From the IMG/VR virus record IMGVR_UViG_3300032331_001209, positions 1-57,200 of that record: DNA of 57,200 nucleotides; one strand, given 5' to 3'. Below the pieces are notes generated by a model. The model had not been told where the DNA came from. It saw only the letters and a list, made by a program, of their open reading frames with translations, and did no database searches. The translations under genes and the position numbers were made by a program. The DNA comes from a virus (Duplodnaviria > Caudoviricetes). The first letter of the stretch is position 1; every line of letters starts with the position of its first letter. Shown here in pieces: positions 1-57,200 of this stretch.

Positions 1-156
1 CTCCGCACCTACAGCGGGACGTTCATCCACTCGGTGAGCAACCTCATCACCGCGAACCAGCTAGCCCGAGGGCTGGGCGTCAAGGTCAAGGTCTTCAAGC
101 GCACGCCCGAGGGCGAGGTGCTGATGTCCTTCAACGGCCCCAAGAACTGGGAATGA
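1..156 (+). CDS. 3' end of a hypothetical protein (partial)
   Basis: Frame 1 is open from the window edge (LRTYSGTFIH...GPKNWE*); its TGA overlaps the next ATG (ATGA). Confidence 0.6.
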   Translation, partial: LRTYSGTFIHSVSNLITANQLARGLGVKVKVFKRTPEGEVLMSFNGPKNWE

Positions 157-518
157 TGTCCGAGGAGCACACCTGTTCATGGGCGACTCCCGATGGTTGC
201 CGCGAAAGCTGGGTAGTGCCCCGCCTGTGGGAAGCGTCGAAGGGCCTCCCCGTGACCGAGGTCGAGCTCGACACCCTTGAAGAAGTCACCCTCTCCTACG
301 GGTGGTTACGTCACTGTCGGGATGACTCGCACCCGAGGGTCATAACCGAGATGGAGCGGGTGATCGACGCCGACCTCTCGTATCCCATCATCCTCCACCC
401 AGCCGGATGGCTGATGGACGGCTACCACCGTGTGGCGCGGGCGTTGCGGGAAGGGCGCAAGACCCTGCCCGCCGTGCGGTTCACCTACCGGACGTTGCCC
501 CCGCCGTCGAACGACTAG
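153..518 (+). CDS. ParB/sulfiredoxin-like N-terminal domain protein
   Basis: YPIILHPAGWLMDGYHRVARA matches the PI-x-DGxHR signature of ParB-N/Srx folds. Confidence 0.7.
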   Translation: MMSEEHTCSWATPDGCRESWVVPRLWEASKGLPVTEVELDTLEEVTLSYGWLRHCRDDSHPRVITEMERVIDADLSYPIILHPAGWLMDGYHRVARALREGRKTLPAVRFTYRTLPPPSND

Positions 519-910
519 ACGGGCTTCGCCCCGTTGCCGTCCCACGGCAGGGCGAACCCACCCGCGATCATCTTCTGGCTGACAGACACGGTATCGCCGG
601 GGAGGTAGATGTCCGCGAGCCACCGACCGTACTTGTCGGTCTTGTGTGACACTACTTGTAGTGCCTTCCCGACGATGAGGGCCTCCAGCGCCGCCTTGGA
701 CACGAGCCCACGAGGCTTCTGCGCCCCCTCAATCTCCGGGGCGTTGATCCCGTTCAGACGGAACGTGACTTCCGCCGTCTTGGTGAGGCTCATGGTGTCG
801 CGGACGTAGAAGCCGAAGTCCACGTCCTGCGTGAAGGTCTTGGCGAGGCGCAGCACCACCGTGTCGCCGTCGATCACTCGCACGCACGTCCCGTCATAGT
901 TGTAGTCCAC
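515..910 (-). CDS. Thermonuclease (SNase-like)
   Basis: RVIDGDTV, RLNGINAPE and DKYGRWLA are the canonical staphylococcal nuclease motifs. Confidence 0.9.
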   Translation of the reverse strand: MDYNYDGTCVRVIDGDTVVLRLAKTFTQDVDFGFYVRDTMSLTKTAEVTFRLNGINAPEIEGAQKPRGLVSKAALEALIVGKALQVVSHKTDKYGRWLADIYLPGDTVSVSQKMIAGGFALPWDGNGAKPV

Positions 911-921
911 GGATCACCTGT

Positions 922-2286
922 TCAGTAGTCAATGTTCTCCCCCGTACCTGTACGGGAGCGAATCTGGATTCCGTTCGGCACGTTGTCCTTGTCGGTGGAC
1001 ATCGGGAACACGGCGTCGGGCGTGACGGGCCACGGAGCGCCATCTTGACGGTCGTAGGTCTCCCGGTACGGGCGGTACGGGTAGCGGGTCTGCGGCCACG
1101 GGAGATTGGGCGAGGCCAGCACGATCTCCACGGGCACGTCGTACCGAATGTCGTTCGGGTCGAGGTACTGGATGTTGAAATGCTGCTGCATCACGTTCCC
1201 ACGGTTTGTGGGGCGACGCACCGGGCCGACGGAGTACCGCTCGTTGTTCTGCTTGAGGATGAAGTCCCTCATCGAGATGATGGGCGAGAAGCTCATCCAC
1301 ACCTCGTAGCTGTGCTCCTTGCGGCGACCCGTGATCGTCTGGCTGATCTTCTTCTCGGCGTCGTCGGGCGCTACGAGAATGTCGTAGGGGCCTTCGTACC
1401 CGCCGATGAAGCCCGTCCCGTAGCACACCTTGCAGCGGTTGCTGGGCTGCTTGCTGTACGCCCGGGACTGCGGGTCGATTTCTCCCGAGCACGGACAGGG
1501 CATCCCGCTGACCTTCTGGACGAAGAGCTTCACACGCTCGCCGCCCTGCTCCAAGATCCAACGGTTCCGGCGCATGGCCTCCCGCCAGATGTAGTCTAGC
1601 TGCTCGATCTGCGTGTCGCTGGCGGGCATGGTCTGGTCGAGGGGCGTCTCGATGTACCCAGTGGTCGAGCCTTCACACACGGCTACCGTGGTCACCCGGT
1701 AGAACAGCTTGCGGTCGATCATCGTGTTCGGGAACAGGATGTTCCTCGCCGTGTAGTAGCTGACCACCACGGCGCTGTCCGGGCCGGGGAGCGGGGCCTC
1801 GACGTTGCGGTCGTTGCGGGGGTCGATGTCCACCTGCGTCTGGAGGGTGATTTCTCCCGTCTGGCCAAACACCGAGCCCACCCAAGCGGGCACGCCGTCG
1901 ATGGTGACCAGCACGTCCTCCGGGGAGTTCGCAGGCACCCCTTGCGACCGGGGCTTGAAGATCGGATGGCGGGTCTTGAACGTCCAGCGGGCCACGTTCG
2001 GCGCGTCGCCCCGGGACTGCCACCCGCCGTCCCACGGGATGACCTCGTTGGCTACCTGCGCGATGTCCGTGAAGTCCCGGTAGAACGTCCCCGACACCGG
2101 GTAGCTGTTGAGGCGCTTGAACGGCCCTCGGTCGCTCGCCTCCGAGCGGTAGACGTTGACGCCCACCACGTTGTAGGCCGTGTTCGCCCCGATGAGCGAG
2201 GGGTCGTCCCAGCGGATGTCGAAGACGCCCTTGCCGAAGGGCGACACGACCATCGTGTTCAGCGGCGGCTGCGGGTACAGGGACAT
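922..2286 (-). CDS. Putative virion structural protein (neck/head-completion-like)
   Basis: 454 aa; FN3-like N-terminus (IRW...GVNVYRS...FYRVTTV) and a CPC...CxxCxGTG zinc motif; late-type upstream motif at 2300-2314. Confidence 0.5.
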   Translation of the reverse strand: MSLYPQPPLNTMVVSPFGKGVFDIRWDDPSLIGANTAYNVVGVNVYRSEASDRGPFKRLNSYPVSGTFYRDFTDIAQVANEVIPWDGGWQSRGDAPNVARWTFKTRHPIFKPRSQGVPANSPEDVLVTIDGVPAWVGSVFGQTGEITLQTQVDIDPRNDRNVEAPLPGPDSAVVVSYYTARNILFPNTMIDRKLFYRVTTVAVCEGSTTGYIETPLDQTMPASDTQIEQLDYIWREAMRRNRWILEQGGERVKLFVQKVSGMPCPCSGEIDPQSRAYSKQPSNRCKVCYGTGFIGGYEGPYDILVAPDDAEKKISQTITGRRKEHSYEVWMSFSPIISMRDFILKQNNERYSVGPVRRPTNRGNVMQQHFNIQYLDPNDIRYDVPVEIVLASPNLPWPQTRYPYRPYRETYDRQDGAPWPVTPDAVFPMSTDKDNVPNGIQIRSRTGTGENIDY

Positions 2287-2299
2287 ACCCTAGCGGGGG

Positions 2300-2314
2300 G
2301 ATAAGGCGGGAAAC
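2300..2314 (-). promoter_or_regulatory. Putative late promoter (GTTTCCCGCCTTATC)
   Basis: Member of the recurring GyTw-N5-yCTATm family in short intergenic gaps upstream of structural and cargo genes. Confidence 0.55.
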
Positions 2315-2320
2315 GGCGGG

Positions 2321-3043
2321 TCAGTGCCAGACGGAGAACTCGTACTTGTAGTTGATCTTGTTGGCCTTGAGCCAGTCGTCGAAGTCGTCCCAAGAGATGC
2401 CCTTCAGCGCGTCCGGGCTGGCCGTGAGCATCTGGTAGAACTTCCGAGCCGCCGTGGCGGACGACGACTTGATGATGGTGTAGTGCGGGTCCGACTGCTC
2501 AAAATCGCTGTTGGGCGAGTAGGACTTGAACTCCAGCCACTCGGCCTTCACCGAGAAGTTCTTGCCGTACACCGTGATGGGCTCGACGTTCTCGGGCACC
2601 ACCGAGAGGTAGTTCACGAGGTCGTCGTACCACTTCACGCCAGAGAGGTCTCGCATCGGGTCGTACCCCGGCGTGGCGTGGGCTCGCACGTCGGCAAGCA
2701 CCTTCTCGCTGGTCATCGCGCCGAAGATCTTGTCCTTGATCGTGTCGAACGAGTCCATCGCGGAAATCTTGCCGTAGTGGCGGATGAGGTTGATGGGCAT
2801 CCACGCATCGAACTTCGTGGAGAAGTAGGGGTTCCGCAACTCGGACACGCGGAGCTTGCGCTTCCCCTTGGCCGGGAGCTCCTCCAGCTTGAACTCGTAG
2901 GGGTTCCACGTCAGACGCCACCCGTCACCGACGAAGACACCTTCCGTGGCCCCCGCCGTCTTCTTGAGGATGGGCAGGAGGTGAGGGCGAAGGGCGGGCT
3001 GCTGATGGGCCAGACGGATCAGCTTGGAACGGAGTGTTGACAT
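2321..3043 (-). CDS. Leader-bearing protein 1 (conserved N-terminal leader + unknown domain)
   Basis: GAGAGGA Shine-Dalgarno 6 nt before the ATG at 3043; begins MSTLRSKLIRLAHQQPALRPHLLPILKKTA. Confidence 0.8.
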   Translation of the reverse strand: MSTLRSKLIRLAHQQPALRPHLLPILKKTAGATEGVFVGDGWRLTWNPYEFKLEELPAKGKRKLRVSELRNPYFSTKFDAWMPINLIRHYGKISAMDSFDTIKDKIFGAMTSEKVLADVRAHATPGYDPMRDLSGVKWYDDLVNYLSVVPENVEPITVYGKNFSVKAEWLEFKSYSPNSDFEQSDPHYTIIKSSSATAARKFYQMLTASPDALKGISWDDFDDWLKANKINYKYEFSVWH

Positions 3044-3068
3044 GGGCATTCCTCTCACATCCCGCAGA

Positions 3069-3083
3069 TATAAAGGGACCAAC
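3069..3083 (-). promoter_or_regulatory. Putative late promoter variant (GTTGGTCCCTTTATA)
   Basis: Same GTT...TAT spacing as the other copies; upstream of leader protein 1. Confidence 0.4.
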
Positions 3084-3086
3084 GAC

Positions 3087-3695
3087 GTGTGGCATGTCTA
3101 CGTCCTCACCAGCACCGTTCGGGCTGTCACCTACGTCGGCTGCACCAATGACGTGGAGCGCCGGGTGCGGCAGCACAACGGAGAACTTTCTGGGGGTGCC
3201 CGGTTCACCCAGCGGTGGCGACCGTGGGAGCTTGGGGCGGTGTACGGGCCGTTTGACGGGAGGGGTGATGCCCAGCGGGCCGAGAGGCTGGTGAAGCGCC
3301 TACGAGGCCGGGAGAGACTGTCAGCGAAGGCCAGCGCGCTCGTCCGCCCGCTCACGCTCCGCGAGGTCGCGATCCCAAGCCGCCCAAGAGGGAGCACCGT
3401 AGGCGGGCTCGATCTCCCGCCAGTGACGGCGACCATTGGGGTTGATCCCCGAGGCTTCGATGCGGGCGAGGAGACCCGCAAACACGTCGGGCACTTCGCT
3501 CCAAGCGGTGACCTCCGTGTAGTCGTGGGCGAAGCGCCGCCCCGTCGCCGTCTCCTCCGCGATCACGAACCAGAGGTGGCCGACCCGCTCGTCGCCATCC
3601 TCCGTGAGGCCGATGGAAACGAGGTTGTCGCGAAGGGCGAAGGTGAAAGAGGGAGCGTTCATGCCCTTCCCACGGAGCCGGGGCGACGGTCGTAA
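3087..3695 (+). CDS. SLX1-like GIY-YIG nuclease (domain ends near 3320; frame runs on antisense to the next gene)
   Basis: HVYVL...TYVGCTNDVERRVRQHNG...GGARFT...RPW...AQRAE is the GIY-YIG/SLX1 pattern. Start codon and true end are uncertain. Confidence 0.75.
   Translation: MWHVYVLTSTVRAVTYVGCTNDVERRVRQHNGELSGGARFTQRWRPWELGAVYGPFDGRGDAQRAERLVKRLRGRERLSAKASALVRPLTLREVAIPSRPRGSTVGGLDLPPVTATIGVDPRGFDAGEETRKHVGHFAPSGDLRVVVGEAPPRRRLLRDHEPEVADPLVAILREADGNEVVAKGEGERGSVHALPTEPGRRS
3321..3662 (-). CDS. Hypothetical protein
   Basis: ATG at 3662 preceded by GGGAAGGG; plausible composition (ends EPAYGAPSWAAWDRDL...). Confidence 0.6.
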   Translation of the reverse strand: MNAPSFTFALRDNLVSIGLTEDGDERVGHLWFVIAEETATGRRFAHDYTEVTAWSEVPDVFAGLLARIEASGINPNGRRHWREIEPAYGAPSWAAWDRDLAERERADERAGLR

Positions 3696-3743
3696 CCAAG
3701 ATTCGTCGCGCCTCGTGGAAAACCCGATTTCTCGTGGGGGTGC

Positions 3744-3751
3744 GGGCGTAA
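3744..3751 (+). promoter_or_regulatory. GGGCGTAA promoter-like motif
   Basis: Exact copy of the motif seen upstream of replication genes; ATG 8 nt downstream. Confidence 0.5.
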
Positions 3752-3806
3752 GGCTGGGCATGACGATCCCCGGTTACACCGTGACCCTCGCCTCCGTGGT
3801 GCGGTC

Positions 3807-4991
3807 ATGACCGCCGCCCTCCCCCGCCCCGTCGTCCACTACGAGATGATCCGGCGCGACCCGCGCAACCCGCTGCGGGTGTTCCCCGAGGACCTGAAGT
3901 CGAAGATCCTCCACGATCCCTTCAACGAGCGGGGCGACAACCCCCTGCCCGCGCAGACGGTGAGTGCGTACAGCACCACCTACAACATGATGCGTTCGGC
4001 CATCGCCTACGAACGCACGGGCCAACAAGTGGTGGTGCTGGGTCCCCGGATGCAGGAGGCGTTCGCCAACACCTCGTTGTCCGAGGTGAGCCCGGAGCAC
4101 GTTCGGTTCCCGCACTCCTGCTTCTACCTCGCCACGCCGGGAAGCAAGATCAAGCTCTGGGGCGGTAGTGACACGGGCTGGCACCGGGTCGAGGGTGCCT
4201 ACATCATGGAGGAACCCACGGAGCCGGGGGTGCTCTCCATGCTCATCTGGGGCGCGGCCAACGAACGGTCGAAGGCCCCCACGGATGATGCGACGTTCTG
4301 GTTCGCCATGAAGATCGGCAGCGGCGCGACGGTCAACCTCGACAGCGACCTTGAAAGCCGCCTCGACGACAACGAGCTCCGCGAGGGCACCCTGCGGAAC
4401 ATCGAACTGGAATCCGCCGTCACCCGCATGGACCTCGACGCGCGGGTGAACGGGGTTCTGGACAACCGCCACGCGAACATCAGCGACCGGCTCGCGAACA
4501 TCCCTCAATCCGAAGAGCTCGCGCGGGAGGTGAAGGGTCAGGTCAAGGCGTTCCTGCGGATCGCCATCAACACCCTGCTCTACATCAACAGCACATCTTG
4601 CGAGACCAAGACCTCCGACAACGAGGCCCAGCGCAAGGAGCTTGAGCAAGCCCTCGCCCGCAAGAAGCACAAGAACGGCAAGGACGCCAAGAAGCTAGGG
4701 CGCGACCTCGACAACCTGCCCAAGTACCGGGTGACGTGGATCGGCCCCACCATCGAAACAAGCGCGGGAAGTGAAACCGACCTCACGGGCACGCGCTCCG
4801 TGAAGGGCCACGTTCGCCGGGGCCATTGGCACACCTACCGGGTGGGGCCGCGAAAGACCGAGGCTGGCGAGAAGATCGACGCCGCGCTGCGGAAGTCGTC
4901 GCTGAAGTGGATCGCCCCCGTGTGGGTCGGGAGCGGTGCGCCCGAGGACAAGCCCCGTGTCTACGGGGTGAGGGAACCCGTCAGCCCGTGA
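3807..4991 (+). CDS. Hypothetical phage protein with C-terminal HxRRGHW motif
   Basis: 394 aa with strong GC3 codon bias; VKGHVRRGHWHTY...WIAPVWVG motif typical of uncharacterised phage proteins. Confidence 0.8.
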   Translation: MTAALPRPVVHYEMIRRDPRNPLRVFPEDLKSKILHDPFNERGDNPLPAQTVSAYSTTYNMMRSAIAYERTGQQVVVLGPRMQEAFANTSLSEVSPEHVRFPHSCFYLATPGSKIKLWGGSDTGWHRVEGAYIMEEPTEPGVLSMLIWGAANERSKAPTDDATFWFAMKIGSGATVNLDSDLESRLDDNELREGTLRNIELESAVTRMDLDARVNGVLDNRHANISDRLANIPQSEELAREVKGQVKAFLRIAINTLLYINSTSCETKTSDNEAQRKELEQALARKKHKNGKDAKKLGRDLDNLPKYRVTWIGPTIETSAGSETDLTGTRSVKGHVRRGHWHTYRVGPRKTEAGEKIDAALRKSSLKWIAPVWVGSGAPEDKPRVYGVREPVSP

Positions 4992-5385
4992 GCTTCGACA
5001 GGAGGGTGGGCTTGAAGTACAAGTCGCGCTCGACCAGCGGGAGCCCGCGACGGTTCGCGTTCTCCAGTTCCGACAGGGAGATGTAGCCGAGCTCACCACC
5101 ACCGTGGCCGAGGTCCGCCCAGCCAAACATCTCGTCCGCCCCGTCCCACTCGGTGATGTACCAAGTCGCCCCGCTGTACGGGGAGAAGAGCTTGACGTAG
5201 GCGATGGGGTCCGCGACGTTCTCCTGCGCCCGCATCCGAGGGACCTTCACGCCCTTGGGCATGAGGGTGTGCTTCCGCACCCGGTCGAGGGGCGACGCCG
5301 CTTCCTTCAGCAGCGGAAGAAGGTGGGAGCGCAGCCCGGGCGTCTCGTGGGCGAGACGGATCAGCTTGGTGCGAAGGGTGGTCAC
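4981..5385 (-). CDS. Leader-bearing protein 2 with DUF2958-like domain
   Basis: AGGAG SD then GTG at 5385; leader TTLRTKLIRLAHETPGLRSHLLPLLKEAA; body VKLFSPYSGATWYITE...FGWADLGHGGGELGYISLSEL...VERDLYF resembles DUF2958. Confidence 0.8.
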   Translation of the reverse strand: MTTLRTKLIRLAHETPGLRSHLLPLLKEAASPLDRVRKHTLMPKGVKVPRMRAQENVADPIAYVKLFSPYSGATWYITEWDGADEMFGWADLGHGGGELGYISLSELENANRRGLPLVERDLYFKPTLLSKLTG

Positions 5386-5411
5386 GGTGAGGTCTCCTAC
5401 GTCTTTCCTTT

Positions 5412-5426
5412 GATAGACCCGGTAGC
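5412..5426 (-). promoter_or_regulatory. Putative late promoter (GCTACCGGGTCTATC)
   Basis: Nearly identical to the 14718-14732 copy (TGACCGCTA-nnn-GGTCTATC). Confidence 0.6.
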
Positions 5427-5428
5427 GG

Positions 5429-8400
5429 TCACGGGTTGATGTCGATGCCGACGAGGCCACGGCACAAGCTCGTCGCGAACGTCGCGGAGACGTTCGCGAA
5501 GTTCAGCGCCTTGCCCGTCACGTTGACCTTGATGATGATCTTCACCAGCACGGGGCACTTGCCCTCGCCGTTGATGAACAGGGCGGCGGGCGACAGGTTC
5601 ACCGTGATGTCCGTGTAATGGATCTGCGACGCGGTGTCGGTACCCGTGGCAGAAGTCACCAAGCACCCGGCACCGTCGAGGGCGAGGTCTTGCTTGGACG
5701 GGCCAGCACCGTCGGGGCGTCCCGCGTCCATCCACGTCGTGAGCCCCGGCACCTTGACCATCACGGCCATGCCCGTGGCTCCCGGCGCGGTGGGGGGCGT
5801 GTACTGGAAGTCGAGGATGTCCACGCCCCACAGGCGGAAGTTCACCGTGGAGGCACCTGCGTTGCCCGCACCCGCGTCGAACGCCCGGTTGTAAGCCCGG
5901 TCATTCACGCACACCGAGTAGTTTAGTCCCGCCGGGGCGTACCCAACAGCATAGTTCGTCTGCGGGTAGATGAGCACCCCGCGCGACGGGAACGGAGAAG
6001 TCAGTCCCTCCGTGTACTCCGGGTTGCGCGGGGGGAGGCCAGCGACTTGGAGCTCGTTGACGGTGACCGTGGCGAGGTTCACCATGTTGACACCTTGGAA
6101 GTACCAGCCGGGATAGTTGGGGTCGCCATTCACGGGCCTCACGGGGACCGAGATGGGCGCGGGACCACTGGGCAGTCCCGGCCCTTGCAGTTGCAAGTTG
6201 TCTGGGAGGCCCAGCGGGAACCAGTTCACCGGGTAGCGGTAGACCTCGTCCAAGAACCGCTCCGATACGTCCTTGGGGGCATTGAGCGTGGCCCGAGTTA
6301 CGTCGTCGGGATTGCCATACGGCACCAGCGCCGCCGTGTTGTCCTCCCGCATTGAGTGGAACAACACCGCCTTGCCCGTGGTATTGGCGAGGGTGAAGCC
6401 TCGCGCGGGAACACCCGTGCCACCAGAGTAGGGGAGGGGATAGCCCGTGGTGCCATCTACGTCGAGGAGCCGCCGCACGAACAGCCGCGCCTTCGCGTCC
6501 GTGGTGAATGCCGGGGTGACCGCATCTCCCGAGAATCGAATCGAGTTCAGCACGTTTCCAGCCGCACTGAAGGTGTACCGAAGGGGGTCGGGACTGGCGG
6601 GTGCAAAGGGGTCGAGGGAGTTCCCAGCTACGTCGGCGTAGCCAAACTCAATCCTCTGGCGGCGGTACTCGCCAAGTCCACCAAAAAACACGGGAAGAGC
6701 CGAGGAGATGCCTCCAGCAGCAGGGTTCTCCGTGCCCTCGTAGCTGAACGGGGAGAGGGACAGGAAGGCCAAGTTCTGATTGAGTGCGTACTTCCGCGAG
6801 TCACCTGCGAGCGTCCCCCCCGTGGGAATCACATCGTGGGTTCGGTAGCTGTCCGCGAAGACGTTGGTCACCTCAAGGTCGAGCACGTCGATCCCGAAAT
6901 TCGGGTCGTTCGCCGTCGTGCGGTCGATGGGAACGTAGTACCCGATGCCCGAGTAGAAGGTCAGTTGACCACCGTTGACGTAGGTCACGTCCAAGGTGAC
7001 GCTGGTGGGGGTGACCATGCCGCTGTTGTCTTCGATGACCTCCGAGCGGTTGACCGGGCTCGCCACCGAGGCCGTGGGCAGGGTAGTGATCTCGACGAGG
7101 TTCTGGAGCACGTCGTAGTTGGGGGTCACGCCCGTCCACTTGACGAGGTTGACCGAGTACACTTGGTCGTTCGTGGGGACTACCCCGTTGACGGCAAAGT
7201 TCTCGAAGTACGCTTCCTTCTTGAAGTGAACGAGGGCGTAGCTGTCGTCGGTGCGAGTGATTGCCGCCCCCGTCGCCAGCACGAAGCGGTGACGGTAGCG
7301 GGCAAGTTGGAAGCCCCAGAAGTCCGCCGCGAAGTCGTCGTAGTCGCCCGCCGGGTCAAGGAAGGGTACGCTGGCGGGTGCGATGGGGCTCGTGAACCGG
7401 GACTTCTCCGTCGCCGGGGTGTAGACCAGCCCCGAAGCCGCCGAGTAGTCCTTGAGGTACGGCAGTCGGTACGCGAGGAAGTTGCCCGCCGTGCCCCCGC
7501 CCCCGGTGCTGAACGAAAATCCCGGCAGGGAGGTGGCCGTTCCGATGGCGTTGTCGGTCGCGCCGAGGATGGGGAGTCCGCCCAAAGTCGTGGCGGGAGA
7601 GAACGTCACCGCCGCCGGGTCCGTGAGGAGCCGCACCTGTCCCGCTGCGGGGTTGAAGAACGGGTCTTCACCTGTCGTGGTCGAGAGCCCCGTGTGGATC
7701 TCATCGAGGTTGTATTGCCCCGCCGCACGGCCCGCGAAGTTGTACGGGCTCGCAGGAGCATCCGTGCCGCCCGCCCCATTCACAATGGTGAAGTCGCCCG
7801 GTGCAGTCCCGAGGTCGAGGAGGCTGATGCTGTTGCCGACGGTCCCCGTCGCGACGGGGATGATCTTCACGGTGCCGCCGCCCGTGGGCAGTGCCGCGAT
7901 GAGGGCCGGGAAGTACAGGTTGTTGAGGGCGAGGGCGAAGCTCTCCGAGGTCAAGATGTTCGACCCGAGAACTTGGAACTCGTAGGCGTTCGTCGGAGCA
8001 ACCGCCGTCGCCGTGAACGTCACGGGCGCGGCAGGCCCGCCCGGGAGTCCCGACAGGTCCACGAGAATCTGGTACGGGGCAGCGGGGTTGGTGTTGTTCG
8101 TGATGAACGCCGAGGCGCGAGTGCCGCCCGAGACCTCCGTGAAGATCCCCCCCGGCTCGCCGTCGCACCCGTTGTCGAGAATTCCCTTGCCGAGCAGGAC
8201 CGCCGCGACAACGACGTTCTGCACGTCGGCCACGCTCGCCGCCGCCGAGGGCTGCGGGTTCTCGCCCGAGGGCCACTTCACGAGGGCGAGGACTCCACGG
8301 TCAGCGGGAGACACGATCCCCGAGACGACCGCTGCGGGGTCTGCCACGGCGGACATGATGTTCCACGACGGGAATCCAATGGTGGACCCTCCCACGCTGA

Positions 8401-8935
8401 TCGTCGCGAAGCCCGCGTGGGTCTTGCCGTCACCGCCGCCCGTGTACACACCGTCGAGCACGTTGAACGTGGGGTCCGTGGCCGCGTCCACGCCCGTCCC
8501 CGAGATGCCCGCGCCCGTGGCGTTGACGGGTGCCCGGTAGTAGTAGGGGTAGACGGCGCGGGCGTCCGCCGCTGGGTTGCCCGTGAAAGGGAGGATGCCG
8601 TCCCAGAGCTTGAGGATGCCCCAGTCGGGCACGCCCGAGTTGGTGCTCCCGAGCCACGCGACACCCGAGCTCCCCACACCACCCATCGGAGGCGGGATGA
8701 GCGCGGCGAGGTCGTCGAGGGACACTTGGACGTTCATCCCCGTGTACCTGTCGTACAGGTCCACGGTCGAGATGGCCGTCGCCGGGTGCGCCCCCGAGGG
8801 GTTGTCAACGTGCGCCGCCAGAGAACTCGACGCTGGACCCACCTCGCCGGGAGTGAAGGACGAGGGGCTGACCGAGCCGGGAGAGGCGAGGCCACCGCCC
8901 GTGAGGATGCCGAGGGGGTCATTGGTACGGGGCAT
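5429..8935 (-). CDS. Large virion structural protein (tail fibre/baseplate-associated)
   Basis: 1168 aa, G/A/T/P/V-rich; N-terminal AHVDNPSGAHPATAIS fibre-type motif; 2 nt downstream of 8938-12186. Confidence 0.7.
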   Translation of the reverse strand: MPRTNDPLGILTGGGLASPGSVSPSSFTPGEVGPASSSLAAHVDNPSGAHPATAISTVDLYDRYTGMNVQVSLDDLAALIPPPMGGVGSSGVAWLGSTNSGVPDWGILKLWDGILPFTGNPAADARAVYPYYYRAPVNATGAGISGTGVDAATDPTFNVLDGVYTGGGDGKTHAGFATISVGGSTIGFPSWNIMSAVADPAAVVSGIVSPADRGVLALVKWPSGENPQPSAAASVADVQNVVVAAVLLGKGILDNGCDGEPGGIFTEVSGGTRASAFITNNTNPAAPYQILVDLSGLPGGPAAPVTFTATAVAPTNAYEFQVLGSNILTSESFALALNNLYFPALIAALPTGGGTVKIIPVATGTVGNSISLLDLGTAPGDFTIVNGAGGTDAPASPYNFAGRAAGQYNLDEIHTGLSTTTGEDPFFNPAAGQVRLLTDPAAVTFSPATTLGGLPILGATDNAIGTATSLPGFSFSTGGGGTAGNFLAYRLPYLKDYSAASGLVYTPATEKSRFTSPIAPASVPFLDPAGDYDDFAADFWGFQLARYRHRFVLATGAAITRTDDSYALVHFKKEAYFENFAVNGVVPTNDQVYSVNLVKWTGVTPNYDVLQNLVEITTLPTASVASPVNRSEVIEDNSGMVTPTSVTLDVTYVNGGQLTFYSGIGYYVPIDRTTANDPNFGIDVLDLEVTNVFADSYRTHDVIPTGGTLAGDSRKYALNQNLAFLSLSPFSYEGTENPAAGGISSALPVFFGGLGEYRRQRIEFGYADVAGNSLDPFAPASPDPLRYTFSAAGNVLNSIRFSGDAVTPAFTTDAKARLFVRRLLDVDGTTGYPLPYSGGTGVPARGFTLANTTGKAVLFHSMREDNTAALVPYGNPDDVTRATLNAPKDVSERFLDEVYRYPVNWFPLGLPDNLQLQGPGLPSGPAPISVPVRPVNGDPNYPGWYFQGVNMVNLATVTVNELQVAGLPPRNPEYTEGLTSPFPSRGVLIYPQTNYAVGYAPAGLNYSVCVNDRAYNRAFDAGAGNAGASTVNFRLWGVDILDFQYTPPTAPGATGMAVMVKVPGLTTWMDAGRPDGAGPSKQDLALDGAGCLVTSATGTDTASQIHYTDITVNLSPAALFINGEGKCPVLVKIIIKVNVTGKALNFANVSATFATSLCRGLVGIDINP

Positions 8936-8937
8936 GG

Positions 8938-11900
8938 TCAGTTCCCTGCGGAGAGAAGGAGGTTCTTGGTACGAAACACCCCGACCACCGAGACAGGTGG
9001 GCCGATCAAGGGGTCTGCCACGGCCACCTTGTTGTCGGGGTCGAGGGCCGCGAAACGAGAGAACACCACGAGCACGAGCTCGCCGGGGCGGAACAAGAGG
9101 CTCGTCACGCCTGTGGAAGGCACACGGGCCAGCATGGTCGTGAAGGTCTTGTGCCTCACTGCCCCGGAGAGCGGCTGCGTCATCGCCGTCGGCTTGTAAC
9201 CGAGGTGGTTGGCGTAGTCGTAGAACGCCCGGAACTCGGCGTCGATGGCCGTCCCTCGACCCGCCACGGCGCTGCCAAGGGTCACGAGGTCCGACCCGTC
9301 CATCGGGACCATCGAGTGCAAGGTGAGCGACCCGGTGTCGGCGCTGAAGTCACTCACCGAGACCGTCGCCGTCGCCGCGAAGTACCACTCCTGCGGGAAC
9401 ACCAAGCCCACGTTGGGCGTAGGGATGGGGTCGAGGGGCACCGCGTAGGGGAAGGCGAGTTCTGCACTGCCCGCCCCCGTCTGGGCCGTCCAGAGATGGT
9501 TCGACACCGACAGGGGCTCCAGCACCAGCCCTTCCGGCAGGAGGCTCGTGGGCACCGCCCCTGTCTGGACGCCGCATGTCTGCGGCGCAGTCGTCTGGTA
9601 GTACACGTCGAGGCGGTACCCCGTGCCCGCGTCGGGAATCGGGTCTTGCGGGACGTAGTTCACCACCACGGGGACTTGGGCACCCGCCGCCGGGTTGCTG
9701 GTGATCTTCCGCTCCGAGCTCCCGAGAGTGACACTCACTGGAGGGTTGCCATCCACGGTGAGTCCCGTGAGCGTCTGGATGCGGCGCGGGGTTATCACGA
9801 TGCTGGCGAACATGCCGGTGGACCGGGTGACGAGGGTGTCCGTGATGCTGTTGGACTTCTGCTCCAGCAGCACCTCGCGGAACGGAACCCGGAACTTGGG
9901 CCGGGGCACCCACACCGGGTCCATCTCCGTCGGCCTCTGCGCCGCGTCGTACTGGACGATGGCCCCGCCGTCATACGGCGCGTAACCCGTGCCCGTGTCG
10001 GGGGTGAGCGCAGCACGGGGCGTGCGAGTGAGCCCCGCGCCCGTGGGGTAGGTGACCTCAAGCTCAAGGAAGACGCGCCGCCGCGAGCCGTTGCCCCCCG
10101 GTGCCACGTCCACCAACACGGTGCCCGAGCCCGGTACGTTCACGGTCTGGAGGTTGGCGTCGAGGGTCACGGTGACGACGTTCGTCCCTACCCCGGTCAC
10201 GCTGGAGAACTGCACCTCTTGGTTGACCGGGACGGTGCTGTGCCCGTCGTCGTGGTAGCTCACCAGTACGTCGGTCACGCGGGTGCCCACGGGCCAACTC
10301 CCTGCCACCGTGTTCGGTGCGGGTGCCACGGTCCAATCTTGGAGGGACGAGGTGAGGAGCGCCCCGAAGTCGAGGGCGATGGTGTCGCCCTCCGTCCAGC
10401 CCGTGAGTGAGGCATTGACGACCGTGAATCCCGTGGGGTACGGACCAGCGTTCGGGAGCACCTCAAACACCACCCGCTCGACGACGGGCTGTGACCCGAA
10501 GCGCCGCGCGATGTGGTCGAAGCCCCGGATGCGCTTGCCGAAGACGTTGGCGTTCGGGTCTCCGAAGCGGGCGACCTCGTCGCACACCATTGGGGTGGTG
10601 GACTGACCTCCCGAGCCGCTCCCGATGGTCCCCATGTCCGAGGCGTCCACCTGCCAAGTGAGGTTGGTGGCGTCGAGGAGAGACTGCGTCTGGGCCTTGA
10701 GCTCCGAGGCGTAGTCGTACCCCGGCGGGGTGACGTGGCGACGGAGGTCGAGGATGTCCACCGCACTGATGAGGTCGTGGAACAGACCGTCCGGGCGATC
10801 TGACTTGGTCGCCACGATGGCCACTGGACCCGCGCTGTCGAGGTGCGTGTTGTTGAACCCGAGGTGCGAGGCAGAAATGCCCCCGTTCACGTTCGTCGTC
10901 GGGTTGAACCCACCCGTGAGGGAGGCATCATTGCGTCGGAACACGAAGCAGACCGGGATCGCGTACACGAACCCGTCCGCCGTCCCGAGCGCCGTGGCCG
11001 CACCAGAACTCCCGTCCCCGGCGATGTACAGACCGTTGTCCACGAAGCCGTAGGCCGAGGCGTCCGAGTTGAGGTTGATGGTGCTACCGTCCGCAGGCAC
11101 GAACGGATAGCCCGCCACGGGAGCCCCTTGGGTGCCCTGCGCGAGGACGCTGATGTTGCTGAACCCGTCGGGCTGCGTTTTCGGGCTTACACCCAAGAGC
11201 ACGTCTCCGTAGACACGGAGACGGTACTGGACCTGCACCCGCTGGGTGCTCTCTTGGTTCAGCGCCGGGTCCACCAAGTTGTCCGCGAGGTCCACACCCG
11301 AGGGGGACTCCACGTTGCCGTGACGGTAGATGGTGTCCTGCGTCGGCTTGTTCGGACGGTCCGCGCCACCCGTGAGGTTCGGCCCCGACAGGACGATGGA
11401 GCCCAAGACCGCTTCCGCCCTCGCGAGGGTGACGCCGTTGCCCACGGCCCCGCCCGCCCCTGCCGTGATCTGCACGATGCTGGAACTGTGGGCGTTCGCC
11501 ACGGCGAAGTTCGGGTACAGCGCACTGGCATCGATTGCCGCCGCGAGGTTGATCCCCGTCACGTCCGCGTTCGCGCCGATCTGGAACTGGTTCGCCCCCG
11601 GCACACCCACGACCGCTGTGAAGGTCACGGTGGGGCCACCAATCGCGCCCGTGTTGAGGGTGACGGTGTCCCCCGCAGAAATCGAGAACGGGGCGTTGGC
11701 GATCTGGACATACCCGTAGGCGCGGGGCGACGGTGCCACCTGTGCGCGCCACACCTCCAAGAACACGAAGTCCGTGCGCTTGATGTCCGGGGGCAGACCC
11801 GAGGAAGGGTCTGCCGGGGGGAGCGTGATGAGGTTCTGTCCCGCCGTCGTGGTGTTGGTGTACTCGACCACCACGGGCATCCCCGCCACGTTGGCGAGGA

Positions 11901-12186
11901 GGCGGGAGAGGGCGAAGGTGTCAGCAGGAAACGCAGGGCTGAATCCGTAGTCCCCAAGCGCCGAGGTGATCCCCTGCCTACGGATGAACCCCGAGGGGAG
12001 CACCGAGCCCGAGAGAAGCACCCGGTTGTACTCGCTGGCGTCCTGCGAGAGGTTGAGCTCCGCGTCGAGGATCGGACGCCCCGCTTGGTACACCACCGCG
12101 TCCCACGAGTAATCGGCGGGCGTCAAGTCGCGGGATACCGACGAAGGGACGGCGGGGAGATTGAGATAGCGGTTGAATAGGGGCAT
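8938..12186 (-). CDS. Large baseplate/tail-fibre structural protein, paralog of 51185-56644
   Basis: N-terminal VVYQAGRPILDAELNLSQ; shares RTDFVFLEVW, RVQxQYRxRV, ALGTxDGxVYAIPxCxVFRRN and DILDxRR blocks with the 1819-aa protein. Confidence 0.75.
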   Translation of the reverse strand: MPLFNRYLNLPAVPSSVSRDLTPADYSWDAVVYQAGRPILDAELNLSQDASEYNRVLLSGSVLPSGFIRRQGITSALGDYGFSPAFPADTFALSRLLANVAGMPVVVEYTNTTTAGQNLITLPPADPSSGLPPDIKRTDFVFLEVWRAQVAPSPRAYGYVQIANAPFSISAGDTVTLNTGAIGGPTVTFTAVVGVPGANQFQIGANADVTGINLAAAIDASALYPNFAVANAHSSSIVQITAGAGGAVGNGVTLARAEAVLGSIVLSGPNLTGGADRPNKPTQDTIYRHGNVESPSGVDLADNLVDPALNQESTQRVQVQYRLRVYGDVLLGVSPKTQPDGFSNISVLAQGTQGAPVAGYPFVPADGSTINLNSDASAYGFVDNGLYIAGDGSSGAATALGTADGFVYAIPVCFVFRRNDASLTGGFNPTTNVNGGISASHLGFNNTHLDSAGPVAIVATKSDRPDGLFHDLISAVDILDLRRHVTPPGYDYASELKAQTQSLLDATNLTWQVDASDMGTIGSGSGGQSTTPMVCDEVARFGDPNANVFGKRIRGFDHIARRFGSQPVVERVVFEVLPNAGPYPTGFTVVNASLTGWTEGDTIALDFGALLTSSLQDWTVAPAPNTVAGSWPVGTRVTDVLVSYHDDGHSTVPVNQEVQFSSVTGVGTNVVTVTLDANLQTVNVPGSGTVLVDVAPGGNGSRRRVFLELEVTYPTGAGLTRTPRAALTPDTGTGYAPYDGGAIVQYDAAQRPTEMDPVWVPRPKFRVPFREVLLEQKSNSITDTLVTRSTGMFASIVITPRRIQTLTGLTVDGNPPVSVTLGSSERKITSNPAAGAQVPVVVNYVPQDPIPDAGTGYRLDVYYQTTAPQTCGVQTGAVPTSLLPEGLVLEPLSVSNHLWTAQTGAGSAELAFPYAVPLDPIPTPNVGLVFPQEWYFAATATVSVSDFSADTGSLTLHSMVPMDGSDLVTLGSAVAGRGTAIDAEFRAFYDYANHLGYKPTAMTQPLSGAVRHKTFTTMLARVPSTGVTSLLFRPGELVLVVFSRFAALDPDNKVAVADPLIGPPVSVVGVFRTKNLLLSAGN

Positions 12187-12214
12187 TTCTCGTCGCCTTC
12201 GCCTAGCCGGGGGG

Positions 12215-12229
12215 GATAGGCTTTCTAGC
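12215..12229 (-). promoter_or_regulatory. Putative late promoter (GCTAGAAAGCCTATC)
   Basis: Motif family member in the gap upstream of the 8938-12186 structural gene. Confidence 0.6.
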
Positions 12230-12240
12230 CGTCCACGACA

Positions 12241-13575
12241 CTACATCAGCTTCGCCGCGAGGTCCGCGAGCGGGCTACGGACACCCTCCCCGAGGTAGAC
12301 GGCCCCCGCGAGGGGGCTCTCCCGAGTGGCTTTGGCGGCATGGACCAACCCGTTGCTGAAAGCGTCCAAGAACGGGTCGTCGATCTGCGAGGGGTCACCG
12401 CACAGCACCACCTTGGTGCCCGTCGCGGCACGACTCACCACGGTCTTGACCTCGTGGGGCGTGGCATTCTGAATCTCGTCGAAGAGCATGAACGCGCGGG
12501 GGATCGACCGCCCACGGATCGAGTGCATGGGTTGGATTTCCACCTGCCCCGACTGCACCAGTTGCTCCCAGTTCTTCTCCTTGACGCCCTTGCGGGCGTT
12601 GTCCTTCTTGTCCGTGGCGAACAGTTGGTCGAGGTTGTCGAAGAAGGACATCATCCACGGGTGGAGCTTCTCGGCCTCGCTCCCCGGGAGAAATCCAAGA
12701 TCGCGCCCCATCGGCACCACGGGCTTGGACAGGATGATCTTGTCGTACTGGCGGTCTAGCTGGGAGACCCCCGCCATGAGAGCCATGAGCGTTTTGCCCG
12801 TGCCCGCTGCGCCGAGCAGCACCACCAAGCTGACCTTGGGGTCCATGAGCAGGTCGAGGGCCATGCGCTGCCCGTCGTTCCGGGCGTCGAACTTCAACCG
12901 CCACTTCCCGATGGTACGAAGGGCCGAGCCCGTCCAGCGGAACAGGCGGTGAGACCCGTCCACTTCCGAGAACTTGATGAACTCGTTGGGCCGCACCCCG
13001 GCGAGGTTCACTCCGTCGATTACATCCGGCGGGTCGGCTCCGTAGAAGGGCTGAAGAGCATCCGGGTCCGTGAGCACCCGCTCATGGACGCCCGAGGGAA
13101 CGTCGTTCGGGTCCACCCGGTCTTTCCGGTAGTCCTCTGCCTTCACCCCCTTGGCAGCAGCGAGGATGCGGAGGTTCACGTCCTTGGTGACCAGCACCAC
13201 CACCTTGTCCTTGAACCGCTCTTGGAGGACGAGGGCGCTCCCGAGGATGAGCAAGTCCATCTTGCGAGACAAGGTGGTGTTTTGCAGGCTCTCGAAGTGC
13301 TCGTCCTGCCCGACGACGTAGAACGTGCTCCCGGTCTTGGCCTCCGCGATGCCATCCGGGCTGTTCACGTCACCCTGCGCGATGATGCTGGCGATGCGGC
13401 GAGACGCCACGCGGGCCGAGCTCGCTACCTCCCGGCGCTGACTCACCTTGAGGTCGTCGAGCTCCATCACCACGAAGATTGGGATGGCGACGGAGGTGTC
13501 GCGGAACGCTCGTAGTGACTCTGGGTCGTGGACGAGGACGGACGTGTCGAGGACGTATAGCTTGTTGTTCTTCAC
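12241..13575 (-). CDS. phoH: PIN-domain PhoH family protein (PhoH2/YlaK-like)
   Basis: N-terminal PIN (VLDTSVL...ELDDLK...D...VTKDVNLR); Walker A GAAGTGKT, LGFLPG, IRGRS, DEIQN, GDPSQID. Confidence 0.92.
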   Translation of the reverse strand: MKNNKLYVLDTSVLVHDPESLRAFRDTSVAIPIFVVMELDDLKVSQRREVASSARVASRRIASIIAQGDVNSPDGIAEAKTGSTFYVVGQDEHFESLQNTTLSRKMDLLILGSALVLQERFKDKVVVLVTKDVNLRILAAAKGVKAEDYRKDRVDPNDVPSGVHERVLTDPDALQPFYGADPPDVIDGVNLAGVRPNEFIKFSEVDGSHRLFRWTGSALRTIGKWRLKFDARNDGQRMALDLLMDPKVSLVVLLGAAGTGKTLMALMAGVSQLDRQYDKIILSKPVVPMGRDLGFLPGSEAEKLHPWMMSFFDNLDQLFATDKKDNARKGVKEKNWEQLVQSGQVEIQPMHSIRGRSIPRAFMLFDEIQNATPHEVKTVVSRAATGTKVVLCGDPSQIDDPFLDAFSNGLVHAAKATRESPLAGAVYLGEGVRSPLADLAAKLM

Positions 13576-13584
13576 ATGGCTCCC

Positions 13585-13620
13585 GAGCGTTTGAGGGTGT
13601 GGGAAGAGACCCTCAAGCTC
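13585..13620. other. Intergenic inverted repeat/hairpin
   Basis: GAGC-gt-TTGAGGGT-N10-ACCCTCAA-GCTC between the 13619 stop and the phoH start; no U-tract. Confidence 0.45.
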
Positions 13621-14278
13621 ACGTCGTGAGCCTCCATGTGATCGTGAGCAGCGAGTTCGCGGGCTTTCCCACGATTTGAAAGGTCGTGTAGTTCGCCAAG
13701 ATGTCCAGCGGTGCAGCGGGGGCCGGGTTGAGGGGGATCGTCGGATCGTAGGTCGGGAATACCGCCGGGACCGGGTTGGTCACCAGCGGGTTCGTGGACC
13801 CGGCGCGGATGAGCCCCATCTCGTTGAGCGGACCCACAGCCTCGCTGGCCCCGAATGTCGCCGTGAAGTCCACCACGTTCGTCGGGTAGCTAACCGCCGC
13901 ACCCGTAGAGCTACGGAACTGCGGCGGCGAGAACGGCTTACGGGCGAGCTCGCTGTTGAGCCGCCGTTGCCGGGGGTCGGGCGCGTCCGGGTTGAGCAGC
14001 GGTCCCGTGGCTCCCGTGCCCACGGCGAGCATCGTCAGCCCGCCTTGGTACAGGGGGGTGGGAGACGCGCCCGACGCGAGGAGAATCGCGACGAGGATGC
14101 CACCGTCCAGCGTGACGATGTTCGACTTCTCGCGGTGGTCCAGCACCTCGCCCGTGTCGGCGTCCGTGAGCTCGATGATGTACGTCCCGCGAAGGGAAAT
14201 CACTCCGTCCGTGTGGCCGAAGCTGAAGCCCGACTTGAGGGCCTCCCGGGGCGTGTTGAAATTGTCCTCGTGACGCAT
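13619..14278 (-). CDS. Tail-collar/baseplate-associated structural protein
   Basis: NIVTLDG...LAVGTG...LNSELARKP...FGASEAVGPLNEMGL...LTITWRL resembles phage tail-collar fibre proteins. Confidence 0.7.
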   Translation of the reverse strand: MRHEDNFNTPREALKSGFSFGHTDGVISLRGTYIIELTDADTGEVLDHREKSNIVTLDGGILVAILLASGASPTPLYQGGLTMLAVGTGATGPLLNPDAPDPRQRRLNSELARKPFSPPQFRSSTGAAVSYPTNVVDFTATFGASEAVGPLNEMGLIRAGSTNPLVTNPVPAVFPTYDPTIPLNPAPAAPLDILANYTTFQIVGKPANSLLTITWRLTT

Positions 14279-14291
14279 ACCCACCTCTGGT

Positions 14292-14306
14292 TATAGGCGG
14301 GATACG
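14292..14306 (-). promoter_or_regulatory. Putative late promoter (CGTATCCCGCCTATA)
   Basis: Close to the 34089-34103 and 2300-2314 copies. Confidence 0.55.
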
Positions 14307-14324
14307 CTACCGGGGGAGCGCCCG

Positions 14325-14696
14325 TCACCTTGGGGTCATGCCACTGGGAACTTCCCAGCCTCGCACGAAGTCCTCCCAGTAACCGGGTTGCCACCGAGCG
14401 ATGTAAGGCAGAGCTTTCGTGACGAGCTCCTTCCGTGCGTCCGCCTCTGAGGCAAACAGAACGGGGGTGTCGTCTCTCGAAAAATCCATCGAGTGCTTCC
14501 AGCCATCCCCCGTCCAGAGAGTCTCCCCCTTCCGAGTGACCAGCTTGATCGCGTAGGTGCGGTCAGCCTTCGACCACAGGGAGACGCTGGGGTTGGTCGT
14601 GACTGCCGCCGTCTTGAGGAGGGGTAGGAGATGTGGACGGAGAGCCGGATTGGCATGGGCCAACCGGATGACCTTGGATCGAAGATTGTCGCTCAC
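14325..14696 (-). CDS. Leader-bearing protein 3 (leader + small unknown domain)
   Basis: GAGG SD; begins MSDNLRSKVIRLAHANPALRPHLLPLLKTAA. Confidence 0.8.
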   Translation of the reverse strand: MSDNLRSKVIRLAHANPALRPHLLPLLKTAAVTTNPSVSLWSKADRTYAIKLVTRKGETLWTGDGWKHSMDFSRDDTPVLFASEADARKELVTKALPYIARWQPGYWEDFVRGWEVPSGMTPR

Positions 14697-14717
14697 GGTG
14701 CCTCAATGGCGTGAGGG

Positions 14718-14732
14718 GATAGACCATCTAGC
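14718..14732 (-). promoter_or_regulatory. Putative late promoter (GCTAGATGGTCTATC)
   Basis: Motif family member directly upstream of leader protein 3. Confidence 0.6.
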
Positions 14733-14734
14733 GG

Positions 14735-17700
14735 TCAGCCCCACACCTGTTGCTGGCTCCCGTCCACCCAGACGGTGACCACTCCCGGTGCCGCGCCCGT
14801 TCGCAGGACGAAGAGGGTCTCGCGGAAAGCGGTCCCGTTGTCGGTGCCGCGCACCACGCCCTCCGAGGGACCGACGGCGTAGAGCATCCGAGGTTCGGCA
14901 GTCGTCGTCGGAGACACCTGTCCCGAGAACGGCGCGACCACGCCCGTGACCGGGTTGGTGAACGAGTAGGTGCCGAGCACGCCGCCGTTGAAACCGTTGC
15001 CCGACGCGAACAGGGCGTAGCGGTAGGAGCCGGGACGGACGCCCACGGGAGGGCGGATCATCCCCGAGTAGTTGTCGTTGAGGTAGCTGCCCGCGAAGGT
15101 GAACTCCGTCGTGCCCCACGTCCCGTCCGGGCCGGGGCCACCCTCGCAGTAGGCCGAGAGACGCCCGCTCTGCCCGCCGTTCCCGATCTGGAAGAACTCC
15201 AAGCGTTCGTACAGGTACTCCGGGTCGTCGTCGAAGCGGCGCACGAGGTACTGGTCTCGGAAGCCGTAGTCGGGGTCGAGCGGGACGGCAGTCCCCACCG
15301 GGGCGGGGAGGGCTGGCGTCGGGCCACCGTCTCCCGAGGCCGTCGAGGCGATGTCCGTGGGGATCGTCAGCGTGGGGGTCGTGGTGCCCGTCTGGGACTG
15401 CTGGAACGTCGGCGTCCCCTCGTTCAGAATCGTCTGCGACTCTGGGAACGGTTGCGTCTGGAGGTAGGTGTTGGTGACGGGCCGCGCCGGGGCGAACACC
15501 ACGTTCACCGGGTGGTTCCGGGTCGGCAGGGCCACCGAGAGCGTGATCTCTTGGCTGTCCTTGTTGAACCGCCAGAGGTTCTGCGGGAGGGTCACACCGT
15601 CCACACGCACGGCGAACACCCGGTCCGCGAAGATGTGGCACGGTCGGAGCGACACCCGGAACAGGGTGACGCTGGACACCACCACTTCTTGAGGCGTCGT
15701 GTCCTTGAGGTAGTCCCCCGAGGTGATGACGTTCCAGCGGTTGAGGACCATCCCCTGCGGCGCGCTGTAGTCCACCGAGGTGTTGGTGAACACCCGGTAC
15801 CGCACGTCGTCCCACGTCGAGAGCACCGAGCCCGAGGGATTGAGGGCACCGAAGCGTGCCGCCCCAAACTTCTCCGTGGGGGTCACCCTCGGGAGCTTGG
15901 GATACTCCAGCCGCACCCACCCGGCACTTGGGTCCATTGACTGCGTGGCGAAGTCCCCCGTGTACCCGGGAGGAGCCGTGAGGTCGGGACGGATGAGCGC
16001 CGCGCCGAAGGTCGGGTCGAGGAACACCCGCACCCAGCACCGGGCCGTCCAGTCCATCGAGGTGATAGTCGAGGCGGGGTCGCTGTTCGGGACGTTCATC
16101 CCGTCCGTGCGAGGCAGCACCCAGTTGTCGATGTCTCCCTCGTCGCCCCCGGCGTGAAGGCCCATCGTGCGGTAGAGGTCGGGAATCCCCTCGTCGGTGC
16201 CGCCGTAGCAGACGCTCCGAAGAGAGGCGTTGAACGTCCCGCCTGCCGGGGCGTCGTAGAGAACTTCGACTTGGCCCCCGCCGCCACCGAAGGCGGTGAC
16301 GAGCACCGTGGCTTGGAGCGTCCCCTCGATGAACAGGTCAATCGTGCCCGCCGCCACGTTGTGGACGAGTCGGTAGGTCCGAGCCTCACCATCCTCCCAC
16401 GGGATTGTTACGACGACGACTGCGCCTCCGTTGGGGGCAGGAGAGAGGACAACACCCGTGGCCCGGAAGTCGAGGTACACGGCGTTGCCGCCGAAGGTGC
16501 CAGCGAAGGCGAAGCCACACCGCCCAGACCCATCGAAGGTGTAGCTCGTGATGGCGACGCGGAACTCCAAGAACCGCCCGACGCACGGTGAGTAGTGGGG
16601 CACCAGCGTGCGTTGGAACGACCAAGCGTTCGCCCCGTCCCCCACGAGGAGCATCTCCGGGCCGTTCGGGAAGGCGTTCCCCGCGCTGCCACTCCACCCC
16701 TGTTGGTAGTACGGGATGGAGCCCACCAAGGATACCGTGTCGAGGCGGTAGATGAGCTTCCCGAGGACGCCACGGTCTTGGTACCGAAGGGTCGCCACTC
16801 GCGCCTCGCGGTGCGTGTCCCGAAGCACGAGGGTCGCACCTCCCACGCCCGCTGTGTCTCGCTCCACGGCGAACTTGCCGTCGAGCGCGGAGACGCGCCG
16901 CCCATTGAGGAACGGGTCCGTGTACCCGTAGCCGTAGGAAGTGCCGAGCCCTGCATCCGCCGGGGTGCTGGTGATCGCTACGGTGTCTCCCGATGCCCGG
17001 GTGTCTCCGAAGGGCGTGGCGAGGTACCAATCCCCGTACTCCGGGTCCGTGGCCGTCCCCGTGAAGCCCGAGGGCACCAAGCGTCCGCCGCTGACCGACG
17101 TGACCGTGATGTTGCCACCGGGAGAACCACTGGCGTTCGTCGCAAGAGTGACGATGGACGCCGCGCTCGTGGCCGACAGGTAGTTGGGGGCGAGGATGCT
17201 GGCGTTGATCGCCGCTGCCAAGTTCTCGGTGGTCTCGGCCACCGACGCCCCGATGGCGAAGTTGGTCCCCGCCGTGAGCGTGACCACCGGGCCAAACAAC
17301 GGTGCCGCCGAGGCGTCGATGGTGACGGTGTCCCCGGGAAGGGGCACGGAGACCCTCACCGTGGCCTTGGCCCACTGGGCGTCCACCACCGTCCCGCGAG
17401 AGTAGGTGTACGCGCCGTCGGGCTGGCTCGCCCCACGGACGAAGTCCCACACGGTCCCGTTGACCGCCGCCCGGTCGATGCTCCCCCATACCATGCGGCC
17501 ATAGCCCTCTGGGAGGATGTCCGGGCCGAGGTAGGCGGGGGAGGCCACGATGCTCGTCCCTACCGAGGTGGTCGAGCCGGATTTGCCGCCGAAGACCACG
17601 GAGACTGACTGACTGCGGGTGTTCGCGTACATGCGCCACGTCGAGAGACCCGTGTCCCAAGCCGTGTCGAAGTAGAGGGTCACGTCCCGGTTGCCGAGCA

Positions 17701-20398
17701 GTTCGGGGTTCGCCGGGAACATGGGGGAGACCACCAAGTAGGTGATGCCCTTGGAGGACTGGTAGTAGTCCTCGACCGTGTAGACACCCGTCTGCGTGCC
17801 CGTGAGAACTTGGAACTTGTCGCCCACGGACAAGAGCGTCGGGAGGCTGGACGTGGGAGCGGTCACCACGCCCTGCGTCGCACCAAACTCCGGGGGCTGG
17901 ACCTGTCCTTCGACGGACGGCCCCACCTTCCACGAACCCACGTCGGAAAGCTCACCCGGTCGGAGGAGAATCCCGATGTGACGGAGCACTTCGCCCGTCA
18001 GCGGATTCGGCACCCGCAGTGCGCCCGTGAAGAACAGCCGTTGGTTGTTGTGGAAGCCGAAGCCCACGCCCGTGAACACGCCGTCGGGCGTGTCGGTCAG
18101 CACTTGGAGACGCGCGGCCATCGAGATGTTCGTGCTGGTCGCCAGCGGGAAGTCCCGCTTCCAGTACGCCACCGTCGGGCCATTGTCGTTGAGGGTGTAG
18201 TAGCCGTCCGCCGAGACGAAGCTCTGGACGTTGCCCACGGCCACCCACGGGTACGGAGGGAACGTGTCGCCCTCAAAGCGGATGCTCTGCGGGGATACGT
18301 CGGCCACGGCGTAGGGGACCGAGGTCCGCCCCGGCGCTTGGTTGAGCAGCAGCGTCGTCGGGGAGTTGAGCCCTGCCGTGTAGCCCTTCTCAAAACCGAT
18401 GAACCGATGGGCGATTTGGAGCGCAGGGGGGCGACGGTTGAACCGCCCGAGGGTCACGCCCATCTGGAAGCGTGTCGAGGGGAGGCCCCCGTACAGGCCC
18501 GAGGACGGCTCCAGCACCGTGGTGGTCGCGTTCCGGCCACGGCGCAGGGACCACTTGTTGAGCGTGAGCCCCTTGGTGTTGAGGCCCTTCAGTCCCTCTA
18601 CGGGGCTGGGGAACCAGTTGTAAGAAACATTCACCGTGTGCGCCAACGGAGCGAAGCTCGTGATGGGCGCGGCGAGGGTGATGACTCCCGTGTACGGGTT
18701 GACGGCGCTCACCGCGACGGGTGACCCGTCGTACAGCACCGTCACGTCCGCCACTTCTGCCGGGGTGCCATCGCCCCAAGGCTTCACCAGCGGGCCGAGG
18801 GACGTGGACAGGGAGTCGAAGGTCAGCACCCCGTCCCCGTAGAACTGGATGCTCACGTCCTCGTTGGACACCGGGATGGGCACCCGCACGCCGAGGCGAT
18901 CCACCTCGACGGTGTAGGAGATGCCCGTGCCGGGGGTCATGATGCGAGGGAGCACCCGGAGGTAGGACGGCGAAGGTCGCACGGACGTGCTGGGTCCGAG
19001 GGGCAGGAGCCCGCCCGTGAAGCCCACCGGGCCACCGTTGAGGCCGAGGAGCGTTTCCAAGAGGTACGTCCCGGCGTTCGGCCCAGCCGTCATCGTGAGG
19101 GTCTCGCCCTCGACGCACAGGGCGAAGTTCTGGGAAGTGTCCGTGAACGCCCCGGCGCTCACCGTGGCGTAGCCCGTCAAGCCCGTGGGAAACGTGGTGT
19201 ATGCACGCGGCACCGGGTCGTCGCCGTAGGGGAAGGCCCGCACCGCTGTCACCCGGTAGCGGTTCTCGCGGGGGAGGTGCGAGGACGGGGCCGGGGTCGG
19301 CACCACCGGGATGACGAGCTCCGCGCCCACTCGCACCGAGCGAAACGAGAGGGTCGGGTCGTGGAACAGGTAGCGGTCGGCCCCCACCTCGCCGTTCGTG
19401 CTGGTGAGGGAGCGAATGCCCGAGCAGTCGTGCCGAAAGTCCTCGTAGTAGTACGAGGCCATGTCCATCGAGAGCAACTGGTCGGTGATGAGCCCCCGGA
19501 GGTTCTCGCGGAACAGGTTGCGATACTCGTACAGGGTCGCTGCCGGATCGAGGGCTTGCAGGACGAGGGCGACGTTGCGCTGGAGGACGATGGGGAGGTC
19601 GGGGAACGCCGACAGGAGGTCGTGCGTGTGCGGAGCTTGGCCCGTGCCCGCCGCGTCGATGACCACGAAGTCCACGATGCTGTGGTAGTGGGCGGGGCCA
19701 CTCCCCGAGGCGTACACCGGGTCCACCGTCTGACCGTTGCCGAGCGCGTTGACGTAGACGGTGTGGTAGTGCTCCGTGACGGAGATCGCCGTCGTCGAGA
19801 GGGTGCGGTTGTACTTCTCGACGCTCACCTCAAAGGTGAACTGGTCGGCCATCGTCCAGAGCACCCCCGGCTCCGAGAGGAAGTTGACCTTCTGGAGCAG
19901 GGTGATGTTGGCGTCCGTGAGGGCTTCTAGGCCCCGCACCAGCGTCACGGCCTTGCTCCCTTGGAGGAGCAGGGCGACCATGCGCTTCAAGAACTCGCGG
20001 TAGCTGATGTCCCCGTCAATCTGGGGCAGTCCCTCGTTGGCCGAGTCGGGGAACACCAACGTGGCGAGGAACTGAAAGAGTACTTCCGGGCGGGTGAAAT
20101 CGTAGTCGTTGTCCTCGTAGGCGTCGGCCAAGAGAACTTGGATCTTGGCGAGCTCCTCCGCGACGGCTTGGAACTGCTGGACGTAGTACGGACCCTTCGC
20201 CTGCGCGACGTAGTTGCTGGGCAGCGAATTGAGAAACACCCGCACGATCTGGTCGGCCAGCGTCCGCACGCGGTCGAGGTCGATCTGCCCGTGGAGGTTG
20301 AACGGCGCGGGGTTCTGCGGTTCCGGCCCGTAGGCGAACGGCGGGAAGAACCTATACAGGCCGAGGATGCTGGGCTGCGCCGGGAGCTTCACGGTCAT
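14735..20398 (-). CDS. Very large baseplate wedge/tail protein (tail-I-like N-terminus)
   Basis: 1887 aa downstream of baseplate J; DISYREFLKRMVALLLQGSK...GLEAL wedge-like motif; HYH/HYH/HTH cluster; beta-rich C-terminal domains. Confidence 0.7.
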   Translation of the reverse strand: MTVKLPAQPSILGLYRFFPPFAYGPEPQNPAPFNLHGQIDLDRVRTLADQIVRVFLNSLPSNYVAQAKGPYYVQQFQAVAEELAKIQVLLADAYEDNDYDFTRPEVLFQFLATLVFPDSANEGLPQIDGDISYREFLKRMVALLLQGSKAVTLVRGLEALTDANITLLQKVNFLSEPGVLWTMADQFTFEVSVEKYNRTLSTTAISVTEHYHTVYVNALGNGQTVDPVYASGSGPAHYHSIVDFVVIDAAGTGQAPHTHDLLSAFPDLPIVLQRNVALVLQALDPAATLYEYRNLFRENLRGLITDQLLSMDMASYYYEDFRHDCSGIRSLTSTNGEVGADRYLFHDPTLSFRSVRVGAELVIPVVPTPAPSSHLPRENRYRVTAVRAFPYGDDPVPRAYTTFPTGLTGYATVSAGAFTDTSQNFALCVEGETLTMTAGPNAGTYLLETLLGLNGGPVGFTGGLLPLGPSTSVRPSPSYLRVLPRIMTPGTGISYTVEVDRLGVRVPIPVSNEDVSIQFYGDGVLTFDSLSTSLGPLVKPWGDGTPAEVADVTVLYDGSPVAVSAVNPYTGVITLAAPITSFAPLAHTVNVSYNWFPSPVEGLKGLNTKGLTLNKWSLRRGRNATTTVLEPSSGLYGGLPSTRFQMGVTLGRFNRRPPALQIAHRFIGFEKGYTAGLNSPTTLLLNQAPGRTSVPYAVADVSPQSIRFEGDTFPPYPWVAVGNVQSFVSADGYYTLNDNGPTVAYWKRDFPLATSTNISMAARLQVLTDTPDGVFTGVGFGFHNNQRLFFTGALRVPNPLTGEVLRHIGILLRPGELSDVGSWKVGPSVEGQVQPPEFGATQGVVTAPTSSLPTLLSVGDKFQVLTGTQTGVYTVEDYYQSSKGITYLVVSPMFPANPELLGNRDVTLYFDTAWDTGLSTWRMYANTRSQSVSVVFGGKSGSTTSVGTSIVASPAYLGPDILPEGYGRMVWGSIDRAAVNGTVWDFVRGASQPDGAYTYSRGTVVDAQWAKATVRVSVPLPGDTVTIDASAAPLFGPVVTLTAGTNFAIGASVAETTENLAAAINASILAPNYLSATSAASIVTLATNASGSPGGNITVTSVSGGRLVPSGFTGTATDPEYGDWYLATPFGDTRASGDTVAITSTPADAGLGTSYGYGYTDPFLNGRRVSALDGKFAVERDTAGVGGATLVLRDTHREARVATLRYQDRGVLGKLIYRLDTVSLVGSIPYYQQGWSGSAGNAFPNGPEMLLVGDGANAWSFQRTLVPHYSPCVGRFLEFRVAITSYTFDGSGRCGFAFAGTFGGNAVYLDFRATGVVLSPAPNGGAVVVVTIPWEDGEARTYRLVHNVAAGTIDLFIEGTLQATVLVTAFGGGGGQVEVLYDAPAGGTFNASLRSVCYGGTDEGIPDLYRTMGLHAGGDEGDIDNWVLPRTDGMNVPNSDPASTITSMDWTARCWVRVFLDPTFGAALIRPDLTAPPGYTGDFATQSMDPSAGWVRLEYPKLPRVTPTEKFGAARFGALNPSGSVLSTWDDVRYRVFTNTSVDYSAPQGMVLNRWNVITSGDYLKDTTPQEVVVSSVTLFRVSLRPCHIFADRVFAVRVDGVTLPQNLWRFNKDSQEITLSVALPTRNHPVNVVFAPARPVTNTYLQTQPFPESQTILNEGTPTFQQSQTGTTTPTLTIPTDIASTASGDGGPTPALPAPVGTAVPLDPDYGFRDQYLVRRFDDDPEYLYERLEFFQIGNGGQSGRLSAYCEGGPGPDGTWGTTEFTFAGSYLNDNYSGMIRPPVGVRPGSYRYALFASGNGFNGGVLGTYSFTNPVTGVVAPFSGQVSPTTTAEPRMLYAVGPSEGVVRGTDNGTAFRETLFVLRTGAAPGVVTVWVDGSQQQVWG

Positions 20399-20405
20399 TG
20401 GGGTC

Positions 20406-23400
20406 TCACCTGTCGGTGTCGTAAGTGAAAGTCACGTCGTTCCAGACGAGATACTCCATCGAGTTGGGGTCGATGTCCTTGTCGCCCGAGTCGTCCGCCG
20501 TGACGTAGGTACACCAGTAGGCGTGGTTCGACGGGGCATCCCCCACCGGGAGGGACACCAGCACGCAGTTCTTCACGAGCCCGGTGCCCGTCCCGTACCC
20601 CGGGATCACCTGCCCGTCGTCGCCAATGATGTAGGCTTGGCCGTTCGCCAGCCCGAGGTTCTGCGGCGCTGTCAGTTGCAGGGTGAGTTGGGCGTCGTCT
20701 TGGAACACACCCCGGAACTCGTTCGTGGGGCCACCCCCCGTGGACGTAGGCGCGTCGAGCTCTTGGATAATCAGCCACACGGCGTACTTGGCGTTCGACC
20801 ATGCGTTGACCCGGAAGCAGTCACCGAAGGTCGCCGTGGCCAAGTCGTTGCGGACGATCTGGTAGCCCGTCGCCCGTACCATCTTGGTGAGCGGCACGAC
20901 GACGTAGGACACGCCCTCCGTCCCGTCGATCTCCGCGATCACGTCACTGCGCCGCAACGGGTCACCGAGCTTGAGGGTGCCCATGAGGTACTGGAGGTTG
21001 TTGCGGATGGCGATGTCTACGTTGGTGCGGTCGTAGCCCTTCTTGAGGATGACCGTCGCCGTGAGGTCCACGGGCGTCCGCACCGCTTGCTTCGCCACCA
21101 CGTCCGCCGTGGCGTGAGCCATGTCGTCGAGCTCCTGTTGGAGCACCGAGGTCACGAGGTTGGTCTGGTACGCGACCACGAAGTTCTCGTAGTAGCTGTA
21201 CGAGATGGTCACCGTGTCCCCGTCTAGGATGGCGCTGCTCTCCGTGCGACGGATGCCCGCCGCCACGGTGCTGGACCCCTCGATGATCGTGTAATCGGGC
21301 GACCCGCTGGGGTCATACGGCCCCTTGTAGGTCACGGCACCCGACTGGCTCTTCACCACGATGGAGAGGGTCTCCGCGCCGAGGTTGTACAAGAACTCGG
21401 TGTAGAAGCCCGTGACGACGTGGAGCTCGTCCACCACGGGGATGAGGTTGCCCGAGGGCGAGACCACCGTGGGGTCCGTGGACTGGTTGATCTGGAGGTA
21501 GTCGCCCGCCTTGGTCGAGTTCCCGAGGCCCAAGGGGCTGTCCGGGTGGACAAGGCTGTAGAGCGAGATGTCTACCGGGCCGATCACCTCGCCCGTCACG
21601 TTCAGCACCTCGTTCACGGGCTGGCGAGCGAAGACGTGCTTGTTGCCGAGGCGGAAGCGGAAGTCCCCGAGGACGATGTCCGTGAGGGTCACCGGGGGCT
21701 GGGCCAGCGTCACGTCTAGCTGGATGGTGTTGAAGTTGAGGTAGACGACGTTCGTGAGGTCGAACGTCTCGCCCGTTGTTACGTTCTTCAGCCCGAGTCC
21801 GTAGGAGGGGTAGTCGAGCATCTGGGCGAGCGGGTTGTCGGGGGTCACCTCGTCGCTCACCACCCGGAAGATGTAGTTGGTCGGGCTCCCGATCACCACG
21901 AACTGCACGTCGTTGCGACGCTCGTAGGTGAACGAGAACGTGTCGGTCACGGTCACGTTGCGGACGCCTCGCGCCCACACGTCCACCTTGCCGCCGAGGT
22001 GGCGCTTGAGGGTGGTGTCGTAGTCACGCTGCATCAGCGGGTCGCCCGCCCGGACCACGAGGTTCTGGAGGGTGCCCGGGACGCCCGCCGCCACTTGGCG
22101 GATGCCCTGCGTCGTGCCCGTGTCCACGGAGGCCAAGGCCGTCCGCGCCCTCGCCGCCAACTGCGCGTTGGTCTCCACGTTCGCGCCGCCGAAGGTGGCC
22201 GCGTCGTTGGTCACCGCCATCCCGTACACGTTGGAAGAAGTGAGTTGTCGCGGGCCGACGTTGGTGTTCGTGCCCACGGACAACGCCTTCACCGGGACCG
22301 TGATCGAGTATTCTCTCGTCGAGGGGTTGTAGTAGCTGGCGAGGGAGTTCACGTCCATCGACGCCGAGCGGGAGGTGCGGAACTGGATGCCGCCGCCGAC
22401 GACCACCGTGCCGAGCGGGACGTTGATCGTCTGGGTGGGGGGCGAAGAAGTGAAGAAGCGCACCTCGCCCACGGCTGCGGTCCCCGAGGATCGGACGACG
22501 CCGAAGTTCGCGGCGATCTTGTCGAACGATCCGTCGATGACGTTCTGCACGTCGTTGACGTTGGAGTAGAAGAAGGCCGCTGCGAGGGCCGTCTTGTACG
22601 CCGACGAGGCTGGCGGGGTGGACACGCCCGAGCCCGAGGGATCGTCCACGAGGAGCAGGGTGTCGAAGGAGCTCGCCCGGTAGGTGTAGTCGAGGACTAG
22701 GCGCAGCCGTTCGGACTCCGTCGTGAACGGGTCGAGGAAGATGTCCCGCACCACGGACCCGGGCTGCACCGCGATGTCCGGGTTCTGGCGGTAGATGGTC
22801 GCAATGGCACTCTCAAGGATCTGCTGGCGAGGCACCGCCGTGAGACCGTTGATCTGCTGGCGCACCTGCGCGGGAGCCCCCACCACCTCCGAGGAGAAGT
22901 AGGACTCGTACTCGACTTGGATGACCGGGTCGTAGTAGACCGCCGTGACGACGTAGTAGAGGAGCTCCGTCGCCGGGGTGCTCGCGAACGTCCCGTTGAA
23001 GATCGTCGCGGGGTTCGACAGGGCGTTGGCGTTGCGGACGTGCTTGAAGCTGTAGTAGGTGACGTTGGTCACCGAGGACACGGCGATGTCGGTGCGGATG
23101 GTCGTGAGGCCGCTGGGGAGCTCGATCCGAGAGTTGACATCCGTGGACAACACCACCGCGTCGCTGTCCTCTTGGTCGATCTTGGCCCGGTAGTAGAGGG
23201 GGGTGGCGCTCTGGGCCACGTTGTCCGACGACAGGAGGTAGAGCTCCGTGACGTTCTGGACATCCTCGCCCGTGGTGACCCGGTTCACGTTGAGGAGGCG
23301 GTAGCCCGCCACCCCGCCGCCCGACTCCGTCGAGGCGTAGAAGTTGTACCCGACGATGCGGCTGTCCGTGAGCTCCTCTGCCGTCACCTTCACCGCCCCG

Positions 23401-23777
23401 TCGAGGCGCTCGATGGTGATTGCCGAGGGCGGGAGGAACACGTCGGCCTCCTCCGAGGGGAGGAGGTGGACCACCACCGTCGCCGGGACGCTGCGCCCGC
23501 CCGCGAGGTTGACCGCCCGGATCTGGATCGTGTTGTCGCCCGAGAAGAGGTCCAGACCGTTGGGGAACGCCGCCGGGTTCGGGATGGTGAACCCGGTGCC
23601 CGAGAAGGAGGCCAGCGTGGGGTCGCTCGTGAACGGCTGGCCGTAGATCGACACCTCCACGTCCACGGTGTCGTCGGGGAGAACTCCCGTGAAGAACCGG
23701 GTGGTCTGCGTGGTCGAGAACGCCGAGGTCTGCCGAAGGACATCGTCGGGGCCAAGGAACTGAACGGAAGTAGCCAT
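20406..23777 (-). CDS. Baseplate J-like wedge protein
   Basis: PGSVVRDIF, FDKIAANFGVVR...AAVGEVRF, VPLGTVV, GGANVETNAQLAAR and GKVDVW are baseplate J/gp6 hallmarks. Confidence 0.88.
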   Translation of the reverse strand: MATSVQFLGPDDVLRQTSAFSTTQTTRFFTGVLPDDTVDVEVSIYGQPFTSDPTLASFSGTGFTIPNPAAFPNGLDLFSGDNTIQIRAVNLAGGRSVPATVVVHLLPSEEADVFLPPSAITIERLDGAVKVTAEELTDSRIVGYNFYASTESGGGVAGYRLLNVNRVTTGEDVQNVTELYLLSSDNVAQSATPLYYRAKIDQEDSDAVVLSTDVNSRIELPSGLTTIRTDIAVSSVTNVTYYSFKHVRNANALSNPATIFNGTFASTPATELLYYVVTAVYYDPVIQVEYESYFSSEVVGAPAQVRQQINGLTAVPRQQILESAIATIYRQNPDIAVQPGSVVRDIFLDPFTTESERLRLVLDYTYRASSFDTLLLVDDPSGSGVSTPPASSAYKTALAAAFFYSNVNDVQNVIDGSFDKIAANFGVVRSSGTAAVGEVRFFTSSPPTQTINVPLGTVVVGGGIQFRTSRSASMDVNSLASYYNPSTREYSITVPVKALSVGTNTNVGPRQLTSSNVYGMAVTNDAATFGGANVETNAQLAARARTALASVDTGTTQGIRQVAAGVPGTLQNLVVRAGDPLMQRDYDTTLKRHLGGKVDVWARGVRNVTVTDTFSFTYERRNDVQFVVIGSPTNYIFRVVSDEVTPDNPLAQMLDYPSYGLGLKNVTTGETFDLTNVVYLNFNTIQLDVTLAQPPVTLTDIVLGDFRFRLGNKHVFARQPVNEVLNVTGEVIGPVDISLYSLVHPDSPLGLGNSTKAGDYLQINQSTDPTVVSPSGNLIPVVDELHVVTGFYTEFLYNLGAETLSIVVKSQSGAVTYKGPYDPSGSPDYTIIEGSSTVAAGIRRTESSAILDGDTVTISYSYYENFVVAYQTNLVTSVLQQELDDMAHATADVVAKQAVRTPVDLTATVILKKGYDRTNVDIAIRNNLQYLMGTLKLGDPLRRSDVIAEIDGTEGVSYVVVPLTKMVRATGYQIVRNDLATATFGDCFRVNAWSNAKYAVWLIIQELDAPTSTGGGPTNEFRGVFQDDAQLTLQLTAPQNLGLANGQAYIIGDDGQVIPGYGTGTGLVKNCVLVSLPVGDAPSNHAYWCTYVTADDSGDKDIDPNSMEYLVWNDVTFTYDTDR

Positions 23778-24877
23778 CAGTAGTTCCCCAGAGACAGGCG
23801 GTTGGTTCCCGGCAACGCGAACGTCCCCGGGGCCGTGTACACGATGGAAATGGTCACGGGTTCAGACGAGTAGTTCCGCACGTCCACCTCGATGAGGAAG
23901 GTCGTGGGATCACTGGGAGATTGTGCCACGGCGATGTTGTCCACGGAGAAAAGACGCTCCTTGGCCGTGACCCGCTGGTACTTGGACTGGGCGTTCTGGA
24001 GGTTCTGGAGCGTCGTGAGGGCTTGGTTGACCGACTGCTTCAGCCCGATGGCCGTACCGCCCAGCACCTTGCTACCAATGCTGGCCGCGAGGTTCGACCC
24101 GTACCAAGGCTGGTAGATGTTCGACCCGAGCTCCGTGAGGATCATCTTGAGGCACATCTGGTAGAGGAGATTCTCGTCCTCGACCACCAGTGCCTCCCCC
24201 TGCGCGTCGAAACGGAAGTCGTTCTCGACCTCCGTGGTGAGGCATCGCAGGCACAGGTTCGGAGCCACGGGATACGACACCGTGAAGTACACACCCTGCT
24301 TGACAGGGGCGTTGAACCCGATGTAGTAGCCGAGGGAGTCCACGGCGTCTTCGGGGTTGACGACGCTGCGAGAGTAGAGCCTCCACGGGGGGATCACCGT
24401 TTTGCCACGGTCGCCGCTCTGCTGGTCGAAGCCCAGCGCCTCCAGCGCCGAGCCAGACAGTTGGACCTTGGAGGTCGGGCCGGGGTCCGCCGTGTCCGTG
24501 ATGACGAGGTACCCGTTGGGAGACGTGACCGTCACCAACCCCTTCACCGCCGACGTGATGGCAGCGGACACCTGCGCCGCCGACAGGTACCCCGGCGAGA
24601 AGTTCACCGCCGCCGTCCCAACCCCCGTGGTCACCACCAAGGTCCGCGTGGCGACGGTGACCTTGTAGGGCTCGCGGCGGTACGACTTCACCGAGGCAGG
24701 GGTGACCAGCCCCGTGTAGGGAGAGACAGGCGTGCCGTCGTTCGCCCGCACCACCACCAGCGTCGGTCCTGCGATGGGCTTGGACGTGTACAGCGTGCGT
24801 CGGTCATCCCCGAGGGTGACCCTCTCCTCACCGATGATGTGAGGGCAGGGATAAGCCAGACAAATATCACGAGACAC
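23777..24877 (-). CDS. Baseplate wedge protein with C-terminal gp25/GPW-like domain
   Basis: AGGAG SD then GTG at 24877; LYQMCLKMILTELGSNIYQPWYGSNL...IG matches the gp25 'L.T..G....P.YGS' motif. Confidence 0.8.
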   Translation of the reverse strand: MSRDICLAYPCPHIIGEERVTLGDDRRTLYTSKPIAGPTLVVVRANDGTPVSPYTGLVTPASVKSYRREPYKVTVATRTLVVTTGVGTAAVNFSPGYLSAAQVSAAITSAVKGLVTVTSPNGYLVITDTADPGPTSKVQLSGSALEALGFDQQSGDRGKTVIPPWRLYSRSVVNPEDAVDSLGYYIGFNAPVKQGVYFTVSYPVAPNLCLRCLTTEVENDFRFDAQGEALVVEDENLLYQMCLKMILTELGSNIYQPWYGSNLAASIGSKVLGGTAIGLKQSVNQALTTLQNLQNAQSKYQRVTAKERLFSVDNIAVAQSPSDPTTFLIEVDVRNYSSEPVTISIVYTAPGTFALPGTNRLSLGNY

Positions 24878-25664
24878 GGGGTTTCTCCTGCGCCTTTCGC
24901 GCTTGGGCTTCCCGTCGATCCTGCGTCCACGGAACCCCTTTTCGGGCACGAGACATAGCGGCCTTGTGCTCGTCGGAGAGGGTTCGGCCCAGCATCTTGA
25001 TGCGTTGCTCCTCTGGGAAGGGCTTACCTTTCTTGGCGTTGCTAACTTTCAACCGCACGTCATCCGTGCGGGGCACCCCCCGTCGAGCCTCCGCAGCGGC
25101 AATACGGGCGGGTGATTGGGGCTTGCCTTTGAGGGCTTTGCTGATGGCCTCACGCTTTTCCGGGGGCATAGGCCCCCGGGGAATACCCTTCTGTGCCGCA
25201 CTGATCTTGGCCTTGGTTTCGCTTGAGTGAGGACCCCTTTTCTTGCCGAGGTGAGCCGCCTTCATCTTGGACAGAGTATCGGGGGAACGATTGCGAGACG
25301 CTTCACCGATTTTTCGACGGGCCTCCTCATCAGGCGTGTACCCGTGGAAGCTACCAGCCGTAGGGAGAGTGTTCAGCCCACGGGTCGCCGCTTGGAAAGT
25401 GTCGAGGTAATGCTGCTCCCTAGACTCTAGGTCGGAGGGGTCGGTGACCTCTTCCAGAACCTCAAACGAAAAATGGCACCCGCCGTACAGGTCCCATGCC
25501 TTCTGAAGTTTCGGAGGACCACTTCCCTCGCTCAACGATTTCAAGTGGTCGTACCACCTCCCCTTGATTCTCCTAGACTGACCGACGTACACACGTCCGT
25601 CAGCCTTGCATCGAATGATGTAAATGCCCATTTTCGGGGGGTTGGGATGGACCGTGGGGGACAT
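24867..25664 (-). mobile_element. Free-standing GIY-YIG homing endonuclease with NUMOD3-like repeats
   Basis: GIYIIRC...VYVGQS...RWYDH...LESREQHYLD...GLN catalytic domain, then repeated HSSETKAKISAAQKG-type units; visibly more AT-rich than its flanks. Confidence 0.88.
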
Positions 25665-25682
25665 GGTTCACCGGGGGCGTGT

Positions 25683-25697
25683 GATAACGGCGAAACC
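25683..25697 (-). promoter_or_regulatory. Putative late promoter (GGTTTCGCCGTTATC)
   Basis: Motif family member upstream of the endonuclease/baseplate operon. Confidence 0.5.
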
Positions 25698-25702
25698 GTT
25701 GT

Positions 25703-26599
25703 TCAACCGATTGCCGTCCAGTCTTCTTCGCCGTTCGGTGCGTCGTCGAGGAGCATGGGCTCCGTGGGATTCGGCCCGGTCTGGCGCGGCTGGTTGTAGT
25801 TCCGAGACCCGTCGTTCAGCGTGTTCGGGTAGAACACGGCGTCGATCCGATCCACGATGGCCGACACGTTGTGGCTGGCCGCGAACTCACCGTCGCTCGC
25901 CCACTGCAACCCGGCCACGGACCCGCCCACGGCTTGGGGGAGGAGCTCGTCGCGCTCGATCATGAGTTGCTCGCGGAGGTCCATGAGCTTGATGATCCGG
26001 GCCTCCAAGTCGTTCCGCAGCGTGCGGATTTCTTGAGCCACCCACCCGCGCGTGGCGTGAATCGTCCGGGTCATGTCCGCCGACTGCTGCGTGTAGCTCG
26101 TCGCGTTCCCGAAGCGTCTGGGTGGGTACCGCCACAGGGGGAGCCACCCGCCCGTGTAGGTGCCGCCTGCCAAGGGGTCCGCGCTGCCCGAGGCTGCGAT
26201 CCCCCCGTAGGGCTGCGTCTCTTGGAAGTTGGTCGCCGGGGTCGCTTGGGGGTTGCTGTCCGTGGTCTGGCTCTGGGTCGTGTCGTCCTCGATCATCGTC
26301 ACCGAGTTGGGCGACAAGAACATTGAGATGTCGAAGGGATTCCCGCCCATCGCGACGTAGGCCCGCAGCAACCTTTCGATGGACGTGTTGGGAGTCACGT
26401 CCAGCCCGATGCGCCGCTCCGTCATGCGCGTCGGGTTGCTGGCGTTGGCCTCGTAGAGAATTTGGACCTCCCCGATGCGGTCGAGCTCCGCGTTGATCGT
26501 CGTGAGCCGCGCCACCACGTCCCGGCGTTGGTTGAGAATGAACGTGCGGTAGGCCCGCCACGCGCCCGCACGGAAGAAGCCTGTCCAGCCGAAGCTCAT
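25703..26599 (-). CDS. Hypothetical protein, probably structural
   Basis: 298 aa with a coiled-coil segment; AGGTG SD; late-type motif at 26622-26636; heads the baseplate block. Confidence 0.7.
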   Translation of the reverse strand: MSFGWTGFFRAGAWRAYRTFILNQRRDVVARLTTINAELDRIGEVQILYEANASNPTRMTERRIGLDVTPNTSIERLLRAYVAMGGNPFDISMFLSPNSVTMIEDDTTQSQTTDSNPQATPATNFQETQPYGGIAASGSADPLAGGTYTGGWLPLWRYPPRRFGNATSYTQQSADMTRTIHATRGWVAQEIRTLRNDLEARIIKLMDLREQLMIERDELLPQAVGGSVAGLQWASDGEFAASHNVSAIVDRIDAVFYPNTLNDGSRNYNQPRQTGPNPTEPMLLDDAPNGEEDWTAIG

Positions 26600-26661
26600 G
26601 GTGTCACCTACCCTTGCGGACCATAGAGAAAGCCACGGGAGCCACCCACCCTACACCATGC

Positions 26662-26669
26662 GGGCGTAA
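26662..26669 (+). promoter_or_regulatory. GGGCGTAA promoter-like motif
   Basis: Exact copy, upstream of the + strand gene at 26709. Confidence 0.5.
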
Positions 26670-26708
26670 TGCCTGTTACGGAAGCACCCAAGGCTCCGTT
26701 GGAGTGGC

Positions 26709-27137
26709 ATGGCGACGATCATCCCGACAGAGGGCGACCTTGTGGAGTCCCCGGCACCGGGCACCAGCGAGGAGGTGCAGACCGTTCTGGGCGCAATCGG
26801 GGTCCGTGCCCACGGAGCCCCGGACGGCTCGTCATGGTGGGTTCTCGAACCCCCTCTCGTGGGCGACACGGCCCGCAACGAGCGGGCCAGCCGCTTCTAC
26901 GCCTCCCGCACGGGCGGGGCACCTTTGACCCTGTACGGCAAGGTGCTGTACCTGTCGGCGGACGAGACCAAGGCACTCGCAGGGGTCGCGGAGGAGATGC
27001 TCCCGATCCGTGGCCGCACCTACGACGTGCGAGACAAGCTCAAGGCCATTGGGGCGCGTTGGTACGCCGCCGAGAAGGTCTGGAAGATCGCCAAGTCCAA
27101 GATGGCCGAGGCGGACGAGATCGTGAGGCGAGGTTGA
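26709..27137 (+). CDS. Hypothetical protein with C-terminal DUF5710-like motif
   Basis: GGAG SD; GRTYDVRDKLKAIGARWYAAEKVW matches the 'K.LGARW...K.W' domain. Confidence 0.7.
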   Translation: MATIIPTEGDLVESPAPGTSEEVQTVLGAIGVRAHGAPDGSSWWVLEPPLVGDTARNERASRFYASRTGGAPLTLYGKVLYLSADETKALAGVAEEMLPIRGRTYDVRDKLKAIGARWYAAEKVWKIAKSKMAEADEIVRRG

Positions 27138-27279
27138 GGCGTCGGAAGCCCCCGGAACCACCGCTGCACCGTCTCCGTGGGGACATCGGTTGGGCAGGGT
27201 CGGTCACGAATCTGCTCATCCGATGGCCCTCCGAACAGAAGTCCACCGGGGTCGGACTACGGGTGACCCTGCCCTTCCG

Positions 27280-27456
27280 TCAGTCCCGAGGCTCGTCGGC
27301 ACCTCGCCGGAAGTAGCTGTAGAGGGCCTTCCCCAAGTCCTTGTCACAGGAGTAGCAACGGATGCCCTCGGCGGTGATCCGAAGGTGCTTGTGCTCGCAC
27401 TCGTCGTCGGGGTCGAGAACGCACCAGCGGTCCTCTGGCGGATGACGGTCTCTCAC
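27280..27456 (-). CDS. Small putative zinc-binding protein (58 aa, below the ORF-track cut-off)
   Basis: Manual translation VRDRHPPEDRWCVLDPDDECEHKHLRITAEGIRCYSCDKDLGKALYSYFRRGADEPRD*; CxH...CxxC ligands. Confidence 0.5.
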   Translation of the reverse strand: MRDRHPPEDRWCVLDPDDECEHKHLRITAEGIRCYSCDKDLGKALYSYFRRGADEPRD

Positions 27457-27491
27457 ACGATAGGGGGGCGATAGGCGTACCGTAGGAACCT

Positions 27492-28046
27492 ATGCCACTC
27501 ACCGTTATCGTCGGTCCAATGTTCTCGGAAAAGTCCACCACCTTGCACCGTTACGTCTCGCGGGCGTTGCGGGCCAAGAAGCGCGTGGACGTGGTCGTGC
27601 CCGTGGTGGACACCCGCAGCAAGGGGCAGGTGGTCACCCACTCCGGGCTCACCTTGGAGTCACTGGGCGTCACACCCCGCACGGCGGCGAGCTCCGCAGA
27701 CCTGTACCGGGCGATGCCCTCCCCCGCCCCGGACCTCATGGTGATCGAGGAGGCCCAGTTCTTCGACATCGACCTCCCGCTGTGGGTCGGGAAGCTGGTC
27801 GAACAGGGCATCCACGTCGTCGCGGCGGGGCTCGATCTCACCAGCGAGGGCGGACCCTTCGGCCCGATGGGGCACCTCATGTGCCTCGCGGACCGGGTCG
27901 AGAAGCTCACGGCGATCTGCGCGTGCGGCGCGGAGGCCACCCGGACGAAGTGCCGGGTCAAGAAGGACGGGGATGTGCTGGTGGGGGGCGGCGGGGAGTA
28001 CGTCCCGGCGTGTTTGAAGTGCTGGCGGAAGCACCTCAAGCGATAG
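27492..28046 (+). CDS. tdk: Thymidine kinase (type II)
   Basis: GPMFSEKST P-loop, IEEAQFF, VAAGLD, KLTAICACG and GGGEYVPACLKC. Confidence 0.93.
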   Translation: MPLTVIVGPMFSEKSTTLHRYVSRALRAKKRVDVVVPVVDTRSKGQVVTHSGLTLESLGVTPRTAASSADLYRAMPSPAPDLMVIEEAQFFDIDLPLWVGKLVEQGIHVVAAGLDLTSEGGPFGPMGHLMCLADRVEKLTAICACGAEATRTKCRVKKDGDVLVGGGGEYVPACLKCWRKHLKR

Positions 28047-28047
28047 A

Positions 28048-28527
28048 TCAGCTTCCAGCCAGATAATCGCGCAGCCGATCACCCACCAACTTGGCAATGT
28101 CCGCACCCAGTTTCGGGACGGACACATGAGACCAGTAGTTGTTGAAGTACTTCAGCGGGACTTTCACCGCGACGTTCTTCCCGCCACGCCCAAAAGTGTA
28201 CTCCACCGTGTAGTTCTCTGTGGTGTCAACATCGACCCAGATGTAGTCGTTGCCTTTGGGGTCGTCAGAGAAGTACCCCACGATCTCCAACTTCAGCGAG
28301 TTGGGGATGAGGTTCAGGGCGTCAAACCTGAGAACCCCCCTGAACCCTGCATCCAATTGGTTGAGGATGGCGTTGCCAAGGTCGCGGGTCAGATTCTTTT
28401 TGGCACCGTAGAGAGAATCGGCGTCGGGTGCTGCCGTCTTGGTGAGGAGGGGCATGAGGTGCGAACGGAGCTCCGGGTTGGTGTGAGCCAGCCGGATGAT
28501 CTTGGAACGGAGTGCTTGGTCGCTCAT
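28048..28527 (-). CDS. Leader-bearing protein 4 (leader + AT-richer unknown domain)
   Basis: Begins MSDQALRSKIIRLAHTNPELRSHLMPLLTKTAA. Confidence 0.8.
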   Translation of the reverse strand: MSDQALRSKIIRLAHTNPELRSHLMPLLTKTAAPDADSLYGAKKNLTRDLGNAILNQLDAGFRGVLRFDALNLIPNSLKLEIVGYFSDDPKGNDYIWVDVDTTENYTVEYTFGRGGKNVAVKVPLKYFNNYWSHVSVPKLGADIAKLVGDRLRDYLAGS

Positions 28528-28559
28528 TGAGATGGAACCTTTTCTTACGGGGTGGGGGG

Positions 28560-28574
28560 GATAGTCGGTCAAAC
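28560..28574 (-). promoter_or_regulatory. Putative late promoter (GTTTGACCGACTATC)
   Basis: Motif family member overlapping the stop codon of the 967-aa gene. Confidence 0.55.
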
Positions 28575-31472
28575 GAGGTTCGGCCAACCGTCGAGGGCGG
28601 CGAGGATCTTCTTGGCGGCGGTCTCCCCGTCCGTGACCTTCACGGGCTTGGCGGGGGCGTTCTCGTTCGTGCGGTCGATCACCGTGAGGTAGACCGAGGT
28701 ATCTCCCAGCGTGCTCTGGGTCAGCAAGAACTGCTGGTACTCGGGGAGGCCCGCCTCGACGTGCTCGGGCAGCGGGTACGCCGTGAGGTACACGTCGAAC
28801 ACCATCGCGTCCACGGTGCGGTCGCCCAGCTTGGCCGGGGCGAAGTGCGGGTGGACGGTGACCGACACGCTGTTCGGGTAGTTCAAGGCTCCTCGCACCG
28901 TCTCCCGCGCCTCGGTGGAGATCAGTCGGAGATCCTTGGGCATGATCTTCTGCGAGAGCGCCGAGAGCACCTCCCGCGCCTGTGCCCGGAACGCCTCAAA
29001 CCGCTCGTAGAGCATCTGGGCGTCCCGCAGGGCCATGCTGACCGTGGCGTCGCCGGGGTGCTGGACGAGGTAGGTGCGGCAGTGGGCGATGACGCGCTCG
29101 GCGTGTCGCATCCCATGCTCAGACTTGGCGAACACCTCCGTCTGCGAGTGCAGGGTGAGCGCCGCGATGCGCCCGACGATGGGCATCGGCACCGTCTCCG
29201 CGTAGGTGTCCAGCACCGCTTGGATGTCCGACGCCAGTGCCTCCAGCGTCTCCACGTCCCCGGCGATGACCTCCAGCGGATCGGGGGCCTTGGTGTGCTG
29301 GGCAACGACACGACGGACAGACGCAGTTCTCATGAGAGGCTCCTCGCAGGACGCAGGAGGCGGGTCTTGCCGCCCCTTCCAGAACACGGTGACGACTTCG
29401 ACGCGCCCGTTGTCCGTGGCGAATACCACCTTCAGCCGGGTCTTGGGGTCCACCCACTCGATCTTGTCCTGCGACAAGAGGGCCTCGTACTCACGAGGGT
29501 CTCGTTGCTGGAGCCCCTGCGCGTAGGCGATGAACGAGTTGAGGGCTCCCGCCACGTCCCTCACCGTGATGGACCTGTAGTCCATACGGAACTGGGCGTG
29601 GGGCAGGATCGTGAAGCTCTTGAAGCCAGAGCCCGATTCGGTGGTCAGCGGGTAGACCTTCCGGGCGTCTTGGTTCGTGAGGTCGCCCGTCTCGGCATCC
29701 TCGACGAGGTCTTCCCGCAGCCCCGGGTTGCGGATGGCGTTGTTGATGCGCTCCACCACCTTGCAAGGGCCACCGTTGACTCCCAAGGGAGGCGAGAGGT
29801 CCGCCGTCTTGCGTGCGGCGGCGAAGTCCGCCGATGCCTTCAAGAGAGACTCCGACAGGGGGCTGAACACGGGGGCGAACCCCGACTCGATCACTTCCAT
29901 GCGGAGCGCCCCGAGGACACCCGCAAGCCTCCTCGTGAAGGCGGACAGGTCCCCCTCTTGGTACGCATCCTCGGCCAGATCCAGCGCGTGGCCCGAAGCC
30001 GAGAACTTTCCGGGCTTGAGTTGCGGAGGGGAGAATGCGAGCGCGTCGTTGACCAGACCCCCGGCCCGCTGAAGCTCCCCCGGGGGCACCCCAAGGGACT
30101 TGGACAGGAACAGGAGCTCCTTGAGAAACCGTGTGAGGGCCGTGGCGAACTTGTCAGATGTCACTCGGGCCTTCTGTACGGCCAAGAAGTTCAGCGCGAG
30201 CGGTGAAAACTCTACTCCGACACTGGCCGTCTTCTTGGCCTTCTCGTCGGCGGTCTCCATCTGCTTCTTGACCTTCTCGGCCCACGCTCGTCCGGGGTCG
30301 CCACCCCAGATCAACCACGAGACGTTGCCCTTGTCGTTCCAAGGCTCGCCCTTGTGCTCGGGGGCGACGCCCTTGTTCTTCTCGTGGCGGGAGAAGAACG
30401 CCGTCATCTGCTTGATGGTGTCGGGCGAGATATTGTCCCGGTTCTTGAGGTTCACGGCCCGCTGGACGCCACTGCCGATGCCCTGCTTCGCGGCTTCCGC
30501 AGGGGTGAGCCCGCCCTTCTGCGAGGGCGATGCCTTCTCCCGGTACTCCAAGCCCTTCTCGGCGGCGTCAGCGACCGACTGTGGGGGCTTGAAGTCGATG
30601 TGCTTGTACTTCTCGGGCACGTCGGCGGTGACCCGTCTGGACGCCATTTTCACAGGTTCGACCCTCGGGTAGCGGAACTCCCAGTGACCGGGGTGATCCG
30701 GGTGGACTGCGATGGGGTCACCGATGAACACCGGGTGGTCGGTCTCGTCGAACACGAAGTCGAGGTCGGGCGGATAGACCACGAGGATCATCGACCCCCA
30801 CTCAAAACGGCCCACCTCGTCCACGGCCCGCACCGTGTCACCCACCGCGACGCTGCACTGGAAGTCTTGGATGGTCTTCTCACCGATGCAGCACAGGAAC
30901 ACCCGCCCGAAGCGCGTGCCAAGCTGGATGACCGTGACGTTGTTCCGCCCGAAAGGGTCCGTGTCCGAGGCGAAGCGGTAGACGCCCTGCACGACGCCAC
31001 CGATGGGTGCATAGACCCGGTGGCAGTCGTGGAGGTACAGGCTCATCTTGATGAACTTGTGCCCGCCGACGGACGGCTCCAAGAACTTCAGAGCCTCAAG
31101 GACGTTCGCCCTGCCCTGCTTCAGTTCGATCAGACCGTCGCCCACCCTTCCCGTGTACTCGATCTTGCCCTCGGCGGGAGAGCACAGGTCGGCGTGCTGG
31201 GCCATCTTCCTCGACGCCAGAAGCGTCTCCGGGGTGGGCGTCCGAAGGAACCAATCGTGGAAGGTGCGGTAGTCCGTGGGGAAGAACACGGAGCGCGGGA
31301 CGGTGTAGCCGCCCTTGGCGCTCATCCAATCCGCCAGACGGTTGAAGTCGATGCCCACGCTGTCCCGGCGAGCCCCCAAGTCACGGAGGTTGCGGAACAC
31401 CTCTTGGACGAGCTCGTGAGAGACGAGGTCCGGGTTCTGATACAGGGGCGTGAGCGGGTCGCGCATGGTCAC
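28569..31472 (-). CDS. Multidomain polyprotein-like protein: phosphatidylserine decarboxylase-like + phage head 'WGG' domain + DUF4258/RelE-like + unknown domains
   Basis: SPAEGKI...YLHDCHRVYAP...DEVGRFEWGSMI (PSD-like); FKPPQSVADAAEKGL...FFSRHEKNK...WLIWGGDPGRAWA; PHAQFRMDYRSIT...LKVVF...VVTVFW. Confidence 0.75.
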   Translation of the reverse strand: MTMRDPLTPLYQNPDLVSHELVQEVFRNLRDLGARRDSVGIDFNRLADWMSAKGGYTVPRSVFFPTDYRTFHDWFLRTPTPETLLASRKMAQHADLCSPAEGKIEYTGRVGDGLIELKQGRANVLEALKFLEPSVGGHKFIKMSLYLHDCHRVYAPIGGVVQGVYRFASDTDPFGRNNVTVIQLGTRFGRVFLCCIGEKTIQDFQCSVAVGDTVRAVDEVGRFEWGSMILVVYPPDLDFVFDETDHPVFIGDPIAVHPDHPGHWEFRYPRVEPVKMASRRVTADVPEKYKHIDFKPPQSVADAAEKGLEYREKASPSQKGGLTPAEAAKQGIGSGVQRAVNLKNRDNISPDTIKQMTAFFSRHEKNKGVAPEHKGEPWNDKGNVSWLIWGGDPGRAWAEKVKKQMETADEKAKKTASVGVEFSPLALNFLAVQKARVTSDKFATALTRFLKELLFLSKSLGVPPGELQRAGGLVNDALAFSPPQLKPGKFSASGHALDLAEDAYQEGDLSAFTRRLAGVLGALRMEVIESGFAPVFSPLSESLLKASADFAAARKTADLSPPLGVNGGPCKVVERINNAIRNPGLREDLVEDAETGDLTNQDARKVYPLTTESGSGFKSFTILPHAQFRMDYRSITVRDVAGALNSFIAYAQGLQQRDPREYEALLSQDKIEWVDPKTRLKVVFATDNGRVEVVTVFWKGRQDPPPASCEEPLMRTASVRRVVAQHTKAPDPLEVIAGDVETLEALASDIQAVLDTYAETVPMPIVGRIAALTLHSQTEVFAKSEHGMRHAERVIAHCRTYLVQHPGDATVSMALRDAQMLYERFEAFRAQAREVLSALSQKIMPKDLRLISTEARETVRGALNYPNSVSVTVHPHFAPAKLGDRTVDAMVFDVYLTAYPLPEHVEAGLPEYQQFLLTQSTLGDTSVYLTVIDRTNENAPAKPVKVTDGETAAKKILAALDGWPNLV

Positions 31473-31543
31473 GTCTTGCCCACGGCGTCGATGAGCGCAC
31501 GGGCGGTCTCGGGAGTAGCACCGATGGAGGTGTAGATGGGCAT
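31469..31543 (-). CDS. 24-aa small ORF coupled to the polyprotein start
   Basis: GAGAGGA SD; MPIYTSIGATPETARALIDAVGKT*; stop overlaps the GTG at 31472 (GTGA). Confidence 0.5.
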   Translation of the reverse strand: MPIYTSIGATPETARALIDAVGKT

Positions 31544-31555
31544 GGAGTTCCTCTC

Positions 31556-32530
31556 CTAGTAGCGGCGCGATAGGCGGGCAAACTTCTGGGCGACGCGGGT
31601 TGGGTTGGGGGCGAGGTACCGGGAGGCCACTCGGGAGGCGAGCTTCACGGGCTCGACGCCCTTGCGGACGAGACCCGTCTTGGGGCTGACCTCGACCACT
31701 TCCTTGCCGCCGTTGCGGTAGCTGAACACCCGCACGGCGATCTTGGGCTTGTAGCCCTCGGGCAGGCGGTCCTCCAGCCCCCCGTAGTCCATCTTGCCGG
31801 GGATGACGTAGAAGTCCAACTCTCGGTCGGTGAGGTTCATCACCATCTGCGAGGTCGTCGCCATCGTGTCCACGTCCCGCACAGGGTCATTTTGCGTGCG
31901 CGGCCCCTCGGAGCGGTTCTTCATGAGGTCCGGGCCAAGGTCCGTGGGAGCCTTGCTCTGACGGAGGATCTGGGTGGCCTTCTCCTTCCGCGCCGCCGAG
32001 GACAGGTAGCCCTCACCGTCGGTGTAGCCCGTCCCGCCCGTGTCGCGCCCGTGGTTGGTGCGGACGTGAATCTCGCTCCCGTCCAAAGGCTTGATGATGC
32101 AGTCGCCGTTGATGAGCTCGACGGAGAACGCCCGGTTGGGGTCGCTCACGAACGAGTGACCTTCCAGCCCACCAAGGTGGGAGCACAGCGAGTCGATGGC
32201 TTCCTTGACCGTCTCGCACGCGAGAGCCTTGAGGATGCGTGCCCCGTCGAGGGACTTGCCCTTCTTGCCCTTCTTGTCCTCGACGGCCTTGCCCATGCCC
32301 TCGGCCTCGTCGAGGCCCACGGCGAGCGCCGCGTTGGCGATCCCGATGCCGTACTCGTTGATGCCCTCGCACCAGCCCGTGACGCTGTCGCGCATGTACG
32401 CGACCTCGACACCGTCGAGAAGTTCTCGGACGATGGTCACCCTCGGGATGTACTTGCGGTCGCGGTTCTTGAGAAGCGACCGCTTCCCGTCCCACACACC
32501 AGCAGCAATGACGCAAGCGAGTCTGTCCAT
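31556..32530 (-). CDS. Ntn-hydrolase (peptidase C45/C69-like)
   Basis: MDRLA-CVIAA...LLKNRD...EGINEYGIGIAN...HVRTNH; Cys nucleophile at residue 6. Confidence 0.82.
   Translation of the reverse strand: MDRLACVIAAGVWDGKRSLLKNRDRKYIPRVTIVRELLDGVEVAYMRDSVTGWCEGINEYGIGIANAALAVGLDEAEGMGKAVEDKKGKKGKSLDGARILKALACETVKEAIDSLCSHLGGLEGHSFVSDPNRAFSVELINGDCIIKPLDGSEIHVRTNHGRDTGGTGYTDGEGYLSSAARKEKATQILRQSKAPTDLGPDLMKNRSEGPRTQNDPVRDVDTMATTSQMVMNLTDRELDFYVIPGKMDYGGLEDRLPEGYKPKIAVRVFSYRNGGKEVVEVSPKTGLVRKGVEPVKLASRVASRYLAPNPTRVAQKFARLSRRY
31569..31583 (-). promoter_or_regulatory. Putative late promoter (GTTTGCCCGCCTATC) inside the last codons of the Ntn-hydrolase gene
   Basis: Full match to the motif family, 25 nt upstream of the small ORF start. 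Confidence 0.55.
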
Positions 32531-32558
32531 AGGGGGATTGGTCCTACGGGCGCGGAGT

Positions 32559-32573
32559 GATAGAACGGGAAAC
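32559..32573 (-). promoter_or_regulatory. Putative late promoter (GTTTCCCGTTCTATC)
   Basis: Motif family member upstream of the Ntn-hydrolase. Confidence 0.6.
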
Positions 32574-32628
32574 GCCCCAGACGGGGTGACCCATCCGGGG
32601 CGTTTCTCACGGGCACGGGGATGTTGGA

Positions 32629-32862
32629 TCAGCCCTCGTAGCCAGCGGGCTTGGCCTTCGCGGCGGCGAGGCTCGCGTCGCGCGCGGCTTGATCCTTCGT
32701 GACGGTCTTGCCCTTGACCGCCGGGGTCTCCTGTCCCCACTCCGACACGAACACCAGAACGGTGCCCACGGGCTGGGTCTTGGGGTCCACGGGGGTCTTG
32801 GCGGCGTCGCCCATCACATAGACGAACGGGGTGGCCTTCTCACGGGGGGTGCGGGTAGTCAT
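32629..32862 (-). CDS. Small hypothetical protein
   Basis: AAGGAG SD, then MTTRTPREKATPFVY... Confidence 0.65.
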   Translation of the reverse strand: MTTRTPREKATPFVYVMGDAAKTPVDPKTQPVGTVLVFVSEWGQETPAVKGKTVTKDQAARDASLAAAKAKPAGYEG

Positions 32863-32881
32863 GGTCGGGGGTCTCCTTGGA

Positions 32882-33982
32882 TCAGGGGGTGTGCCCGCCC
32901 GCGACACACGCGGCGGCGAGGCGGTCGAGGGCTTCGTGGACGCTCATCTGGGTGCTGCCGCCCCAATCCGACGAGTTGTCCGGGTAGTAGGTGGTGAAGC
33001 TCTGGTACTGGTCCCACTCCCACACATCTTGGTTCTCACGGACGTAGGTGCCGGGGGCCGGGAACGTGGCGAGGTAGCCGGGGCCGAAGAACGTGTCGTT
33101 GCCGATCCAGCAGGGCGACCCGTCCGTCTGCACGACGGCGCTGCCAAACACGAAGAAGGCGTACCAGCGGATCGACGTGCCGTTCTTCAGACGCAGGTAC
33201 AGGGTGGCGTTCGCGTAAACCGCGAAGCTACCAAACTCGTAGTTGCCGAAGCGGAAGTCACAGTTGTCGAGCGTGAAGGTCGTGTCCGTGCCCTCGTAGG
33301 TGCGGCACTGGAACACCGACGTGTCGAGGACCACGTCCTGCTCGTCGCTAATCGGGTCACCGGGCGCGGCGTTCCCGTCCCAGCCCAGATTGCGAATCGT
33401 GAGGGTCGAAGTCTCGGCGGACACCGAGTCGATCTCGAACGCGCCCGCGTTGTCGATGATGACGAGCACGCCCGCGACGAAGCCGTTGACGAAGTTGTCC
33501 ACGGTCACGGTGGCGGTATCGCCCACGTTGGGCATCGTGAAGGCGGACGTTGTGTACGTCGCCGTCCCGCTTCCTTGCCCGCGGAAGAAAATGTTCTTGA
33601 GGCCCGCGCACCCGTAGATGTGGCACGGCCACTCGTAGCCGCCGTCCGCTTCAAGGTACTGGAGGTACTGGTAGGGGCGGAAGCTGTAGTCGTAGTCGTC
33701 CCACCCGTAGGACACGCCCACGATGGTGGTGTTGTTGAGGTGCCACTCACCCGGTGGGAGGTAGATGTCTTCCTGCGACGGGTTGAAGATGTAGATGCTG
33801 GTCTCGGGTGCGGAGCTCGATTGCACCGCCGCCACGGCCTCGCCCCACGTCGCCACCGCCCCGGTGGGGAGGGGATCGCTGAAGGGAGCCCACACGATGG
33901 TGGGGACAGAGCGGTTCGGGGCCGCGCCGACTTGGTTGAGCGCCGTCTGTTCGGTCGCTCCGACTGCTGCGAAGATGGGCAT
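32882..33982 (-). CDS. Acidic beta-rich protein, possibly virion fibre/decoration
   Basis: AGGAG SD; Tyr/Asp-rich; C-terminal YYPDNSSDW...VHEALDRLA fibre-type motif. Confidence 0.65.
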   Translation of the reverse strand: MPIFAAVGATEQTALNQVGAAPNRSVPTIVWAPFSDPLPTGAVATWGEAVAAVQSSSAPETSIYIFNPSQEDIYLPPGEWHLNNTTIVGVSYGWDDYDYSFRPYQYLQYLEADGGYEWPCHIYGCAGLKNIFFRGQGSGTATYTTSAFTMPNVGDTATVTVDNFVNGFVAGVLVIIDNAGAFEIDSVSAETSTLTIRNLGWDGNAAPGDPISDEQDVVLDTSVFQCRTYEGTDTTFTLDNCDFRFGNYEFGSFAVYANATLYLRLKNGTSIRWYAFFVFGSAVVQTDGSPCWIGNDTFFGPGYLATFPAPGTYVRENQDVWEWDQYQSFTTYYPDNSSDWGGSTQMSVHEALDRLAAACVAGGHTP

Positions 33983-34088
33983 GAAGTTCTCCTGCGGTTG
34001 TCTGGCGACCTAACGCCGAGGTTGAAAGCTAACGCTTGGCCGGGGCACAACCCCGGACAGGGCCGACCTACCTAGCTAGAGACGCCGC

Positions 34089-34103
34089 TATAGGCGGGAA
34101 ACC
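34089..34103 (-). promoter_or_regulatory. Putative late promoter (GGTTTCCCGCCTATA)
   Basis: Motif family member immediately after the 34105 stop. Confidence 0.55.
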
Positions 34104-34104
34104 G

Positions 34105-35802
34105 CTAGTCCCCGTCGTCCTTGAACGTCGGCGTGTTCACGGGCTTCTTGCCCTTGGGGGCTTTCTCCTGCACCTTCATCTTCTCGCGGGCCTTGTCGGC
34201 GCGCTCCTTCTTGTCCATGTCGTGAGCCTTTGGCCGCGCCATGCACTTGAAGGGGGTCTTGCCGCCCCGGGTGAGGTCTTTCCATTCGGGGTCATCCGTG
34301 AGCGCCCCGCACGGGCCGAGGATGTCACCGGGCTGGTAGGTCTTCTTGGTGCCGTCCTCGCGGGTGATCGTGCGCTTCACGGGTGAGATCGCCACCCAAT
34401 CTCCCCACTGCGCCTCACCCGGTGCCTTGGACGCGCCCTGACCGTGGCCGCTGAACCACTCGTCTAGGCCCCCGTGCCCCACGTCTTTCTTGGCCTTGCC
34501 CTTGGCGGACAGGTAGAGGGAGGCCACGCGCACGGCACTCGCGAAACGGCCCCGGTCCTTCTTGGCGAGGAACGCCTTGAACCGCTCGATCTGATCGCGA
34601 GTCATGTCCCGGCCTAGAACGAAGTGCGCGAACACCTCCGCGAAGTCCTCCTCCGTGGTCGTACCCCCGTACTCCGACACGGCGGCGACTTCTTTGTAGA
34701 AGCTGTCGAATCGGGCGCGGTCCCCCGCATCCATGAACTTGAAGTAGTAGCGATGACCTAGCTCGTGGATGAGGAGCTCCACCATGAAAGGCTTGGGCTC
34801 CAAGTACACCACGACGTGGTCGGGACCGATCATGTAGTGAGCGCCAACGCCAAAGTGTTTGCCCAGCGGATTCTCCCCGCCGCACTTCGGGCATCCGACG
34901 AAGATCGGGCCGTACCAGAGGTCACCAAAGCCCTTCTGGTCGAGCAGCGCCTTGGCCTTCTGGAAGTAGGGGATGTAGTCGGACAGACCCCGGGGGTCAC
35001 CGGGATCGGGACGGTTGATGAGGTGTCGGTCAGGCTCGCCGTCGTACACGAGCTTGACCTTCCCGATGGTGTACTCCAGCAGGATCTCTTCGCTCTCAAA
35101 GGGCTGGTCGTCCGCGTACTTGCCCAGAAACGCCGTGATCGCCCGCAGGAGCTTGCCCGACAGGGTGTCCTCGACCTTGGCGAGCGTTTCCTTCGCTACG
35201 TCCTCGTAGCCCTTCAGCGCCGCGCCGAATGGGTCGGCGGGATTGACCCGCTCGTAGAAGCCCAGCACGGACCACTGTGGACCTAGCCGCGCGTCCATGT
35301 CGTAGGTCCGCGTGCCCGGTGTCATCGCGTCCAGTGTGTGCTGGAACTTCGACAGGTCGTCGTCGAGGAGTTCTCGCGCGGCCTTGAGCTCGTCGCGGAC
35401 CTTGACCTTCAGTCTCTCGATGATGCTGCCTTCGTACCCCTCACCGCGAGGCAGGAGCCCCTTCGTGAAGAACAGGTACTCCCAGAAACGATTGAGGTCT
35501 TTGTCGCGCAGGGTCTTGAAATGCGCGATGAGGTCTGCCAGCGAGGCGTAGCGGGGCTTGGGCGCGAAGGTCTTCTTGACCCATGCCCGTAGCCCCTTCA
35601 CCAGTGCGGGGTCGATCTGGGTGGTATTCCCGGCTGTCTTCTCCCACCCGCCGCCTTCGTCCTTGTAGAGGGCGAGGGCGTGCCCGACCGCGTAGGCAGA
35701 CGGCCACTTGGTGTAGCGAGACTTCGCTACATCTTGGCACTTCTCCCAGAGCTTGGGATTCGTGGGCTCGTTGTCGCCGTCTGCTAGGCGGGGGTTCATC
35801 AC
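34105..35802 (-). CDS. Multidomain protein: PSAYA domain + zincin metallopeptidase + basic C-terminal domain
   Basis: KWPSAYA...YKDEGGGW; IHELGHRYY...SEYGGTTTEEDFAEVF (HExxH plus downstream E); GGLDEWF...WVAIS...PCG...KCM. Confidence 0.78.
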   Translation of the reverse strand: MMNPRLADGDNEPTNPKLWEKCQDVAKSRYTKWPSAYAVGHALALYKDEGGGWEKTAGNTTQIDPALVKGLRAWVKKTFAPKPRYASLADLIAHFKTLRDKDLNRFWEYLFFTKGLLPRGEGYEGSIIERLKVKVRDELKAARELLDDDLSKFQHTLDAMTPGTRTYDMDARLGPQWSVLGFYERVNPADPFGAALKGYEDVAKETLAKVEDTLSGKLLRAITAFLGKYADDQPFESEEILLEYTIGKVKLVYDGEPDRHLINRPDPGDPRGLSDYIPYFQKAKALLDQKGFGDLWYGPIFVGCPKCGGENPLGKHFGVGAHYMIGPDHVVVYLEPKPFMVELLIHELGHRYYFKFMDAGDRARFDSFYKEVAAVSEYGGTTTEEDFAEVFAHFVLGRDMTRDQIERFKAFLAKKDRGRFASAVRVASLYLSAKGKAKKDVGHGGLDEWFSGHGQGASKAPGEAQWGDWVAISPVKRTITREDGTKKTYQPGDILGPCGALTDDPEWKDLTRGGKTPFKCMARPKAHDMDKKERADKAREKMKVQEKAPKGKKPVNTPTFKDDGD

Positions 35803-35814
35803 CCCGTGCGGGGT

Positions 35815-35829
35815 GATAGATGGTCTAGT
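35815..35829 (-). promoter_or_regulatory. Putative late promoter (ACTAGACCATCTATC) overlapping a hairpin over the start codon
   Basis: Motif family member; perfect stem ATCACCCC-N4-GGGGTGAT at 35798-35817. Confidence 0.55.
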
Positions 35830-36382
35830 TGACCTTGGCGTCGCGCTCGGCTCGGACGTTGGCCTCGCCCTCGCGGACGATCTTGATGAGCTTCCGCTGC
35901 TCCGCGTCGAGCTTCATGTTCCCGGTGAGGGTGAGGGCCCCGGTGTCCTTGTCGAACGCCCGGGAGGTCAGCCCCACGGCCCCCGGCATGAACGCCTTGA
36001 TGAGCTTGGGGTCCATCGCCCGGATGCCGATGTGCCACACCATGTCGATGCGGGTGCCGCTGCCCACGAGGATGGGCTTCCCGTCGTACTCACACGGCTG
36101 CTTCTCGCGGTACAGGGACAGGCCCGCTCCCGTGAGAAGTTCCAGATCGAAGTGATGGACCGGGATGGGGGTCTCGGGGCGGTCGAACTGGAGCGTGAGC
36201 GGGATGACCACTTGGAGGTCTCCCAGCATCACCTTGGGGTTGGGCACGATGCCCCAGCCGTGGACTCGTACCTGTAGGTCGCCCGACTCGATCAGTCGGT
36301 TCACGAACTCCTGCTCCGTCTCGCTCATCGGGACGTACAGGCCGTTGGGGTTCTTGCCGCCGAAAGGGTTTCGCTCGTTCAT
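35825..36382 (-). CDS. Hypothetical protein
   Basis: Start MNERNPFGG overlaps the upstream stop (ATGA); good codon bias. Confidence 0.75.
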   Translation of the reverse strand: MNERNPFGGKNPNGLYVPMSETEQEFVNRLIESGDLQVRVHGWGIVPNPKVMLGDLQVVIPLTLQFDRPETPIPVHHFDLELLTGAGLSLYREKQPCEYDGKPILVGSGTRIDMVWHIGIRAMDPKLIKAFMPGAVGLTSRAFDKDTGALTLTGNMKLDAEQRKLIKIVREGEANVRAERDAKVN

Positions 36383-36789
36383 GTCAGCACCGCCACATAA
36401 CAGGCCCTCGGGCTCTTGCCGGGGGTCGGGTTCTCCGTCGTGTAGAAGTCTACCTTGGCACCCACGGCGGGCACCACGCCACCGAGCACTTCGGACTTGT
36501 GCAGGTAGCACTGGCCCCCGTCGGCGGTCTGGATGAACCCGTAGCCCTTCACCGGGTCGTAGCTCTTGACCGAGCCGGAACGATGCGCCGGGACCACCAA
36601 GCGGATGACCCCATCGGCACGGGTGCCCTCGCCCAGCGTGTACTCGACGCGCTCGCCCGTGATCGGAGGCGGTCCGTCGCCCCCGTCGAACACGGACAGG
36701 TGGAAGAACACCTCGGAGCCATCCCCGCCATCGGGGAGGATGAAACCGAAACGCTTGTCCGTGATGTATCGACGAATGACCCCGTTCAC
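36379..36789 (-). CDS. Tandem cold-shock domain protein
   Basis: Two CSDs: KRFGFI...VFFHLS and KGYGFI...CYLHKS (RNP1/RNP2 motifs). Confidence 0.88.
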   Translation of the reverse strand: MNGVIRRYITDKRFGFILPDGGDGSEVFFHLSVFDGGDGPPPITGERVEYTLGEGTRADGVIRLVVPAHRSGSVKSYDPVKGYGFIQTADGGQCYLHKSEVLGGVVPAVGAKVDFYTTENPTPGKSPRACYVAVLT

Positions 36790-37142
36790 AGCAGTCCTCC
36801 TAGAGCGTCCTTCAACAGAGCCTCGCCCACGGCCTTGATCGCCATGAGCACCTCGTGGAGGAAGTCCCGGGACCGCTCCAACTGGTCAGCTTCAGAGTTC
36901 TGCATCGCGGCGAGGAGGTCACTGGCCTCCCGCAGCGTGAGGTCCGCCCCGTTCATCCTCGCAGTCACCCGGTCCGGGTGGTCATGCAGATCCGCGAGCA
37001 GCCCCTCAAGGTAGGACACGCCCGCCGTCCCCAAGCGTGACGAGAGGGACAGGGACAGGTCCACGATGGCCTTCTGCCACGGCTCCTTGGAAGCCTCCCG
37101 CAGCGCCGCCACCTTGGCGAAAGCGCGATCACTCTCCTTCAT
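36786..37142 (-). CDS. Hypothetical helical protein
   Basis: Start MKESDRAF overlaps the upstream stop; coupled to the CSD gene. Confidence 0.65.
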   Translation of the reverse strand: MKESDRAFAKVAALREASKEPWQKAIVDLSLSLSSRLGTAGVSYLEGLLADLHDHPDRVTARMNGADLTLREASDLLAAMQNSEADQLERSRDFLHEVLMAIKAVGEALLKDALGGLL

Positions 37143-37501
37143 GGGACCGGGGGGAGCGTGCAGGACAGGGGAGGGACTCCCGGGGTCGGACCCGGGCGCG
37201 TGCCCTCGATCCGGGCGTTGAACCGGGACATTTGGCGATGCCATGCCCATCGGGACGTATAGACGGCCCACCACTCCGCGTAGTTCCGGCACGTCGGGTC
37301 CGAGAGGTCGCCGCTGGCGTACCACGCCCCGTTGGCGCAGGTGCATTGTCGAACGAGGTACTCGCGGACGGCAGGTGCGCCCCCACGGACCAGACGCTCC
37401 GTGAACGCCATCTCTGACAGGTATACATCCCGGTCTCGGATCACCAAGCCCCGGCACCCAAGAAGCCACAGGGAGAGAACGGCTACCGCCCTCCTCACCA
37501 T
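37139..37501 (-). CDS. Putative lipoprotein
   Basis: MVRRAVAVLSLWLLGC signal peptide with lipobox; Pro-rich tail. Confidence 0.6.
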   Translation of the reverse strand: MVRRAVAVLSLWLLGCRGLVIRDRDVYLSEMAFTERLVRGGAPAVREYLVRQCTCANGAWYASGDLSDPTCRNYAEWWAVYTSRWAWHRQMSRFNARIEGTRPGPTPGVPPLSCTLPPVP

Positions 37502-37818
37502 TGCTTCTTCCTACGGTTGTTCGGGTCATGCACCCCCGGCACGTTCTGCGACCGCATGAAGCGGTCATCGACCTCTTGGTCGTTGAACGGGAACGGCTGG
37601 AGCGTGAGCGGGTTCCGGGCGACGAGGCAGTTCAACCGCGCCTGCTCCGCAGGGAGCATCGTCGGCACGATCTTCTCAAAATCTTCCTTCGCGACGGGGA
37701 TGCTGATGAGGAGATCGACGATGACGTGATCGGGCAACACCGCCGGGTTGCACGAGTCACCCGGAATCCCCGCGAGGTTGTTGCGCCCTTGATTGTCGAA
37801 CCACCAGTTGCCTGCCAT
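37495..37818 (-). CDS. Hypothetical protein
   Basis: 107 aa, first gene of a coupled minus-strand run; TAACGT 5 nt before the ATG. Confidence 0.7.
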   Translation of the reverse strand: MAGNWWFDNQGRNNLAGIPGDSCNPAVLPDHVIVDLLISIPVAKEDFEKIVPTMLPAEQARLNCLVARNPLTLQPFPFNDQEVDDRFMRSQNVPGVHDPNNRRKKQW

Positions 37819-37848
37819 ACCCTACGTTACCTATCGGCGTTCTAGGGC

Positions 37849-38076
37849 ATGGACGACGAACTCCCAGAGGTCGAGAGCCTTGAGCTCCAAGAAGGGGACG
37901 TGTCGGTGGTGATCCGGGCCGACGGAGAGATCGAGTTCTTGACGGCCTACGACGACGAAAATAGCGCCGAGCACGCCACGGCACTCAAGATCATCCACTT
38001 CCTCGCCTTCGCACTGGAGAGCGAGGAGTGCAGGGCCTTGTTTGAGAAGTCTCTCGACAAGCTCGCCCTCAACTGA
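37849..38076 (+). CDS. Small acidic hypothetical protein
   Basis: 75 aa; fills the gap between minus-strand operons; plausible composition. Confidence 0.65.
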   Translation: MDDELPEVESLELQEGDVSVVIRADGEIEFLTAYDDENSAEHATALKIIHFLAFALESEECRALFEKSLDKLALN

Positions 38077-38386
38077 TCTCCGTGTAGACGGCGTTCGCCT
38101 TGAGCGACCACGCCCGCAGTGACGCTTCCTCGGCGCGGGTCGCACTCCCCCAGCCCGACAGGTACAGGCTGAACTCCTCGGTCACCGTGTCGGGCGACGC
38201 GGACGGGGTGAGCACCGTGACGAGGTGCCCGTTGGGCATCCTCGCCGTGCGCCCAGCGTTCTGCTCGTACAGCCCCGCCAGTACCTTGAGCGTGAGGGGA
38301 TACTCGGCCTCGGGGACGAGGAGCACCGCACGGCAGTTCCGCTCGCGGGCTTGTCGGAGAATGGTCAGCACGGACTGGATCATCAC
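38069..38386 (-). CDS. Hypothetical protein
   Basis: Coupled to the upstream gene by overlapping stop/start. Confidence 0.6.
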   Translation of the reverse strand: MMIQSVLTILRQARERNCRAVLLVPEAEYPLTLKVLAGLYEQNAGRTARMPNGHLVTVLTPSASPDTVTEEFSLYLSGWGSATRAEEASLRAWSLKANAVYTEIS

Positions 38387-39036
38387 TCACCCATCTTGAT
38401 CTTGGCCCCTCGGGCCACGACGTTGACCTTGGGCTTGGGTGCCCAAGGGTCTTCCGGCGCACGAGACGCCCCCGGCGACGGGACCGTCCCGCCACCGAGC
38501 ATCACTCCCTCCTCGGGGAAGTCCGTGTTGACCGCAGGCATCACGGGAGCCTTCACCGGGGCCTTCGGGGCAACCGGGGGAGGAGGGGCCTCGACCGTGG
38601 GAAGTTCTTGCTTCACCACGGGCTCCTCCACCTCGACGGAGACGGAGGTCGGTACGGGAGGCTTACGCCCGCGCGCCTCGGCCAGCCGGGAGACGGCTTC
38701 CTCGACCACCTGTGCCTTGGCCGTCTCCGGGTCTGGTTCCGCGAGGTGAACCCCCGGCCCCGCCCACGGGTCGGCCCGCCGCGCGAGAGAGAGGGCCGCA
38801 GCCACCTCCACGAAGTTCATCGCCCGGATCGGATCGAACCGGGTGTCCTCGGGACGGGCGAGACGAGGGTTGATGAGAAGTCGATCTACCTGTGTGCGGA
38901 CCCGCTCGTCGAACGTGGCGCTCGCCCACCCGGCGTTGACGCACTCTTGGTTGCGGCACCGCTGGCAGAAAATCCCCTTGAACTCGGCAGGGGGGATCTT
39001 CTGGTCGTTGCACCCGTCGAACAGGTCACGCTTCAT
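38383..39036 (-). CDS. Hypothetical protein (Cys-rich N-terminus, Pro-rich linker)
   Basis: C...CQRCRNQEC motif; overlaps its neighbours. Confidence 0.7.
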   Translation of the reverse strand: MKRDLFDGCNDQKIPPAEFKGIFCQRCRNQECVNAGWASATFDERVRTQVDRLLINPRLARPEDTRFDPIRAMNFVEVAAALSLARRADPWAGPGVHLAEPDPETAKAQVVEEAVSRLAEARGRKPPVPTSVSVEVEEPVVKQELPTVEAPPPPVAPKAPVKAPVMPAVNTDFPEEGVMLGGGTVPSPGASRAPEDPWAPKPKVNVVARGAKIKMGE

Positions 39037-39406
39037 CGCCCACTCCCAGTTGCAGGGAGGTTCGGTAGAGCTCTCGCAGCCGTGTCACCTCGGCCTTGAG
39101 GGCCTCGACCTTCTGGGCAGCGGTCTCCCCGTCCTTCTCGGTGAGCTCATCCTTCGCCGCCTGCATCGCGTGGTGGAGCTCCACCAGCATCGTCGCCACG
39201 TCCCACGGGAGCGTCGGCAGACGACCCACCCGCGTGAGCTCGTCCAGCACGAAACACATCCGCAGGGTGTCGTCCGCCACGGCAGAGCACACCTCCACCA
39301 AGTTCTGCACCCGCCGCTCGACCTCGGTGAGGCGGCTCTCCAGCCCCCCCACGCCCGTCTCCACGGCATCCATGCGAGTCTCCAGCTTCGTGATTCGGAC
39401 CGTCAT
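39026..39406 (-). CDS. Coiled-coil hypothetical protein
   Basis: Heptad pattern; ATGA overlap with the polymerase stop. Confidence 0.65.
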   Translation of the reverse strand: MTVRITKLETRMDAVETGVGGLESRLTEVERRVQNLVEVCSAVADDTLRMCFVLDELTRVGRLPTLPWDVATMLVELHHAMQAAKDELTEKDGETAAQKVEALKAEVTRLRELYRTSLQLGVGDEA

Positions 39407-42072
39407 ACATCACCTACCATCGGGAGCCTACCTCCCCAGACCGTCGAAATCGCCCCGGTGAGGTCTTCACCGTTCGGACCCTCCACCTTCAGCTTCGCGG
39501 TCGGGCACTTGTCACCCGCCGCGATCATCCGCGCCAGAGGCTCGATCTCGCCCAAGGTAAAGGTCTTTACCTTGTAGGTGAGGGTCGGCATTTCCGGCTT
39601 CTTTTCAACGGGTTGTGCCTCGCCCTTGGGCTTGTCGGTCTTCGGGCCGATGCCCTTGAAACACCCGTCGAGCTCCTTCGGGCACTCGCCCTTCTTGCGG
39701 ATCTTCTTGAGGTCCCACGGCACGGTCCAGTCTGGACCCATCTCCACGTCGGACGTGAGCGGGACACGCCAGCCCAGCTTGAGGAGGGCGTCGTTGCGGC
39801 ACATGATCCCCACGAACAGGTCGATGGCCTCCTCCAGAATGTCCTTGTCGATCTCAAACACGAGCTCGTCGTGCATCGTGATGAGCATGTGGACCTTCTC
39901 CAACCACCCGCGCTTCTTGCACTCTTTGTAGATGAGCGCCATTGCGATCTTGGTGATGTCGGCGCTCGTGCCTTGGATCGGGCCGTTCACGGCGTTGCGT
40001 TCGGCCTTGGCCCGGAACCCGCCCAGTTCGTGGTCGATGTCGGGCAGCGGGTAGCGCCGTCCGAAAGCCGTCGTGACGAACTTGTGCTCCTTGGCGTACA
40101 GGGCTTGGCTCTTCCACCAGCCCGACAGGACATTGTAGGTCTTGTCGAACTGCTCCTTGATGCGCCAGCCTTCGTTCTTGTCGCACCCCGTCGCCGTCAC
40201 CACGGCGTTGCCAGACCCGCCGTAGCACAAGGCGAAGTTGCACGCCTTGGCGAAGCCACGAAGCTGCTTCCACTCGGGCTTCTTCGGCGCGTCCTCCCCG
40301 TAGATGGACAGGGCCGTGAGAGTGTGGAGGTCACCGATCTTGTCGCTCCCGCAGTCCGGGCAGAACGGCGGCGGGGCCACGGGCACGGGGTTGGCCACCG
40401 TGGGCATGTCGAACATCTTGTCGCAGCCCGAGCAGTGGAAGAACTCGGTGAGCCACTTGGGATCGCCAGAGATGTTGGTCACGATGCGGAGCTCGACGCC
40501 GCTGAAGTCGATGGCGGTGAGTACCTTCCCCGGTCGGGCGATGATGCACTCCCTCACCCGGGCGAGGCACTCGGGACGGTTGGGGTCGTAGGTCGCGGGC
40601 GTCCCGTGGAACGGAAACCGGGTGCCCCCGTCCATCGACGGGTCTTTGCTGGACGGCGCGTTGAAGCGCCCCGTCTCGATGCTGTGGGCGTTGAAGTACG
40701 CGCGGAGGGTGCCGTCCGGGTGTGCGTCCTCGACGATGGGCAGGAGGTACGTCGAGAGAGCCTTGCTCACCTCACGGAACCGCTTGATCTTGGCGGCGAA
40801 GGGGAACTTGTCGCCCACCTTCTCCAGCACCTCCTCCAGCACGTCCTTCGACGTGTCCACCTGCCCGGACTTCTCCGTGGCGACGAGCCCCGGCACCTTG
40901 CACTCGCGGAGGAGCTTGCCAAGCTGCTGCGCCGACAACACGTCGTAGACCACCGGGAACTCCACGTCCTCGGTCGCCCCCTTGGCGGTGATCGACGCCA
41001 CCCGCTTGGAAACCGTCGCCACCTTGCCCTTCTCCCGCATGGGGTCGAGCTTGGCCTTCGTCGCAGCCGTCCGTGTCACGTCGATGCGGTCGGTGTAGCT
41101 GGGGGTCACCACCTCGGGATCGAACCGCAGCGACTCCATCCCCTCTACGGAGCCCCGGAGCAACCTGTAATAGCCGGGGCGAATGTCCCGGCCCACGAGG
41201 GCCGACGAGCTCTCGTACACCTCCTCCAGCGCCGCGATCCACTCCCGCTGGCCGATGCGGATGAGCTCCTTGGTCTTCTCTTGGTCCGTGTAGATGCGCG
41301 CCCGCTCCATCCACCGGGTGCTCGCCACGCAGAGCTTCTCGATGGTGTAGACGGTGCCCTGCCCCAGCACGCCCATGCTTGGTTGCAGCACCTCCGGGGC
41401 GAGCTTCTGGTACAGGTTCCATGTGCAGATGGCGTCGCTGGCCCCGTACCACGTCACGGGCTCCCACGACGGGTCGAGCTCCGAGAAGTCCAGCCCGCCT
41501 TTGCGCTTGTCCTCGGGGAAGAGCTCGTCGAGCTCGATCATCTCCATGCCGAGCTCGGTCTTGGCGAGGTGCTTCAGCCCCTTGGACTTCGACCGGGTGT
41601 CCCGCAGGTAGGCGAGGATCAGCGTGTCGTCCCACTTCTTGGGCTCGTCCCACTCACCGATGGGCTCGCCGCCGCAGTTTTGCAGGAACTCTTGGTCGAA
41701 CTTCCCGTTGTGGAACACGGCCACGGCGGGGCTGTTCACCAACCTCTGCATCTCCCGCTTCCACAGCGACCACGACACGTTCTCGCCCGTCTTGTGGCGC
41801 AGCGGGATGTAGTACCCTCGCTTGCCGTCGGGAGACAGGCAGCACCCGACGATCTTCGACATCGTCTCACCGTCGTAGACGCAGGAGTTCAGCCCGGAGG
41901 TCTCAAGGTCGAGGGCGTAACGCCCGCCCGCGATGCAGGCGTCGATGATCCCGGGGAGGGTCTCGTTCGTGGCGCGGGCGAGGGTGTACTCGCCCCCCTG
42001 CATCCACGACTTCGGCTCGACCTTGAGGGTGTTGGAGTCTTGGAGGAACGTGAACAGGTCCATCGTGGGCAC
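39403..42072 (-). CDS. polA: Family A DNA polymerase (3'-5' exonuclease + polymerase)
   Basis: Exo DLETSG, HNGKFD, YGASDA; motif A DFSGVELRI, motif B RGFAKACNFALCYG, NGPIQGTSADI, motif C MHDELVFE. No 5'-3' exonuclease. Start may be the ATG at 42063. Confidence 0.95.
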   Translation of the reverse strand: MPTMDLFTFLQDSNTLKVEPKSWMQGGEYTLARATNETLPGIIDACIAGGRYALDLETSGLNSCVYDGETMSKIVGCCLSPDGKRGYYIPLRHKTGENVSWSLWKREMQRLVNSPAVAVFHNGKFDQEFLQNCGGEPIGEWDEPKKWDDTLILAYLRDTRSKSKGLKHLAKTELGMEMIELDELFPEDKRKGGLDFSELDPSWEPVTWYGASDAICTWNLYQKLAPEVLQPSMGVLGQGTVYTIEKLCVASTRWMERARIYTDQEKTKELIRIGQREWIAALEEVYESSSALVGRDIRPGYYRLLRGSVEGMESLRFDPEVVTPSYTDRIDVTRTAATKAKLDPMREKGKVATVSKRVASITAKGATEDVEFPVVYDVLSAQQLGKLLRECKVPGLVATEKSGQVDTSKDVLEEVLEKVGDKFPFAAKIKRFREVSKALSTYLLPIVEDAHPDGTLRAYFNAHSIETGRFNAPSSKDPSMDGGTRFPFHGTPATYDPNRPECLARVRECIIARPGKVLTAIDFSGVELRIVTNISGDPKWLTEFFHCSGCDKMFDMPTVANPVPVAPPPFCPDCGSDKIGDLHTLTALSIYGEDAPKKPEWKQLRGFAKACNFALCYGGSGNAVVTATGCDKNEGWRIKEQFDKTYNVLSGWWKSQALYAKEHKFVTTAFGRRYPLPDIDHELGGFRAKAERNAVNGPIQGTSADITKIAMALIYKECKKRGWLEKVHMLITMHDELVFEIDKDILEEAIDLFVGIMCRNDALLKLGWRVPLTSDVEMGPDWTVPWDLKKIRKKGECPKELDGCFKGIGPKTDKPKGEAQPVEKKPEMPTLTYKVKTFTLGEIEPLARMIAAGDKCPTAKLKVEGPNGEDLTGAISTVWGGRLPMVGDV

Positions 42073-42073
42073 G

Positions 42074-42081
42074 TTACGCCC
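42074..42081 (-). promoter_or_regulatory. GGGCGTAA(CGT) extended -10-like motif upstream of polA
   Basis: TAA doubles as the upstream gene's stop; ATG 7 nt after TAACGT. Confidence 0.6.
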
Positions 42082-42631
42082 GTGATGGCCCCGTCTGGTA
42101 CACGACGGCCTCGGACCAGTCAGAACTCACTTGACCGTTCAACGGGCACTGTTGCACGACGCACTCGTACTTGCCGCCCCGGTACTGGGCGTGCTCGTCC
42201 GCAGCGTTCTTCGCCGCCTCCAGCGTGTCGTACACGCCGACGACGTAGCTATGCTGCTCCCGGTCGCCCCATCGCAGGGCTTCCACGACGTAGAGGATTT
42301 TCGATTCCCTAGACTCAAGCTCCGCGAGTTTGGCCCCCAAATTGGGAATCTGTTGAATGACGGGTTCTGCGGGAATGTCGATGAGTTGCACATCAAGCCG
42401 CTTCACCGGGTATTTCGCCGCACGTTCCTCGATGGGTGACGGGGGCGGGGTGACTACCGCACCCGTCTCCACGGTGCCCATCTTCGGGCACCACTCGGGC
42501 GTGTACCCGGTGGGCGGGACCAAGTTGTCCCTCGGTGCGTCGGAGTGTTCGCAGCGCATCTCGTCCGACAACGGTCGCTCCCAGAGGTAGTAGCACCCGC
42601 CGCACAGGACGATGTTCAGCCGGGTCGTCAT
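42074..42631 (-). CDS. Hypothetical protein
   Basis: GAGG SD and ATGA coupling; N-terminal CxxC...C...WCP motif. Confidence 0.65.
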   Translation of the reverse strand: MTTRLNIVLCGGCYYLWERPLSDEMRCEHSDAPRDNLVPPTGYTPEWCPKMGTVETGAVVTPPPSPIEERAAKYPVKRLDVQLIDIPAEPVIQQIPNLGAKLAELESRESKILYVVEALRWGDREQHSYVVGVYDTLEAAKNAADEHAQYRGGKYECVVQQCPLNGQVSSDWSEAVVYQTGPSRA

Positions 42632-42852
42632 CGCTTCCTCACCCAAGCGACAATCCCCTTGACGGGGTGATCACCGATGACGGAGTAACCCCCCACATGG
42701 ACGTGCAAGGGCGGGTTGACGAGGGGGTCACCGATGACCTCTCGCCGCAGATGTTCGGTGGCGATTTCTACGGCGTCGAAGTCGGGCGTCGCCACCTCGT
42801 AGGAAACGGTGGCGCTGCCTAGCTCAAGCTGAACTTCATACAGGGGCATCAT
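42628..42852 (-). CDS. Small hypothetical protein
   Basis: ATGA-coupled on both sides. Confidence 0.55.
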   Translation of the reverse strand: MMPLYEVQLELGSATVSYEVATPDFDAVEIATEHLRREVIGDPLVNPPLHVHVGGYSVIGDHPVKGIVAWVRKR

Positions 42853-43055
42853 TGCTTCACCGCCGTTCGGAACCCGCACCGGGCGCACGGGCTACAACAC
42901 GCCTTGTCGTGAAGGATCGGTTCGGTGTGACACCGACACTCGCACTCGTCGGGAGCGACGTGGACACAGGCGGGATGCCACTGGTCGCGGCGCACGGGGC
43001 TACCTGTGCCGCCGCACACCAGCGGGAAGTCTGGAACCCAAACGCGGACCGTCAC
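42849..43055 (-). CDS. Small Cys/His-rich hypothetical protein
   Basis: GTGA-coupled; CECRCH...HDKACCSPCARC. Confidence 0.55.
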   Translation of the reverse strand: MTVRVWVPDFPLVCGGTGSPVRRDQWHPACVHVAPDECECRCHTEPILHDKACCSPCARCGFRTAVKQ

Positions 43056-43786
43056 GGGTTCCCTCCCGGCCAAGGGCAACGGGTGCAGCCGTAGGCGATC
43101 CCCTCGTCTGGGGGCGTCAGCGGGGTAGTTTGGACATCGGCCCCGCATCGGGGGCAGTCGGTGAGCTTCAAGAGCTCCCCCTTCATGGCGTTGAGGATGC
43201 GCTCGTCCTCGGCTTCGCGGATGGACTCCCAGCCGACGTTCGCGGCCACGGCGTCGAGGGCCGCGTGAACCTTCGCGTCTTCGTCTGCTTGAACTTGGGT
43301 GAGCTCCCGGTCGTAGATGGGCACAGCACCCTCGGGGATGGGTTCGACTTGGATCATCGACCGCCCAAGGTAGCCCGACACGGAGTCACGGTACTCGCAC
43401 TTGGTACACCGCACGCTTCCCGCCCACGGGGACATCAGCATCAGACCCGTCGTGCGCTCCATCCCCGCCTTGCACCGGGGGCAGGAGAACTCCGGGGCGC
43501 ACGGCTTCCACGAAATGGCGAACAGGTTGGTGACTTGCAGCGGGATGTGGGGGTTGAGGGCTTCCCGCGCCTCACGGATGACCCGCTCACGCTCCTCGTC
43601 GGGCATGACGTAGCGGGCCTCGTTTTCCAGCAGGGCTTGGACGAGCTTCGCGGTGTCGTACGGGCGCTTCTTCAAGCACCAGCCGCACGTCACTTCGTCC
43701 CACTCTGTGGTCTTGTTGGCGACGGCGTTCGGGACGCGACCGCAGGTAGGCGGGGCGTCGGGACCGGGCATGTGGTGAACCTTCAT
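43052..43786 (-). CDS. Multi zinc-ribbon hypothetical protein
   Basis: Several CxxC pairs (CGWC, CPRC/CTKC, CPRC/CTRC); motif at 43795-43802 upstream. Confidence 0.7.
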   Translation of the reverse strand: MKVHHMPGPDAPPTCGRVPNAVANKTTEWDEVTCGWCLKKRPYDTAKLVQALLENEARYVMPDEERERVIREAREALNPHIPLQVTNLFAISWKPCAPEFSCPRCKAGMERTTGLMLMSPWAGSVRCTKCEYRDSVSGYLGRSMIQVEPIPEGAVPIYDRELTQVQADEDAKVHAALDAVAANVGWESIREAEDERILNAMKGELLKLTDCPRCGADVQTTPLTPPDEGIAYGCTRCPWPGGNP

Positions 43787-43794
43787 GCCCGACG

Positions 43795-43802
43795 TTACGC
43801 CC
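43795..43802 (-). promoter_or_regulatory. GGGCGTAA(CGT) motif
   Basis: ATG 5 nt after TAACGT; no SD. Confidence 0.6.
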
Positions 43803-43817
43803 TCAACCCACCTGAGT

Positions 43818-44255
43818 TCACGTTTTGGCGTCGGGCTCCTCGACCACGACCACCACGCCGTCCCGCCAGTAGCGCACGACAAGGTTGACGAGGGTCGCCT
43901 CCTCGCCCGTGAACGTGGTGGGCTCCCAGCAGTCGGGGAGCTTCGGTCCCGGCACGCAGTTCGGGGTGGCGTTGAGGCACGAGCGTCGCTGGGCGCAGGG
44001 TGTCTCCACCACGGGGAGTCTCTTGACCAGCGCCTTGGGTGGTGGTCCTAGCACCTTCATCAACGGGGTGGCGTGGCCGCGCAGGGCTTGGTCGAGCACC
44101 AGCTTCGGGATCACCGAGAACAGCGGCTCCCAATCCGTCCCGACGAGGAAGTGCAAAGCGCCCCACGGGCCACCCGTCTCCGTGGGGATCACCCGCGCGA
44201 TGGTAGGCTCACCCCACCGGAGGTCGGGGAGCTTGGCGGTGACGATGCCCTTCAC
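43818..44255 (-). CDS. Hypothetical protein
   Basis: 145 aa, GTGA-coupled to the methyltransferase; its 5' end is duplicated at 45365-45442. Confidence 0.7.
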   Translation of the reverse strand: MKGIVTAKLPDLRWGEPTIARVIPTETGGPWGALHFLVGTDWEPLFSVIPKLVLDQALRGHATPLMKVLGPPPKALVKRLPVVETPCAQRRSCLNATPNCVPGPKLPDCWEPTTFTGEEATLVNLVVRYWRDGVVVVVEEPDAKT

Positions 44256-45292
44256 AGCATATCGAGGATCGACGACGGCCCACCCTCTTCAGTGGCGGTG
44301 GCATCACCCGTCTCGGGTGGGTCCATGCCCGTCAATCGGGCTTCCGCCAGCGGGAGGTAGTCGAGGTTGAGATCCGTGCCGACGTAGTGGCGACCGAGAC
44401 GGTTGGCGACGTAGCCCGTCGTCCCAGAACCACTGAAGGGGTCGAGAACGATGTCGCCGGGACGGGTGCCCGCCTTGATGCACACTTCTGCGAGTGCCGG
44501 TGGCATCGTGGCGAAGTGATCCCCCTTGTACGGGCGGGGATTGATGGTCCAAACAGAGCGGCGGTTGCGCGTCGTGGAACCCTCAAAGATGCTTCCGGGG
44601 GAATGGTGCGTCTCGTCGCCCTTGTTGCCACCGATTTTGTCGGCACGCACACGGTCTGCTTGAACGGCCCCTTCCCTCACTGCATCGGCGTCGTAGAAGT
44701 ACCTAGCGTTCTTCGTCAGCAAGAACACATACTCGTGTGAGCGGGTGGGTCTGTCCGTGACGCTCTCGGGCATACAAGAACCCTTGGCCCAAATCACGTC
44801 ACTCCGCAGGTACCAGCCGTCTGCCCGGAGAGCAAACGCCACCATCCACGGGATGCCAACCAAGTCCTTGGGCTTGAGACCGATGTCACTGGCCCTTTGA
44901 CCCTCACGGGTATCGACGTTCGCCAAGGTATTCCAAGCCTTGGCCGTCGCCCCCGGTTTGGTCACAGGGCCACCGTCGCGAGCAAATCTGTCCCCGAGGT
45001 TCAGCCACAGGACACCGTCGTCACGGAGAACCCGGCGCACCTCACGAAACACGTCCACCATCGCGGTGGCATAGCTTTCAGGTGTGGGTTCTGCCCCGAT
45101 CTCACTTCCCTTCAGCGAGTCACCTTCGCCCAAGTAAGATCGCAGCCCCCAATAGGGCGGGCTGGTCACGACGCACTGGACCGACTGTGGTTCCAACAAC
45201 CGCAACGACTCCCGCACGTCGGCCCCGTAGTAGAGGGTGGACGTGAAGGAGCGGTCGCCGTGCGGGTGGGTAATGATCTTCGGGTCTACCAT
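44252..45292 (-). CDS. DNA methyltransferase (N4-C/N6-A, beta class)
   Basis: VTSPPYWG catalytic motif precedes HFATMP...VLDPFSGSGTT SAM-binding motif; no cognate restriction enzyme nearby. Confidence 0.93.
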   Translation of the reverse strand: MVDPKIITHPHGDRSFTSTLYYGADVRESLRLLEPQSVQCVVTSPPYWGLRSYLGEGDSLKGSEIGAEPTPESYATAMVDVFREVRRVLRDDGVLWLNLGDRFARDGGPVTKPGATAKAWNTLANVDTREGQRASDIGLKPKDLVGIPWMVAFALRADGWYLRSDVIWAKGSCMPESVTDRPTRSHEYVFLLTKNARYFYDADAVREGAVQADRVRADKIGGNKGDETHHSPGSIFEGSTTRNRRSVWTINPRPYKGDHFATMPPALAEVCIKAGTRPGDIVLDPFSGSGTTGYVANRLGRHYVGTDLNLDYLPLAEARLTGMDPPETGDATATEEGGPSSILDML

Positions 45293-45301
45293 AGGGCTAC
45301 T

Positions 45302-45442
45302 TTACGCCCGTGGGCGTAGCAAGGCCGTCAGCAAGGACCGCATCGGGCCTTCATCCCCGCCGTCCTCCGTGGGGATCACCCGCGCAATAGTGGGCTCACC
45401 CCACGCTGCGTCGGGGAGCTTGGCGGTGACGATGCCCTTCAT
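45302..45442 (-). pseudogene. 46-aa chimeric remnant: 5' end of the 43818-44255 gene fused in frame to the 3' end of the 45669-46223 gene
   Basis: MKGIVTAKLPDAAWGEPTIARVIPTE + GPMRSLLTALLRPRA*; DNA repeats 45365-45442 vs 44178-44255 and 45302-45348 vs 45669-45715. Confidence 0.8.
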
Positions 45443-45657
45443 CTGTTTTGGTATCTGGCGCGGAGCTCGTTGATGGGCTCGCTCAGAGGGTGCCCCGCTG
45501 CTTGAAGGCACTCCAAGATGCGCCCGTCCTCGTACGGGTCGTCGGACATCCCCAACACGGATTCGATCTTGTCTGCCTCGGACATCTCGCCCCAGCATTG
45601 AGCACAGGGATCGTAGAAGCCGTCTTCCCGGGTGTGATTGAACGAAGGCATAGGCAC
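45439..45657 (-). CDS. Small hypothetical protein
   Basis: 72 aa, downstream of GGGCGTAATCT; ATGA-coupled to the chimeric remnant. Confidence 0.6.
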   Translation of the reverse strand: MPMPSFNHTREDGFYDPCAQCWGEMSEADKIESVLGMSDDPYEDGRILECLQAAGHPLSEPINELRARYQNR

Positions 45658-45668
45658 CTCGGCGTAGA

Positions 45669-46223
45669 TTACGCCCGGGGCCGCAGCAGGGCCGTCAGCA
45701 AAGATCGCATCGGACCCGTGTCACCTTGGTCCTCCAGCACCCGCGCCCGGTCGAACGCCTCCCACAGCTTCAACACCCGTGGCAGGGGCTCGGTGCGCTC
45801 GGTGGTGAGGGCGCGAAGCACCCGTTCGGTGCGAGCCCGCACGGGGTCCGTGCGTGGGGCGTCCAGCACCTCGGCCACGGGGTCAACGGGGGCTGTTTCG
45901 TCGTCCCCGTCCTCCCAAGGGAGGGCCGGGAGCCCGTGGTCCCGTTCCAGCTTCTCCAGCGCCGCGTGGAAGGACAACCCCTCCTTCTCACGCACCGTGG
46001 CAATGGCGTCCCGGGACCGCGAGCACGCCCAGCAGTACCATTGGTTGGTGCTCGGGTAGACGCGGGCAGACGGCTTGCTGTCACTACCGTCGCCGTGGAG
46101 GTCGCACGAGAACTGTTGCTCCCTGTCAACGTCCTGCACCCGGTAGCCATAGGCTTCGAGTACCCGCGTGATCGGGATGTCCGTGCGGATGCGGGCGGCG
46201 CGGCGTTCAGCCCTTGTCGCCAC
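45669..46223 (-). CDS. Stand-alone CHC2 zinc-finger (primase zinc-binding domain) protein
   Basis: CDLHGDGSDSKPSARVY...WYCWAC...DAIATVREKEGLSFHAALEKL; no TOPRIM domain. Confidence 0.85.
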   Translation of the reverse strand: MATRAERRAARIRTDIPITRVLEAYGYRVQDVDREQQFSCDLHGDGSDSKPSARVYPSTNQWYCWACSRSRDAIATVREKEGLSFHAALEKLERDHGLPALPWEDGDDETAPVDPVAEVLDAPRTDPVRARTERVLRALTTERTEPLPRVLKLWEAFDRARVLEDQGDTGPMRSLLTALLRPRA

Positions 46224-46818
46224 CCCACACCTCCAGCACGGCGAGGATGCGGTTCAGCCACTTGATCTCTTGATCGGTGAGCACCTTCTCAATGGCCTTC
46301 TTGCGGAGGCGAAGGCATCGGTCGCTACAGATCTTGGAGCAATACGGGCTGTTCCGGCGAGACACCTTCCGGCACTTCGGGCCGGGGCACAGATGCGCCT
46401 TGGACTTCTCCGTGACGGGGATATCCTTCGGGCGCTTGGTGACCTCTGGGGCGGGGGCTATCTCGACGGGCTGGGGTTCTTCGTCTTGAATGGCCTTATC
46501 GAGGAGCTCGATCCCGCGCTTGACAGGTTCGGAAACTTCCGGTTCCTCGATGCCCGGTTCCTCGTCGAGCTCGGGCTCTGGGCCTTCCTCCCACGTCACC
46601 ACCGGGGGCTCGGGCTCCACCGGGGGAGGTGGCGGGGAGACCACCCGCACCACGGGCTTGGGCTCCTCCGGGTTCATCGGCGGGCGGTACGCCTCGTCGG
46701 GCCGAGGGAATCCGCAGGCGACGCACTTGGCGATGATGGCGGGGTACATCTTCGACGTGGGGATGTGCCTTTCACACCGCCACATGAAGTAACTGGTCCA
46801 AGACGATGAAGTTCTCAC
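46207..46818 (-). CDS. Hypothetical protein (zinc motifs flanking a Pro/Glu-rich linker)
   Basis: CERH...CVAC and CPGPKC...YCSKIC motifs. Confidence 0.65.
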   Translation of the reverse strand: MRTSSSWTSYFMWRCERHIPTSKMYPAIIAKCVACGFPRPDEAYRPPMNPEEPKPVVRVVSPPPPPVEPEPPVVTWEEGPEPELDEEPGIEEPEVSEPVKRGIELLDKAIQDEEPQPVEIAPAPEVTKRPKDIPVTEKSKAHLCPGPKCRKVSRRNSPYCSKICSDRCLRLRKKAIEKVLTDQEIKWLNRILAVLEVWGGDKG

Positions 46819-48362
46819 GGCACACCTTCAAGGATTTCGTTGAGCGCGGCCTGCGTCTGGGCCTCGTCTCGCTTGCCAGTCACCATAGGCACTTCCTGCG
46901 ATGTCATGATCCTGCGACACGCCCATTCCACCCTCGCGAAGTAGTTCTGGAAGGGCGCTTGGTCACGGGACTTGAGGCACTGGAACAGCACCTTGTTCTG
47001 GGACCGTAGGTCGTTGTCAACGTAGCTGGCCGTCACGATGTCGGAGCTACGCTCGCACTCGTTCGCGTAGGACAGGTGCGTGAGGTTGTACGGGCCGTTC
47101 GTGTAGTTGCCACCATTGGCGCTGGCCTTCTCTGCCGCCTTCTCCGCAGCCTTGTAGCCCTCGCGGCTGATCTGGAAGAGGTTGACCACCGCCATACCCG
47201 CGCCACGATTGAAGTTCATGGCGAGGCGCTTCAAGTCGCGGAGCACTTCATTCAACCGTTCGGTGGTGCTCGGCACCCACTGCCTCGGGGCGAGCAGACC
47301 CGCGTGGTCCACGAACAGGAGGTTGAACGGTGACTTGCTGTAGATGAGCTCGGCCTTCGCCCGGAGGTCGGCCACGTTGAAGTCGTTCTTGTCCGGGTCG
47401 GACACCTCGATGTGGATCTTGCCGTACAGCCCGCTGTTGAAGTCGGGGATGACGTAGTTGACGAGGAACTCCTTCTCGTGGGCGGCGAGCTTGCCGTCGC
47501 GGATCTTCCCGTAGTCCAGCCCGACGTTCGGGCCGGGAGACTTCTGCACCCCAAGCTGGATGCGGATGTCTCGGAACTTCCCGTGCAGCGAGTGCATCGC
47601 GTAGAGAATCCTACGGCACTGGGAGTAGGGCATCTCCAGCGAGAAGATGAGCCCGTCGTACTTGTAGTAGACGGCTTGGTTGTAGAGCCAGTTGAGGGCG
47701 AGCGTGGACTTCAGACCGCCCGTGAACGCGGCGTGCGTCCAGAGCTCAAACTTCTTGGCCCCGCCAAGGGCTTCGTCCATCTGGGTGATGCCCGTGTACT
47801 GACCGATACCCGCCGTCGGGTCGCTCTCGACCTTCTCGTACTCGCGCTTGAAGTCCTCGCCGTCGAGGGTGATCTCGCCCGACAGTCTCGCGCCCGTCGT
47901 GGGCATCACGATGTCGTGCGACTTGTTGACCATGTAGCGGACGGCGTCCATCGGCCCACGGAGGTGCCGGGACTTCTTGCCCTCCTTCACCTCGACGCCC
48001 GTCTGGAGAATCTGCGACGCCTCGCGGAGGATGTCTCCCACCATGCGAGAGCGCCGTTCCTCGGCACGCTCCTCCAGACGCTTGATGAAGTCGCCCCGGA
48101 ACACGGGCTTCAGCGGAGCGAGCACCTCCAAGCGGTCGCCCGCCTCGGGGTTCTTGACGTTCTCAAAATGGGAACGGATGGTGCGAACGTCTGGGACGTG
48201 GTTGTGCGTCTGTGCGAAGTCCCGCACGAACTCCCACAACACCGTGTCCTCGGGCACGTCGAAGCCCAGCCCGCTGTCGGAGAGGGCGAGGTAGTTACGG
48301 AACGCGAGCTCCTTGTCGTCGGAGGGCAGCGCGATAAAGCACGAGCGTAGGAGGAATCTCAC
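46815..48362 (-). CDS. DnaB-like replicative helicase
   Basis: TGITQMDEALGG, variant Walker A AFTGGLKST, IFSLEM, LFVDHAGLL, FQISR, ERSSDIV, LKSRD. Confidence 0.88.
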   Translation of the reverse strand: MRFLLRSCFIALPSDDKELAFRNYLALSDSGLGFDVPEDTVLWEFVRDFAQTHNHVPDVRTIRSHFENVKNPEAGDRLEVLAPLKPVFRGDFIKRLEERAEERRSRMVGDILREASQILQTGVEVKEGKKSRHLRGPMDAVRYMVNKSHDIVMPTTGARLSGEITLDGEDFKREYEKVESDPTAGIGQYTGITQMDEALGGAKKFELWTHAAFTGGLKSTLALNWLYNQAVYYKYDGLIFSLEMPYSQCRRILYAMHSLHGKFRDIRIQLGVQKSPGPNVGLDYGKIRDGKLAAHEKEFLVNYVIPDFNSGLYGKIHIEVSDPDKNDFNVADLRAKAELIYSKSPFNLLFVDHAGLLAPRQWVPSTTERLNEVLRDLKRLAMNFNRGAGMAVVNLFQISREGYKAAEKAAEKASANGGNYTNGPYNLTHLSYANECERSSDIVTASYVDNDLRSQNKVLFQCLKSRDQAPFQNYFARVEWACRRIMTSQEVPMVTGKRDEAQTQAALNEILEGVP

Positions 48363-49162
48363 TTACCAAACCCCTTCGCGTTACGCCTCTTGGGTGTAGG
48401 CTCGGGACGCTCGATGCGCGTCGTGGTTCCCGTGGAAGCACCGGGCGACGAGTACCCGGCGGACAGTGTGAGCGGGTTGCCCGTCGAGACAGGAGCCCTC
48501 TGGGTGCTACCCACCATCTCGATGGTGAGCCCGGGTTGGAGGTCGTCCAGCACCAGCCGCTCCCATTGGGAGACGTGGTGCAGCCCGTCCTTGCTGAATG
48601 CGAGGTGCGAGGGGTCGAAGCGCCGGGTGGGTTGGTCCACCACCCACGTCGGCTTGCCGACGTGCGCCCGGTGGTACAGGGCCTCCAAGAGAACTTCCGG
48701 GGTGGCGACGTTCCGCGCCGACTTGACGCCCAGACGGATCACCAAGAGCTCGGGCGGGTCCACGAGGTCCACCAACGTGGCCTTCTCGGTGGAGACCGTG
48801 GCCGCGTCGGGGTCGAGAATCTCCTTGCCGACGAGCCCGATGGGCGAAAGCCACGCGGTCATGAGGTCACTGTCCGTGACCACCTTGAAGCCCCAGTACG
48901 GGCCAGCCCGCAGGGCGACGTGACGGAGGTGCGCTCGGAGAGAGTCGTCCGTCGCCGTGACGTACAGGTTGGTGCCCGTGTGGTCCGAGAGAGGCGACTT
49001 CTCGATCTTGGGGGCCGACGAGAGCCCAGCCCACCCACGGTTGACGTTCCGCACCGTGTCCCGTGCAATCTGGCACGCGCACGGCTTCGTGAGAGGGATG
49101 CCCCGCGCGTCGGTGCCCGCGTCGAGGTACCCCGTGCCGTAGCACTTGTCGCAACCCGTCAT
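48359..49162 (-). CDS. DnaC/IstB-like helicase-loader homolog (degenerate)
   Basis: N-terminal CDKCYGTG...PCAC; ELLVIRLG...LLEALYHR...KPTWV resembles LLxLDDLG...R...PT; directly upstream of DnaB. Confidence 0.6.
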   Translation of the reverse strand: MTGCDKCYGTGYLDAGTDARGIPLTKPCACQIARDTVRNVNRGWAGLSSAPKIEKSPLSDHTGTNLYVTATDDSLRAHLRHVALRAGPYWGFKVVTDSDLMTAWLSPIGLVGKEILDPDAATVSTEKATLVDLVDPPELLVIRLGVKSARNVATPEVLLEALYHRAHVGKPTWVVDQPTRRFDPSHLAFSKDGLHHVSQWERLVLDDLQPGLTIEMVGSTQRAPVSTGNPLTLSAGYSSPGASTGTTTRIERPEPTPKRRNAKGFGK

Positions 49163-49368
49163 CACTTCGCCTCCGGGGTATTCCCGCACACGACGCAATA
49201 CCCGTCCCATCCACGAACGCAGTCCATCCGCACCTCGATGCACCGCTCGTACTGGCGGACGAGCCCGCACCGTAGGCAGCACAATGCCTTACGCCCCGCG
49301 TCCATGTTCTGGCATGGCTTCGGGTTCGCCGGGTCGGAACCCCGGCACGCCTCGTCCAGCGGGGTCAC
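49162..49368 (-). CDS. Small Cys-rich hypothetical protein
   Basis: AGGAAG upstream; CLRC and CVVC pairs; coupled to the next gene. Confidence 0.55.
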   Translation of the reverse strand: MTPLDEACRGSDPANPKPCQNMDAGRKALCCLRCGLVRQYERCIEVRMDCVRGWDGYCVVCGNTPEAK

Positions 49369-49477
49369 GGCTCTTCCTTCTCCCTCGACAACTCCCGCAG
49401 AACTTCAAGGAGTCGGGACATCCGGCGCAACCACTCGCACCACCCCTCCCGGTCGCGGGCGTCCCGCTTGGCCCCCC

Positions 49478-51121
49478 TCACTTGTGCCTCGCGCGGGCGT
49501 CGGAGACGAGCTCCGCGAACAGGTCGGACAGGTCGTTGGTGGCGTCCACGGTCACTCCCGTGTCGGTCTCACCCTTGATGCGCTTGCCGAGAACGCTCTC
49601 GACCAGCCCCATCTTCTTGGTGAGCACCTTCACCACCCGGTCGTCGATGGTCCCCTCGGCCACGAGGTGAATGGCGTAGCAGCGGTCGTGCGTGCTCCCG
49701 ATACGGATCATGCGCCCGAGGATCTGGAGGTAGTCCCCGGCAGACCACGGGGTGTCGTAGAAGATGAGGGCCTTGGCGGCTTGGAGGTTGATGGCCTCGG
49801 CAGCGGCGGTCGTGATGGCGCACACCCTCGCGTCGCTCTTGGGGTCTTGGAAGGCGTCCTGCGAGGTCTTGCGCTCCCGCTCGTCCTCCTCGCCCGTGAT
49901 CCGCACCGCCCGCACCCCTTTCTTCTTGAGGGCCGGGACGATGATGTCCACCATCTTGCGAAACCGGGTGAACACGATGACCTTCTCGCCGTCGAGCTCT
50001 CCGTCCGTGATGAGCTCCAACAGGGCATCCAGCTTCTCGCTCTCTCCATCTACCCCGATGAGCTCCGGGTGGTTCACGATCTGCTGGCAGTAGGTGACGG
50101 CGGTGAGCTTGGTGACCTCTTTCTCTTCGGTCTGCCCGGTCTTCTCACCGACGAGGAGCAGCCCCTCCAGCGCCTCTTGGTACTTGGCCTCCTGCAACTT
50201 GGTCATGCCCACTTTGACGTGGCGCGTCACGAGGGGCGGGAGCTCACTCGCCACCTCAAACTTGGGACGCCCGAGAAAGTACGGGTCGATCTTCTTGCGG
50301 AACTCCTCGATGTCCCTCTGTCGGTACCCGACGATCACGGGCACCTGCCTACGAGTACCCGGAAGCACCTGCATCCGGGTGATGCAGTACTCGTTGAGGA
50401 AATGGTTGCGAGAGCCAAACAGCCCCGGCACCACCACTCCGTACACGCCCCAGCCCTCGATGAGGTTGTTCTTGATGAGGGTGGCGGTCAGCGCCCACGT
50501 TCGGTCGGCCTTCGACGACAGGTACTTGCAGACTTGGTGAACCTGCGTCTCGTGGTTCTTGTACGCCGCAGCTTCATCCGTGATGAGGACGTACCCATCG
50601 TAGTCCTGTAGGTCCGCGAAGTCCTGCACCGCCGTGCGGTAGCCCATGACCAGCACGGTCGGTCCCTTCGCCGCCCAGAAGGCGTCGCGGATCTTCTGGC
50701 GCTGCGTGGGAGACCCACGGCCCACGAACGGGGTGACGCCCACGGTGAACTTGCGGAACTCCCCCGCCCATTGTTCCACCGATGACTTGCTGGTGAGAAT
50801 CAGCACCTTCAAGTCAGGCGTGCGCTCCCACAGGTAGCACAGGGCCGAAATCGACTGGAGGGTCTTCCCGAGCCCGGTGTCGTCACCAAGCAGGAACCGC
50901 TTCATGGCAAGGAGGTGCATCACCCCCTGCACTTGGTAGTAGCGGAGCTTGAGGGGGCGGGACACACCGTCGAAGCCCGTGAAGCTCTCTCGGAGCAGCG
51001 GGCTGTGCCGCGCCTCCAAGTCCGTGCGCTCACGGATCTTCTTGAGCTTCTCGTAGGCGGGGTTGGGAGGGAGGGCGTCGGCGGGTGTTTCGTCGGTGGG
51101 GAGCAAGTCGTCGGTGGACAT
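49478..51121 (-). CDS. SNF2-family helicase/ATPase
   Basis: LRYYQ, DDTGLGKT, DEAA, LTAT, KVIVFTRF, AINLQAA, PWS...QILGRMIRIG. Confidence 0.93.
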   Translation of the reverse strand: MSTDDLLPTDETPADALPPNPAYEKLKKIRERTDLEARHSPLLRESFTGFDGVSRPLKLRYYQVQGVMHLLAMKRFLLGDDTGLGKTLQSISALCYLWERTPDLKVLILTSKSSVEQWAGEFRKFTVGVTPFVGRGSPTQRQKIRDAFWAAKGPTVLVMGYRTAVQDFADLQDYDGYVLITDEAAAYKNHETQVHQVCKYLSSKADRTWALTATLIKNNLIEGWGVYGVVVPGLFGSRNHFLNEYCITRMQVLPGTRRQVPVIVGYRQRDIEEFRKKIDPYFLGRPKFEVASELPPLVTRHVKVGMTKLQEAKYQEALEGLLLVGEKTGQTEEKEVTKLTAVTYCQQIVNHPELIGVDGESEKLDALLELITDGELDGEKVIVFTRFRKMVDIIVPALKKKGVRAVRITGEEDERERKTSQDAFQDPKSDARVCAITTAAAEAINLQAAKALIFYDTPWSAGDYLQILGRMIRIGSTHDRCYAIHLVAEGTIDDRVVKVLTKKMGLVESVLGKRIKGETDTGVTVDATNDLSDLFAELVSDARARHK

Positions 51122-51132
51122 GGCTCCAGACG

Positions 51133-51140
51133 TTACGCCC
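51133..51140 (-). promoter_or_regulatory. GGGCGTAA(CGT) motif at the head of the replication operon
   Basis: Intergenic exact copy; ATG 8 nt after TAACGT. Confidence 0.6.
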
Positions 51141-51184
51141 GCCCATCGGACCCAATCGAAATTCGCCCCGAGAGGGGCTGGTTC

Positions 51185-54100
51185 TCACGGGTTGTACGGG
51201 GCAGGCTTGGTGGCCGGGTCACGGGTCGAGCGGGTGCGCCCTCGGTCCATCGGGAGCCCGGGGAGGCGGTAGCGATCCACCGCCGAGTAGCCCTCACCGT
51301 AGCCCGTGGGAGAGTTGAGGCCCGTGAGGGTCACCCCGTCTATGGTCGTGACGGGCGTCCCGTAGACGGCTTGGGTGAACACGAGCATCTGGATCTCGTC
51401 GCCCTCGGTGCGGGTCGTGGCCGAAGCCTCCTCAAAGTAGTTCCGCACGAGCACCGCTTTGCACGCCAGCACCGCCCCCTTGAGGACGGGTTGCGCCGCC
51501 GCGCCGAAGGAGTCCACCGCCCACGTCACGGGTCCGCCCGGGGCCACCCCCGAGAGGACGAAGCCCGCGCCGCCACCACGGTAGATGCGGAACACCTTGG
51601 AGCCCGACGGACCCGTGGTGTACGGGACGTACTGGAGGATCGCCCCGTCGGTCATCGAGAGCACCGTCCCGGGCTCGCCCAAGAATCGGCTGTACTCCGT
51701 GCCGCCGCTGGTGAGGGGGAGGGTCTCGTACACGGCCCGGAGGCTCCCTTGGTACGACCGCAGGGAGGTCGCCCCGTCGCCCAAGATGTTCTCCGCGAGG
51801 AAGTCCGAGTCCGACACCAAGATCCCCAGCGGCAACCGCTCCGTCATCCCCGTGAGAGAAATGATCGAGTTGCCGTTCCCGGCATTCGCGGGGATGTTGC
51901 GACCACCCACGAAGAACGCCGCCGTGCGCGGCGGGGAGTTCCCGCTCTGGACGAAGGCCGTGGAGGCGATGTCCCCCGTGAACAACGTGGTGAACTGGAT
52001 GTTGATACTGGCGAGGACGTTGCCCGGAATCCGAAGGGTGACGCCCACCACCGCCCCGTTGGCCGACGCCGAGAAGTAGGGCGACAGGTTTGAGTCACCA
52101 TTGATGAGAGAGGCAAGCTCCGAGGCGTAATCGGCGTTGTCTACCGCCGACGCTACGGCGACCGTCACGGCCACGGGCATCCCTTCCGCGTACAGGGTCA
52201 CCGAGAGGCCGTTCGCCAAGGCGACCGCGTAGTCGAGAACTTGAAACGTCGCCGCGCCGAAGGTGCGAAGCTCGGCGTAGGGGTCGGTCGCCAAGCCCGT
52301 GTTCTGACCCGCCGTGAACGCACGGGGCAGCACCCTCCACGGAAGCTGAAGAGGGTCGTTGGGGATGCGGGACTTGCCTTGAAGGTTGCGAGCGTTCGGG
52401 TCGATGTACCCACAGTCGAGGGCCGTGTTGGTGTACATCTGCCCGCCGATCTTGCCCGTGCCCAGCGTCGTGTAGAAGTCCATCGTCGCCAGCACCTCGA
52501 TGGCGCGGGGGTTCGGCGTCTGGATGAGGCTCTGATTGATAGGCACCCCGACGTTGTAGGCGTCGCTCTGCGGGATCTGCCCGTAGCGGGAGCCGTAGTC
52601 GCCGGGTTGCAGCGGCCCCGATGCGGTCGTCTGGTACGGGTTGCCTTGGTACACCGTGCGCCCGTACACCTCGTAGGGCGTCGAGCCCGAGGGCGGGGCG
52701 AACGGGAGGATCATCTTGACCCCACCCGAGAGCTCCCTGTTGGTGGTCGTCGTGACCGTGGACCCGTTCCCGGCGTGCGCCCGAGCGAGCACCCAGTTGT
52801 TCTTGTTGATGAAGCCCTCGCCAAACCCGAAGACCACGCACTCGACGACGTAGTCGAAGTCGTCGAAGGTGTTGCCCGCGACGTAGGTGGGGATGCGCGT
52901 GATGTCGAAGGCCGTGTCGGGGACGATGTATGTGTGCGAGTCGCTCTGGTTCGTGAAGGTGTTGGCCCCACCTTGCCGGATGAAGAGGGTCTGCTTGGTG
53001 GCGTCCTCGCGGAGGAGGTTGACCGGGGGGTTCACGATGGGCGTGATGCGGTCAGAGTTCAGAAACGCTCCGACGTTGGTGTTTCCGGCCATCTTGGTGA
53101 CGAAGTCGTTGTACTCGTACACACCATAGACGCGGGCGATGCCGAGGTACGGAGGTAGCTCCACGCCCTTGAGCCCCGTGCCGAGGTCAGAACTCACCAC
53201 GTCGGTGAGGGTGACCTTCCGTGCTGCGTAGCCGCTATGGTCGGTGGTCACCACGCTGACGTTGGTGCCGTAGTCGTTCGGGTTGAGCGTCGAGGGCCGG
53301 GTGACCATGAGGACCGACAGGACGCCCGGTGCCGTGCCGTTGTCCAACCCACCGACGATGTAGAACACGTCGTCGGTCGGCGTCGGGCCGTCCGCGAACA
53401 GGTGGTTGATCCCCGGGTACACGGGGTCCGTCGTGCCCGTGCGGGTGTGGTACGGGATGTCCTGCCGTCCGAAGCGAGGCATGAACTCCGGGGGCACCGC
53501 GTAGGCGGCGGTCAGCGCCGACTGGAAAATGTTGAGCGCGTTCTTGTGGTTGCTGTTCGGGTAGTTGGCAAGGCCGACGAGCGTGGGTCCGGGCACCGAG
53601 TCTGGGACGTTGAACCCCTTCATGATCGAGGTCAACGCCGTGAACGGGCGGAAGATCACGGTCTTGCTGCCGAGGTCCACGAAGAGTTCTGCCTCGCGGT
53701 CCTGCTCCGTGAGGCCCACCACCTCGCCGCCGAAGTCCGTCGTCCACGGGGCGGCGATGCCCCGGTTCGGGAGTCGGTTCCAGAGTTGAACCTGCGTGGG
53801 CTCGTACACGGGCGTCCCGTCCGGGTAGCCCGTGTCCGTGATGAACTGCGAGTCCGTCACGGAAGCCGGGGTCCGCACGAACTCCGCAGGGGCGTTGGCC
53901 ACGGCGAAGCGAGTGATTCGGTCGGGCACGCGAGGAGACGACCCGTGGTTCGGAGCCCAGAGGAGGTCCATCGTGAGGGTGGCCTTGGAAGCCACAGGGA
54001 CGAGCTTGGCCGGGGATGAACCGTCTTCCTCCAGCGGTTGGGAAACATCCCCCCACGGGGTCGTGTTGCTGTACCGAGTGGTGTTGGTGCCTTGGAGGTC

Positions 54101-56644
54101 GGTGAGCACCACGGCGATGCCGTGCGGCGGGTTGGTCAGACCGTTGTCGTCCTCGGCGTTGATCACCATCGAACGGAACTCGATGGTGATCGTGTTCGTG
54201 GACACAACAAAATCATCGAAGTCCGACGAGAGCGGGCGGACGACGACGCTGGTCGAGTTGCTGGCGAGGTTCTGTGTGTATGCACCCCCCGTAGCTGCAC
54301 TCGTGCCCGCACCGATCACTTGGAACGCCCCGTTGTTGTCCCGGTTGTCCTTGTCGCCGTAGACGACGACGTACATCCGTGACGAGGCACCCGTGAAGTC
54401 CGCGTAGTCGTCCGAGAGATACCCCCGAAGGTTCCCGTCGCGGCCAAGCTGGAGCGCGAAGGTGTTCCAGTCGATGGTCCCGGTGTCGATCTCAAACACC
54501 CCACCATTGTTCACCAGCGTCCCGGTGACGACGAGCCCCGTGAGCCGCAGCGCCGGGTTGAGCACCCCGCCGAGAACGATGAACGGACGCTCAAAGTTCG
54601 ACGAGGCCAGCGGGAACATCGGGCCGGGGTTGTTGCTGTAGGTGGGTGTCCCGTACCCGCTGTTGGGCGTGGTCATGTACCCAGCACGGTAGGCGTTCGT
54701 ATCCTCCGTGGGGCCACCCGTGGGGAGGTTGCCACTCACGCCACCGATGAAGCGCAGCGCCCAAGGGTGGTGCGAAGAGAACTCGTTGTCCCCGGCTCGC
54801 CACGTCTCCTTGGGAGACAGGAACCGCACGGCCTGCTGGTTGTTGAGGATGCCTCCCCGAGCGCCTTGAAGACCGTTCGCCCCGCCGATGTCCACGAAGA
54901 TCACCGAGCCGTTGGCCCAGCCCTTGGCCGCACCACCGAAGTTCATGAACCCGTTGGGCTGGAACCCCGCCCCGACGGTCCACTGCGCGGCGATGTCCGC
55001 GTCGAAGGTCGTGGTCGTGATGTGCGTGTTGGTGTTGAGGGCCGCTTGGTCGTTGAGGATGACCGTCACGTCGCTCTGGAGGGCGGCGCTGTCGCTCCAC
55101 ACGGTGCGGATGCCGTTCGCCCCGTCCACTTGGGCGACGTGGTTCGGGGGCGTAGCCGTCGCGCTGAAGTAGCTGACCTCCGTGGTCACCGGGCCGATGG
55201 TGTCGCCCCCCGTGCCCGACTCCTTGAACGCCGTGCGGAGGTTGTTCTGGATGAGGGCCGAGATGCCCTTCTGGAGAAGTCGGGTGTAGTCCCAGTCCCC
55301 GAAGTTGACCGAGCGCCTCATGTCGAGGATGTCGGTCGGAGCGATCTGGTCGGCGTACAGGTTGTCGGGACGGCTGTTGTAGAGGGACACCGTGGTCCCT
55401 GCCGGGTGTTGCCGAGCCATCGTGCCGCCGCGCCCGCGCCCCGCGAGGTCGATGAAGATGTCGTTCGGGTGAGCACCGTGAGCACCGGGGGCGGTGTTGA
55501 GGTTGATGGCGATGATCTCTTGGTCGAGCCCCGAGCCCAGCACGAGGTAGCGGCGCAGGGTGCCTACCGGGAACAGGTTGGGGTCACCGAGGGCCGAGGC
55601 GGCGTAGTTCGTGAGAGTGACCCACTGCGTGGTCGTCTCCGACAGGTCGTTGGCAAGCGTGGCTTGGGCGAGGAGCGTCGCGCCCGTGCGGGGGTCCACG
55701 AGCCCGTGCGAGCTTGGGGTGCGCTCGTCCGCGCCGTTCTGGTTCGGGTTGCCGCCCGAGGTGACCGCCGTGAACGCTCCCGTGTTGCGCCGGAACACCC
55801 CGCAGATCGGGATGGCGTAGACGTAGCCGTCCACGGTGCCGAGGGCATTGGCGGGATCGCCGTCGCCAGCACGCCAGAGGGAGGGGTCACCAAGCTGATC
55901 CCTCATGTTGGCGAAGGTGAAGCCACCCACGGGGCTCCCAGCCGTGCCCTGTCCGAGAACTTGGGGGTCCGTCAGCCCGTCCGGGTAGTTGAGGAGGTCG
56001 ATGGAGACGCCCGCCGTGTCACCGCTGCCCACCACCCGGATGCGGTACTGAAGCTGGACGCGCTTGGTGGTCTCAAACCCGATGGCCGGGTCTTCCATCT
56101 GGTCGGGGACGTTGAAGCCGTTGTACTGCGTGTTGCCGTACTTCCAGAGTTCCGTGGACGAGGGCTTGTTGGTGGTAGAGGGCGTGGGCGACACCAACGT
56201 CTGCCACACCTCAAGGAACACGAAGTCCGTGCGGGCGTCCGACGTGGGCGGCGGGTACAGGCGGATGCGGTTGGCCGTGGTGTCGAAGCCACCACCTTCC
56301 GGCATGTCCGTGCCCGCCACGGGGATCACCCAGCCGTTGACCACCGCGTACATGGGCGAGGCGTCCTCGACGTTGCCGAGCACGTCCAGCGGAGGCGAGA
56401 GGATGAACTGGTTCGCGTTCAGCGGGTCCGTGATGTAGTCGGCCTCGCAGCGGGTCGGGTCGAGATAGAAGCCCGAGTGAACCTGTGCCCGCACCATCTG
56501 GGCGAGGTTCTCCCACTCCACCTGCGACATGAGGTTGAGCTCGCTGTCGAGCGGGGGCTTGTCAGCCTGCCAGACGACCGCCGAGAACTGCCTCGCAAGG
56601 GCAGAGAGGGTACGCGAAACTCCCGGTCCAAAACTCTCGGGCAT
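51185..56644 (-). CDS. Very large baseplate/tail-fibre structural protein, paralog of 8938-12186
   Basis: 1819 aa, G/T/N-rich; N-terminal VVWQADKPPLDSELNL and shared blocks with the 1082-aa protein. Confidence 0.75.
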   Translation of the reverse strand: MPESFGPGVSRTLSALARQFSAVVWQADKPPLDSELNLMSQVEWENLAQMVRAQVHSGFYLDPTRCEADYITDPLNANQFILSPPLDVLGNVEDASPMYAVVNGWVIPVAGTDMPEGGGFDTTANRIRLYPPPTSDARTDFVFLEVWQTLVSPTPSTTNKPSSTELWKYGNTQYNGFNVPDQMEDPAIGFETTKRVQLQYRIRVVGSGDTAGVSIDLLNYPDGLTDPQVLGQGTAGSPVGGFTFANMRDQLGDPSLWRAGDGDPANALGTVDGYVYAIPICGVFRRNTGAFTAVTSGGNPNQNGADERTPSSHGLVDPRTGATLLAQATLANDLSETTTQWVTLTNYAASALGDPNLFPVGTLRRYLVLGSGLDQEIIAINLNTAPGAHGAHPNDIFIDLAGRGRGGTMARQHPAGTTVSLYNSRPDNLYADQIAPTDILDMRRSVNFGDWDYTRLLQKGISALIQNNLRTAFKESGTGGDTIGPVTTEVSYFSATATPPNHVAQVDGANGIRTVWSDSAALQSDVTVILNDQAALNTNTHITTTTFDADIAAQWTVGAGFQPNGFMNFGGAAKGWANGSVIFVDIGGANGLQGARGGILNNQQAVRFLSPKETWRAGDNEFSSHHPWALRFIGGVSGNLPTGGPTEDTNAYRAGYMTTPNSGYGTPTYSNNPGPMFPLASSNFERPFIVLGGVLNPALRLTGLVVTGTLVNNGGVFEIDTGTIDWNTFALQLGRDGNLRGYLSDDYADFTGASSRMYVVVYGDKDNRDNNGAFQVIGAGTSAATGGAYTQNLASNSTSVVVRPLSSDFDDFVVSTNTITIEFRSMVINAEDDNGLTNPPHGIAVVLTDLQGTNTTRYSNTTPWGDVSQPLEEDGSSPAKLVPVASKATLTMDLLWAPNHGSSPRVPDRITRFAVANAPAEFVRTPASVTDSQFITDTGYPDGTPVYEPTQVQLWNRLPNRGIAAPWTTDFGGEVVGLTEQDREAELFVDLGSKTVIFRPFTALTSIMKGFNVPDSVPGPTLVGLANYPNSNHKNALNIFQSALTAAYAVPPEFMPRFGRQDIPYHTRTGTTDPVYPGINHLFADGPTPTDDVFYIVGGLDNGTAPGVLSVLMVTRPSTLNPNDYGTNVSVVTTDHSGYAARKVTLTDVVSSDLGTGLKGVELPPYLGIARVYGVYEYNDFVTKMAGNTNVGAFLNSDRITPIVNPPVNLLREDATKQTLFIRQGGANTFTNQSDSHTYIVPDTAFDITRIPTYVAGNTFDDFDYVVECVVFGFGEGFINKNNWVLARAHAGNGSTVTTTTNRELSGGVKMILPFAPPSGSTPYEVYGRTVYQGNPYQTTASGPLQPGDYGSRYGQIPQSDAYNVGVPINQSLIQTPNPRAIEVLATMDFYTTLGTGKIGGQMYTNTALDCGYIDPNARNLQGKSRIPNDPLQLPWRVLPRAFTAGQNTGLATDPYAELRTFGAATFQVLDYAVALANGLSVTLYAEGMPVAVTVAVASAVDNADYASELASLINGDSNLSPYFSASANGAVVGVTLRIPGNVLASINIQFTTLFTGDIASTAFVQSGNSPPRTAAFFVGGRNIPANAGNGNSIISLTGMTERLPLGILVSDSDFLAENILGDGATSLRSYQGSLRAVYETLPLTSGGTEYSRFLGEPGTVLSMTDGAILQYVPYTTGPSGSKVFRIYRGGGAGFVLSGVAPGGPVTWAVDSFGAAAQPVLKGAVLACKAVLVRNYFEEASATTRTEGDEIQMLVFTQAVYGTPVTTIDGVTLTGLNSPTGYGEGYSAVDRYRLPGLPMDRGRTRSTRDPATKPAPYNP

Positions 56645-56654
56645 GGGACACCTT

Positions 56655-57200
56655 TCAGAACATCACCGCATAGGCGGCGAGGTAGACCTTGAACGGGTTG
56701 TGATTCACGAACGCCAACCGAATCAGCGTCCCGGGGTCACACGTTACACAGGGGGATAGACGGGTTACGGGAGTGTAGCCCGCGCCGTCGTTGACCGAGA
56801 GAAAGCACTCGATCATCGTCTGGTCCATCTCGACCAAGTTCTTGATGGCGGAAGTGTTCTCCCCGGTGGAGTAGTTCATCACGTCGTCGCTCACCGACAT
56901 CTGGTACACCTTCCAGTACACCAAGAAGCTCTTGGCTCCGAGCCCCCCGGTGAGCGGGCCGATGTCGATGGTGTCCGTGACGATGAGCCCCGGCTTGGGC
57001 GCGAAGGCGTACAGGTTCGCGGGCAGCAGGGCCACGGAGCCGGGGGCTACTCCAGAGCCACCTCCCGTCTGGAACCGCACGGGCCACGACTGCGCCGGGG
57101 GTCCGGGGTCGAACGGGAACGTCGCCGTGGCGTCGAGGAGGGCGATGTCCGTCGAGGTGAGCAGGGCGTTGTAGACGGTGTGTCGGTAACCCGGGAAAGC
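56655..57200 (-). CDS. Putative structural protein (5' end outside the window)
   Basis: Frame stays open from 57200 (AFPGYRHTVYN...) to the stop at 56655. Confidence 0.65.
   Translation of the reverse strand, partial: AFPGYRHTVYNALLTSTDIALLDATATFPFDPGPPAQSWPVRFQTGGGSGVAPGSVALLPANLYAFAPKPGLIVTDTIDIGPLTGGLGAKSFLVYWKVYQMSVSDDVMNYSTGENTSAIKNLVEMDQTMIECFLSVNDGAGYTPVTRLSPCVTCDPGTLIRLAFVNHNPFKVYLAAYAVMF

Follow-up and report, generated by a model that had tools for sequence, protein, structure and literature searches.

Four genes in a 57 kb piece of DNA from an uncultured huge phage (the window, the whole stretch of 57,200 nt analysed) begin with the same basic module of about 30 residues, fused to bodies that are unrelated to each other. 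This module, a tag not described before, occurs on thousands of proteins from uncultured giant phages: it matches 3361 protein clusters at E ≤ 1e-3 and 437 at E ≤ 1e-10. Taking sequence, structural prediction and analogy together, the tag may be a head-targeting address that is removed by the prohead protease, a reading to which we give about an even chance.

The leader module and its genes

A sequence-only reading of this DNA had claimed a leader of about 30 residues in four genes, and the translations, all on the minus strand, bear it out (Table 1). The consensus is M-x-x-LRSKLIRLAHxNPELRPHLLPLLKxA, with 17 of 36 columns invariant across the four leaders. The core comprises 23–27 residues, reaching about 30 with the start and K-x-A (27–31 overall). 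Exactly four copies are found by a six-frame regular-expression scan of the window. With a profile HMM built from 64 leaders, these copies score 56–68 bits, against 3.4 bits for the next best match in the window and at most 6.3 bits for residue-shuffled frames. As had been proposed, conservation operates at the protein level with synonymous changes: the 25 core codons are 63–76% identical in DNA between pairs, and different codons encode 6–13 of the 17–20 identical residues per pair. The likeness, previously placed as stopping at K-T/E-A, ends at a K-x-A-(A/G) boundary.

Beyond this boundary, the bodies are indeed unrelated, three unknown and one DUF2958-like: the gene starting at 5385 is the only one with a Pfam or PHROG match, and blastp among 14 bodies (four from the window, ten from the related phage) finds no body-to-body similarity at E ≤ 1e-3. 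Each of the four window proteins contains one domain. A distant relative of the gene 1 body, with the module at an internal position, is encoded by a related 485 kb phage, and tagged DUF2958 relatives of gene 2 are also present in other phages. In P0122, a close relative of gene 3, a 146-aa insert separates the tag from the gene 3-type body; gene 4 has one relative, P0096, which is 84% identical.

The leader is basic and amphipathic, with a net charge of +3 to +6 over 25 residues plus two histidines. Its dismissal as a Sec or Tat signal stands: the maximum mean Kyte–Doolittle value per 12-mer is 0.5–1.28, with no hydrophobic 12-mer and no RR, and the existence of C-terminal copies of the module also counts against a signal peptide. 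The four genes are scattered among others of their strand: baseplate genes, other large virion-module genes and very large genes without annotation. Each had been credited with its own copy of a motif regarded as late-type; three of the four do have a copy, TGACCG...CTATC, 26–37 nt upstream, and the gene starting at 3043 has TTATATC only. Sigma-70 promoters and intrinsic terminators near the tagged genes occur at or below chance.

Table 1 Tagged genes, upstream motifs and structural context in the window
Feature	Position	Strand	Detail
Gene 1 leader module MSTLRSKLIRLAHQQPALRPHLLPILKKTA	2954..3043	(-)	ATG at 3043; profile 68.5 bits
Gene 1 body, ~210 aa	2321..2953	(-)	Without family in Pfam and PHROG searches
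Gene 2 leader module, then KEAAS	5296..5385	(-)	GTG start (5385); profile 56.1 bits
Gene 2 body, DUF2958 domain	4981..5295	(-)	E 1.3e-17
Upstream motif TGACCG-N9-CTATC (contains GACC-N7-GGTC)	5412..5431	(-)	31 nt before gene 2 start
Gene 3 leader module, then KTAA	14604..14696	(-)	GTG start (14696); profile 66.0 bits
Gene 3 body, 89 aa	14325..14603	(-)	Without family in Pfam and PHROG searches
Upstream motif TGACCG-N9-CTATC	14718..14737	(-)	26 nt before gene 3 start
Baseplate J-like gene and sheath-initiator-like gene (context)	20406..24949	(-)	
Gene 4 leader module, then KTAA	28429..28527	(-)	ATG start (28527); profile 62.1 bits
Gene 4 body, ~125 aa	28048..28428	(-)	Without family in Pfam and PHROG searches
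Upstream motif TGACCGACTATC	28560..28571	(-)	37 nt before gene 4 start

Distribution, positions and cargo of the tag

In IMG/VR, 96 confirmed stretches occur in 36 contigs, many of 100–485 kb. The related 485 kb phage holds 11 copies, scoring 44–63 bits against at most 7.5 bits for everything else. Among GenBank phages, the tag is present in one uncultured record only. The module is phage-specific: the 185,579 cellular genomes searched give three matches, all on MAG contigs of 1.3–7.7 kb. No match is found in Pfam, NCBIfam, PHROGs or PDB sequences (Pfam at E ≤ 10; best PDB E 0.79), and a literature search that covered parts of 10.1101/2025.02.27.640493 and PMC7824862, with subscription journals and supplements outside its range, found no paper printing or describing the tag. 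The window is syntenic with 402–466 kb of the 485 kb relative, and the tagged genes vary in presence and body; that phage has one tagged gene between its scaffold-like and capsid genes. About 96 of its 594 ORFs have homologues in three distant genomes. A phyletic profile of tag-bearing against tag-free genomes does not single out a receptor: four genes fit the expected pattern, present with the tag and missing without it, and one genome classed as tag-free, G004, may carry a diverged tag.

The leader-profile search that had been called for returns the many matches and diverse domains anticipated; the expectation of an exclusively N-terminal module fails, with about 101 of 124 sampled copies N-terminal and about 23 C-terminal or internal. 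Some proteins contain 2–6 copies, and tandem copies are common. The description of a portable, phage-specific tag on interchangeable bodies holds, the bodies turning over fast.

The tagged domains include ART-PolyVal, DUF2958, pentapeptide, DUF3846, DUF5710 and DUF7007, together with WGR, RelA/SpoT, GNAT, ParB-like and Peptidase_C39-like domains. By their predicted identities, these types overlap with proteins predicted or known to be packaged in the head and injected (cf. PMC5512222, in part). Polyvalent proteins, in the sections of that study considered here (Iyer et al. 2017, PMC5512222), join 2–15 disparate domains per chain and, by prediction, reach the host together with the DNA. The two repertoires overlap in ART-PolyVal, GNAT, ParB-like, peptidase and RelA/SpoT, whereas most cargo here is a lone small domain that bears a tag of its own (median about 150 aa). 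Multi-domain tagged proteins also exist, with GNAT in P0006 and Peptidase_C39_2 plus WGR in P0349, and in the larger tagged proteins the tags lie between domains.

A flanking motif shared with head proteins

The residues before internal copies favour G-K-x-A-S (K 44%, A 43%, S 45%; n = 156), and those after modules favour K-x-A-A (K 44%, A 41%, A 42%; n = 205). Directly after LLPLL, an exact K-x-A-[AS] is present in only 20 of 100 N-terminal copies, and K-x-A-[ASG] lies within two residues of LLPLL in 41 of 100. The same motif recurs in three head proteins. In the N-arm of the capsid protein, K-x-A-[AS] is invariant at residues 25–29. In the ORF at the scaffold position, it lies 40–60 residues from the C-terminus in 41 of 45 distinct loci, bounding a conserved C-terminal domain of about 48 aa that is the protein's own; in the 485 kb relative, this protein is without the tag module. 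In the prohead protease, it occurs 2–3 times in the C-terminal half (four genomes). The excess in single head proteins is modest after composition correction (p ~0.01–0.09), for a protein set picked after inspection.

Capsid protein, scaffold and the protease itself are known substrates of T4-type and giant-phage proteases, according to the portion of PMC5694885 drawn on here. By its location in these sequences, K-x-A-[AS] occurs where prohead proteases usually cut all three. The motif is a testable candidate for the prohead protease cleavage site in this lineage, and the K-x-A boundary may be a different, non-T4 site; a Ser/Thr in front of LR may be no more than a helix cap.

The capsid gene sits in the phage head module beside the portal, protease and scaffold genes. 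The capsid protein has a median identity of 89%, compared with 43% for the neighbouring protease, and, given this unusual conservation, might therefore serve as the receptor of a tag that is just as conserved. In two huge phages, one rated 100% complete, the same capsid protein occurs without any clear copy of the tag; its conservation can therefore not be put down to the tag. Mimicry of the capsid N-arm by the tag was tried as a separate idea and ruled out (hhalign probability 0.1%).

In the proposed mechanism, the module would form a basic helix-turn-helix hairpin and serve one lineage of uncultured huge phages as a portable tag for docking. Its target would be a conserved site in the assembling head, on either the scaffold core or an HK97-type capsid protein, and the accessory proteins, many of which resemble host-takeover or anti-defence effectors, would enter the procapsid. 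The prohead protease would then cleave K-x-A-[A/S] bordering the tag, and the cargo thus freed would exit with the DNA at infection. Off-terminus copies do not suit a simple N-terminal propeptide and count against this head-tag reading. A bolder version, suggested by the sequences and in our view doubtful though possible, is a position-independent 'zip code plus cut site': a capsid-recognised hairpin would load dozens of interchangeable effectors and polyproteins, and the protease would trim the tags at K-x-A-[A/S], where it would also cut itself, the capsid protein and the scaffold. The lineage would then possess a programmable protein-delivery system of natural origin, which would partly explain a capsid that stays about 90% identical while the genome diverges.

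Known systems, alternative roles and meaning

The T4 capsid-targeting sequence (CTS), as presented in parts of PMC3012670 and PMC5694885, is a short tag and the sole common part of diverse, fast-evolving internal proteins and Alt, which enter the prohead core and are injected; the prohead protease cuts the tag off. The module is likewise a conserved tag shared by diverse, fast-evolving small proteins, and the setting is also alike: a contractile-tailed phage with a prohead protease, in which tagged accessory genes lie among late-type structural genes. The parallel drawn by the sequence-only reading is an analogy only, as length, predicted hairpin and cleavage motif differ. The T4 CTS has 10–20 residues and is N-terminal, whereas the module is longer and also C-terminal, internal or tandem, and the two have no sequence likeness. 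The T4 prohead protease cleaves at L/I-x-x-E; here, E follows LLK in only 29 of 95 copies.

A second parallel is the C-terminus of the P22 scaffold. Its helix-turn-helix, about 30 residues long and U-shaped, anchors to the inner surface of the HK97-fold procapsid (PMC9965877, in part) and has been used as a coat-binding domain to load foreign cargo into P22 particles (PMC9962691, in part). The module is similarly basic and is modelled, as a prediction, as a helix-turn-helix of about 30 residues. The P22 hairpin is on the scaffold only, whereas the module is on many unrelated proteins and is absent from the scaffold-like protein; neither a sequence search nor a fold search finds a match. Encapsulin and microcompartment peptides are short, lie at either end of the cargo, are sometimes repeated on disordered linkers and bind the shell interior, and the encapsulin shell has the HK97 fold. 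The module resembles them as a short tag at either end of unrelated proteins, sometimes repeated, but the sequences are unrelated, and a genuine phage capsid would take the place of the shell. A cargo gene beside a shell gene in a cellular genome, which marks encapsulins, was not found, the cellular matches being the three short MAG contigs.

The strongest alternative, although unlikely, is that the tag docks on a hub outside the virion, such as an intracellular compartment built by the phage, a condensate or some highly conserved host machinery, and concentrates effectors and repair enzymes during infection. The module works at any position, and its multi-copy arrangement with highly charged linkers (K 15%, E 11%, D 8%) resembles scaffold-client systems. 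Tagged RNA ligase and 2H phosphoesterase, which are not classic virion cargo and count against the head-tag reading, would act in the cytoplasm, as would RelA/SpoT. Copies also lie outside the structural regions (for example at 281–283 kb of the 485 kb relative). Nor are the surroundings of the capsid gene rich in tagged genes, which likewise counts against the head-tag reading: of 80 loci of up to 12.9 kb, 14 contain 19 copies between them, close to the density over whole genomes. However, the G+C content of these phages ranges from 43% to 65% and their hosts probably differ, so that a host receptor would have to be near-universal. The position of all four window genes amid same-strand baseplate and large virion-module genes, and the flanking motif common to head-assembly proteins, also argue against such a hub, and no compartment gene emerged in searches aimed at other questions.

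Still less likely is a self-associating 'sticker', in which the hairpins would pair and join proteins into hetero-oligomers or a gel, possibly an inner-body-like head core. The two-module protein P0144 is modelled by AlphaFold from a single sequence as two helix-turn-helix hairpins (helices 6–16/18–29 and 37–50/55–62; pLDDT 85), and the two hairpins are placed relative to each other with a pTM of 0.64; in this model, the tags may pair mutually and not with the capsid. A fold search with it gives no match at E ≤ 0.001, and single-sequence models readily pack amphipathic helices. Many of the top 150 representatives combine an N-terminal copy with a C-terminal one (25) or an internal one (55), in a list biased towards multi-copy proteins because copy scores add up, and one protein of 63 aa consists of two modules and nothing else; the window and the 485 kb relative, by contrast, have single-tag proteins only. 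A structural or nucleic-acid-binding element without addressing, either a lone HEAT/LRV-like repeat or a DNA-binding mini helix-turn-helix, is highly improbable: the module is basic with a predicted helix-turn-helix, its period approximates that of HEAT/LRV repeats, and such repeats occur elsewhere in some tagged proteins, but no Pfam repeat or HTH model matches even at E ≤ 10, copies are single or 1–677 residues apart with no solenoid array, the module is attached to all kinds of enzymes and small domains, and all of 95 N-terminal copies start 2–5 residues past the start codon, as expected of a terminal tag.

Whatever the mechanism, this large conserved family is absent from curated libraries and merits a family model. 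If the tag is a head-targeting address, the injected arsenal of many uncultured giant phages would be readable directly from sequence, yielding thousands of candidate host-takeover and anti-defence proteins, mostly without known family, and the tag itself would be a small peptide that could be moved onto foreign proteins to load them into HK97-type capsids.

Four tagged genes and their peptide module

Four genes of the window open with a tag, a module of about 30 residues, followed by a body that differs from gene to gene. Their translations agree with those of the sequence-only reading, and a six-frame scan of the window finds exactly four module copies. With a profile built from 64 leaders, these copies score 56-68.5 bits, against 3.4 bits for the next match in the window and 6.3 bits for the best of the shuffled frames. 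Among the four leaders, 17 of 36 columns are invariant. Pairwise DNA identity over the 25 core codons is 63-76%, and 6-13 of the 17-20 residues identical in each pair are encoded by different codons. Residues are thus kept while codons differ, so it is the peptide that is under selection, and the proposed conservation at protein level with synonymous changes is upheld. The leader is also, as described earlier, basic and amphipathic without a hydrophobic core. The bodies are indeed unrelated: one is a DUF2958 protein (E 1.3e-17), the other three fall into no Pfam or PHROG family, and blastp among 14 bodies from the window and its 485 kb relative finds no similarity.

From 95 N-terminal copies the consensus reads (M-x-x)-L-R-S-K-L-I-R-L-A-H-x-N-P-E-L-R-P-H-L-L-P-L-L-K-x-A-(A/G), beyond which conservation ends; every one of the 95 has its start codon 2-5 residues ahead of LR. 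P0144, a natural 63-residue protein, consists of two modules. Its structure, predicted without an alignment (pLDDT 85, pTM 0.64), contains four helices at residues 6-16, 18-29, 37-50 and 55-62, so each module is predicted to form a helix-turn-helix hairpin. A comparison of this model with the PDB gives no significant fold match. Two ORFs in other contigs hold the module only; they may be remnants, competitors or miscalled genes.

Coordinates of the tagged genes and associated features
Feature	Sequence	Position	Strand	Remark
Tagged gene 1	window	start 3043	minus	ATG
Tagged gene 2	window	start 5385	minus	GTG
Tagged gene 3	window	14325-14696	minus	GTG
Tagged gene 4	window	start 28527	minus	ATG
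Upstream motif with inverted repeat GACC-N7-GGTC just before TATC	window	5412-5431	minus	
Upstream motif with inverted repeat GACC-N7-GGTC just before TATC	window	14718-14737	minus	
CTATC(C) near other genes	window	genes starting 12186 and 35802		17-33 nt before the gene
CTATC(C) near other genes	window	genes starting 31472 and 56644		101-115 nt upstream
GIY-YIG/NUMOD3 homing endonuclease gene	window	24867-25664	minus	
967-aa protein	window	28569-31472	minus	
Scaffold-like protein	L108	11229-12497		
Capsid protein	L108	13910-14785		G001 317910-318785
Module-only ORF	L053	4001-4081	minus	27 codons
Module-only ORF	L063	5631-5744	plus	38 codons
Tag look-alike	G004	reverse-strand codon offset 120864	minus	frame 2, start of a 358-codon stop-to-stop frame

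The window, with a G+C content of 65%, spans the whole 57.2 kb virus record and carries nearly all its genes on the minus strand. It codes for baseplate J-like and sheath-initiator-like proteins, several proteins of 967-1887 aa without annotation, PhoH/PIN, thymidine kinase, a family A DNA polymerase, DnaB-like and SNF2 helicases and a methylase; none of the annotated genes of the 57.2 kb is a capsid, portal or terminase gene. The homing endonuclease gene, flanked by genes of the baseplate module, overlaps the beginning of the sheath-initiator-like gene; similar endonucleases are present within the head module of the 485 kb relative. The 967-aa protein adjoining tagged gene 4 has a phosphatidylserine-decarboxylase-like domain (residues 72-241, E 3.2e-15), unusual for a virion-module gene.

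The sole relative of the window among GenBank phages is the uncultured 485 kb phage LR745208.1, with 64% identity between the polymerases. Its IMG/VR copy, G001, is syntenic with the window at 402-466 kb in inverted orientation. G001 (L092-L117) also codes for several IS605-type transposases, GroEL, RtcB, several RNA ligases, NAD synthetase and tRNA-His guanylyltransferase, and its head module includes a topoisomerase IB fused to a HAD domain. The tagged genes are accessory. The site syntenic to gene 4 carries a tagged gene with an unrelated 326-aa body, and genes 1-3 have no counterpart in place in G001. CTATC(C) lies 12-37 nt upstream of the start in three of the four tagged genes of the window and about five of ten in G001, and ahead of about 20 of the 594 G001 ORFs overall; some large virion-module genes are likewise preceded by it.

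Distribution, arrangement and bodies of the tagged proteins

The many matches anticipated for a profile search were found. A four-sequence profile matches 3361 proteins at E<=1e-3 and 437 at E<=1e-10 among 1.84 billion cluster representatives, and 2529 come up when a 63-sequence profile is used in a word-indexed search. Every source of the matching cluster proteins is metagenomic, and all names are ‘hypothetical’ save one generic label. IMG/VR yields 96 confirmed stretches, of which 76 loci were kept, in 36 contigs by our count, many of 100-485 kb. G001, like LR745208.1, has 11 module copies (44-63 bits), all other matches there reaching at most 7.5 bits. Across 185,579 bacterial and archaeal species (one genome each) there are three matches, each in a MAG contig 1.3-7.7 kb long. 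The module has no counterpart among Pfam, NCBIfam and PHROG models or PDB sequences, and none of the papers found, in their accessible portions, prints the motif or reports such a tag in huge phages.

The expectation that the tag is always N-terminal did not hold. The 124 distinct copies at 89 loci comprise about 101 N-terminal, about 7 protein-ending (LLPLLK followed by 0-6 residues) and about 16 internal ones. The internal copies are genuine: the frame ahead of them has coding composition and is conserved between phages, for example in L040 and L057. The 150 best representatives, a list skewed to multi-copy proteins, show N (23), N+internal (55) and N+C (25) architectures with up to six copies; linkers between copies, 1-677 residues long, are K-, E- and D-rich. 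Fusion of two tagged genes gave rise to some of the internal copies, as in P0336, laid out as tag, DUF2958, tag and second body. P0122, a close relative of gene 3 with a 100% identical body, carries a 146-residue insert exactly at the junction of tag and body, and domains are therefore gained or lost there.

The diversity of bodies noted earlier extends across the family. Proteins with an N-terminal tag only are small (median about 150 aa), and 89 of 100 tagged IMG/VR proteins have no Pfam family. The remainder include DUF2958 (2), pentapeptide repeats, DUF7007, ART-PolyVal, DUF3846, RNA ligase and DUF5710 (2, one weak), with weak RelA/SpoT and bactofilin-like matches. The top cluster representatives add WGR, RelA/SpoT, LRV/HEAT, DUF7717, TFIIS_M, GNAT, Peptidase_C39-like, 2H phosphoesterase and a weak ParB-like nuclease match. 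Domains of the ART, GNAT, ParB-like and peptidase kinds are typical of ‘polyvalent proteins’, and the prediction for these is packaging in the head and injection alongside the DNA (PMC5512222, PMC7824862).

Head module and candidate cleavage motif

The head module of G001 runs in the order portal, protease, E/K-rich scaffold-like protein, tagged 134-aa gene, 228-aa gene and capsid gene, and 6 kb beyond is another tagged gene. The capsid protein is of HK97 type (291 aa) and has 491 IMG/VR relatives, the best 80 of which are 89-100% identical; the protein collection holds 2094 clusters, with 87-94% identity in the top 120. At the same loci, median identity is 43% for the protease and 52% for the 228-aa neighbour, and three genomes with capsid proteins ~89-90% identical to that of G001 contain homologues of about 96 of its 594 ORFs. 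This capsid protein is 87-100% identical over hundreds of contigs (including loci L118-L197) with G+C from ~43% to 65%, in a huge-phage group where homologues are not detectable for the bulk of the genome.

The best 80 capsid loci include at least 11 of the 36 contigs that bear tags. Phages sharing the G001-type capsid protein carry 11, 3, 1, 0 and 0 tags. One with zero clear tags, G004, has an N-terminal look-alike without the conserved prolines (9.1 bits, E about 1), perhaps a divergent version of the tag.

K-x-A-[AS] is a candidate cleavage motif. K-x-A-A follows modules (exactly in three of the four window tags; K-T-A-G in the other), and G-K-x-A-S precedes internal and C-terminal copies. 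In G001, K-x-A-[AS] has a frequency of 8.4e-4 per residue. The G001 capsid protein has two motifs within its first 29 residues, KLAAS being invariant in 48 sequences; the scaffold-like protein has five against 1.9 expected from composition; two sites fall in the C-terminal part of the protease; and two small head-module paralogues contain the motif as well. Three distant genomes repeat this pattern, with 2-3 protease sites past residue 270, KKAS[Y] in the scaffold ~47 residues before the C-terminus, and KLAAS at residue 26 of the capsid protein. The head proteins of these genomes total 14 sites against ~3.9 expected.

Of 45 distinct scaffold-position ORFs, 41 have the motif 40-60 residues before the C-terminus (two of the four exceptions are apparently wrong ORF picks), exactly where the acidic low-complexity region meets the conserved C-terminal domain. 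In the scaffold-like protein of L108 and the scaffold-position ORFs of L119-L195, an acidic, low-complexity body precedes a conserved domain of ~48 aa (…LRPQPR…VKTLG…DLSKLWESAPDVSK.FG) that begins at K-K-A-[AS] and resembles a separable capsid-binding end. According to PMC5694885, the prohead proteases of T4 and giant phages cleave the N-terminus of the capsid protein, several scaffold sites, the C-terminus of the protease itself and targeting propeptides. The exact motif stands on just 20 of 100 N-terminal tags, the statistics for individual proteins are modest, the head-protein set was picked after inspection, and helix capping could lie behind part of the pattern.

Possible roles of the tag

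A portable docking tag agrees with the evidence. Tagged-gene density at 80 capsid-gene loci is no higher than the genome-wide level (19 copies in 14 loci). Docking on a hub outside the virion is an unlikely role for the tag, and self-association of tags, several of which can occur in one protein, is somewhat less probable still. A structural or DNA-binding element without an addressing role is improbable.

As a docking tag, the module is closest in shape to the coat-binding hairpin of the P22 scaffold, being itself a predicted hairpin (PMC9965877). In logic it is closest to the T4 capsid targeting sequence, the sole feature common to diverse defence-type proteins (PMC3012670); here, too, the diverse proteins have only the tag in common. 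The module belongs to neither family. In conclusion, the tag may direct its bodies to the head for later proteolytic release, a reading in which we infer partner, packaging, cleavage and injection alike, and for which our confidence is evenly balanced.

Follow-up and report, generated by a model that had tools for sequence, protein, structure and literature searches.

A five-module phage protein with Lys/Arg-x-Ala motifs at its module borders, a probable polyprotein processed during head maturation

The window analysed here is a stretch of 57,200 nt (IMGVR_UViG_3300032331_001209:1-57200), read as a fragment of a giant uncultured phage; it carries baseplate, polymerase and other phage genes, and Pfam and PHROG annotation placed no head gene within it. 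One long protein, P0001, is composed of five modules (A–E), and its gene is flanked by replication and baseplate genes, outside any head module. The features of the locus are given below, with an arrow at each putative cut.

28569..31472, minus strand: whole ORF of P0001, 967 aa from a GTG; likely true start ATG at 31466 (965 aa)
30705..31472, minus strand: module A, residues 1–256, phosphatidylserine-decarboxylase-like (pyruvoyl-type), PF02666
30792..30797, minus strand: Gly-Ser bond G226-S227 of module A, invariant in 4/4 aligned homologues
30624..30704, minus strand: linker 1, residues 257–283, VEPVKMA↓SRRVTA↓DVP
30240..30623, minus strand: module B, residues 284–411, widespread domain of ~130 aa, phrog_2859 (E 5.1e-13)
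30219..30239, minus strand: junction 2, residues 412–418, AKKTA↓SV
29817..30218, minus strand: module C, residues 419–552, orphan all-helical segment of low pLDDT
29796..29816, minus strand: junction 3, residues 553–559, ARKTA↓DL
29337..29801, minus strand: module D, residues 558–712, alpha/beta domain, pLDDT >85
29295..29336, minus strand: junction 4, residues 713–726, LMRTA↓SVRRVVAQH (LMRTASVRRVVAQH), pLDDT <50 over 712–727
28572..29294, minus strand: module E, residues 727–967, three-helix bundle and beta-sheet domain
31556..32530, minus strand: upstream neighbour, Cys-Ntn hydrolase (C45/penicillin-V-acylase type) by profile and fold match
28048..28527, minus strand: downstream neighbour, 159-aa protein that begins with a shared leader ending …LLTKTA↓APD
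~28387-28527, 14559-14696, 5251-5382 and 2909-3046, minus strand: copies of the shared leader, three of the four ending in KTA and one in KEA

The ATG is the likelier start because database calls of near-identical proteins begin two codons later than the GTG, with MRDPLTP. That P0001 is a chain of separable modules, as an earlier note on this DNA had proposed, is borne out by the agreement of two sources: homology borders fall at ~3–256, 284–417, 553–711 and 713–967 (3,383 library proteins at E ≤ 0.001, best 150 listed), and the AlphaFold model drops to pLDDT <50 at 415–443, 524–559 and 712–727. Modules B (285–411) and D (560–711) were modelled confidently and E (728–967) mostly so, while module A and linker 1 were poor throughout; by homology B, D and E form units of their own, and A corresponds to PF02666. 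Comparison of P0001 with the sequences of solved structures gave a single match at chance level (E 0.87), Foldseek of the whole model against the PDB gave nothing at E ≤ 0.001, and a wide structure search (VIA-align), in which modules A–D were barely probed, gave only generic three-helix-bundle matches at residues 727–844, with Z values typical for helical models.

Module A, present in 6/245 relatives, is a predicted phosphatidylserine-decarboxylase-type domain. It passes the PF02666 threshold (E 3.2e-15, 56.8 bits against a cut-off of 22, residues 72–241), as do P0144 and P0210, and its stand-alone homologues end near residue 254. The family's His-Arg and Gly-Ser motifs are kept, and CSPxE101, H151-R152 and W225-G226-S227-M228 are invariant in the four aligned homologues. 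We take H151-R152 and G226-S227 to map to catalytic roles of phosphatidylserine decarboxylase, the latter presumably lying at the family's Gly-Ser bond of self-cleavage and pyruvoyl formation, and the module has Glu where the family motif has Asp. The module scores far below the NCBIfam equivalog cut-offs (29.4 bits against 183), is poorly modelled (pLDDT <50 over 92–282) and, unlike the decarboxylase family, is embedded in a phage polyprotein.

Module B is by far the most widespread, occurring in 226/245 relatives; it is modelled at pLDDT >90 and matched no Pfam family. In 4/5 cultured phages inspected it lies between the portal/MuF and capsid genes. Structure matches of module B to portal, MuF and prohead-protease fusions in the Atlas serve as leads only. 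Module C matched no Pfam family either and, among the 245 relatives, was found only in P0002. Module D (23/245 relatives) begins with DLxPPLG, preceded by Ala in 22/25 listed unique contexts and by Ser in two; the remaining one (P0021) has VL in place of DL after its Ala. This Ala could belong to module D itself. Membership of module D in DUF4258 (PF14076) was not accepted, as the match lies below the curated threshold (E 0.0018, 18.9 bits against a cut-off of 25, profile positions 3–71 of 71); other D-bearing proteins gave partial sub-threshold matches in 2/7 cases (P0214, P0188). Module E (26/245) usually forms the C-terminal end of its protein (…GW..L[VF]), and most of its 10-residue blocks have pLDDT >75, with a dip below 50 at 761–768.

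Four motifs that the earlier note had quoted as domain joints are present where it placed them, at residues 271–283 (VEPVKMASRRVTA, 30624-30662), 412–418, 553–559 and 713–726. They share a [K/R]-x-A core. In linker 1 two candidate cut sites flank a degenerate RVAxRYL-type peptide, and in junction 4 the cut-site motif is followed by a peptide of the same type. The strict form, [KR][TMVK]A[SAD], occurs four times against 0.55 expected (P(≥4) = 0.0018, 20,000 shuffles of P0001), and the presumed P1 alanines of all four lie in inter-module segments that make up only 111/967 residues (chance ~1.7e-4). For modules B, D and E the AlphaFold model likewise places the motifs at borders and not inside confidently folded domains, as had been predicted. 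One further match, to the looser [KR][TM]A, falls within the decarboxylase-like module (RKMA, residue 89), whose homologues do not keep it in that form. Proteins of the window that are not part of the virion contain the motif as well, among them the DNA polymerase, at 334 and 357. Since K414-T415-A416 ends a predicted helix (H391-416), part of the motif at junction 2 may be module structure.

Relatives shuffle, split and fuse the modules of P0001 at the same Lys/Arg-x-Ala joints. The partners of module B include PolyA_pol, HAD_SAK, InPase, PAP2, LigT, topoisomerase IB, SOD, Ham1, C45 and inteins. The joint of linker 1 reappears as VDPVKLA↓ARVASRFITA↓DVP in P0004 and as VDPVKLA↓SRYLRA↓DVP in P0009, the KKTA of junction 2 is joined straight to module D in P0004 and P0005, and …TTKMA↓A comes after module E, ahead of the next module. 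Upstream of module B, [KR]xA lies within three residues of the module start in 79/118 distinct internal junctions (background 6.7%) and is absent from those positions in 39; another 14 junctions end in aromatic-[LIAM]-x-A, and Ala is found at −3 to −1 in 105/118. Forms in which module B comes first have 43 distinct N-termini. Ten begin no more than three residues from the site, and among the other 33, which extend further, a short peptide that terminates in [KR]xA is retained in 21. Portable tags are also found at true C-termini.

The neighbouring genes carry related signals. By its AlphaFold model, the upstream gene product has an Ntn fold whose first strand opens with the nucleophile Cys (pLDDT 75.3; strand 6–13, starting at Cys6), and Foldseek matched it to 61 structures at E ≤ 0.001, for the most part bile-salt hydrolases and acylases, including 2x1c at E 2.1e-7; its match to NCBIfam C45_proenzyme (E 1.5e-9) is below cut-off. 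The protein begins MDRLA↓C and ends VEPVKLA↓SRVASRYL… (tag at 31613-31657), it is fused to the polyprotein in P0004, P0008, P0009 and P0011, and in P0095 an internal copy reads GKTA↓CIIAAG at residue 1138. In 6/7 distinct contexts the Cys is preceded by [KR]xA, R-L-A here and K-T-A in relatives. Cys-Ntn hydrolases need a free N-terminal Cys, and the cut of the motif is placed after Ala because this obligate residue directly follows R-L-A or K-T-A. Ntn hydrolases normally process themselves, so this register does not require a head protease.

The leader shared by the downstream neighbour, LRSK[LIV]IRLAHxxPxLRxHLLPLL, is carried by four minus-strand ORFs of the window and is a portable tag, matched by 1,905 proteins at E ≤ 0.001. 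That the border motif repeats the end of this leader holds both in the window (KTA in 3/4 copies) and beyond it, with [KRQ]xA following within six residues in 98/131 copies among the 120 best relatives. P0001 itself gave no sign of the leader in a profile scan. The N-terminal YQNPDLVSHEL, once read as a weak echo of it, is attributable to chance: the BLASTP match has E = 22, homologues of the module do not share the stretch, and against the leader profile residues 12–19 reach −3.6 bits, no better than a chance match at 581–589.

Head genes could be examined in G002, a 266-kb relative syntenic with the window, in which they were located by running PHROGs on 124/208 called proteins (84 were left out as shorter than 170 aa, longer than 1,200 aa or spanning two sequence pieces). 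The earlier note had suggested comparing motif frequency in late and early proteins, and the result is positive: the motif occurs 28 times in the 20 genes of the head module against 5.2 expected, an enrichment of about fivefold, compared with 47 against 31.1 expected in the other 188 genes, in which it is also somewhat over-represented. An acidic, scaffold-like protein of 508 aa adjoining the candidate protease gene has nine copies; a leader-like stretch in this protein received no support from the leader profile. The major capsid protein reads IKTA↓AGRAKLA↓AS at residues 20–30, in its conserved N-terminus, and among its 120 listed homologues (1,936 proteins match in all) GRxKLA[AS]S is kept in 119 and the first KTA in 84. 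It is 38% identical to gp27 of phage G (E 3e-62), which has A-L-A, not K-L-A, at the aligned site. A tblastn match near the capsid gene of LR745208.1 proved to be a separate small leader-tagged ORF.

A 918-aa protein of G002, split by an intein, is a weak candidate for the head protease, on the strength of phrog_18299 (E 2.3e-8) and of its similarity to gp19 of phage G (BLASTP E 5e-15); no Pfam family was found for it. The two proteins have [KR]xA[AS] close to each terminus, gp19 at 43, 248 and 274 of 300 residues (KTA↓A, KVA↓S, KIA↓S) and the G002 protein at 37 and 833 of 918. PF03420 (Peptidase_S77), PF04586 (S78), PF05065 and PF07068 matched nothing in three related virus records (G001–G003 for PF03420); with PF03420 and PF07068 the control genomes likewise gave no match. 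In passages of PMC12484599, gp19 is named as the head maturation protease of phage G.

Modules, a motif at every border, exchange, fission and fusion at those points, and enrichment of the motif in the head genes of a relative are what is observed. These observations suggest that the head is probably where P0001 is cleaved to give separate proteins. The reading we favour, at a probability of roughly 55%, makes it the cargo polyprotein of a phage-G-like megaphage, loaded into the head and cut at its [K/R]-x-A joints by the head protease. Five independently folding modules would be joined by short disordered peptides, each carrying [K/R]-x-A with S, A or D after it and in some cases a small RVAxRYL-type peptide alongside. 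The motif would be recognised by the phage's own head-maturation protease, the gp19 homologue, and cut after the alanine. Because P0001 lacks the leader carried by its neighbours, entry of the chain into the prohead would most plausibly depend on module B or the small tags; should the protein have a head address at all, module B or the degenerate RVAxRYL-like linker peptides are better candidates for the address than the supposed leader echo. Cut in the prohead, it would yield separate proteins delivered with the DNA, one of them a phosphatidylserine-decarboxylase-type enzyme expected from family chemistry to cut itself at G226-S227 and form its pyruvoyl cofactor.

It might instead be that the chain is never cut and that P0001 acts as a multi-domain polyvalent protein, like the virion RNA polymerase of N4, its motifs being docking or packaging tags, helix caps or linkers, or being kept as safe points for module recombination. 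Polyvalent proteins packaged or transferred uncut are documented in passages of PMC5512222, the KKTA at 413–416 ends a predicted helix of module B, and tags at true C-termini have nothing to release. The motif is, however, enriched fivefold in head-assembly proteins, including the scaffold-like protein with its nine copies and the capsid N-terminus, where recombination is not at issue. The [KR]xA peptides that persist at the N-termini of B-first forms, in 21/33 of those with an extension, also speak against a passive linker, which has no reason to persist there, and even in an internal position the Ntn-hydrolase module requires cleavage precisely behind K-T-A. We regard an uncut chain as rather improbable.

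Cleavage by something other than the head protease, or outside the capsid, is an unlikely account: the joints would be cut by a protease of the host, by a different phage peptidase or by the modules themselves, and the pieces would act in the infected cell, with no delivery. Two modules of the locus do belong to self-processing families (the decarboxylase-type Gly-Ser bond and the Cys-Ntn hydrolase), the gene does not lie in a head module and P0001 has no leader; but self-processing would account for only two bonds and leave the joints ahead of modules B, D and E unexplained, G002 has the motif clustered in its head genes, and module B is linked to the head module in most of the cultured phages inspected. 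That the motifs are chance tripeptides in a protein rich in Ala, Lys and Arg, or the ORF an artefact of assembly or annotation, is very improbable. The loose form [KR].A is indeed common, with 13 copies in P0001, but the number and placement of the strict motifs, with the probabilities given above, and their recurrence at two-thirds of the distinct junctions of relatives argue against chance, and an independent contig encodes the same five-module architecture in P0002 (965 aa, 99% identity to P0001, 100% coverage).

If the joints are cut, heads would be loaded with interchangeable enzymes through a readable code of address tag and K/R-x-A site. Tentatively, and as a possibility that we consider doubtful, a 'tag-and-cut' grammar of capsid cargo may be shared by abundant freshwater megaphages related to phage G. 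A portable peptide (the LRxKLIRLAH…LLPLL leader or the RVAxRYL tag) or module B could then direct any module to the capsid, where a head protease of previously undescribed K/R-x-A↓S/A specificity would set it free and sometimes also activate it. Cleavage would expose the catalytic Cys of the Ntn hydrolase, and the freed, self-activating phosphatidylserine-decarboxylase-type enzyme, once injected, would remodel host membrane lipids at infection. Were the joints cut, such a code would make the cargo proteins of thousands of uncultured genomes recognisable from their sequences (the leader has 1,905 matches and the capsid protein 1,936), capsid-maturation proteases would gain a new specificity, and polyvalent proteins would be seen to be resolved into active parts without a built-in peptidase. 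The decarboxylase-type module, if delivered, would be an unusual kind of delivered enzyme.

Several known systems offer comparisons. The cargo proteins of phage T4 are injected with the DNA, and the T4 prohead protease cuts at (L/I)-x-E, unlike the K/R-x-A motif here. A capsid targeting sequence on the T4 internal proteins IPI–III and Alt is removed by gp21 (PMC3012670, PMC9026906). Similarly, the neighbours of P0001 have a short shared N-terminal address peptide that ends in a putative cut site, although T4 cargo consists of single proteins with one leader, whereas here the site recurs between modules and tags are also internal or C-terminal. P0001 itself, unlike T4 cargo, has no N-terminal targeting peptide, which is found on four neighbouring genes. 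A putative cut-site motif common to head-assembly proteins, as in T4, was found in the syntenic G002.

The prohead protease of phiKZ-like phages recognises A/S/G-x-E; both this motif and the capsid lineage differ from those considered here. One protease trims many head-packaged and ejection proteins at a short motif in these jumbo phages, for example gp245 of SPN3US, removing propeptides; module-by-module release from shuffled polyproteins is not described in the abstracts of PMC5694885, PMC7411985 and PMC10052503. For polyvalent proteins, packaging and delivery with the DNA, release by a built-in zincin-type metallopeptidase and anchoring through MuF/portal fusions are proposed in passages of Iyer, Burroughs, Anand, de Souza and Aravind 2017 (PMC5512222). 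P0001 resembles them in joining at least two unrelated domains in one phage polypeptide and in the extreme domain mosaicism of its relatives, and the partner domains InPase, 2H/LigT and nucleotidyltransferase are named in that paper or its Pfam families. It differs in having no zincin-type peptidase domain and in joints that carry small portable tags and a fixed K/R-x-A motif, which head-assembly proteins have too; neither 'linker' nor 'phosphatidylserine' occurs in the passages searched of PMC5512222.

No cleavage specificity of gp19 was found in the text available of PMC12484599. The likeness to phage G lies in the G002 capsid and protease-like proteins, which match gp27 and gp19; in the phage collection, phage G had no match to P0001 or the leader. 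In a full-text search of a limited collection, neither a K/R-x-A motif for a head protease, nor these tags, nor cleavage of phage polyproteins at their module joints turned up. Among capsid-maturation serine proteases, herpesvirus assemblin cuts scaffold-linked substrates at (V/L/I)-x-A↓S, and the putative cut here likewise falls after Ala and before Ser, with a basic residue at P3 in place of the aliphatic one.

The K/R-x-A motifs at the module borders of P0001, the protein under study, are confirmed and lie far above chance. Its ORF comprises 967 open codons from a GTG, the gene calls of the closest database relatives starting at an ATG two codons downstream, and a twin from a different contig (P0002, 965 aa) shares 99% identity along its entire length. 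The four linker peptides quoted in the earlier note were all located, at residues 271-283, 412-418, 553-559 and 713-726, and the count for the strict motif [KR][TMVK]A[SAD] is four, where shuffling predicts 0.55 (P = 0.0018). RKMA at residue 89, a fifth match under a looser pattern, falls inside the first domain, module A. The N-terminal echo of the leader peptide of neighbouring genes, also proposed in that note, proved to be chance. The features concerned are these:

28569-31472, minus strand: P0001 ORF
31556-32530, minus strand: upstream neighbour of P0001, a Cys-Ntn hydrolase (C45 / penicillin-V-acylase fold), true start MDRLAC at 32530
about 28387-28527, minus strand: leader copy
about 14559-14696, minus strand: leader copy
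about 5251-5382, minus strand: leader copy
about 2909-3046, minus strand: leader copy

An exhaustive profile-free search with P0001 recovered 3,383 proteins at E ≤ 0.001, and local matches among the best 150 of these form blocks at approximately residues 3-256, 284-417, 553-711 and 713-967. Lettering the modules A to E from N- to C-terminus, module A was present in 6/245 fetched relatives, B in 226/245, C in 1/245 (only the 99% twin P0002), D in 23/245 and E in 26/245. Module A is of the phosphatidylserine-decarboxylase type (PF02666, 56.8 bits), and its CSPxE, HR and WGSM motifs are invariant; by the chemistry of the decarboxylase family, its Gly-Ser bond is presumably a self-cleavage site creating a pyruvoyl group. 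Module B matches phrog_2859 (function unknown) and no Pfam family, module D (29337-29801, minus strand) gave a full-length but sub-threshold match to DUF4258 (E 0.0018), and no family was found for modules C and E. Some relatives (P0214, P0239) carry module D in two tandem copies.

The AlphaFold model of P0001, for which the alignment had 46 rows, is confident at B (285-411) and at D (560-711); E (728-967) is mostly so, apart from dips at 761-768 and around 840 and 940. pLDDT is below 50 at 415-443, 524-559 and 712-727, and a shallow alignment over module A and linker 1 leaves both poorly modelled. Judged by pLDDT, the motifs sit between confidently folded domains and not within them, with the caveat that KKTA (413-416) is the end of the last predicted helix of module B.

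In the relative P0004, the Ntn hydrolase is joined to module B via VDPVKLA/ARVASRFITA/DVP (slashes mark candidate cuts after Ala), and module B runs directly into module D via KKTA/DLSPPLG, so that module C is skipped at exactly both KTA sites that flank it in the window. Upstream of module B, [KR]xA lies within 3 residues of the module start in 79/118 distinct internal junctions (background 6.7%), a further 14/118 show a tag end of the form aromatic-[LIAM]-x-A, and Ala occupies one of positions -3 to -1 in 105/118; the junction logo gives R/K at -5 in 63/120 and A at -3 in 60/120. Where module B comes first, 10/43 distinct forms start within 3 residues of the site, and 21/33 of those with a longer extension retain a short peptide that has [KR]xA at its end. 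The start of module D, DLxPPLG, is preceded by Ala in 22/25 listed unique contexts regardless of upstream sequence, an RVAARYL-type peptide after module D is the end of many proteins, and the joint after module E reads …TTKMA/A before the next module begins. At the syntenic locus the window has Ntn-tag, then A-B-C-D-E, the 266-kb relative G002 has Ntn-nucleotidyltransferase-tag, then B-D-E, and a third virus record, L002, has one fused 1,289-aa chain.

The register of the putative cut is suggested by the Ntn hydrolase. Its model (pLDDT 75) begins its first strand at Cys6; Foldseek returned isopenicillin-N acyltransferase at E 2e-7, and bile-salt hydrolases too, and the match to NCBIfam C45_proenzyme (E 1.5e-9) was below cut-off. 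The usual long pro-region is missing, with only MDRLA before the Cys (MDKTA in relatives). The nucleophile Cys of the module is preceded by [KR]-x-A in 6/7 distinct contexts, and an internal copy in the relative P0095 reads GKTA/C at residue 1138. Since Cys-Ntn enzymes require this Cys as a free N-terminus, its position after [KR]-x-A places the candidate scissile bond directly after Ala, whether the Ntn module itself or a head protease would break it. The hydrolase ends in KLA/SRVASRYL and a second basic tail, PTRVAQKFARLSRRY.

The shared leader reported previously is real: four ORFs on the minus strand of the window begin LRSK[LIV]IRLAHxxPxLRxHLLPLL, after which three have KTA and one has KEA. 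It is a portable peptide of ~30 aa on four otherwise unrelated proteins, one with DUF2958, and no family name was found for LRxKLIRLAHxxPxLRxHLLPLL. A leader search with a limit of E ≤ 0.001 gave 1,905 proteins, the best 120 of which hold 131 copies (66 in the first 30 residues, the others internal or C-terminal); 29 of these 120 have at least two copies, and [KRQ]xA follows 98/131 copies. In LR745208.1 (485 kb), a small leader-tagged ORF lies between a scaffold-like gene and the capsid gene. The module B gene lies between portal or MuF and capsid gene in 4/5 cultured-phage contexts inspected (Synechococcus phage S-CBS4, Vibrio phages 1.122.A and K389, and Limnohabitans phage DC31), the fifth, Salicola SCTP-2, being uninformative. 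As leads only, an ESM-Atlas structure search found the module B fold (TM ~0.8 over 117-126 residues) in fusion clusters whose partners are portal, MuF, and Mu-like and S78 proteases.

Because the 57.2-kb window contains no capsid, portal or protease gene, the head-protease site was sought in G002, an IMG/VR record with a CheckV completeness estimate of 59% and a gene order matching the window. PHROGs placed the terminase, the portal and the major capsid protein of G002, together with a protease-like protein of 918 aa and an acidic repeat protein of 508 aa. With [KR][TMVK]A[SAD] set before G002 was examined, the enrichment predicted for late genes was borne out there in the head module: its 20 genes hold 28 copies against 5.2 expected, and the corresponding figures for the remaining 188 genes are 47 and 31.1. 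The scaffold-like protein contains 9 and another head-module protein 4. Residues 20-30 of the capsid protein read IKTA/AGRAKLA/AS, and among the homologues listed GRxKLA[AS]S is present in 119/120 but the preceding KTA in only 84/120. This protein is 38% identical to the capsid protein of phage G, gp27, and 47.6% identical to that of Tunturiibacter phage Tunturi_5. Public metagenomes hold the capsid protein of the lineage in great abundance and in highly conserved form: a search at E ≤ 1e-20 gave 1,936 proteins, identity being at least 88% among the best 120, and the contigs that carry it reach 473 kb.

The 918-aa protein of G002 (L013:3071-5827) is a homologue of phage G gp19, split by a LAGLIDADG-type intein directly after a conserved SMGC, probably the active-site region of this candidate head protease. 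Sites of the [KR]xA[AS] type near both ends are expected of self-trimming head proteases, and both gp19 and the 918-aa protein have them there. PMC12484599 names gp19 the head maturation protease.

The best-supported reading, to which we give a probability of about 0.55, is that P0001 would be a polyprotein with maturation sites at its joints, much as the earlier note had it (a head-packaged precursor cut by the prohead protease); every step between the motif and cleavage inside the head is one that we infer. The main rival, that P0001 is an uncut polyvalent protein with tags or recombination seams for joints, we consider unlikely. The P0001 chain is a variation on two known themes, T4-type or phiKZ-type protease-trimmed head cargo and polyvalent proteins (for the latter, PMC5512222), from which the putative polyprotein system differs in its motif, its protease lineage and its portable tags.

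The rest of the window, a 65% G+C piece of a tailed-phage genome, has two kinds of baseplate gene, Baseplate_J and a sheath initiator, and also encodes a family-A DNA polymerase, a primase, helicases of the DnaB and SNF2 types, PhoH, a thymidine kinase and a GIY-YIG homing endonuclease, besides several very large ORFs belonging to no family. Further features are:

24867-25664, minus strand: GIY-YIG/NUMOD3 homing endonuclease gene, adjoining the baseplate genes; it overlaps the sheath-initiator-like gene in the region of its 3' end
5429-8935, minus strand: very large ORF
8938-12186, minus strand: very large ORF
14735-20398, minus strand: very large ORF
51185-56644, minus strand: very large ORF
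34105-35802, minus strand: 565-aa protein

The four very large ORFs (1,082-1,887 aa) have few or no K-x-A motifs and no Pfam or PHROG family; judged by position beside the baseplate genes, they probably encode tail or fibre proteins. The 565-aa protein, which is without any family, has an RVASLYL tag at residue 425 with Lys-rich stretches on either side, and may be a further cargo protein made of two modules; in L002 and another related record, L003, its homologues have RVASRYL at the matching place.
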